32,529 bases of DNA. Origin: a virus (Duplodnaviria > Caudoviricetes). The notes below the pieces were generated by a model, which made no database searches, was not told the origin of the DNA, and saw nothing but the letters and a program-made list of their open reading frames with translations. The stretch lies in IMG/VR virus record IMGVR_UViG_3300037419_000760, positions 1 to 32,529 of that record; one strand, written 5' to 3'. How positions within the stretch are numbered: position 1 is the first letter of the stretch; each line of letters begins with the position of its first letter. Both the position numbers and the translations under genes were made by a program. Below are positions 1-32,529 of the stretch, piece after piece.

Positions 1-1920
1 TCTATCTGACACTTTCTTGTCTAATACATATGTATCAACTGGACCAGTAAGCTTTGCGGATTTTATAATATCACCAGCCGCAAGAGCAATTTCAGGACGC
101 TTGTTCTTTTGTGCGTAATTATTAAGAACATTATTAGCTTTTTCAGTAGCAGGTTTTGATTGACTTAGCCCAATCTTACCAACCTCTCCCTTCTTCGGCC
201 CTTTATCAGCATTTAAAACGATTTGCCCAATTTTTTCATTCTTAGGTAGAACAATACCACCACTAGCATACTTATTCCATGTACTTAACGTATCGTGTCC
301 AATTGCTTGTGCGGCACTTTTCTTAATAACAAACTCACCAGGAGTCAACATAGCAGGAACAGTATCACCACTTCCACTTCCTGGGACACGACCACCAGTA
401 GCAAACTTAATCGGTTTGTTAACTCCACTAGAAATACCAGCGGCAAAACCAGCAACACCACGACCCAACTTAACTGCGGCAAAGACAGTAAGCAGAGGAA
501 GAAGGGGGGTGAGCGCTTTGGTGATTTTAACGAGGGCGCTTGCTAGACTGAGGGCGGAACCCACGAACGCCTGCACCATCGAATCCCCAGCGATGACGCG
601 GAATAGGTCGGCAAACTCTTCCTTTAGCTTTGTCACACGAACGATGAGCGAACCTTGGGCAATGGCGGCATCCTTACTGAGCGAGGCTTGGCCAGATAGT
701 CCGGTGTTAAGGGCGTCCTGAGCTAAACTGAATTCTTTAAGAAGGGGGATCACTTTGGAAACCTGACGGATACCGCCGATGGTTTCGACGATTTGGGCGA
801 ACCTTTTATCTGAAGTAGGGATACCTTCAAGGGCGGCGCTTAATCTCTTGACTGCTTCATATGGGCCGACGAACTCGCCTTGCATATTATCAAGGGTAAC
901 ACCAATTTGTTTAAGTGAGTTAATGGTACCGGGTTGTTGTAATCGGGCAAAAATTGTTCGGAAGCCGGTCGCGATACTTTCGGCCGATTCACGAGTGGTC
1001 GCACGAACAGATGTAAATAGGGCGAGGAATTCATTTAAACTACCACCCGCCGCCTTGAATGCACCACCGCTCCGTCTAATCGCCTCGATTAAGTCACCGG
1101 ACTCAACAGCATATTTTGCAGACACAGTGTTAATGGAACCTAGGGCGCCCTCTAAATCCTTGCTCTGTACCTTAAACTGAGCCATGACCGCAATAGCACC
1201 TTCAGTAGTCCTGGCGATACTATCGAATGTTGGAGCTAGTTCAGTTTTAGCTAACGCCTCTAAAGCCTTCTTAGTTTCGGTCGCACTTAAACCAGCCTGC
1301 CTTAATGTTACAGCGGTCTCAATCAATCCTTGCGAAGACACACCAAGGGTTGTTGATAGTCTGGTAACCTCATCTGAAATCCCTTTGATAACCCCCTTAC
1401 TATCTCCACCCACCTGGGCTAATTTGATTAACTCGTGCTGGAACTTAACTGCATCCCTAAATCCGTTTTGGATAGAGAAAACAAATCCAGCAATCACACT
1501 AGCCGCCACTGAAAATCCAATAAATTTTTTCGCAGACACGCCCACCAACTCGCCAAACTGCGAGACAGACTTGGAAGCCGACTGAGTAGATTGTCCAACC
1601 TTGTTAATACTAGATGTTATCTTATTTATACTTGTGGCGACACTAGAGGCGCTTCCCTGCATGGAGTGAAACGTACCGGCCAACTGTTGCAGAACCACAT
1701 CGGCTCTCTTACCGCTTTTTTCAATAGCTAATAGATTTTTATTTAGCAGGAAAAGCCTAGAGTTTAACTGGGTTACATTACCAATAGTGCTAGTATTAAG
1801 ATTTAGTTTAATATTAGCATTAACATTAGATAAGCCCGCCTTGATCTGTGCAATGATCGGCTTTAAATTCGGTGGCCCTTTAATCTGTAGCTGAGCCTGA
1901 ATAGCAAATGAGTGTGCCAT
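1..1920 (-). CDS. Tail tape measure protein, TP901 family (5' part; runs off the window)
   Basis: Not in the ORF track because it is open at the window edge. Starts ATG at 1920 (MAHSFAIQAQLQIKGPPNL...) after GAGG. Contains the TP901-type core (LIEAIRRSGGAFKAAGGSLNEFLALFTSVRATTRESAESIATGFRTIFARL) and the tail-protein motif FATGGRVPGSGSGDTVPAMLTPGEFVI. Lies downstream of the tail genes. Confidence 0.9.
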   Translation of the reverse strand, partial: MAHSFAIQAQLQIKGPPNLKPIIAQIKAGLSNVNANIKLNLNTSTIGNVTQLNSRLFLLNKNLLAIEKSGKRADVVLQQLAGTFHSMQGSASSVATSINKITSSINKVGQSTQSASKSVSQFGELVGVSAKKFIGFSVAASVIAGFVFSIQNGFRDAVKFQHELIKLAQVGGDSKGVIKGISDEVTRLSTTLGVSSQGLIETAVTLRQAGLSATETKKALEALAKTELAPTFDSIARTTEGAIAVMAQFKVQSKDLEGALGSINTVSAKYAVESGDLIEAIRRSGGAFKAAGGSLNEFLALFTSVRATTRESAESIATGFRTIFARLQQPGTINSLKQIGVTLDNMQGEFVGPYEAVKRLSAALEGIPTSDKRFAQIVETIGGIRQVSKVIPLLKEFSLAQDALNTGLSGQASLSKDAAIAQGSLIVRVTKLKEEFADLFRVIAGDSMVQAFVGSALSLASALVKITKALTPLLPLLTVFAAVKLGRGVAGFAAGISSGVNKPIKFATGGRVPGSGSGDTVPAMLTPGEFVIKKSAAQAIGHDTLSTWNKYASGGIVLPKNEKIGQIVLNADKGPKKGEVGKIGLSQSKPATEKANNVLNNYAQKNKRPEIALAAGDIIKSAKLTGPVDTYVLDKKVSDR

Positions 1921-1943
1921 ATGATTCCCTCAAATCCTCAAAT

Positions 1944-1994
1944 AAAAAAAACGTAGTGGTAGCGCACCTATTTAGAGATAGCACTACCCTACGT
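1944..1994 (-). terminator. Rho-independent terminator upstream of the tape measure gene
   Basis: Imperfect inverted repeat 1951-1965/1981-1994, followed on the minus strand by a T8 run (A-run 1944-1951). Confidence 0.65.
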
Positions 1995-2012
1995 TTGAAA
2001 GTAACTTTCCGC

Positions 2013-2849
2013 TTACTGTGGTTGAGTTCGTCTCTCGGGAACATTAAGGAATGGCTTTTTGTCAACCAACTTGCCATCCTTGTCGATTCTCTGACCCTTG
2101 ATATTGACTCGATTATTATTCTCGTCAACCCACTGACCTAGGTCGTTAATTAATAGACCAGTATCTTTATCATAAGGTTTTCCATCATCATTAAGATACT
2201 GTAGTTTATCGTTTACAAACCCATATTCAATTAAGAAAGAGTTTTCCGGGTAATTCTTTTCATAGTTGTAGTCAACCCCATAAACAAATTCCATATAAGC
2301 CTTGGTAGCATCACCCGTAACCTTCTCTTCGCTGCGAGCCTGGAATTTTTCAAAGGTGTCGAAAAACTTTTTCTTTACATTATAACTATACACCGTACAT
2401 GCAAAAATTAGATAGTTTAACCTAGCCAACTCAGCCTGCCCCTCAACAGTTTGATTATCAAGGGAGTTTTTACGCATGGCGAGGTCCATATACTTCGCCC
2501 TCTTCACCTGTAATCCTTCTGCTAACTTCACAGCTTTATCGAATTCAAGACCACCCTCTTCTAGTTTTGCTCCCTCATGTTGTAGCTCATTATATAGCTC
2601 ATTAAGTTCTTTCTCATCTTTATCTGTCCAAATACCCTTTTCGACTAGAAGAAGAGGAACCTGTGCCCTTAATGGGTTTCCAACTCTTAGTGCCTCAGCC
2701 CAAGCTTTAGAGTAATGCTTACCCGCCTCTGTCGCATCTGCCGCACTTGGTCTAACAATAGCAAGGCTAACCTTTGAAGTTTTGCCATCCTCTTCCTTAA
2801 TTTCACTCTCAAAATCATATTGTGTCTTAGTTTCATCTGCCATATTCAT
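2013..2849 (-). CDS. Putative tail assembly chaperone
   Basis: 278-aa charged, helical ORF directly before the tape measure; AGGAG upstream. Function inferred from position only. Confidence 0.5.
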   Translation of the reverse strand: MNMADETKTQYDFESEIKEEDGKTSKVSLAIVRPSAADATEAGKHYSKAWAEALRVGNPLRAQVPLLLVEKGIWTDKDEKELNELYNELQHEGAKLEEGGLEFDKAVKLAEGLQVKRAKYMDLAMRKNSLDNQTVEGQAELARLNYLIFACTVYSYNVKKKFFDTFEKFQARSEEKVTGDATKAYMEFVYGVDYNYEKNYPENSFLIEYGFVNDKLQYLNDDGKPYDKDTGLLINDLGQWVDENNNRVNIKGQRIDKDGKLVDKKPFLNVPERRTQPQ

Positions 2850-2862
2850 GCTCCTTAGTTAC

Positions 2863-3240
2863 TTAATTAGTAAAACCTTTGTCCATAGGTAAATCTTTAT
2901 GAAACCTATTCCATTCAATCGTATACTCTTCAATCTCGTTCTTAGCCGCCCTCAACTCGTTATTTCCCTTGTCCAACATCTCTTTCCTGCAAGCCTCCCA
3001 GATTTTTCGTTCAGCCTTTTGGTCCTGGGTTAAATCTTTAATATCCTTACCCTGCCCCCAAAGGTCACCAAAGTATTTTTCTACTGTATTGATATCTCCA
3101 ATAAATGTGGTTGTGATTTTCTTTGAAATGTTTTTAGAAAGCCTGTTCGCAGAAGACTTTCTATAGACAGCCTCGTTTTTTTTCTCAGCCTCTTTCCTTA
3201 ATTTTGTAGCCTTAGCAAACATTTGTGAAATTTTTTTCAT
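2863..3240 (-). CDS. Hypothetical protein (tail module)
   Basis: 125-aa ORF with AGGAGG RBS, co-oriented with its neighbours. Confidence 0.7.
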   Translation of the reverse strand: MKKISQMFAKATKLRKEAEKKNEAVYRKSSANRLSKNISKKITTTFIGDINTVEKYFGDLWGQGKDIKDLTQDQKAERKIWEACRKEMLDKGNNELRAAKNEIEEYTIEWNRFHKDLPMDKGFTN

Positions 3241-3264
3241 TTATCCTCCTACCCTTCCTTTAAA

Positions 3265-4323
3265 CTACTTTAAACTATTCGACAGATTTATATTGGCTTG
3301 CATAGCTATTCGCATGCGAGTTTCCTTCAAGTCTAATTCGTTAACAGTGCCCTCCTCCTTAATCTGCTTCATACGTTGAGCAAGCGCTACCTTACCAGCG
3401 AAATCATTAGCCTCGTAAATCTTTTTGGCATCCTCAACCGTATCTACTTTAATAAATACCTCTTCCGAATTTTTAATCTTTTCGTTCCTGATACTCGACA
3501 TAATATCTCCTTTATTATGCTCTATTTCTCTCTGCTTATGCTGAATCAACATCCACCCATCTAACATGTCATCATCTTTAACAACATCATCACCAGGGTA
3601 ATCAGGCGACTCAGCGATATTATCATACATTTGAGCATATAGGATAAGATTTTTTTGATAATCGGTTAAATCGATAGATGGCTTCCCAAAAACACCCTTA
3701 CCGGAATTCTTAGCCGACCCCCAATAGGATTTCCACGGTTCTCCCCTGGCTATCTCCCTTATCTTTTTTTCATCTAATCTACACTTATTCACTTCATTTA
3801 TTATAGCATCTAGTAAATAATCCGGCTTGCCCCATCCAGAAAAATCTTTCCAGTAGGGCTTACTTTTATAATAAATTGACGCCCCCGTTAAATAACGAAG
3901 TTTAGCAGAGGAAGCAATACCATGGCAGGTCAAGTAGTCGAGTTCGTGCTTTTTCTGATATAGTGTATCAATTGCCGCCCTCGTATCATTCAGCCCCCGC
4001 CGCACCATTTCCCTCTCAATACTTTGTAGCTTCAATTCATATAGTTTAATCTTTAAATCCGTTACATTCTTAACCATCTTACTTAACTTTTCTTCCTCTG
4101 CTGACGACCATCCACCGCTTATTAATAGGTAGGTCATAAGCTCATCCTCGTCCCATATTTTTTCCTTCTTGCATTGGGTGAATATATCCTTATACACCTT
4201 TTGTGCGAAACACTTGTGTTCAATGGAAGGATTTTTATAAGAATATGTTTTCCCGTCTACGTCACAAAAAATAACTCCTGAAATAATCTGATAAGTATAA
4301 TAATCAAGTTCCCACTGTTCCAT
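3265..4323 (-). CDS. Hypothetical protein (tail module, possibly chaperone-like)
   Basis: 352-aa ORF with purine-rich RBS, between the tail tube and tape measure genes. Confidence 0.7.
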   Translation of the reverse strand: MEQWELDYYTYQIISGVIFCDVDGKTYSYKNPSIEHKCFAQKVYKDIFTQCKKEKIWDEDELMTYLLISGGWSSAEEEKLSKMVKNVTDLKIKLYELKLQSIEREMVRRGLNDTRAAIDTLYQKKHELDYLTCHGIASSAKLRYLTGASIYYKSKPYWKDFSGWGKPDYLLDAIINEVNKCRLDEKKIREIARGEPWKSYWGSAKNSGKGVFGKPSIDLTDYQKNLILYAQMYDNIAESPDYPGDDVVKDDDMLDGWMLIQHKQREIEHNKGDIMSSIRNEKIKNSEEVFIKVDTVEDAKKIYEANDFAGKVALAQRMKQIKEEGTVNELDLKETRMRIAMQANINLSNSLK

Positions 4324-4474
4324 GCTCCGCTACTCCCCTTTTTAACTGGAGATTCTCTGACTTTAGGTGTTCTATCAGAGCATCCTTTTGGGCTAACTTT
4401 TGTTCCATTTCCTCCATACTTATCCTGTACTGTAAATATAATTCTCCTATGAGTTTTAGATATCTCTCGTCCAT
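4304..4474 (-). CDS. Small coiled-coil protein (56 aa), not in the ORF track
   Basis: Hand translation MDERYLKLIGELYLQYRISMEEMEQKLAQKDALIEHLKSENLQLKRGVAEHGTVGT*; AGGAG upstream; fills the gap after the terminator and overlaps the next start. Confidence 0.6.
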   Translation of the reverse strand: MDERYLKLIGELYLQYRISMEEMEQKLAQKDALIEHLKSENLQLKRGVAEHGTVGT

Positions 4475-4503
4475 TATCTGCGGCGCTCCTGTTCCTGATT
4501 AAT

Positions 4504-4541
4504 AAAAAAAAGAGTGAATACAAATCAATGTATCCACTCTT
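4504..4541 (-). terminator. Rho-independent terminator after the major tail protein gene
   Basis: 13-bp stem 4510-4522/4529-4541 followed by a T-run on the minus strand. Confidence 0.8.
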
Positions 4542-4565
4542 AGTATAGTCTTTATCAACCAAGCT

Positions 4566-5699
4566 TTAGTATGGCCAAGGGCAGGTTGCAGCGCTTGGGT
4601 CTCGTGGATGAGTAATATCTAAATGAGATTGTGTCTGGTAGGTGTACTTTACAGTAACGTTGCCACCACCAGTGTCACCACCAGTATAAGTTACACTCTG
4701 AAGTTTGTTCTTAGTACCAAGGTTAAGGAATAGCCCCTCGCGACAACGAATTCTAATAGAACGATTTATTAGATTATTACCAGCATTCGGGCCAGTCGTA
4801 TAAATACCTTCGGCGTAAGCGTTAACGTTATCCCACTTGGTTGCGGTTACGTTAATCTCCGTGGTCACATCAACCGGGAAGTTAACGAATCTATGGTACG
4901 GACCTCTACGACCCTGCTCATTAATAGCATCACGACCAAGAGTAGCACTTACTGTAATGTCGCCAAGGTGAGAACTAAAGTTACCACCACTATCACGGTT
5001 GTTGGTGCCCGAGCTACTAATACCATCAACATCAGGAGGAAGAATAGTTAGGAATGCAGCAACTTGCCCGTTTTCATCTAGAGTATTTGAGGTTTCTGCG
5101 GACGGAGAACCGTTACCAATTGGGTAGAAAATCATATCCTGTCGCCTTTGAACACCACCAGAACCAGCGGTTAAAGCGAACGGAGAATCGTTACCACTGA
5201 AGAATCCACTAAAGTTCATAGTGGCCCCACCAGCAATGTCACGCCAAGCCTTATCGTTAGCAACGGCAGTAAACGACTCTGTATAGTTACCGTCTAGTGA
5301 AAAATTAAAATTACTAGATGACCAATACGCACCAGAAACATTCACTTCAGCGATGGAAACACCAGACGCCGACTGTTGAGAATCACTAAATACGTTAAGA
5401 GCAATAGTTGTTCTAATATTTGATCGACCGACTAGACTTGCGTTCGGGGCACCATTAGTCGCCAAACATACAAGGGGAGGGTATCCATCGATAACTTTTT
5501 CGGCTGTAAGTTCAATATCGGGAACAACTTCAATGTTTTCGTAAACTTCGATCTGACCTAGTTCGCCAACCGCATCTAGGTTAAATGTCGTGGTGATACC
5601 CACGTTCTGTACACCATGCGCCTCAATATAAGTGGTGCTTCCATATTTGGAAAAACCGACTGATTGAATAGCATAAAAAATACGTCTATTTGCTACCAT
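4566..5699 (-). CDS. Putative major tail (tube) protein
   Basis: 377 aa, beta-rich, G/S/T/N-rich. Has its own upstream intergenic region and downstream terminator, as expected for an abundant virion protein. Follows the neck genes. Confidence 0.65.
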   Translation of the reverse strand: MVANRRIFYAIQSVGFSKYGSTTYIEAHGVQNVGITTTFNLDAVGELGQIEVYENIEVVPDIELTAEKVIDGYPPLVCLATNGAPNASLVGRSNIRTTIALNVFSDSQQSASGVSIAEVNVSGAYWSSSNFNFSLDGNYTESFTAVANDKAWRDIAGGATMNFSGFFSGNDSPFALTAGSGGVQRRQDMIFYPIGNGSPSAETSNTLDENGQVAAFLTILPPDVDGISSSGTNNRDSGGNFSSHLGDITVSATLGRDAINEQGRRGPYHRFVNFPVDVTTEINVTATKWDNVNAYAEGIYTTGPNAGNNLINRSIRIRCREGLFLNLGTKNKLQSVTYTGGDTGGGNVTVKYTYQTQSHLDITHPRDPSAATCPWPY

Positions 5700-5761
5700 A
5701 ATTTCATCCTCGCTTTTATCATTTTTTCATCATTTTAAAATGAGAACACTCGATAATGTTA

Positions 5762-5768
5762 TATACAC
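5762..5768 (-). promoter_or_regulatory. Candidate late-promoter element GTGTATA
   Basis: The same heptamer recurs in or beside intergenic DNA upstream of four late genes (5762, 13900, 19617, 24174), always on the coding strand. Confidence 0.5.
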
Positions 5769-5785
5769 CAAACAGGTCAAACGAG

Positions 5786-6739
5786 TTAGATATTCGGTAT
5801 TTGTACTTCCATCTGCGCCCTTACAATACCCTGGAAAAGACCGGGTGATAAATTAACCGTCTCCTGACTGGTTACCTCATAGAAAAAAGCGCTCAAGCCA
5901 GGATAAAGTCTTATCAAATCCGGGTAGCACACAGCCGATGGAGTAATCGACCCATAGTAATCGAGGGGGAAGGCGTTAGCAGAGGAAATAGCATTCTTGT
6001 CGTAAAAAAAGATACGCTTTTCTTTTTGATACGTGAGAATATCTACAAGGTTACCACGCTCATATGTTGTTTCGGCAAATATATGGAAAAGTAAATCTTG
6101 ATAAACCCATTGGCCGCCACCCTGTTGGTATGGTTTAAGGGTGCGACGTGGCACCGACTCTACGATAATAGCGGGCAACTGAATGCGGTTTTGCGCCATA
6201 GTTGATCGGACGCCAGACCCATAGTTGTCAAAATTTGTATCGATAATAAATGAATTAAACTGTAACTCTTTAAACCAAGGGGAGTCAGCTTGGTAGCAGT
6301 TAATGTATTTATAACTAAAATCCAACTCGACTCGACTGTTAATAGGAATAGAACTTGCGAAGACAACTCGTCCCAATGGATAGTTAATTTTATATGAATA
6401 ATTACCAGATGTAGATAATGGTAAAAAGGTATTATTGAGATAAACACCGGAAATCGGGATGGGTTGATAAGCGTAATCAACACCACTCTCCCATACCCAA
6501 TTAGCTCTGAACCCCTCCCAAACCTGTCCTTTATTGTAGTTGGGGTCTTCTGCCAATCTAAGTTTGTATTGTGACCCACCATACGCACCCGAGGATGTTG
6601 GCCTATTAACATTAAAGAATGCGCCAATACCTAATAGTGACCATGTGAAAAAATCAACAACATTACTAACGAGTTGATCGTTTAATAATGAGTCTCCAAT
6701 ATTGCTGACACCTTTTAATCTTGTCCAGTCTGAACTCAT
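5786..6739 (-). CDS. Putative tail terminator/completion protein
   Basis: 317 aa directly upstream of the tail tube gene; C-terminal QLPAIIVE...QDLLFHIFAET...DIL pattern resembles tail terminator proteins. Confidence 0.5.
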   Translation of the reverse strand: MSSDWTRLKGVSNIGDSLLNDQLVSNVVDFFTWSLLGIGAFFNVNRPTSSGAYGGSQYKLRLAEDPNYNKGQVWEGFRANWVWESGVDYAYQPIPISGVYLNNTFLPLSTSGNYSYKINYPLGRVVFASSIPINSRVELDFSYKYINCYQADSPWFKELQFNSFIIDTNFDNYGSGVRSTMAQNRIQLPAIIVESVPRRTLKPYQQGGGQWVYQDLLFHIFAETTYERGNLVDILTYQKEKRIFFYDKNAISSANAFPLDYYGSITPSAVCYPDLIRLYPGLSAFFYEVTSQETVNLSPGLFQGIVRAQMEVQIPNI

Positions 6740-6748
6740 CTTATATCC

Positions 6749-7399
6749 TTATTTTAATCTATTTGTAATTTCTTCTTCGACAATTTTCCCTAACACTCTC
6801 TCCGTGGAAGCGTCATCTACAAAAGCACGAGTGATAAAATTATTGTCTTCGGTACCACTAAAATGAGGAGGCACCCTCCAACCAGCCCCATTTTTAATCA
6901 TAAAAGCATTGTGAGACCTAGATTTAGAAGAGTATTTATATTCGACACCATAATCAGCGATAATAATTGAATCACCCTTAAACAACAACCATTCTAACCA
7001 AGGGATCTCGTTAATACCCGACATATACTTAGCAGAGGAAAGTGTGGTTAATTCGATAAACTTATCTTTGACCAATCCGATAGTTACCGCTCCAGATAGG
7101 GCGCTCCCGACGATTTTTAGCCCCTGGAAATCAACGGTGACCCCATTAGCTAATGTTTCTAAGATTTGACTAAGGGCGCTCGATGGGTCTTTTAACCCTA
7201 ATTCCTGCCCAAGTTTCCCGTTAAGTATATCATCGTATTCGGGAGTGTTCATTACTAAGTGTTTTACGAATTCACCCACCCTAATTTTAATATCAGGGAT
7301 AGCCGAAAAGATGGCGTCATCAAGAGCTTTAGAAAACTCAAATAGCAATATCTTTTCTATTTGATCAGAGGGGTCTGTAATACTTAGGGAAAGTTGCAT
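6749..7399 (-). CDS. Putative neck/tail-completion protein
   Basis: 216-aa ORF in the adaptor-stopper-completion-terminator position, ending NFITRAF...; function from synteny. Confidence 0.45.
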   Translation of the reverse strand: MQLSLSITDPSDQIEKILLFEFSKALDDAIFSAIPDIKIRVGEFVKHLVMNTPEYDDILNGKLGQELGLKDPSSALSQILETLANGVTVDFQGLKIVGSALSGAVTIGLVKDKFIELTTLSSAKYMSGINEIPWLEWLLFKGDSIIIADYGVEYKYSSKSRSHNAFMIKNGAGWRVPPHFSGTEDNNFITRAFVDDASTERVLGKIVEEEITNRLK

Positions 7400-7400
7400 G

Positions 7401-7931
7401 TTAACCTGCCGACCTATCTAGTAAAGCGGTGAAAAATTTACCCTGAACAATATTCCCCTGTGAAATAGGTTCGCTCGATAATCTAAATCTATAATTAGCA
7501 TAATCGGCAATTTCAATATGAGGAACAAAATAACTCATCCTACTTATCTTAGGCATGTCGGCTATGTGCCCCTTAATACTGATGACCCCATTATTTAGTC
7601 TCACGTTATCTAGCTTGGTGTTCATATATTTCTTGGGATTCCAGTGAACGATTACCCGAATTATTTCTGATACCTCTTCTGCTAACGACCCATCATTGCC
7701 ACTACCGTCACACAATGGGCATACCGACCCCATTGGAAAAGGCATTGGACCACCGTGCAAATAAACATTCTTTGACTTATTACCGATAGGGTCTCGAACG
7801 CAATTTGAACATGGGGTTATTTTAGGAGGATAAACAACTTTACAATCTTTACCTAAGTAGAGGATTAAATCATTGAGGGCGAATTCCATAATCTGGATTA
7901 CCCCTGGATCAAGTGTGAATATTTGTCCCAT
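7401..7931 (-). CDS. Putative head-closure (stopper) protein with Cys pairs
   Basis: 176 aa with CSNC and CPLC motifs; follows the adaptor candidate. Confidence 0.45.
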   Translation of the reverse strand: MGQIFTLDPGVIQIMEFALNDLILYLGKDCKVVYPPKITPCSNCVRDPIGNKSKNVYLHGGPMPFPMGSVCPLCDGSGNDGSLAEEVSEIIRVIVHWNPKKYMNTKLDNVRLNNGVISIKGHIADMPKISRMSYFVPHIEIADYANYRFRLSSEPISQGNIVQGKFFTALLDRSAG

Positions 7932-7940
7932 TCTATCTCC

Positions 7941-8477
7941 TTAAAAAAAGTTAGCCCTATCTCTATTTGTATAAGATGCCCATCCCATATTTCCGCCCGC
8001 ATAAAGTCCCGGCGTAATAATACTAAACGGTCCAAAGATGCCCTGACCACTTGGACGATTACCGAGATTATATTTCCATCGTGCCGCCTCATAAGAATCG
8101 CACGCATTTTTCGCCACTGTTGTTTTCCCTGCTAACGTTCCTCTTAGGTCGATAGAACTACCTTCGTCGCTAATAGCAATAGCCTGTCCACCGATTGTTT
8201 TTAGTTCTCCCTGTGCAATCAGACATACAGTTTTTAATGAGACCAGCCAAAGGAAAGCCTCGTCCCTCGTGTTAGCAGAGGAAGAAGTGGGGTCGGGCAC
8301 AAGCGTCTGATTATCAATATTACTCACATAATCAATGTTAAAACTGTTTTCCTGTTGGACCCATTGAGACGCAATCAGTATCGTGGTAATTAAAGTGTCG
8401 TCCGAATATGTTTGAGGGGTCGCATAATCATTTATCATATATCGGATCATTGTTACAATTTCAGTGTCCCAAGCCAT
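7941..8477 (-). CDS. Putative head-tail adaptor protein
   Basis: 178 aa; N-terminal MIRYMIND...TYSDDTL helical pattern typical of adaptors; GGAG RBS. Confidence 0.55.
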   Translation of the reverse strand: MAWDTEIVTMIRYMINDYATPQTYSDDTLITTILIASQWVQQENSFNIDYVSNIDNQTLVPDPTSSSANTRDEAFLWLVSLKTVCLIAQGELKTIGGQAIAISDEGSSIDLRGTLAGKTTVAKNACDSYEAARWKYNLGNRPSGQGIFGPFSIITPGLYAGGNMGWASYTNRDRANFF

Positions 8478-8485
8478 AAAGTCTC

Positions 8486-9679
8486 CTATCTAGGGGTTAC
8501 TGGAGTCAAATATGTAATTGCGCCAGGTATTCCACCATAATCACCAAAGGTTTTTATACGTCCAGATGCCGCCACAAGATTTAATAAATTTGTACCATTA
8601 CCAGCGGTAAAAACTGGAGAGCCAAGACTATTAGTATAATTACCACTAGCATGACTAAAATGGTTTAATTGTGATATAAGGGCGGTGGGGCAAACGCTAC
8701 TATAATCCATTCTTACACCCGGCAAGCCAGTGCCACCCGGATTATTGTTATAAAGTAGGTTACTCTCTAAGTATAGACTACCCTGGAATTTAATAATAAC
8801 ACCATCTGGGTCGGTTATTGCCCCTGAATCGAAATTGCACCCAACGATTCGGGCATTTGCCGGATTACTGGTCGTCCCATAATTAACCAACATAGCTGCG
8901 GACCCTTCGCTCTGACATGTCTCCATGGTTAAAAGGTCTACACCCATACGAACATCGGTAGTTTTATTAGCTAGAAAATTACAATTCTTTATTGCACATA
9001 CACCGGCCACAGCACCACCAAGACTAAAGTCAAACCCGTAATCATTAAACCAGAAAGCTGACCTATCTACGAAGAAGTTTTTAGTATTACCGCCGCCGGT
9101 CACCACTCCTTTTGCCCCACTTAGAAATTTACAACTAACTAGCTCAATATCATCACACGCTAATGTACTTGTAACACTATCAAAGCCTACACCAATCGAT
9201 AAACACGCGCATCCACTCCCCTTGTTGCCGTTAATAATCACATTTTCCATAAGAACGTGATTAACCTGCTGAGTCCTTACTGAGTCGTTGTGCATATATA
9301 TTCCATATTGCGCCTTATTATTTGTATCTACAATAAGGTCTCTAATAATTATATCACAACCACCCGCTATCTCTAATACCGCGTATTGTCCAGATGGACC
9401 CGTCCACTTAAATAGAGAGCCGTCATTACCCCCCTGAGTGGAAACCACTCCTTCTATATTAAGTCCGTGACTAATCCACCCTTTATATACAATTGATGAA
9501 GCGATAATGTAACTACCAACTGGTATAATAATTTTACCAGATTTAAGTTGATTAGAAAAAACATTAAAAGCATTTTGGATGGCGGCAGTATCATCGGTTC
9601 CACCGTCGCCCTTGGCGCCAAAGTCTTTAATGTTAATTACATTATTATCAATTATTCTGCTTTTAGGATTATATGTCAT
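8486..9679 (-). CDS. Pectate-lyase-3-like parallel beta-helix protein (spike/depolymerase-like)
   Basis: Signature INIKDFGAKGDGGTDDTAAIQNAFN...IIIPVGSYII followed by beta-helix-like repeats. Confidence 0.85.
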   Translation of the reverse strand: MTYNPKSRIIDNNVINIKDFGAKGDGGTDDTAAIQNAFNVFSNQLKSGKIIIPVGSYIIASSIVYKGWISHGLNIEGVVSTQGGNDGSLFKWTGPSGQYAVLEIAGGCDIIIRDLIVDTNNKAQYGIYMHNDSVRTQQVNHVLMENVIINGNKGSGCACLSIGVGFDSVTSTLACDDIELVSCKFLSGAKGVVTGGGNTKNFFVDRSAFWFNDYGFDFSLGGAVAGVCAIKNCNFLANKTTDVRMGVDLLTMETCQSEGSAAMLVNYGTTSNPANARIVGCNFDSGAITDPDGVIIKFQGSLYLESNLLYNNNPGGTGLPGVRMDYSSVCPTALISQLNHFSHASGNYTNSLGSPVFTAGNGTNLLNLVAASGRIKTFGDYGGIPGAITYLTPVTPR

Positions 9680-11115
9680 TGGATATACCAGTTCCCCGAA
9701 AAGGATTTAACAGTAAAAGATTGCCATTGCGTAGATAGAGACTGTGATGTTACCCCATCTATATTTTGCCCACCAGTTGTAGCTAGTGTAATTATATTAA
9801 CGGACGAATCTATTTTCTTAACAGTAAACTCACGACCGTCGCCAACACTAGATGCGTTTGGTAACGTAAGGGTAAAAATACCACCGCTCGCATCACCCAA
9901 AATCCAATCATCCGAATTAGTAATTGTATATGCCGCACTCTTGGTAACTATATTTGTTCTTAACCCGTTGGATTTAGAAACACCGTTAACCTCTAATTTC
10001 TCTGCGGGCTTAGGGAAACCAATACCAAGGTTACCACTGGCAGCTAAGGTCATTCTAACCGCAAGACTACCATTGAATGTTGCGAATCTTATTCCAGAAT
10101 CCACACCAGTAGATTGATCCGACGTATCGTTAAAACCTTCGATATATGGAGCGTTGGTTATTGTATATCCACCATGCGCCCCTAATAATAACTTAGCGGT
10201 ATTATTTGTAGTAAATGATCCTCCGTTTGATACAAATAATGGTACAGACGTGCTACCAGCCGCAGCACTAGTAGTTAACCCACCCTTGCCACGGAAAGAC
10301 GCCCCACCCGTATCAGTATCCGACCCATAGAAGATACTAAGGGCACTAGTTTTTCTACTAAAGACAGCAGCGACGGTTGGAGAGTTACTACCTAATGTGA
10401 ATATTGGGTGGCTTCCATCGAGAGCTAAATTACCATCCGTAATTGAAACACCAGAAGAAAGACCTAGTGTTGCGTTACTACTGAAAAAACTATCGGCGCG
10501 TAATCCAGTCGCTAGAATGTTAGTAATATTTAAAACGCCAGTTGGAAAAATGTTACTTGGCTGAATATTAATGATACCTGATCCATTCCCGTTTGGCGTA
10601 AGGTAGTCAATGTTATTACTAGCAGCACTAACAACTCCATTAGCCGCTTTTAATAAACCACTAGTGTTAGATACCTTAATGCCACTAACAACAATCCTAT
10701 TATTAGGAGCATCATATGTTACTGTAGTCGCAGCTAAACCAGTGTTTCCGTAAATAGGAATGACGCCAGATGGACCAGAAACCGCTGTCGCTCCAGAGGT
10801 ATTTATAGAATTGATTGCGTCGTGAATATCCCTGAGTGCCCCAGCTGTAATATCAGCTTGGCAAATATCATTAACTGCCAGATCAATATCAGAAGTACCC
10901 TCAAGTACCCCTGTAATATTTAATGTAGTAGCCCCACTGCTTCCAATCGCATAAATTACCACCGCACTATCTGATTGGCGAACGCAAGTCACTCTTATGG
11001 GGAATCCACCGGACCCAAAAACACTAATAGGATTAACATGTAAAACGCCATCCCCATTAATATGTGGTATGGTGATAACAGAACTTGCATTATTTACTGT
11101 ATTATAAAAACTCAT
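9676..11115 (-). CDS. Virion fibre protein (paralogue B)
   Basis: 479 aa, G/S/T/N-rich. Fibre motif GNLGIGFPKPAEKLEVNG; C-terminal YTITNSD...LTLP...GREFTVKKID domain; N-terminal ~100 aa similar to the upstream gene. Confidence 0.75.
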   Translation of the reverse strand: MSFYNTVNNASSVITIPHINGDGVLHVNPISVFGSGGFPIRVTCVRQSDSAVVIYAIGSSGATTLNITGVLEGTSDIDLAVNDICQADITAGALRDIHDAINSINTSGATAVSGPSGVIPIYGNTGLAATTVTYDAPNNRIVVSGIKVSNTSGLLKAANGVVSAASNNIDYLTPNGNGSGIINIQPSNIFPTGVLNITNILATGLRADSFFSSNATLGLSSGVSITDGNLALDGSHPIFTLGSNSPTVAAVFSRKTSALSIFYGSDTDTGGASFRGKGGLTTSAAAGSTSVPLFVSNGGSFTTNNTAKLLLGAHGGYTITNAPYIEGFNDTSDQSTGVDSGIRFATFNGSLAVRMTLAASGNLGIGFPKPAEKLEVNGVSKSNGLRTNIVTKSAAYTITNSDDWILGDASGGIFTLTLPNASSVGDGREFTVKKIDSSVNIITLATTGGQNIDGVTSQSLSTQWQSFTVKSFSGNWYIQ

Positions 11116-11125
11116 GCTTTATTCC

Positions 11126-12895
11126 TTAATTATTACCAATAACGTACCACTTGGAAACTCCATCAGATTGAATAGTTACATATTTATTCTGAGAATTTAA
11201 TATATATGCACCAACACCATCGATAGTATCGACACCAGAAGCAGTTACAGTAATAGCTCCAGACCCACCAATATTTTTCATTACAAAAACTCGACCGGGT
11301 ATTACGCTACTTGCTGGTAGCAGTATCACCGGAAAATTACCACTACCAAGAACAGTGCTATCGATATTAGTAATAGTGTAATTAGATGTCTTGATACTTG
11401 AAATTGCTGAGGCGAAACCAGTAGCAACCTGTTCGTAATCTTTTGTAGTCTTAGCAATAGCAACGTTGCTGCTGTTTTGCCATTCAGTAAGATTGGCGGA
11501 TTGGTTAGCCACCGACTTAATAACCACCCCCTTATTATTAGCGGCGGCAACATCTACATATAACCTACCATTAACCGTAGCCCCAGTATTAACCCGATTA
11601 GGCGCAATCCTTACCCCATAAGCAATATTAGTAATTAGCGTAATATCAGCATAACCCGTAGATAAATCATTTGTCTCAAGAGAAATTCCATTAGTAGATG
11701 ATTTAATGTACGGGAAATTACTGGTGTTTACACCATTCTCAACATAGGTTGAACTAGTCCCAGCCCTAATCGCGAAGATTCCCGCCCTACCTGGGACGTT
11801 TACAACCGATGCGCCCGTCGTTCCTGTGTTATCCTGCCATTCCTGAACGGAAATAAGTGTATTTTGTGTTGCTGTACCTACATCGGCTACAGAGGCAATA
11901 TCAGTCGTAGTTTTACTAAAGGTAAATGTTGTCGAGGTCGGCGTACTCGAAATCGTGTAAGTTCCGTTCAAAACAGAATTCGTAAGATTAGTGATGATGA
12001 TCGAATTTCCAGCTACGAAATTATGAGCCGATGATGTTGTAATTGTAGCAACATTTGTCGTTACGGCAACATTCGAGATGGTTGCAACGATACCAACCGC
12101 TCTTACAATTAGAGCTTTAGTCGCTGATGAATTAGAAGTAATATGAAGTTGAGCAGCGGGAATTGGCGAGTTAATACCAACTCTACCAGTTGAACCATTT
12201 GAGTTTAATTGAATTGTGGAAGCGTCAATTTTAATCGGTGTACTATAGCTACTAGTAACTATTTCGCCTTCGTTTGAACTATTCGCCCGAAAGAAAAATG
12301 CGTCGCCAATACCATTAGCGAACTGAAACCCAAGGTATGAACCATTCGCTATACTGATCTTAGAAGTTGGCGGGAAAATAGTGGTACCTAAACCTATTTT
12401 TCCATTTATATATACTAAACTAGCATCATCTGTTAATAAACCACCTGCTGTTAAAAAGGGGATTCTTCCACTCGCACCAGTGTAACTAAATCCACCACTA
12501 GCCACAACTAAACCTGTAAAAACTTTAGGGCCACTAATGGACTCAGAAATATTACCAAACTTATGGATAACTCCAGAATCATCAGCTTTATTGTTAACCG
12601 CACTATGAATATCGCTAATTGTTCCCGCTGTCAGATGAGCTTGACAAATATCATTAGCGTGTAAATCAATATCAGAAGTTCCCTCTAGAACCCCATTGAT
12701 ACGCAAAACGTCCAAGCCACTATTCTGGACACTATAAATCACAAAAGCATTATCTGATTGACGAGTACAAGTCACCCTTAATGGAAAACCCGACCCAAAA
12801 ACAGAGATTGGGCTAACGTGTAAAATACCATCTCCCGACGAGTGGGGTAGAGTTATAGTTGCGGTAGCATTATTAATTACATTAAAAAACGCCAT
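11126..12895 (-). CDS. Virion fibre protein (paralogue A)
   Basis: 589 aa with fibre repeats GKIGLGTT and GRVGINSPIPAAQLHI; shares N- and C-terminal domains with 9676-11115. Confidence 0.75.
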   Translation of the reverse strand: MAFFNVINNATATITLPHSSGDGILHVSPISVFGSGFPLRVTCTRQSDNAFVIYSVQNSGLDVLRINGVLEGTSDIDLHANDICQAHLTAGTISDIHSAVNNKADDSGVIHKFGNISESISGPKVFTGLVVASGGFSYTGASGRIPFLTAGGLLTDDASLVYINGKIGLGTTIFPPTSKISIANGSYLGFQFANGIGDAFFFRANSSNEGEIVTSSYSTPIKIDASTIQLNSNGSTGRVGINSPIPAAQLHITSNSSATKALIVRAVGIVATISNVAVTTNVATITTSSAHNFVAGNSIIITNLTNSVLNGTYTISSTPTSTTFTFSKTTTDIASVADVGTATQNTLISVQEWQDNTGTTGASVVNVPGRAGIFAIRAGTSSTYVENGVNTSNFPYIKSSTNGISLETNDLSTGYADITLITNIAYGVRIAPNRVNTGATVNGRLYVDVAAANNKGVVIKSVANQSANLTEWQNSSNVAIAKTTKDYEQVATGFASAISSIKTSNYTITNIDSTVLGSGNFPVILLPASSVIPGRVFVMKNIGGSGAITVTASGVDTIDGVGAYILNSQNKYVTIQSDGVSKWYVIGNN

Positions 12896-12904
12896 AGTTT
12901 ACCC

Positions 12905-13219
12905 TCACACTAAAGGAAGATTGCCTAATACCTTAAATTTAGTAATATCAGTATGTTGTTCGTTTGAATCGTAAATCAAATAAACCTGATATCTCCAAGA
13001 ACCAGCCTGATTTAAATCTGTATTTGATGTTCTATAAATAACAACACCATCAGAACCATCGGTCAAAAAAGATCCTTCTACTGTTAGCAAAGATCCGTCT
13101 GGCCTCTGGAATAGAAAATTATTAGTGGTCGCACTCGATAAATCTACTGTTGCATCATCCTGGTCTTTTATGGTTGACTCAAACTGAACTATATCACCCA
13201 CATGAATTTCACTAGACAT
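12905..13219 (-). CDS. Small beta-sandwich virion protein, BppU N-terminal-like
   Basis: 104 aa; pattern VGD...VDLSSAT...FQRPDG...DGVVIYRT...DLNQAGSWRYQV resembles BppU_N-type domains. Confidence 0.55.
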   Translation of the reverse strand: MSSEIHVGDIVQFESTIKDQDDATVDLSSATTNNFLFQRPDGSLLTVEGSFLTDGSDGVVIYRTSNTDLNQAGSWRYQVYLIYDSNEQHTDITKFKVLGNLPLV

Positions 13220-13454
13220 ATTTAATCTCCTCAGACTTATTCTTGATATAATTAATGTTAGTTAGTTGTTGTTTAACATAATTAACATCTGAAGATAAGG
13301 TGGTGATATAATTATTACTAACAACCCTTAACTCTATTGGTAACCCTAATGAAGTTAAAAAAGTACCAAATGTTACTGGAGTAGAAAGACCGCTCGCAGA
13401 GGAAAAAGTGGGGGTGGCGTTGAAAACATCAGTATTAAAATCATTAGTATTCAT
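13212..13454 (-). CDS. Hypothetical protein
   Basis: 80-aa ORF overlapping both neighbours, consistent with translational coupling. Confidence 0.6.
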   Translation of the reverse strand: MNTNDFNTDVFNATPTFSSASGLSTPVTFGTFLTSLGLPIELRVVSNNYITTLSSDVNYVKQQLTNINYIKNKSEEIKYV

Positions 13455-13861
13455 ATTGAGAAAATCTTATTGGGGCCACTATCAAAGGTGATATATATAT
13501 TTGCGCCCGTACTAATTACCGGCAAACCGGACGCCGTATCTATCAACATAATCAGCGGGCTTGTGGTGGTGTCGCCCGTATCTTTATATAAAAGAACGTA
13601 ATAAATATTTTGGCCGGACCCCACAAAGTTAAATGTCAAGTTATCCGCATCAGCCGCCCCACCAACCACACTTTTCCCTGCTAACTCTCTTCTGTGCTGA
13701 AGGCCGGGAACAAGTCCACTAACGTCAGATAGGTATTTATGAGCATTGAAATCTGGGATATAACTTACATTAACAAGCGTAGCTTTAATTGTATCGTTAA
13801 GCCAATCTATTCCTGATGTTAAAAACAGTTCTTTAGCGTTTGTATACATTGTATTTGCCAT
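13451..13861 (-). CDS. Conserved phage virion protein
   Basis: MANTMYTNAKELFLTSGIDWLNDTIKATLV...; GGAG RBS favours ATG 13861; resembles small minor structural proteins found beside fibre genes. Confidence 0.65.
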   Translation of the reverse strand: MANTMYTNAKELFLTSGIDWLNDTIKATLVNVSYIPDFNAHKYLSDVSGLVPGLQHRRELAGKSVVGGAADADNLTFNFVGSGQNIYYVLLYKDTGDTTTSPLIMLIDTASGLPVISTGANIYITFDSGPNKIFSI

Positions 13862-13899
13862 AACCAATCTCCATTAAACACCACTTAGTTCTAAATACA

Positions 13900-13906
13900 T
13901 ATACAC
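13900..13906 (-). promoter_or_regulatory. Candidate late-promoter element GTGTATA
   Basis: Lies immediately after the capsid-gene terminator T-tract and 39 nt before the next start codon. Confidence 0.5.
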
Positions 13907-13949
13907 AAAAAAGCCCGCTAGACACTCCAAAGAAGTATCTAGCGGACTT
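13907..13949 (-). terminator. Rho-independent terminator after the major capsid gene
   Basis: Stem 13911-13926/13934-13949 followed by T6 on the minus strand. Confidence 0.85.
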
Positions 13950-13973
13950 ATTAAAAATTTACCTAAGCCGAAC

Positions 13974-14978
13974 TTAGTAGCTGAGCAATAGAACTCGTCT
14001 GTTGTCGGCCGCGAGCCATCCAAACTCACCCCATCCGTAAAGCCCTGTTCTACGCTGCCTGTGCATAAGAGCATCCTCGAAAATCTCAACATCCTGTCGA
14101 ACCGGCATAACGAAGCTGTCAGTATGCTCAAGGTCAAGACCGACTGCCAACTCAAGGTCGCCAGTTGCCACAGCGCCACCAAGCTGATTAGTGAAGAAGT
14201 TTTGATACTCCTGCCCTTCACCAAGCTCGAAAATGTCGTGAAGGTTAACGCTGAAGATTCGTAGGAACTTGTTGTCTTCGGAAACGAAAATCTCTCGGCG
14301 AGTAAATTCGTCAACAATATCAACACCCCAGTTACGAATACCTTCAATACCTTCTGGAGACATGTAAAGGTCGGTAAGCTTAGCTTTGTTATTAGAAGCG
14401 CTATTACCACCACCGTTACGGGTCATAATGGTCTTAGCAAGGCTAATTACACGCTTTGTGAACTGCCCCGAACCAGCATCCGAATCGAAGACGACAATGT
14501 TACGGTCAACACCAGCGGCAAGTAGGGTGTGCCATCCGTCATCGTTCATTTTCTTCGTAAACTGAGCTTCAAGGACTGCCATGGCACGGTTTGCGATATC
14601 CCAACGAGCGTCACGACTGTACTTTAGAAGCCAGTCAATAGATGCCCCGATATCGTAGGTCGGGACCGAGACATAATCACCTTCAATATGCTTTTCAGGA
14701 ATACGACCAGCATTAGGAATTGTATATGCTACATAATCCTTCTGGGTTCCTGGGGCAAGGAAGTCAAGTGGGAACTCAATAGCCTGGCCGGGTTTAAAAT
14801 CGATCCGTTCAAAGATATCAGTGACGATATCACCACTCATCAAAGATTTACGAAGAGGAAGCTCAAGTGCTTTAGCTAACTCATGTGTTGCTGGTAAGGC
14901 AATTGAGGGATCGTTATCGCCTGCGGTGGCGAGAAGTACTTCCTGATCCTCTGTTGCGAAAATAGTTTCACGACTCAT
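13974..14978 (-). CDS. Major capsid protein (HK97 fold expected)
   Basis: 334 aa following the portal, protease and decoration genes; strong AGGAG RBS; terminator immediately downstream; typical C-terminus (GLYGWGEFGW...DNRRVL). Confidence 0.85.
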   Translation of the reverse strand: MSRETIFATEDQEVLLATAGDNDPSIALPATHELAKALELPLRKSLMSGDIVTDIFERIDFKPGQAIEFPLDFLAPGTQKDYVAYTIPNAGRIPEKHIEGDYVSVPTYDIGASIDWLLKYSRDARWDIANRAMAVLEAQFTKKMNDDGWHTLLAAGVDRNIVVFDSDAGSGQFTKRVISLAKTIMTRNGGGNSASNNKAKLTDLYMSPEGIEGIRNWGVDIVDEFTRREIFVSEDNKFLRIFSVNLHDIFELGEGQEYQNFFTNQLGGAVATGDLELAVGLDLEHTDSFVMPVRQDVEIFEDALMHRQRRTGLYGWGEFGWLAADNRRVLLLSY

Positions 14979-14989
14979 TTTTCAACTCC

Positions 14990-15484
14990 TTAAGCTAGGT
15001 CCACATTTAGTTTAGCATAACCATCTTCATCTTTGGCTGAACCGAACCAGCCGACATAAGGACGAAGGGCGAGATTTGGCGAGGCAGAGTAGTTAGAGGC
15101 GGTTGTATTAACAACGTTGATTGGCATAACATTACCAGAACTAGTTAAGTAAGCATTGTCGCTTACAGCAGGGGTGCCGATGATGTTATTAGTAACAACG
15201 AAGCCAATCTGAAGAATACGAACCTTTCCGCCTAACTGAACTTCATCTCTATGGAAATTAATATGTTGGCGAGTGAGGTCATAATTAACCATATCACCCA
15301 TTAGAACGCCAACTGGTCTTGCTCCACTTGAACTGGCCGCATAAGTAACTAGAGCAGAAGCCTGGTCCATTGCAGCGCCCGAACCAACTGTGCTTAGGAC
15401 TACAACGCCACCCCTAGTAGCAACTTCATTCATGAAGTAAGAAATATCTGTTTTTAATTCGTAACGATCACCTTTAAGACTCAT
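14990..15484 (-). CDS. Putative capsid decoration/cement protein
   Basis: 164 aa, beta-rich, between scaffold and capsid genes; AGGAG RBS. Confidence 0.6.
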   Translation of the reverse strand: MSLKGDRYELKTDISYFMNEVATRGGVVVLSTVGSGAAMDQASALVTYAASSSGARPVGVLMGDMVNYDLTRQHINFHRDEVQLGGKVRILQIGFVVTNNIIGTPAVSDNAYLTSSGNVMPINVVNTTASNYSASPNLALRPYVGWFGSAKDEDGYAKLNVDLA

Positions 15485-15510
15485 ATCTTATTCTCCTATT
15501 TATTACCTTA

Positions 15511-16200
15511 TTATCGCTTGCGTGATTTTTGGTTTTTAAGACTTTTGCCGATAAACTCAGAAAGAGCGGCTCTGGAAACTTCGGCATCGGCAACAACATT
15601 CGCAGCAGCAGCAGCGCCAGAATTACCTTCAACACCAGAATTAACAGCAGCAGCGGCAGTACCTAGATTGTCAGTTGTGGTTGCGGTCCCACCAGCATTA
15701 ACCTTCTGAGCACCACTGTCGTCACCAGGCTTAATCTCAGCGACTTTCTTAACTGTGTCTGGCTTATCGAGTGAACCGCTACCAGCCTTAGCCTTCTGAA
15801 CAAGAGCTAGAGCCTTATCGAAAGTCTTTTCGTCGGCGTCGGCCCAATCAAGTAGAAAAGCAGTCGCCTCTTCTTCGGTTAGACCAGCCTTGGATGTCTT
15901 GCCGGCCTTTTTGAATTCATCAATAGTCTTTTTCATAGCGTCGTTATCAGACTTAGCAACAGTGAGTTCTTTACGAACTTCCTCTAATTCGGCCTCAGCC
16001 TTTGCAGTCTTATCTTCGGCAACCTTGGTCTTTTTCTTCTCTTCATCAACCGCAGCGACTAATGAATTAACTTTATCTTCACTTGCCTTCGCGGCCTGAG
16101 TCTGACTATCTTTAAGTTCCTTGGCTAATGCAGCCTTCTCGGCTTGTAGAAGTTCGAGAGCTTTAGAAAGTTCAGATACGGTTTTTTCTGTGTCTGCCAT
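15511..16200 (-). CDS. Nested in-frame scaffold protein (229 aa, MADTEKTVSEL...)
   Basis: GAGGAG 7 nt upstream of the in-frame ATG at 16200, exactly where the coiled coil begins. Confidence 0.65.
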   Translation of the reverse strand: MADTEKTVSELSKALELLQAEKAALAKELKDSQTQAAKASEDKVNSLVAAVDEEKKKTKVAEDKTAKAEAELEEVRKELTVAKSDNDAMKKTIDEFKKAGKTSKAGLTEEEATAFLLDWADADEKTFDKALALVQKAKAGSGSLDKPDTVKKVAEIKPGDDSGAQKVNAGGTATTTDNLGTAAAAVNSGVEGNSGAAAAANVVADAEVSRAALSEFIGKSLKNQKSRKR

Positions 16201-17031
16201 ATTTAACTCCTCGTTATTGTTCAGGTTATCAACCTCTGATGAATTTATATACCCCAAATTTGCAAAAGTGGATTTAAAACTTGCTACATTATTAAAAATA
16301 ATACTTTCTGGATTAGCAGGCTTCTCAACGAGACCCTTTCCAGAGAACACTAAATTTGAAATAACGCGACCAATTTTATCCCCTTTATACTTACCTGTAC
16401 CACCGTAAGCTCTAAGGTGTTTTGTAAGGAAAGCGCTCTCTTCGTCACGAGCAACAATTCTACAATCACCTTTAGCATCATAGAAACCATAATTAAATCC
16501 ACGGAATAAACATTCCATAGAAACAAACCATTTATCTTCACCAATTTCTGCAATAATCTTTTCAATACGTTCTGCCTGATCTTTATCAGCCCAAGCCTTA
16601 TAAATAACAGCACTTGTTAGGATGTGGAATTTATCAGGAACATCATCTAAAACAGAATCATCGGCGATAGCAGTGTAATCACAATCAACAGCACAATTAC
16701 TGGTAATATGACCAATGATATCCAACTGGTTATGTCCATAATTAAAAGGCTTATCTTCGGGTGTGTGTCGAGCCGCCCAAGTAGGTTCTTTAACGAAAAT
16801 GTCATCATTTAAATTCCAACCAGTCGTAACTAGGATAGTGTCTAAATAGAACAGATCCATCTGACCTTTATTAGCCGCCGCAGTCGTTTTATCGTAAATA
16901 CTCTGAATAATTTCCTGCTTAGCCTTTTCGACAGCCTTAGCAGGAGAGGTATAAGCAATAGAAGCGTTGGACCGAACTAAATGATCAATCCCATCCTTTT
17001 TCTCAGCGGCAAAAATAGGAATTTCCCACAT
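15511..17031 (-). CDS. Prohead protease fused to a C-terminal coiled-coil scaffold
   Basis: N-terminal globular part with WNLNDD, KPFNYGH and FVSMEC motifs; C-terminal A/K/E-rich coiled coil; lies between portal and capsid genes. Confidence 0.75.
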   Translation of the reverse strand: MWEIPIFAAEKKDGIDHLVRSNASIAYTSPAKAVEKAKQEIIQSIYDKTTAAANKGQMDLFYLDTILVTTGWNLNDDIFVKEPTWAARHTPEDKPFNYGHNQLDIIGHITSNCAVDCDYTAIADDSVLDDVPDKFHILTSAVIYKAWADKDQAERIEKIIAEIGEDKWFVSMECLFRGFNYGFYDAKGDCRIVARDEESAFLTKHLRAYGGTGKYKGDKIGRVISNLVFSGKGLVEKPANPESIIFNNVASFKSTFANLGYINSSEVDNLNNNEELNMADTEKTVSELSKALELLQAEKAALAKELKDSQTQAAKASEDKVNSLVAAVDEEKKKTKVAEDKTAKAEAELEEVRKELTVAKSDNDAMKKTIDEFKKAGKTSKAGLTEEEATAFLLDWADADEKTFDKALALVQKAKAGSGSLDKPDTVKKVAEIKPGDDSGAQKVNAGGTATTTDNLGTAAAAVNSGVEGNSGAAAAANVVADAEVSRAALSEFIGKSLKNQKSRKR

Positions 17032-17032
17032 G

Positions 17033-17404
17033 TTACTTACCTCGTTTACTTAGGATATATTTATTAGTGTCAGACTTGGCGCGTTCGATAATTTCTTTAG
17101 TAAGACTAGCCTTAACTTTTTTCACAACCTCTTTAGCAACCGCCGCACCACTTAACACAATCTCAACCTTACCATCAGCTTTGATAGACGCCGTAGCCGA
17201 ACAGTAATTTACATATGAGGAAAAATCATCATCGTTGGTCGCATTATTCGCAGAGATATTCCAAGAGACCTTTGGTTTATTCTTCGTGTAATAATCGTTA
17301 TACATATAAGCTGATGCAGAGGTGACCTCGTTAACATCTTTGCCATCAATACTTGCCCTCAGAGTATTCTCTTCAGTATCAATCGTTATCGTCACTATCG
17401 CCAT
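17033..17404 (-). CDS. Hypothetical protein (123 aa)
   Basis: GGAG RBS before ATG 17404 (MAIVTITID...); the longer start in the ORF track lies deep inside the portal gene. Confidence 0.65.
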   Translation of the reverse strand: MAIVTITIDTEENTLRASIDGKDVNEVTSASAYMYNDYYTKNKPKVSWNISANNATNDDDFSSYVNYCSATASIKADGKVEIVLSGAAVAKEVVKKVKASLTKEIIERAKSDTNKYILSKRGK

Positions 17405-19556
17405 CGAATTCTCCTTTATACATAGCGTAAACAAAACATTGAATCTTGCGCATCTCGTCAAGAGTAGGACTGTCGCCCCGTCGCGCCTTAATTTCTTCAA
17501 TAAATTTTCCGACAATCTCATCTGTATCATTATACACAGAAAGAGGATTTTGAACCAAACTATAAATATATTCCTCATCGATATCAGAGTAAGCAGAGGA
17601 ATTAAGTAATAGGGTGAATTTAAAATCTTCCAACTCTTGTTGCTCGTCTGCCGTTAATTGTCTTAGGTCGGGCTTATTAAACTTATCTAGATAAAATGGG
17701 TTTACGACCTCTGCAATTGCTTTTTGAGCTTCCTGCGCCCAAATGGTCATATTCACAAATTCCTCGCTCGCCTTAGCCACCCTCTTCTTCCTCTGCTTAC
17801 TATCTTTAGATGTTTTTGGACGACCTTCACCGGATACACCTTGCTTTTTCTTAATCTCCAACTGCATTTGCTGCTGCTCCTGTTGGACTTCAAGAGCGGT
17901 TTTTTCCCCAGGTGCCCTTTCCTCTAACGTAAGCCCAACCTCGCTAGGAGTGACCCCACCCCTTTGAGCAAAAATCTTTTCGAGAGATAGATCAGGTTGC
18001 GCGTCATGGTAAGGAGAAACCTTTGGTGGGTCCAACTTCTTTTCGCGTCTAGTAAATTCTTTGCCCAAACGTCTTGCTTCAACTTCAGGCTCAACGCCCC
18101 ATCTTTCCTGAAAAGTCTCATCGGAAACAAGACCCCTATCAACCGCCTGAATCCATAATGCCTTCTCAGCCATCTCGTCACCAAGGTTAGGAACATCAAA
18201 TATAACAGTCGGTGGTTGTTTAAATTTCATTGCTAGTTGGACCATCTTGGCTTCGTAGTCCCAGAATTGCTTAAGGTTATTGCGACCGTACTTTAGTCGT
18301 TCAGTAAGGGTTTTTAATGAAATGAAATTTTGATTGAACCCACCCCCACCAGAACTCGCCCCTGTCATTGTTGGGGGCACGCCCAATCCCGCATAAATAC
18401 TCGCTAGACAAACTTCATACTTTGGGCTACCTAAAAACTTTTGAATTTCTGTAGATGTTTCATCTAATTCAAGGTCTGGTCCCCAAATTAAATCCATACT
18501 TCCGCCACCCACATTATTTAGAAGTAGGTCGGATAGCTTCGCAATAGCTGCGTCAGTGGGTAAAATCTGATGTTCAAGTGAACCCAACTTCCAAATACGA
18601 ATGTGACTGATGGCACCATCAAGGGCGGCAAGGTCGGCAAGCTTCATTTTCTCTAGAGTAATTAGATCATCTAGAATTGCATATGTCATAGGATTGGCCC
18701 AAACCTGCCAATCATCCTTTTTGTAGTGATAAACAATTAAATCATCGTCACTGATTGGGATTTTTTTACCGCCAGCCTTAACCTTATTAACAATATCAGT
18801 AGGAAGACTATTAACCATGCCTAGTTCATACTCATCCTTTGGATTATTAATAATATTAACAAGTCGAGGATTAACGTTAATTACATAGTAGTATTTACCA
18901 GTAAAAGCGGTTAATTCCTGACCCATTGCATCTACACTCATTGGATTTAAGAATGTATAACGTAACGGAACCTCCCTATATTTTACATCATTAAAATCAT
19001 CCTCATACTCTAGGTGCTCTTGACCCACAGCACGCTTAAATTCTTGGACTTGCTTTTCCTTAAGTTTCCCACGAGACCTTTTTACGAGTACGTTACCGGC
19101 CCGATAGAATAAATTGAGAAATCTTTCGGAGCGGTCCAAACCATTAACTCTCTTAAACCACTCGTTATAAAAGTTTTCAATCTGTTTGTTGGGGTGTGAG
19201 AACCTAATTCCTTGTACGGCAAAATCAGCCATGGTATCAATAATATTTCGCACAATACCAATTTTATCATATGCCGACATACAAGCAGAAATGATTTGCT
19301 TCTGCATACGAGGCACAGCTTCGGCGGGTCGGAAAAACTCATAATCTAACCGGCTAAAGCCACCCCTAACAGATGCGTTCCTATCTATACCTTTAAATTG
19401 ATTAGATAGAGAAGCAACTGATCTGGTGATTGGCTCAATCTTATCTATCGCCTTACCGTAAGCAGAGAAAGCAGCGGTGGAGTCGGCCCCGTTGGCATAA
19501 CTAACAAAAGCTTCTGTGTTTTGCTCGTGACTCACCGTATTTAAAACACTTGGCAT
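17379..19556 (-). CDS. Portal protein
   Basis: 725 aa directly downstream of TerL; motifs YDKIGIVRNIID, IYAGLGVP and a late GRPK segment typical of portals. Confidence 0.85.
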   Translation of the reverse strand: MPSVLNTVSHEQNTEAFVSYANGADSTAAFSAYGKAIDKIEPITRSVASLSNQFKGIDRNASVRGGFSRLDYEFFRPAEAVPRMQKQIISACMSAYDKIGIVRNIIDTMADFAVQGIRFSHPNKQIENFYNEWFKRVNGLDRSERFLNLFYRAGNVLVKRSRGKLKEKQVQEFKRAVGQEHLEYEDDFNDVKYREVPLRYTFLNPMSVDAMGQELTAFTGKYYYVINVNPRLVNIINNPKDEYELGMVNSLPTDIVNKVKAGGKKIPISDDDLIVYHYKKDDWQVWANPMTYAILDDLITLEKMKLADLAALDGAISHIRIWKLGSLEHQILPTDAAIAKLSDLLLNNVGGGSMDLIWGPDLELDETSTEIQKFLGSPKYEVCLASIYAGLGVPPTMTGASSGGGGFNQNFISLKTLTERLKYGRNNLKQFWDYEAKMVQLAMKFKQPPTVIFDVPNLGDEMAEKALWIQAVDRGLVSDETFQERWGVEPEVEARRLGKEFTRREKKLDPPKVSPYHDAQPDLSLEKIFAQRGGVTPSEVGLTLEERAPGEKTALEVQQEQQQMQLEIKKKQGVSGEGRPKTSKDSKQRKKRVAKASEEFVNMTIWAQEAQKAIAEVVNPFYLDKFNKPDLRQLTADEQQELEDFKFTLLLNSSAYSDIDEEYIYSLVQNPLSVYNDTDEIVGKFIEEIKARRGDSPTLDEMRKIQCFVYAMYKGEFDGDSDDND

Positions 19557-19615
19557 TCTTCTCTCCCATAATTAGACATAATTAAATCGGTAATATAATT
19601 GATAATATAACTAGC

Positions 19616-21706
19616 TTATACACCATTACCACCCCTAACTATAGAGTTACCGTATCCGCCACTTCCGAGTTTGTTGGTGAACCATGCGGGGCCATTGTAG
19701 AGACGAGTATTTTTGGGTTTTTCAACTGCGCCAACGAATCCACCAACCGACACATAAGCAGGTTTTTCGACAAAGTGATTGAGGGCGCGACCTGCGGCAT
19801 TTGCCATCAAGAGAGCCGAATACCTATCTTTGCGTTCCCGACCCTTTTTAGACCCAGATATTTTTTTCTCTGGTGTGTCGAAATGTTCCCGCCCTGTTGG
19901 AGTCTGAGTTACAACAATAGTGGCCAATTCATCCTTCAACTCCTCAATTTCCATTACACAATCTTCTAGGGTATCATAAACACGCTTTGCCCTCTCATCA
20001 CTTTCTGCTGCTAAACTAATTTGCATGGGGTCAAAGTAGGGGAAAAGGAGGTTTTTATGCTCAAAATCCATCTTCATATTATGATTTGCCGCTGTAGTCC
20101 ACTCTTGTCGTGCTGGCTGAACCAATTCAACAATATGTAACCCAACCTCGTTATCACATTCTCTTTCCTTTTTATCCGATAGAACGTGATCAGGAGTAAT
20201 AAGAAGAAGTGGTTGCTCTCCAGGCTCCAAGCTAGATAGGTCTCTGAATGCCTCCATCACAGCACCACCACCACCCTGAGCATCCATAGCAATGTGGGCG
20301 CATGGGAAAACCTTCATAAGAGAGCGCACCTTTCTATTAATATAACCATAGAAAGTATTTTCTCGGACGATACCAGCCCTCATCTTCGCCCTATGATCTT
20401 CCTTGTCAGTGGTCCAACAATAAACAACTCTACAATGGTCGCCCGCCAACTCTAGAATAACGATGCTGAATTTATCCGCCTCAGCCGCCGGGTCAATCCC
20501 ATAAACATATCGTGACATTGGTAGACCTGTAACTGTTGCTTTAAACTTAACAAGCCCACTAGGCTTCTCAATAGGCTCTTTAGTTACACACGATTCAATA
20601 AGAGACCTTTTGAAGAATCCATTTGAATCGTTGGCAAAAACAGCACCGAACTCCATCATATAATTGGTACTATGCGTGGTTGCTTTTGAACGCGAAATCT
20701 GCTTTTCATCCATCATACCCTTGGGTACCAACTCAAGAGGTAGTCGGATAATGCTATAGTCTCGCCAGTCAAACCCATCGGGTGGAGGCCCCTGGAAAAT
20801 CTCCTCTAGCTTTTTAGGGTCGCCCTTACTAGCTAGATAAGATTTATAGTTCATATAATAACGATAAAAATGATTCCAACTATAATAAGCGGTACCCGCG
20901 AGTATAGATTGGTTCCCCTTATAATTAGCCTGAAGGTTTTTCTCTTGTTCGGGCGTCCACATATTTAGCCCTTTAAGAGTTTCGATAGTAGCTGACTCTT
21001 TTACCTTCTCCACAGGATTGGATGAAACGAATGCGAACCCCGCAATAACCTCTTCGTAAATTTCCGGGTTCTGGGATGCAAATTCGTCGCTAACAAGATA
21101 GTTAGCACGGTAACCTCTAATTTTTGATCCGTCGCCAATTGGGAGCGCACTAATAACACTCTCGCCAATCCCAAACCAATATCTATCCGTGTCGTGGTGA
21201 GACCCCTGTCTCCTATCATTTCCACATAAGTCTCTGAGAACGGGCGCAGAATCCCATAACCTTTCGATATATTCAAATACAACCTTAGCCTGACGGAATG
21301 CCGCCCCCGTAATAATAATACTGCACCCCTGAGTGATTAACGCTCGAAGTGTGCAGTAAAGCCCCAATGTAAATGTCTTGGAAGCACCACGACTCCCGAT
21401 AACCATGGGGAATGGACGGTGCCATAATTCTTTCAAGATAAGATTCTGGAATGGAAGGATATCTTTATTTAATATGTACTTACATGTAAAGTGAAAGTTA
21501 TTTGGGTCTCTAATAACCCTTAGAATATCTACATCTGGTTTGACCGTTCTCTTTTTTAATGGGTGGTGGTTAGTCTCTTTAATCTTTTTAATCAAGTCCC
21601 AATCTAAATTAAGATATGAGAGTTCTTTGTGGTCGAGGATAAATTGCATATCCTCTTTTGTGTAATTTTCTACCCTATTACATGTATTAACTATATTACC
21701 TACCAT
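19616..21706 (-). CDS. terL: Terminase large subunit
   Basis: Walker A-like GSRGASKT, Walker B LVSDEF, RNase-H-fold nuclease motifs YVYGIDPA and KDRYSAL. Start chosen at ATG 21706 (uncertain). Confidence 0.92.
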   Translation of the reverse strand: MVGNIVNTCNRVENYTKEDMQFILDHKELSYLNLDWDLIKKIKETNHHPLKKRTVKPDVDILRVIRDPNNFHFTCKYILNKDILPFQNLILKELWHRPFPMVIGSRGASKTFTLGLYCTLRALITQGCSIIITGAAFRQAKVVFEYIERLWDSAPVLRDLCGNDRRQGSHHDTDRYWFGIGESVISALPIGDGSKIRGYRANYLVSDEFASQNPEIYEEVIAGFAFVSSNPVEKVKESATIETLKGLNMWTPEQEKNLQANYKGNQSILAGTAYYSWNHFYRYYMNYKSYLASKGDPKKLEEIFQGPPPDGFDWRDYSIIRLPLELVPKGMMDEKQISRSKATTHSTNYMMEFGAVFANDSNGFFKRSLIESCVTKEPIEKPSGLVKFKATVTGLPMSRYVYGIDPAAEADKFSIVILELAGDHCRVVYCWTTDKEDHRAKMRAGIVRENTFYGYINRKVRSLMKVFPCAHIAMDAQGGGGAVMEAFRDLSSLEPGEQPLLLITPDHVLSDKKERECDNEVGLHIVELVQPARQEWTTAANHNMKMDFEHKNLLFPYFDPMQISLAAESDERAKRVYDTLEDCVMEIEELKDELATIVVTQTPTGREHFDTPEKKISGSKKGRERKDRYSALLMANAAGRALNHFVEKPAYVSVGGFVGAVEKPKNTRLYNGPAWFTNKLGSGGYGNSIVRGGNGV
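19617..19623 (-). promoter_or_regulatory. Candidate late-promoter element GTGTATA upstream of portal
   Basis: Overlaps the terL stop codon, followed by an AT-rich leader and GGGAG RBS. Confidence 0.45.
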
Positions 21707-22163
21707 ATTTTTGCACCATGTATTTAAATATAATTTCAGCCCGTTCTGCCCCCCTACCTTGGCCCGCAAAGATAATCTTAATTTTATAATTCAGATCAAT
21801 CTCAGTTAATTTTTTGATCATATAATTGGGCGTAACTTTTAATTTTGGCCAGAGATACTTAGGAATTTCTGAGTTAGCAGGGAAAGATAATATGTCGTCG
21901 TAGTCGAATTCTAATATAAGAAAAGGGTGGGCGAACAATTCGAGTCGGTCCAACTCACGAAAGAAGCGCGCCTCATTGATGTTGGTGGCGAACTCGCCGG
22001 TTGACCACTTGCGTTCAATCGATAGAATATCTTCATACCCCTTTAGGGTATAGTCGCCCGTCTTCAGCTTTTGTACCGTCGTCCCCTCACAAACACTCGA
22101 CCGTGGAAACTCCCAATAATTCTTCTTTTCCTGTTGGTCCCGAATAACACTGTATTTACTCAT
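21696..22163 (-). CDS. ERCC4-domain (XPF/Mus81-type) nuclease
   Basis: IRDQQEK...KLKTGDYTL...SIERK matches the ERCC4 D-x-R/Q-E...GD...ERK catalytic pattern. Confidence 0.8.
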   Translation of the reverse strand: MSKYSVIRDQQEKKNYWEFPRSSVCEGTTVQKLKTGDYTLKGYEDILSIERKWSTGEFATNINEARFFRELDRLELFAHPFLILEFDYDDILSFPANSEIPKYLWPKLKVTPNYMIKKLTEIDLNYKIKIIFAGQGRGAERAEIIFKYMVQKYGR

Positions 22164-22479
22164 CCTCTTCCTCCTGCTTACATTTCCACAATAGATAATT
22201 AATATCCATTGCCTTTTCTTGATTAACTAAGTATGTACACAAAGATTCCCATTGTTCCTCTTTACCCCACATTTTACCGTGACACACCCTACAAAGAGTA
22301 ATAAGGTTTTCGGGGTCGTACCGCAACGTTGGGTAATCGGCCCACTTTTTAATATGGTGAACACATAAATGTTTCTTACCACCACACTTTTTACACTTAT
22401 GACCATCCCTCTTTAAAACGACCAGGCGCGCCTTCTTATATTGTCTATCCTGTCTGTAAAACCTCTCATCTCTTTTCAT
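22156..22479 (-). CDS. HNH endonuclease (likely packaging-associated)
   Basis: RDGHKCKKCG...VHHIK...NLITLCRVCH signature; located next to terminase, as for HK97 gp74-like proteins. Confidence 0.9.
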   Translation of the reverse strand: MKRDERFYRQDRQYKKARLVVLKRDGHKCKKCGGKKHLCVHHIKKWADYPTLRYDPENLITLCRVCHGKMWGKEEQWESLCTYLVNQEKAMDINYLLWKCKQEEEDE

Positions 22480-23357
22480 TAATCCTCCTCAGCCTCATTA
22501 GCCTCATTAGCCGCCAGGACTATCTCGGGAGTATGCAGAGGGAAATCAACCTCACCATTCATATAAGTATGAAGTTCCGACAACCTTTCTTTTTCTTTAT
22601 CAATAGCTTTATCCATAATAACCATATCAATACCAACACGGTTGCGTAACTCTTCCTCATCCAACATTCTGAGAATGCCGGTGAAATTCTTTTGGCTATT
22701 TTCGATCTTTTGAATACGCTGCTCTCGGGTCGCCTTCAACTCTTTAAGGAGCGACGAATATTTGTCGGACAGGTCTTTATATTCTTTGGTTTTACTTTGA
22801 GTGGTCTGGCGCAACGCATTTAATTGCCCCTCCATAGCCAACACCCTCTCTTTCTCTGCGGGCGTCATCTCGGAGGGTGAGTGGGTCGCATATTCCGCCT
22901 CAATCATTCTTTCGAGCCGGTCGATATTATCCTGAGTTTGCTTACGTTCCTTGTTGTGTCGCGTCATAAAGATATCTAAAGTAATCGCCTGAAAGATTTG
23001 GTTCCGCTCCGTCGCCATCACGTTGCCGTCAAACTGCCCCACAAGCTCTACATATGAATTTTCAAAAAGAATTAACTCATCAGAATTAAATTGTTCTTTG
23101 ATCGACCCCCACTTATGGTGGTTTCTTAGCGACTCGCGAATCTGAATATTCTCATTTTTCTTAGACGCAAGCCCCGGATTATCGGTTAAATATTCGAGCC
23201 TATAAAGCTGCACCGATTCAACCGGGCGCCTCAACATTTTACCAATTTCTTCGTCCGACTTTGTCTCGCAGAGTTCTTCGATTTGCCTCTTCTCTTCTGC
23301 CGACAACCGACCCCGTTTAATTGTTTTACTCGTTTTACTCATTTTTCTCTTCTTCAT
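22479..23357 (-). CDS. Helical/coiled-coil protein with an N-terminal HTH-like region; terminase small subunit candidate
   Basis: GRLSAEEKRQIEEL...SDEEIGKMLRRPVESV is HTH-like, followed by a long coiled coil; upstream of terL. The start may be 23342. Confidence 0.45.
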   Translation of the reverse strand: MKKRKMSKTSKTIKRGRLSAEEKRQIEELCETKSDEEIGKMLRRPVESVQLYRLEYLTDNPGLASKKNENIQIRESLRNHHKWGSIKEQFNSDELILFENSYVELVGQFDGNVMATERNQIFQAITLDIFMTRHNKERKQTQDNIDRLERMIEAEYATHSPSEMTPAEKERVLAMEGQLNALRQTTQSKTKEYKDLSDKYSSLLKELKATREQRIQKIENSQKNFTGILRMLDEEELRNRVGIDMVIMDKAIDKEKERLSELHTYMNGEVDFPLHTPEIVLAANEANEAEED

Positions 23358-23931
23358 AAGTAAGTTCCTCGCCCAACTTGATGATTTCCGCTATCGCTTC
23401 ACGCACCTTAGTTTGACGCGGCTTAGGAATCCGCACCCCATCACACATTCGGAGGAAGTCCGTCCTAAGTTCAACCGGCAACTCCCTATTGATCAAATCC
23501 ATCAAATGAGAATGGTGGACCTCTTCGACCACACCAGCTTGATCAGCTTGCAGGAGAATTTCATGGGCGATTTCATGAATACATGCGGGCCGCATTATAT
23601 TTCGCCGCACCCTATTACGCTTTTCCCACCCCTCTACCTTGTCGGGATTCACTGGTTTTTCGGAGCGCCCCACATTATCGCGCCTGAAGTTTTTCATGCG
23701 GGTCGTCACATGAATGCGCAAGAATCGCTCCAGCGCCTTCGCCATTTCCGCATCGGTAAACCGCGTATCGTCGAAAGTCGCCAACCCCGTAGTCATCGCC
23801 CGAATGCGCCCCTCTTGCTGAATGTCTTCAATGTCGTAGAATCCAAACGTTAATTTAGGTGACAGCTTCGTCACGATTTCTTCGACCACCATTAAAACGG
23901 ACTCTTCAGTCATGCTTCGCGGAATCTTCAT
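23335..23931 (-). CDS. Sigma-70-family-like transcription factor
   Basis: Region-2-like YDIEDIQQEGRIRAMTTGLATFD...LERFLRIHVTTRMKNFRRD and a short region-4-like INRELPVELRTDFLRM. Confidence 0.6.
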   Translation of the reverse strand: MKIPRSMTEESVLMVVEEIVTKLSPKLTFGFYDIEDIQQEGRIRAMTTGLATFDDTRFTDAEMAKALERFLRIHVTTRMKNFRRDNVGRSEKPVNPDKVEGWEKRNRVRRNIMRPACIHEIAHEILLQADQAGVVEEVHHSHLMDLINRELPVELRTDFLRMCDGVRIPKPRQTKVREAIAEIIKLGEELTYEEEKNE

Positions 23932-24088
23932 TGGCTACGCCTTTCTGGACTTTCTGGGGGACGGTTTTCTTTTTAATAATGGCGGCGGCGGTTTTCTCAT
24001 CTGGGTCGGGACATTGTAAATCGTCAACGGCACTTGCCTTGCTGGATTCTTGCTCGATAACTTTTAATCTGGATTCGGTCATGTACAC
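23906..24088 (-). CDS. Hypothetical protein (60 aa)
   Basis: AGGA RBS upstream, overlaps the next start; first gene of the leftward operon. Confidence 0.5.
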   Translation of the reverse strand: MYMTESRLKVIEQESSKASAVDDLQCPDPDEKTAAAIIKKKTVPQKVQKGVANEDSAKHD

Positions 24089-24106
24089 TTTCCTTTCTCT
24101 GTTAAC

Positions 24107-24135
24107 TTGATTTTAATTTGACCACTATGTATAAT
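24107..24135 (+). promoter_or_regulatory. Sigma-70-type promoter
   Basis: TTGATT-N17-TATAAT upstream of ORF 24234. Confidence 0.6.
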
Positions 24136-24173
24136 ATAGGCGGGTTCGCTTAAATGTGCACTGTCTATAAACT

Positions 24174-24180
24174 TATACAC
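24174..24180 (-). promoter_or_regulatory. Candidate late-promoter element GTGTATA at the head of the late operon
   Basis: Intergenic, 86 nt upstream of the first leftward gene. Confidence 0.45.
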
Positions 24181-24233
24181 GAGCCTGCGGCGCTTTTTTA
24201 ATATTTTTCAAAAGGAAAAAGGAGAAAATAAAA

Positions 24234-24575
24234 ATGGACGAAAAAACCGAAAAACTTTTTTATCGCGGAGATTCCAACATATTTACCCTATTTACCCTAC
24301 CGGATTATGTCAGCTTTAATTACAAGCCCTTACCGGATATCACCGCTTATGAGCTTAGTAGAATTATGGAGATTTGCTTTCGTTATATCGGAGGGAACTA
24401 CTTGACGAGGTCGGAGTTTGATAATTTACCAGAGGGGGTGCGGAGACACTTACAGTTGGGGGAGTTGGCAGGAGAAAGTAGGGGGGTGGGGATGGGTGGT
24501 ATGGGTGGTATGGATGAGGGAAACGTGCAGCGAAGAGTTAGTCACTATAATAAGAATATAAAGCGAGATGATTAG
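24234..24575 (+). CDS. Hypothetical protein
   Basis: 113-aa ORF with AGGAG RBS and an upstream promoter. Confidence 0.6.
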   Translation: MDEKTEKLFYRGDSNIFTLFTLPDYVSFNYKPLPDITAYELSRIMEICFRYIGGNYLTRSEFDNLPEGVRRHLQLGELAGESRGVGMGGMGGMDEGNVQRRVSHYNKNIKRDD

Positions 24576-24736
24576 GTGATACTTATCGGATAGGATTAGG
24601 TGATACAATTTTATTAGTGTGGAAAATTTAGCGTCTGAACCACCCCCGCCCATAAGCACCTCTTTATATGATGATCTTCCGATTTATAAAAACCCCTCAA
24701 CCCCTTGCCACCAAACGAGTTACGCGACCTACCCCC

Positions 24737-24811
24737 CGACGAGGCTTCGCCAATCACGACGAGGCTTTGCCCGATCAGTCCGAAGAGGCCGGTGGCGTCG
24801 AAGAGGCCGGT
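24737..24811 (+). repeat. Four short direct repeats with core CGA(C/A)GAGGC
   Basis: CGACGAGGCTT at 24737 and 24757; CGAAGAGGCCGGT at 24781 and 24799. Confidence 0.7.
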
Positions 24812-24863
24812 AAAGTCACAACCATAATTTTCCCGAAATCGCATCAATTATATCGGGGCGCAT

Positions 24864-24891
24864 TTGACATACTGTAATGGCATGGTATAAT
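24864..24891 (+). promoter_or_regulatory. Consensus sigma-70 promoter with extended -10
   Basis: TTGACA-N16-TATAAT with TGn before the -10. Confidence 0.8.
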
Positions 24892-24904
24892 TGTTACAGA
24901 GCCA

Positions 24905-25132
24905 GTGAGAAAGAATAAACCTTTTCGGAGGCCAATCGTGCTGACTTTCACGCCTAACCAAACCGTCGTCTTCGAGTATAAGCGACGTACTGAATCCGGT
25001 CTCACCTATCGCATTGGCGAAGTGATCGAGGACCGACCTAACCACGTTCTCATTCGAGAAACTGTCACTCCGGGTCACGACCAGTACCGGCTCTTTCACA
25101 AGTCTGCCATGACCAACGTCTTAGTGGACTAA
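24905..25132 (+). CDS. Hypothetical early protein
   Basis: 75-aa ORF starting GTG a few nt after the predicted transcription start; no SD sequence, so near-leaderless. Confidence 0.55.
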   Translation: MRKNKPFRRPIVLTFTPNQTVVFEYKRRTESGLTYRIGEVIEDRPNHVLIRETVTPGHDQYRLFHKSAMTNVLVD

Positions 25133-25218
25133 TCCAATGGCCCCCCTCCCAATCAACACGCGGGCACGGATGCTCGCGAAACATCATAACAATGGGAGCA
25201 AACGTCAGCGGTTTTCAT

Positions 25219-25247
25219 TCGACGATGTGAAGTCTAGATGGTATAGT
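25219..25247 (+). promoter_or_regulatory. Possible sigma-70 promoter
   Basis: TCGACG-N17-TATAGT; its context ATGGTATAGTTATTACAGA matches ATGGTATAATTGTTACAGA of the 24864 promoter at 17 of 19 positions. Confidence 0.55.
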
Positions 25248-25299
25248 TATTACAGAACACAACGGTTCAACCGACACATGCTTTTGGGGGGATGAAAGG

Positions 25300-25473
25300 A
25301 TGACTTTCGATGAAATCCAGTGTGAAGAGGTCTATGATCATGAGCTACTGGAAGACGTGGTCGAAATGCGCCCTTCCCATGATTGCTACGCTGGTCCCGA
25401 CCTTCGGAGCAACGATGACCGCTCTTTGGTGGGTTTGGACGATTGGCAGTCAGATTTTCCTGTCACTTCATAA
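25300..25473 (+). CDS. Small very acidic protein (57 aa), not in the ORF track
   Basis: Hand translation MTFDEIQCEEVYDHELLEDVVEMRPSHDCYAGPDLRSNDDRSLVGLDDWQSDFPVTS*; G6 SD-like run upstream. Confidence 0.55.
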   Translation: MTFDEIQCEEVYDHELLEDVVEMRPSHDCYAGPDLRSNDDRSLVGLDDWQSDFPVTS

Positions 25474-25527
25474 TGTGATGGTTCAATCGTCGAAGAGTTT
25501 GTAATTCTCTGATCATTTTGTTAGTCG

Positions 25528-25600
25528 GCACCGTTAGCTCAATAGGTAGAGCAACAGGCTTTTAACCTGTCGGTTGGGGGTTCGATTCCCTCACGGTGCA
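25528..25600 (+). tRNA. tRNA-Lys (anticodon UUU), CCA not encoded
   Basis: Full cloverleaf: acceptor GCACCGT/ACGGTGC, D arm GCTC/GAGC, anticodon arm ACAGG-CTTTTAA-CCTGT, T arm GGGGG-TTCGATT-CCCTC. Confidence 0.95.
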
Positions 25601-25602
25601 CT

Positions 25603-25672
25603 GGTCGGATAGGTGACGCTGGGTAGGGGACGCTTCAAAAGAGCGTTACCCGAGAGTGGGCAAAATCCGACC
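25603..25672 (+). ncRNA. Candidate structured RNA of unknown family
   Basis: Perfect 8-bp closing stem GGTCGGAT/ATCCGACC enclosing a further 9-bp stem; non-coding; begins 2 nt after the tRNA. Confidence 0.35.
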
Positions 25673-25727
25673 TTCACTCACTTACTCTTTCTCTGCTAAC
25701 TGGTAACTAGTAATTGGAGATTCGACT

Positions 25728-25979
25728 ATGCGTCATGACATGCTCAAGAACGCGGTTCGTGGTGACGTGGTGACCTTTCCCGCCATGACCAACCTGCGAA
25801 CGTTCCGGGTTGTCAAGGTTCGGGACCGTATGAAAGAGGGTCTACAGGCAGATACCCTTCGGCGTCGCCCTTTGAACATTCGGTCACAAGTGCACGTTAC
25901 CCTTCGGGACACCCGCACCGGCCGACTGCAAACGCGATACTTCGCGGAAAACGTCCCCGCGTTGATTCTGGAAATCTGA
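25728..25979 (+). CDS. Hypothetical basic protein
   Basis: 83 aa, Arg-rich, GGAG RBS. Confidence 0.7.
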   Translation: MRHDMLKNAVRGDVVTFPAMTNLRTFRVVKVRDRMKEGLQADTLRRRPLNIRSQVHVTLRDTRTGRLQTRYFAENVPALILEI

Positions 25980-25996
25980 GGTTCGCCGGATAGGGG

Positions 25997-26025
25997 TTGA
26001 CGGTTATCCAGAAAAACCGTACTTA
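25997..26025 (+). promoter_or_regulatory. Possible sigma-70 promoter (weak -10)
   Basis: TTGACG-N17-TACTTA, intergenic. Confidence 0.35.
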
Positions 26026-26069
26026 CCTCATCTCGAATTGGTTAGCAGGGGAAAGCAAGGGGGGTCGCC

Positions 26070-26234
26070 ATGAAAGAGGATTTGCTGGAAAACGTTCTTA
26101 AGGCATTGCTCGCTAGTGGAGTGGCCCAATCCGAATTGGTTCGGGCAACGCAGATGGTTTTGAGCGATTCCGTTTCCAACCAACTGCACGCGGTCGTCTT
26201 GAGCCTAATGGACGAAGAGAACAAAGAGGTTTGA
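26070..26234 (+). CDS. Small hypothetical protein (54 aa), not in the ORF track
   Basis: MKEDLLENVLKALLASGVAQSELVRATQMVLSDSVSNQLHAVVLSLMDEENKEV*; AAGGGGGG 5 nt upstream. Confidence 0.65.
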   Translation: MKEDLLENVLKALLASGVAQSELVRATQMVLSDSVSNQLHAVVLSLMDEENKEV

Positions 26235-26294
26235 CCCCCTAACCCTTCCCTGCTAACTACGGGGTGGATTAGGGCCAGTTATTTTGGGACAAGT

Positions 26295-26322
26295 TTGACA
26301 TTCCGATGCGACGTGGTATGAT
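26295..26322 (+). promoter_or_regulatory. Sigma-70 promoter with extended -10
   Basis: TTGACA-N16-TATGAT with TGn. Confidence 0.75.
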
Positions 26323-26357
26323 GGGATAAGAACGCGAAAGAAACCTTTTCTGGAGTC

Positions 26358-27089
26358 ATGAACGTGGCGAAGATCATTCCCCTACTCAAGTTCTCGCGTG
26401 GCAATGCTAAGTTGGGAAAGAGCATTTATACGTTCTCGCTTCCGAGCGGTCATTCCTGCCCCAACGCTCTTGAGTGCCTTAGCAAATCCGACCGGGCGAA
26501 CGGCAAAATCAAAGACGGTCCACACACCCGGTTTCGGTGCTTCTCTGCTTCTCAAGAGGCTCTTTATGGGCCGGTTCGGCGGCAACGGTGGCACAATTTT
26601 GAGGCGTTGAAGGGACTGACTTCGGAGCAGATGCAAAGTCTGATTTTCCTGTCGATTCCTTCAAAAGCAACGATGGTGCGGATTCACGTTGGGGGGGATT
26701 TCTTCAGCCAGGCTTATTTTGACGCTTGGGTTGAAGTCGCACGGATGCTACCAAACGTGACATTCTACGCCTATACCAAATCCCTTCCTTATTGGGTTTC
26801 GCGGATTCACAAGATCCCCTCTAACCTCATCTTGACCGCCTCTAGGGGTGGTCGCCGCGATGAGATGATTAAGACTTACGGGCTGAGAGAGGCTGTTGTC
26901 GTCTTCTCAGTCGAGGAAGCGGAAAAGCTGGGCTTGCCTATTGACCACGATGATTCCCATGCGTACACTCAAGGTGGGTCATTCGCTCTTTTGATTCACG
27001 GTACCCAACCTTCAGGAAGTGACGCGGGGAAAGCCAAGTCTAAGCTCAAAGGTGTCGGTTCTTACGGCCGAGGCAAAAATGGGAAATGA
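26358..27089 (+). CDS. GP88-family (mycobacteriophage gene product 88-like) Cys-containing, radical-SAM-like protein
   Basis: Motifs GNAKL...FSLPSGHSCP..LEC...CF and RIHVGGDFFSQAY..AW...A...P...FYAYTKS are characteristic of this family. Confidence 0.7.
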   Translation: MNVAKIIPLLKFSRGNAKLGKSIYTFSLPSGHSCPNALECLSKSDRANGKIKDGPHTRFRCFSASQEALYGPVRRQRWHNFEALKGLTSEQMQSLIFLSIPSKATMVRIHVGGDFFSQAYFDAWVEVARMLPNVTFYAYTKSLPYWVSRIHKIPSNLILTASRGGRRDEMIKTYGLREAVVVFSVEEAEKLGLPIDHDDSHAYTQGGSFALLIHGTQPSGSDAGKAKSKLKGVGSYGRGKNGK

Positions 27090-27204
27090 ATTAACGGTAT
27101 GGGAAATCCTTTGCCGTATAATCATTTGCCTATCGTTCGGCTATGGGCTTATGACTTACCATCCTTCAGACACGCTCACTTCCCGAAGGAAAAAGCTCAA
27201 ATGA
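27079..27204 (+). CDS. Small putative membrane protein (41 aa)
   Basis: MGNELTVWEILCRIIICLSFGYGLMTY...RRKKLK; overlaps both neighbours (ATGA coupling at 27201). Confidence 0.45.
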   Translation: MGNELTVWEILCRIIICLSFGYGLMTYHPSDTLTSRRKKLK

Positions 27205-27638
27205 CCTTGAAGCGTGATTGGTACGCTGGACTTCGCGACGAAATGGAAACCGAAATTCGCAAGGGGCTGCACAAGGCACGGAGGGCGGGCCGGACGGGTT
27301 GGGGTGACAGTCGGAAGAAAAGAGTCAAGCATGACTACGTTGTCAAACCTCTATTCCCCTCTTTCACAACGGATGATGAGCACGGAGGGCGGAGCCTGAC
27401 CTACCACAATGAGCAAGTGGCCGATAAGGTCGCACGCCATGAGGCCGGACAATCCCTTTGGAGCGATGGCGAAGCCGATACGGAGACATTTGAGGGAACG
27501 GAATTGCGGGATAGCGAGAAGACTTTTATCGGTTCCATCCTTGACATGAGAGACGCCCATCTTCAGGAAAGCTCTAAGAAGAAATGGGTTCGGGAATTGA
27601 GTGAGACTGAGTCGTTCCCCGGTCGTATGCTTGCCTAA
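27201..27638 (+). CDS. Hypothetical protein
   Basis: ATG 27201 (MTLKRDWY...) after AAGGA, coupled to the previous stop; basic N-terminal half and acidic C-terminal half. Confidence 0.6.
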   Translation: MTLKRDWYAGLRDEMETEIRKGLHKARRAGRTGWGDSRKKRVKHDYVVKPLFPSFTTDDEHGGRSLTYHNEQVADKVARHEAGQSLWSDGEADTETFEGTELRDSEKTFIGSILDMRDAHLQESSKKKWVRELSETESFPGRMLA

Positions 27639-27666
27639 CAATCTGACGGTTTTTAGAAAAATTATT

Positions 27667-27695
27667 TTGACCGAATCCTATCCAAACTGTATGAT
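27667..27695 (+). promoter_or_regulatory. Sigma-70 promoter
   Basis: TTGACC-N17-TATGAT with an AT-rich UP-like tract upstream. Confidence 0.7.
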
Positions 27696-27753
27696 TTACA
27701 GTGCGGGTAGGATTTCTCACTTTCGATCAAAGCACGTTAGCAGGGGAAAAGCA

Positions 27754-28131
27754 ATGAGGGTCACCCAATTTCTTGAGAAGCACAATCCGACCTTTTACTT
27801 CAACAGGGTCGATAGTCGGCCCCGCGTCAACCCGAGTCAACTTGAGATGAAATTTCGTCATTACCTCGTCACCCTGATTACGGAACGGGGAAGGATGGTT
27901 TCGTTCTACTCAGTCGAAGAGGCCGTTAGAGAGGGGCCGTTCCTTATCAATGTGCTCGAATGTCTCATTTGTGAGGCAGTGTGCGGTGACATGACCTATC
28001 GAGAAGCCTGCGAGGAAATCGAGGGTGTTTTAGACTTCAGGGAATGGCAGTCATGTCGAGACACGCGGGACGGTCTGATTGATCTATTCGGGAGGGAAGG
28101 ATTCGGGGAATTGTTGGCGGTCACATTCTGA
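27754..28131 (+). CDS. Hypothetical protein
   Basis: ATG 27754 (MRVTQFLEK...) downstream of the promoter and a GGGG SD. Confidence 0.7.
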   Translation: MRVTQFLEKHNPTFYFNRVDSRPRVNPSQLEMKFRHYLVTLITERGRMVSFYSVEEAVREGPFLINVLECLICEAVCGDMTYREACEEIEGVLDFREWQSCRDTRDGLIDLFGREGFGELLAVTF

Positions 28132-28151
28132 GGTTCCTGCGCAAATAGGTT

Positions 28152-28179
28152 TTGACTTTCCCCATCGGTGCTCTATAAT
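28152..28179 (+). promoter_or_regulatory. Sigma-70 promoter
   Basis: TTGACT-N16-TATAAT. Confidence 0.75.
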
Positions 28180-28227
28180 TGAGTATCGGTGGGGAAAATA
28201 GATTTTCGGGAAATGGGAGTCGGCCAC

Positions 28228-29502
28228 ATGTTCGTTTACGAGATTCCTGCGGAAAACCTGGACAAACTGACGGAACGGTTTGAGAAGATGGTTAATCGGT
28301 CAAAGAAGTGCCGAACCATCGCACCCACGTTCACCGTCATCCATGAGGCTGAAGAGGTCTCAACCGCCAAGGATTCCGACGTGGCGACCGTCAACCGCTT
28401 CCTCTACATCACGATCGATGGCATTCTCCCGAAGGTCAAGGATTGGCAGTTCATCGCCACTATCGACCACACGAACGATACGGGCAACATCATCCGTGGC
28501 GTTCCTGGCATGGGTGACATTCCCGTCTCATTCAGAAAGGCCGCTCCCTCTTGTCAGCATTGCGGCCACACCCGCCAGCGTCATGAGACGTTCGTTCTGC
28601 GCAAGGGGACCGAATACAAGCAGGTGGGTCGAAACTGCCTGGCCGATTTCTTTGATGGCGAGTTGGCGGATTACGTGGTGCCTCTCACCGAACTATGGGA
28701 AAGCTTGGGTGAGATGATTTCGGGGATGGGTGACAGCTACGGAAACCAACCCTCATTCTTCTCATCGGCCGACGTTCTCACCCTTACTCAAGAGGTCATT
28801 ATCGAGTGCGGTTGGCTTAGTGCGACGAAGCGACGTGAGATTCTTGAGACCGATGATAGGGCGCCGGAAACCACGGCTTATTTGGTTGGCTCATTGTTGG
28901 CACCCCCGGTGACTCGTTCCACCTACATTGTCGAGTTGTGGAGCAAGATTAACGCCAATCGGGCAAACCGCTCCGAAGAGGAAAACGCCTCTCTCGACAC
29001 CCTTTCCGAAACCGCTCTTGAGTGGGCGCGTTCACTCGACCCGGAAGCCGAAACGACTAACGATTATCTGTACAACCTCCACACCATTAGCAAAGCTGAA
29101 TCTGTCAGCTACAAAGGCTTGGGTCTTCTGTGCTCCCTCATTCCAGCCTATCGCCGGGTTACTGAGGTCCAAAAGGAAAGGGAATCCAAGCCGGTTTCAT
29201 CTCACGTTGGAATCATCGGTGGTCGGCAAGTTTTTGAGAATGTGACTGTCGAATGGGTTGGACAGGCGACCTACAGCCAATGGGGTGCGACCACACCAGT
29301 CAAGTTCGTCGATTCGACCGGAAACGTTCTGATGCTTTGGTGCTCGGGTAGTGCGAACGAATACGAGGTTGGAAAAATCCTCTCTATCGTCGGCACCGTC
29401 AAGAGCCACGATATCTATCGAAACGTTAACCAAACGGTTATCAATCGTGTCAAGCTGTGGGATGGAAAGCCTGTCAAGCAAGCCAAGCCTAAGAAGAAGT
29501 GA
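28228..29502 (+). CDS. Phage protein with Zn-finger and C-terminal OB-fold-like domain
   Basis: CQHC..TRQR...KQVGRNC Zn-binding pattern; C-terminal HVG...SQWG...FVDSTGN...IVGTVKSH..Y....QTVINRVK is OB-fold-like; GGGAG RBS before ATG 28228. Confidence 0.7.
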   Translation: MFVYEIPAENLDKLTERFEKMVNRSKKCRTIAPTFTVIHEAEEVSTAKDSDVATVNRFLYITIDGILPKVKDWQFIATIDHTNDTGNIIRGVPGMGDIPVSFRKAAPSCQHCGHTRQRHETFVLRKGTEYKQVGRNCLADFFDGELADYVVPLTELWESLGEMISGMGDSYGNQPSFFSSADVLTLTQEVIIECGWLSATKRREILETDDRAPETTAYLVGSLLAPPVTRSTYIVELWSKINANRANRSEEENASLDTLSETALEWARSLDPEAETTNDYLYNLHTISKAESVSYKGLGLLCSLIPAYRRVTEVQKERESKPVSSHVGIIGGRQVFENVTVEWVGQATYSQWGATTPVKFVDSTGNVLMLWCSGSANEYEVGKILSIVGTVKSHDIYRNVNQTVINRVKLWDGKPVKQAKPKKK

Positions 29503-29513
29503 GGGGGGGGCTT

Positions 29514-29588
29514 GCTACCTAACCCTTGTAACGCTAGTGTGTTATGAGGGTTAGGTTAGCGACATATGTGCGTCCTAGCATATGTCGC
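29514..29588. repeat. Two adjacent inverted repeats (hairpins)
   Basis: CCTAACCCT 29518-26 / AGGGTTAGG 29547-55, extendable with G-U pairs; perfect GCGACATATG 29559-68 / CATATGTCGC 29579-88. Confidence 0.75.
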
Positions 29589-29711
29589 CCGAGAACCCGA
29601 TAGCCAAGAGGGAACACCTAAACAAACAAGAGTTGGATGGCCACGCCTGTGCATATGTAGATATGTTATTGTGTGGACTGTGTGGGCTGTGCAGTTGGGG
29701 GAGATTTCTAC

Positions 29712-29739
29712 TTGACATTTGTGCGCTAGGGTCTATAAT
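29712..29739 (+). promoter_or_regulatory. Consensus sigma-70 promoter
   Basis: TTGACA-N16-TATAAT. Confidence 0.8.
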
Positions 29740-29790
29740 TGGACAACGGGATTGAAATCAGTTAGCAGGGGAAAATCAGGGGGGTGGCCA

Positions 29791-29991
29791 GTGCATTTTG
29801 AATACCTCAGCCATAACTCTTATTGGGTCAAATGGCAGAAAGGTGACCGATTCCCTACTTGGGAGGTTGGCGGTTGGCGAGTCGTCGGCACGGATGGAAA
29901 GGTTCTTATCGAGGGGGATTTCAACGGTTGTTTCTGGTTCATGTATAAGAGTGGTGCGGCGTTTTCCCACCAGACTCCAAAAAATGTTTGA
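29791..29991 (+). CDS. Hypothetical aromatic-rich protein (66 aa)
   Basis: GTG start after AGGGGGG; same leader design as the 26070 gene. Confidence 0.6.
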   Translation: MHFEYLSHNSYWVKWQKGDRFPTWEVGGWRVVGTDGKVLIEGDFNGCFWFMYKSGAAFSHQTPKNV

Positions 29992-30214
29992 GGATTACGA
30001 GGAGATGAACAATCGCGAGAAAAGGCTTATTCGGGAAAATACCATTCGATCAATGATGTTGGCGGCATTTCGGATTGACTGCCACGAATCCGCCAATGTC
30101 ACCTACGAGGCAATTCGGCGCCACTGTCCCGAATTCTCGCCTCGTCAACGGGCCATGGTTCGCTCCATTGCGGTGAACAAAGGAATTGTGGACGATTCAC
30201 CCGAGTGGAATTAA
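29984..30214 (+). CDS. Hypothetical protein (76 aa)
   Basis: ATG 29984 (MFEDYEEM...) overlapping the previous stop. Confidence 0.6.
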   Translation: MFEDYEEMNNREKRLIRENTIRSMMLAAFRIDCHESANVTYEAIRRHCPEFSPRQRAMVRSIAVNKGIVDDSPEWN

Positions 30215-30237
30215 CATGCTTTTTCCCTGCTAACCTC

Positions 30238-30265
30238 TTGATTTGGTCGGGGGGTTAGCTACAAT
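30238..30265 (+). promoter_or_regulatory. Sigma-70 promoter
   Basis: TTGATT-N16-TACAAT, intergenic. Confidence 0.6.
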
Positions 30266-30304
30266 TGTTCAGGGTAGAGAGAAATTCCTTTCGGAGAATG
30301 ATCA

Positions 30305-30829
30305 ATGCACACAACCGATTTTCGCGAGATTGGCAACGATGAGCGAATGAGGGTCACCTACGGGTTTGAATGTTTCACTGGCCAACTTCCCTATTTCAGC
30401 ATCACAGGGGAAATCTTCGGCAAGCGTGGGATGGAAACCTGTGGCTGCATTCATAACGAAATCCGCAAACACTTCCCTGAGCTTGCCAACCTCATTCCCT
30501 TCCATCTGTGCGATAGCAACGCAACCCCAATGCACTATGTCGCCAACGCGGTGTATTGGGCTGAGCTTGCTATGGGTGTTGGTCAGTGGCACGGGAAAAC
30601 CGATATCCCGAACGGATATGCTTCCTTTGAAGACGTTTTGGCGTCTCACATCCTTGCTGACGTTTTGGGTGACAGGGATGAAATGAAGGATGCAATCCGT
30701 CTGTCCAAACCCGATTTCAAAGCTTGGCTCGAATCCAGGATGGATAAGCTGGGTGCCGCAATGAAAACCGCTCTGGAATCCCACGGTATCACCATTCCCA
30801 CCACTCCCACCACTTCGGAAATCTTGTGA
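30305..30829 (+). CDS. Phage hypothetical protein with a Cys/His cluster
   Basis: 174 aa; GGAG RBS; YFSITGEI...CGCIHNEIRKHFPEL..LIPFHL....PMHY motif. Confidence 0.75.
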   Translation: MHTTDFREIGNDERMRVTYGFECFTGQLPYFSITGEIFGKRGMETCGCIHNEIRKHFPELANLIPFHLCDSNATPMHYVANAVYWAELAMGVGQWHGKTDIPNGYASFEDVLASHILADVLGDRDEMKDAIRLSKPDFKAWLESRMDKLGAAMKTALESHGITIPTTPTTSEIL

Positions 30830-31158
30830 TGATTCGCTATCGTGACAATGCCGGTTGCACACAACATTCAATCGCCCGATTCACCAAACATATCGGGCGG
30901 CTCGGCAAACTGAGCTACATCAAAGGGTATCGGTACAGAGGCCGTTATCAGGCTATTCATGAGGGGGTTTTGATCAGGGGGGAAAACGGTACCTTGCGGT
31001 TCAATGGTTTTTGCTGGGGGTATGGTGGTGAAGGTCCGCACGGTCTGAAAACCATTCTTTTGAAGCTGGGGGTTGACGAACCCATCGCACATCAAACCGC
31101 TTTCCATACCCCCCGTCGCTGGCCAGATATCGAGGAAGCTTGGAGAATTACCTTCTGA
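30826..31158 (+). CDS. Hypothetical protein, DUF6166-like WGYGGxGP motif
   Basis: 110 aa; FCWGYGGEGPHGLKTILLKLG. Confidence 0.6.
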   Translation: MMIRYRDNAGCTQHSIARFTKHIGRLGKLSYIKGYRYRGRYQAIHEGVLIRGENGTLRFNGFCWGYGGEGPHGLKTILLKLGVDEPIAHQTAFHTPRRWPDIEEAWRITF

Positions 31159-31162
31159 GGGA

Positions 31163-31191
31163 TTGCAATTGGGGTCGGAATACCTTAGAAT
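31163..31191 (+). promoter_or_regulatory. Sigma-70 promoter
   Basis: TTGCAA-N17-TAGAAT, intergenic. Confidence 0.6.
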
Positions 31192-31226
31192 GGTTTAGTG
31201 GGCAACTCTTTTAGGAGAATCCGAGA

Positions 31227-31436
31227 ATGACGCTCACACCAGCCTATGGGCGAGATTACAAGTCAGTCAAAGCTGTCAAGGAAGATTTTGACGCGGGAAA
31301 GGATTTCATGATTAACGATGTTTCCTCAAAGGATGATGGGAGGTACGCCAACAAAGAAGACCTTATCCAAGCAGGTGTCAAGGCTGTCAAAATCCGATAC
31401 GCCCGTCTCACAAAGGTCACAATTCTTAAATTGTAG
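31227..31436 (+). CDS. Small phage hypothetical protein
   Basis: 69 aa, MTLTPAYGRDYKS...; AGGAG RBS. Confidence 0.75.
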   Translation: MTLTPAYGRDYKSVKAVKEDFDAGKDFMINDVSSKDDGRYANKEDLIQAGVKAVKIRYARLTKVTILKL

Positions 31437-31446
31437 GGGGATAACC

Positions 31447-31695
31447 ATGATCAAAGTCATGGGCCATGGGAAGATGAGGAAAACGGTCAACATCCAAATC
31501 ACTCCCGATGGGAAAGCTACTCCAGATGGGACAACTCATTTGGAGTATGCAAGTGATGCTCACAGACTCGCTAGGGTTCTAGAGCGTAACCTACCATCGG
31601 GAACATTCGACCGTCTTCTCAAAGACCTGTTTTCAATCCACATGCGGGATTACCTTGACGACCAAACCATCCGACAGGGAAACGGACACTTCTAA
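31447..31695 (+). CDS. Hypothetical protein (82 aa)
   Basis: ATG 31447 after AGGGGG; TAATG coupling to the next gene. Confidence 0.6.
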   Translation: MIKVMGHGKMRKTVNIQITPDGKATPDGTTHLEYASDAHRLARVLERNLPSGTFDRLLKDLFSIHMRDYLDDQTIRQGNGHF

Positions 31696-32369
31696 TGTTG
31701 GTCGATCAATTCCTCAGCATTCTGGTTACCGAACCAACACCATTGGTTCTCACCTTGACTACGGTAATCGTTAAGATGCCGGGTGATGGGGGATTGCTCA
31801 AGTTCAAACGGGGGGACAAAGGAATGCCAACCCCGTTTGTTGACGGTCTGTATCATCTCACACGCCAACACATCATCCTGGGTGGTAACTACGCTCGAAT
31901 GGTGAACGAGCAACGCCAACGTGAATTCAAAGCCTACCTGGACAGCATGCCAACGCCTCCGAAGTTTGTTCAATCCATTTTGACAGCCGATGAATTCATT
32001 GCCGAGGAACTCTGGAAAGGGAAGGGGCGCCGAGATGAGTTATTTCCTAGATTCGTTGTTTCTCACAGGGACACTGGTTTACGCTATCTGTGCTTCCGAC
32101 CAGTTTCATACGATCCATCGGGACAACCGACACCATTGACAGATGAGTTCTATGAGGCCGTTACGCTTCGACGTGTGGATTTTGACAAAGAGGTCAAGGA
32201 TTATTACAGAGCGGTCGGCAAACCTCCCAAGGGTCAAATGACCAAAAAAATGGTGCCATGGCGTACCGTTAAACTGGTTAATTGTGTGGCATGTCGATAT
32301 AAAGGGACACAATACTTTTTGGAGACGGAACTATTTGACCTTCCTGGTTTGCGTGATATAATTGGTTAG
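31695..32369 (+). CDS. Hypothetical protein
   Basis: 224-aa ORF coupled to the previous gene. Confidence 0.75.
   Translation: MLVDQFLSILVTEPTPLVLTLTTVIVKMPGDGGLLKFKRGDKGMPTPFVDGLYHLTRQHIILGGNYARMVNEQRQREFKAYLDSMPTPPKFVQSILTADEFIAEELWKGKGRRDELFPRFVVSHRDTGLRYLCFRPVSYDPSGQPTPLTDEFYEAVTLRRVDFDKEVKDYYRAVGKPPKGQMTKKMVPWRTVKLVNCVACRYKGTQYFLETELFDLPGLRDIIG
32335..32362 (+). promoter_or_regulatory. Sigma-70 promoter with extended -10, inside the 3' end of the upstream gene
   Basis: TTGACC-N16-TATAAT with TGn. Confidence 0.7.
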
Positions 32370-32411
32370 CAGGGGGAGAGAGCGGTTAGCAGAGGAGAAC
32401 AGGGGGGGGGC

Positions 32412-32529
32412 ATGACCGATTTAGACCGTCTCACACACAAGCTGATTAAGCTGGAAATTCCCTTCGCGTTCGATGGGAAGCATCTTATCGTGTGCGGATA
32501 CGTCGTGTGGTTTGGTCTCAACGGGCACT
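32412..32529 (+). CDS. Hypothetical protein (partial)
   Basis: MTDLDRLTHKLIKLEIPFAFDGK..., open to the window end, after a G9 run. Confidence 0.55.
   Translation, partial: MTDLDRLTHKLIKLEIPFAFDGKHLIVCGYVVWFGLNGH

Follow-up and report, generated by a model that had tools for sequence, protein, structure and literature searches.

Results

The window, i.e. the whole stretch of 32,529 nucleotides analysed here, is a 32.5-kb piece from a ~150-240-kb siphophage family and belongs to a large uncultured soil phage. Its genes fall into two arms:

1..24088, minus strand: late arm with tape measure, tail, tail spike/fibre and head genes, terminase, ERCC4 and HNH genes
24234..32529, plus strand: early arm with small genes, most with their own sigma-70-like promoter, a tRNA-Lys and a GP88-family gene

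Dispersed over both arms are 30 sites of one asymmetric word:

488..501, plus: GTAAGCAGAGGAAG, antisense, tape measure gene
1742..1755, plus: TTTAGCAGGAAAAG, antisense, tape measure gene
2513..2526, minus: GTTAGCAGAAGGAT, sense (KLAEG), 278-aa tail gene
3526..3539, minus: weaker site ATAAGCAGAGAGAA, sense, 352-aa gene
3901..3914, plus: TTTAGCAGAGGAAG, antisense, 352-aa gene
4092..4105, minus: GTCAGCAGAGGAAG, sense, 352-aa gene
5975..5988, plus: GTTAGCAGAGGAAA, antisense (SSANA)
7028..7041, plus: CTTAGCAGAGGAAA, antisense
7673..7686, minus: GTTAGCAGAAGAGG, sense (SLAEE)
8123..8136, minus: GTTAGCAGGGAAAA, sense (TLAGK)
8271..8284, plus: GTTAGCAGAGGAAG, antisense (SSANT)
13392..13405, plus: weaker site GCTCGCAGAGGAAA with G-rich tail, antisense
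13672..13685, minus: GTTAGCAGGGAAAA, sense (ELAGK)
16936..16949, plus: CTTAGCAGGAGAGG, antisense, 506-aa head gene
17589..17602, plus: GTAAGCAGAGGAAT, antisense, putative portal gene
17787..17800, minus: GTAAGCAGAGGAAG, sense, putative portal gene
19458..19471, plus: GTAAGCAGAGAAAG, antisense, putative portal gene
21873..21886, plus: GTTAGCAGGGAAAG, antisense (FPANS), ERCC4 nuclease gene
22168..22181, minus: GTAAGCAGGAGGAA, end of HNH gene, purine run at the next gene's expected ribosome site
22531..22544, plus: weaker site GTATGCAGAGGGAA, antisense
24093..24106, minus: GTTAACAGAGAAAG, non-coding, head of the late arm
24464..24477, plus: GTTGGCAGGAGAAA, sense, 113-aa ORF
25687..25700, minus: GTTAGCAGAGAAAG, non-coding, past tRNA-Lys
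26041..26054, plus: GTTAGCAGGGGAAA, non-coding, 5' of a 54-aa ORF
26244..26257, minus: GTTAGCAGGGAAGG, non-coding, upstream of promoter-like 26295-26322
27736..27749, plus: GTTAGCAGGGGAAA, leader downstream of promoter-like 27667-27695
29761..29774, plus: GTTAGCAGGGGAAA, 21 nt past the -10 box of promoter-like 29712-29739
30221..30234, minus: GTTAGCAGGGAAAA, 3 nt upstream of the -35 box at 30238
32365..32378, plus: GTTAGCAGGGGGAG, 2 nt past TATAAT (32357-32362), first of a tandem pair
32385..32398, plus: GTTAGCAGAGGAGA, downstream partner in this tandem pair, 20 nt further

Neither the terminase gene nor a conserved 334-aa late-arm gene, by its position the putative major capsid gene, contains a site.

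The first-pass annotation had reported at least 15 exact copies of GTTAGCAG where about one was expected; the two strands of the window carry exactly 15, against 0.66 under an order-2 Markov model. Five copies of GTAAGCAG with the same tail, likewise reported, were recovered, along with one of GTCAGCAG, and allowing up to one mismatch GTWAGCAGRGRA gives 22 matches compared to a mean of 1.08 and a maximum of 4 in 100 dinucleotide shuffles. The five positions 3' of GTNAGCAG are all purines in 21 of 21 copies, as the annotation had said, and the single-mismatch copies it placed at 1742, 3901, 4098-4105 (minus), 7028 and 24099-24106 (minus) are all present. A refined matrix finds the 30 sites versus 1.3 in Markov simulations, with the consensus GTWAGCAG-RGRAAR plus a G-rich box. 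C, A and G are invariant in 30/30 window sites and in 14/14 out-of-sample sites of two further records, G020 and G023. In the window, purines occupy the six positions after this core and information declines beyond. The second box lies 14-20 nt past the GCAG anchor and is G-rich and C-poor (G 0.47, C 0.08 vs 0.22); it recurs in G020 taken together with 941 additional bp from G023 (G 0.44, p=1.5e-7), and none was seen in the relatives G001 or G002. The word holds 20 bits per site versus the 11 needed within the window. Apart from the G020 test, each matrix was scored on its own training sequence.

Could the word simply reflect biased codons or peptides, avoidance of restriction sites or the library? 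The family avoids restriction sites strongly (CTGCAG occurs 0 times in coding DNA of the window plus G020, of G001 and of G002), and LA(G/E) and SAN are common peptides. The peptides listed above were all correctly read in the annotation. Against this stand 21 coding sites in the window versus 1.6 in synonymous shuffles (maximum 7, n=200), 12 versus 1.3 in the out-of-sample record G020, and a bimodal score distribution with its excess confined to >15 bits. Across four records the sites use all reading frames. Selection thus acts on the DNA rather than the protein, as had been proposed. Sites 5975, 8271, 13685, 17589 and 17800 show 0-1 differences in contigs from other public runs (X7, X8), and three IMG/VR records (L351-L353) are 99.9% identical to the window; since independent contigs and records share the same letters, the word is no library artefact. 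Together with the per-strand regularity described below, these data largely refute any reading without function, which we regard as extremely improbable. No description of this word was found in the literature.

The claim that the word is embedded in coding sequence, essential genes included, holds overall (21/30 sites genic in the window, 86/99 in four records) and needs a shift of emphasis for the early arm, where 8/10 sites are non-coding in a region with a non-coding fraction of 0.18 (p=4e-5) and lie close to promoter-like sequences. Relative to the genes, 9 window sites are sense and 12 antisense; four records together give 43 and 43. Six sites also provide a purine run that resembles a ribosome site, 14-26 nt ahead of a start. 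Non-coding DNA is the cheapest location for any signal.

Sites on the same strand are evenly spaced in the window, and spacing is random with the strands combined. CV2 per strand is 0.42 in the window (p=0.015 against a uniform model, 0.005 against permuted strand labels; strands pooled 1.00), 0.26 in G001 (p<0.0002; pooled 0.76), 0.32 in G002 (p=0.004; pooled 0.72) and a non-significant 0.39 in G020 (p=0.17), with a pooled p<0.0002 for per-strand under-dispersion in these four. The regularity was replicated in G059 (0.52, p=0.011; strands pooled 1.03) and G116 (0.33, p<0.0005; pooled 0.84) and was not significant in G120 (p=0.27) and G117 (p=0.065). In the window taken alone it is modest: it disappears at the strictest threshold (p=0.26) and appears with one of nine plain patterns. 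The median same-strand gap is 1.9 kb in the window and 2.2-4.7 kb in relatives. Strand ratios in five records are 18:12 (window), 18:14, 14:11, 29:23 and 18:15, with sites spread evenly, and at short range the strands alternate in the window (20 switches vs 14.4 expected).

A de novo scan of 29 relatives yielded four with strand-gridded dialects and two more with enriched dialects; a word of this build is absent from the other 23, including the complete genomes G003 and G004 with orthologous DnaG, DnaB and DnaE, and a pooled 46-locus set gave no sharp word. All dialects can be written as flank, C and purine run:

G001: AAGG-C-RGGGRART
G002: TNAG-C-AGGRRAR
G059: AAAAGC-C-GARRR
G116: TNAG-C-ARRRRAGG
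G120: TWAA-C-AGRRRATT

In G117, A or C occurs in one register. On the template the core reads CTG in the window phage and C(T/C)G, TCG or (C/T)TG in relatives. Judged from these letters, pyrimidine-pyrimidine-G is the sole general core rule; it is readable in every dialect, in G059 after a one-base register shift. Two further candidates, G091 and G094, seemed positive at 80 kb and were rejected, as their full records hold irregular CCGGGA words (CV2 1.16-1.18), most likely because of restriction avoidance (CCCGGG is absent there). Ten GTDB matches were contigs in bins of unrelated taxa.

A replication contig, G020, carries the identical word, with 12 matches >13 bits to the window-trained matrix in 17 kb against a family background of 0.26 per 10 kb. 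G020 encodes RecA, DnaB, DnaG and a split DnaE. It does not overlap the window, and its assignment to the same genome is indirect: we infer it from 99%+ contigs in the same four runs (29/18/2/8 for G020 vs 32/17/10/8 for the window) and from a 181,799-base contig listed by close relatives of both the G020 primase (P0129) and the window's 334-aa protein (P0122). The DnaG gene (5093-6205) has profile matches in PDB to DnaG primases only, and its model folds like the zinc-binding (ZBD) and RNA polymerase (RPD) domains of Aquifex DnaG (2au3, E=1.7e-14). The enzyme is 370 aa long; its RPD bears a second Cys/His cluster, and a helicase-binding domain is apparently missing.

Discussion

Our analysis favours, with a confidence slightly better than even, extended start sites for the phage's own DnaG primase. 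The annotation had named a primase using CTG as an alternative; this is now the best-supported reading, CTG holding here and only pyrimidine-pyrimidine-G in relatives. Its main inference, multi-site repression or genome organisation, is not favoured by our data.

A monomeric phage repressor on an asymmetric duplex site, stopping transcription at the initiation step for early promoters and during elongation at other places, would resemble Cluster A mycobacteriophage stoperators (L5 gp71, TipsytheTRex repressor), which also number >20 asymmetric 13-14-base sites genome-wide, some beside early promoters, with variants among relatives. The 30 copies, the early-arm placement and the operator-like look of the tandem pair behind a -10 box agree with this, and dialects could be immunity types. 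L5-type stoperators as described in PMC9283540, however, occupy promoters and short gaps between genes and are oriented with transcription, whereas the present sites are mostly genic outside the early arm and without orientation to transcription. Evenness per strand, lost on pooling, and the 43:43 balance are not what a duplex-binding repressor predicts, the early-arm placement would be cheapest for any signal and six sites double as ribosome-site-like runs. No match to repressor families occurs among the 44 proteins of the window, an incomplete genome. We consider this reading improbable.

Per-strand evenness suits any reader travelling along a single strand, and a directional signal for another such enzyme is therefore conceivable, if unlikely: it could attenuate a phage or host helicase-nuclease in the manner of Chi, mark a point of helicase reloading or of restart, or guide a translocase as KOPS does. 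Genes for RecA and a PD-(D/E)XK nuclease are present in the family (G001 and G020). The E. coli KOPS sequence is GGGNAGGG, and the G001 word AGGCAGGG is one base off. A single-strand-binding co-factor such as a Whirly-like protein could be the reader: a Whirly-fold gene occurs in 2/48 records, both motif-positive, and clear or probable dialects in 3/11 newly found Whirly-bearing records vs 0/15 without (Fisher p=0.06). The gene tracks the motif only partly, as 7/11 Whirly-bearing records have no word, another (G118) has an unrelated irregular one, and the motif-positive fragment G002 gave no Whirly match. Chi-rich phages (LLS, MD8) and KOPS/SRS share G- or purine-rich directional short words accumulated by selection at about one per 1-2 kb. 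By contrast, our word is longer, strand-balanced and evenly spread in RecA-encoding phages. In Chi-rich lambdoid phages, as reported in PMC12315714, sites are polar (20:3, 32:0) and clustered at one end, and most such phages have no recombination module of their own; five records here show neither polarity nor clustering toward an open end. KOPS orientation is polar by replichore (PMC3384302), whereas the window's strands alternate and no replichore skew was seen (all motif-positive records being incomplete). The C-then-purine grammar would also stay unexplained.

Candidate programmed nick or sequence-specific base-modification sites in virion DNA, serving ejection, packaging or protection, would fit an asymmetric, dispersed word, and glycosyltransferase and sugar-metabolism clusters adjoin replication genes in the motif-positive G001, G002 and G059. 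Yet several of these genes are also present in motif-negative records, T5-type nicks fall on one strand only while our sites use both, and with its graded purine tail the word does not look like the target of a methyltransferase. This explanation is very improbable.

The primase reading accounts for a template core of pyrimidine-pyrimidine-purine with purines as the predicted first two primer bases, for the C-plus-purine-run grammar common to all dialects, for per-strand even spacing at Okazaki scale (1-6 kb in T7, PMC12839067), for an element-linked DnaG with zinc-binding and TOPRIM domains and for the independence of transcription direction. DnaG start trinucleotides are given as 5'-CTG-3' in E. 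coli, CTA in B. subtilis and S. aureus and CCC in Aquifex (PMC2978363), and the extended T7 gp4 site as 5'-(G/T)2GTC-3' plus a 3' flank (PMC12839067). Our sites share with these the core, a predicted purine-led primer, determinants 3' of the core, the Okazaki-range spacing and, in the replication module linked to them, an enzyme of the ZBD+RPD type. They differ in having ~14 informative bases (20 bits) compared with 3-5 nt (PMC2978363, PMC12839067), in being created in genes far above chance rather than chosen from an excess, in the regular grid that each of the two strands carries, in the dialects of the lineages, in the G-rich box, and in the candidate primase's domain make-up. The G-rich box sits on the template's 5' side, which according to PMC12839067 has no effect in T7. 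Also counting against a primase are the promoter-near early-arm sites with their same-strand pair, the G117 register that leaves the primer start ambiguous, the many relatives with the same primase and no word (the majority), and the tree, in which motif-bearing primases do not form a single clade (3 changes). All five primases from motif-bearing records differ from the family zinc-finger strand YRGNWKCRTH; in a test set beforehand, however, none of six pre-chosen relatives with a divergent strand, G091 and G094 among them, had a gridded word, nor had any of four consensus controls.

With the primase as reader, the template strand site would be 5'-(C-rich box)-N4-YTTYCY-CTG-CWAAC-3', the enzyme recognising CTG plus the 3' flank CWAAC. 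The RNA primer would begin with purines (pppAG or pppG, depending on the register), the pyrimidine tract would be copied into a purine-rich primer, and the phage DnaE would extend it into an Okazaki fragment. In this inferred mode of replication, lagging-strand synthesis would use each of the two strands as template, and selection would write one site per 2-4 kb, on each strand independently, because a ~20-bit primase site almost never arises by chance.

Results

The window, which is the entire 32,529-base virus record, is organized in two arms with the following features.

Left 24 kb, minus strand: late arm with tape measure, tail spike, terminase, ERCC4 and HNH genes; portal and major capsid genes are putative, assigned from position alone
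Right 8 kb, plus strand: early arm with small genes, sigma-70-like promoters and tRNA-Lys
25528-25601: tRNA-Lys(TTT), among the small early genes
24864-32362: early promoter-like sites (TTGAC-N16-TATAAT type), most of the best with a spacer of 16 nt, not 17
29519-29557: imperfect inverted repeat CTAACCCTTGTAAC...GTTATGAGGGTTAG, 3' of a 437-aa gene, holding part-words of the motif

The first-pass annotation had claimed at least 15 exact copies of a dispersed word, each with a purine tail. Both claims are borne out: 15 copies of GTTAGCAG were counted (0.66 expected) in addition to five of GTAAGCAG and one of GTCAGCAG, and five purines come next in 21 of 21. Near-matches number 22 versus 1.08 in shuffles. 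The refined matrix, with the consensus GT(T/A)AGCAG(A/G)G(G/A)AA(A/G) and about 20 bits, finds 30 window sites versus 1.3 simulated, and a second box, G-rich and C-poor, lies 14-20 nt past the anchor. At the five sites checked the letters are identical in independent assemblies. Eight of the ten early-arm sites are non-coding and often adjoin promoters, including a tandem pair 3' of a -10 box. A 5.1-kb stretch without sites, spanning the genes for tail spike and fibre, is statistically unremarkable (p=0.16).

The earlier proposal of selection on the DNA was upheld by codon-preserving shuffles: the window has 21 coding sites versus 1.6 under synonymous shuffling (at most 7 in 200 shuffles) and 0.7 when the codon order is shuffled, the excess being found only at scores above 15 bits. 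Sites tend to lie where the protein is a little less conserved (mean quantile 0.38, p=0.04, 21 sites scored); an identity measure of protein conservation at 21 sites gave p=0.37. Since training of the matrix used the window itself, the 17-kb replication contig G020 is the cleaner test, and it holds 12 coding sites versus 1.3 expected (n=12 matches above 13 bits) as a record that was itself found by the word and chosen on one match. The letters G, T, G, C, A, G are invariant in 14 of 14 sites of G020 and the extension provided by the overlapping record G023.

Restriction-site avoidance is strong in coding DNA. CTGCAG is absent from three sets (window plus G020, and the relatives G001 and G002), the GCGC ratio is 0.0 in G001 and G002, and that of GATC is 0.36 in window plus G020 and 0.10 in G001; the pattern may aid host assignment. 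A depletion of bare GCAG, considered as purging of near-sites, is largely explained by avoidance of CTGCAG, GCWGC and GCGC.

The sites show no preferred orientation to genes (sense to antisense 9:12 in the window and 13:16, 13:11 and 8:4 in three further records; total 43:43). Same-strand gaps are more even than random, with a gap-evenness measure (CV2, low meaning even) of 0.42 in the window, 0.26 in G001, 0.32 in G002 and 0.39 in G020; for the four records together p<0.0002, whether the comparison is with uniform placement or with permuted strand labels. With strands pooled the gaps look random (CV2 1.00, 0.76, 0.72 and 0.98 in the same order). The relatives G059 and G116 reproduce the per-strand evenness; taken singly, G020, G117 and G120 are not significant. 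Evenness in the window by itself is modest: three thresholds gave p=0.007-0.015 and a fourth 0.26, and plain patterns were even in one of nine cases. The two strands carry independent grids, which suggests a reader that acts on each strand separately and needs sites at intervals of a few kb. Priming of the lagging strand is a process of this kind.

Known dispersed systems differ. Stoperators, in the text available of PMC9283540, are co-directional with transcription and lie between genes, neither of which holds for the word. The 21-base repeats of TLS are described as intergenic and co-directional in the accessible part of PMC11447400. In Chi-rich phages, following the available portion of PMC12315714, sites are polar and end-clustered and the recombination module is mostly missing, a combination that the word and its phages do not share.

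G020 encodes RecA, DnaB (L431:3661-5118), DnaG, dNMP kinase, a PD-(D/E)XK nuclease, a split DnaE and an exonuclease, and does not overlap the window. The two probably belong to one genome, since they have GC and dialect in common, four runs each contain near-identical contigs of both, and the listings for close relatives of the two modules share a contig of 181,799 bases. The G020 primase is of DnaG type, with zinc-binding and polymerase domains. Within it (L431:5093-6205, L431 being G020), as in the DnaG of the family at large, a second conserved Cys/His cluster (CxxC...H...C) is inserted in the polymerase domain at residues ~226-238; the cluster is invariant in 99 sequences, from motif-bearing and motif-free phages alike. 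The peptide VSRE(K/R), encoded at one site, is conserved in five of five close primases, a weak hint of site retention. The same module holds a 199-aa ORF (L431:9181-9780) with ~30% identity to a portion of the putative capsid protein of 334 aa.

The relatives are tailed phages that encode DnaE, DnaB, DnaG and RecA themselves; their records reach 244 kb. The 334-aa protein had no match among 50,697 GenBank phages, nor did a tail-tube query bring up relatives. Half or more of a 9.9-kb window stretch is present in seven public runs, all from soil or rhizosphere; three of these are possible sources of the record, and none of the listed runs is of RNA. In four of four sequencing runs (X7-X10), a deep (17-21x) related-phage contig matches short conserved stretches of window:1-20000; these runs, with longest records of 112-191 kb, may contain a complete relative. 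X8-X10, with shares under 0.2, were used only once their contigs had been placed on the window.

Eighteen relatives (33-238 kb apiece) were scanned de novo, of which three were positive and 15 negative. Eleven more, all family members, were reached via a Whirly-like gene, and seven of these had no word; the dialect of G117 is probable.

Dialects of the word in relatives (record, word, sites)
G001, AAGGCRGGGRART, 32 sites in 65 kb
G002, TNAGCAGGRRAR, 25 sites in 33 kb
G059, AAAAGCCGARRR, 52 sites in 105 kb
G116, TNAGCARRRRAGG, 33 sites in 70 kb, evenly spaced per strand
G120, TWAACAGRRRATT, 41 sites in 41 kb, enriched 36 versus 13 (re-refinement on shuffles)

An evenly spaced word was not found in G060, G056 or G062. 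The window matrix showed no enrichment in 80 distant loci (72/16/3 versus 86/24/5). A viral scan with GTTAGCAGRGGAARNNNNGG returned 119 loci; of 49 examined, only G020, with 6 matches, and G023, which overlaps it and has 2, proved rich; G042 gave 2 matches. A three-dialect screen of 327 family loci of at least 4 kb found only L081 and L082 rich, at low power, as it missed G059 at 20 kb; L119 and L120, also considered dialect-rich, were unconfirmed on whole records. In a quick tree of the 352-aa protein the window, G001 and G002 share one 18-row branch, yet form no clade alone; the chaperone tree, of 83 rows, was likewise built by a quick method.

Other dispersed words were seen. G118 (L687-L690) carries an unrelated one, GGGCGA plus an AT-rich tail, which occupies both strands with 53 sites over 70 kb (51 coding versus about 7 on re-refinement in shuffles) and is unevenly spaced with CV2 1.32; among the primases, that of G118 diverges most. 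The AT-rich genome G004 (L338-L348) has dispersed palindromic words of CGGCCGGCCG type, with 12 CGGCCGGCC matches versus 0.1 expected, and AGGACTTACG is present six times. An intein lies in the DnaE C-terminal subunit of G001 (L334:14508-16952).

Whirly-fold protein genes lie near the end of the replication arm in G001 (33243-33782; L335:13343-13882) and G059 (46064-46612). The protein model has a pLDDT of 93.8, with plant WHY1-3 as best PDB matches (E=2.6e-7). The gene occurs at 18 IMG/VR loci and is absent from 17 complete family records. It was present in two of 48 records, both motif-positive. In a follow-up test set beforehand, whose prediction was only partly borne out, two to three of 11 carriers versus none of 15 non-carriers were motif-positive (p=0.17 or 0.06), the same 15 non-carriers having helped to define the association; a generic-pattern comparison of the two groups gave p=0.80, 0.07 and 0.96. 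The gene marks the lineage, and its product is no more than a possible reader. For a second gene in common (G001 16892-17455), no usable Atlas match was found.

Discussion

Judged by sequence grammar and spacing, the word would work like a primase start signal, and a primase is a candidate reader. On the template strand it reads pyrimidine tract-CTG-CWAAC. The DnaG rule, as given in the available text of PMC2978363, is two pyrimidines followed by a purine, so that the primer opens with two purines; the third base is fixed by zinc-finger residues. Each dialect fits the form flank, C and purine run; G059 needs a one-base shift, and G117 is compatible with more than one register. For T7, ~10 nt on the 3' side of the site add specificity and fragments measure 1-6 kb, according to the accessible part of PMC12839067. 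The G-rich box, in contrast, sits where T7 shows no effect, and it was not seen in G001 or G002. Also against a primase reader, a divergent zinc-finger strand, set beforehand as predictor of the word, failed: none of six such relatives had the word, as did none of four controls. Most relatives with an orthologous primase are without the word, complete genomes and the pooled 46-locus set included, and the primases of motif-bearing phages fall into more than one clade.

The word is real and sharply defined and comes with several matched enzyme-word pairs; a primase is a candidate reader that the single direct covariation test did not support. How primases choose among many possible sites is unsettled even in T7 and E. 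coli, according to PMC12839067. Our literature search, judged by listings and covering sources other than subscription journals and supplements, found no description of phage genomes in which selected start words are evenly spaced along the two strands.

Five related phages provide a natural series of sharp, differing, evenly spaced words, and for four of the five (the window via G020, G001, G059 and G116) a candidate primase is in hand. Having several enzyme-word pairs makes specificity testable through exchange of enzymes and words. Should primases read long words, Okazaki starts would be genetically programmable and an orthogonal replisome possible. If the reader differs from the primase, the word would belong to a strand-specific signalling system, so far undescribed, by which phage gene sequences are constrained. 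A bolder scenario, which we consider possible but rather doubtful, is a private replication code: the DnaG primase, acting by itself or together with a partner that binds single strands, for example the Whirly-like protein, would have evolved promoter-like specificity for a ~20-bit word, and the even grid on both strands would pre-programme Okazaki starts, such that the phage replisome copies its own DNA only and not that of host, satellite or competing phage. If such a code exists, the dialects would be replication compatibility groups.
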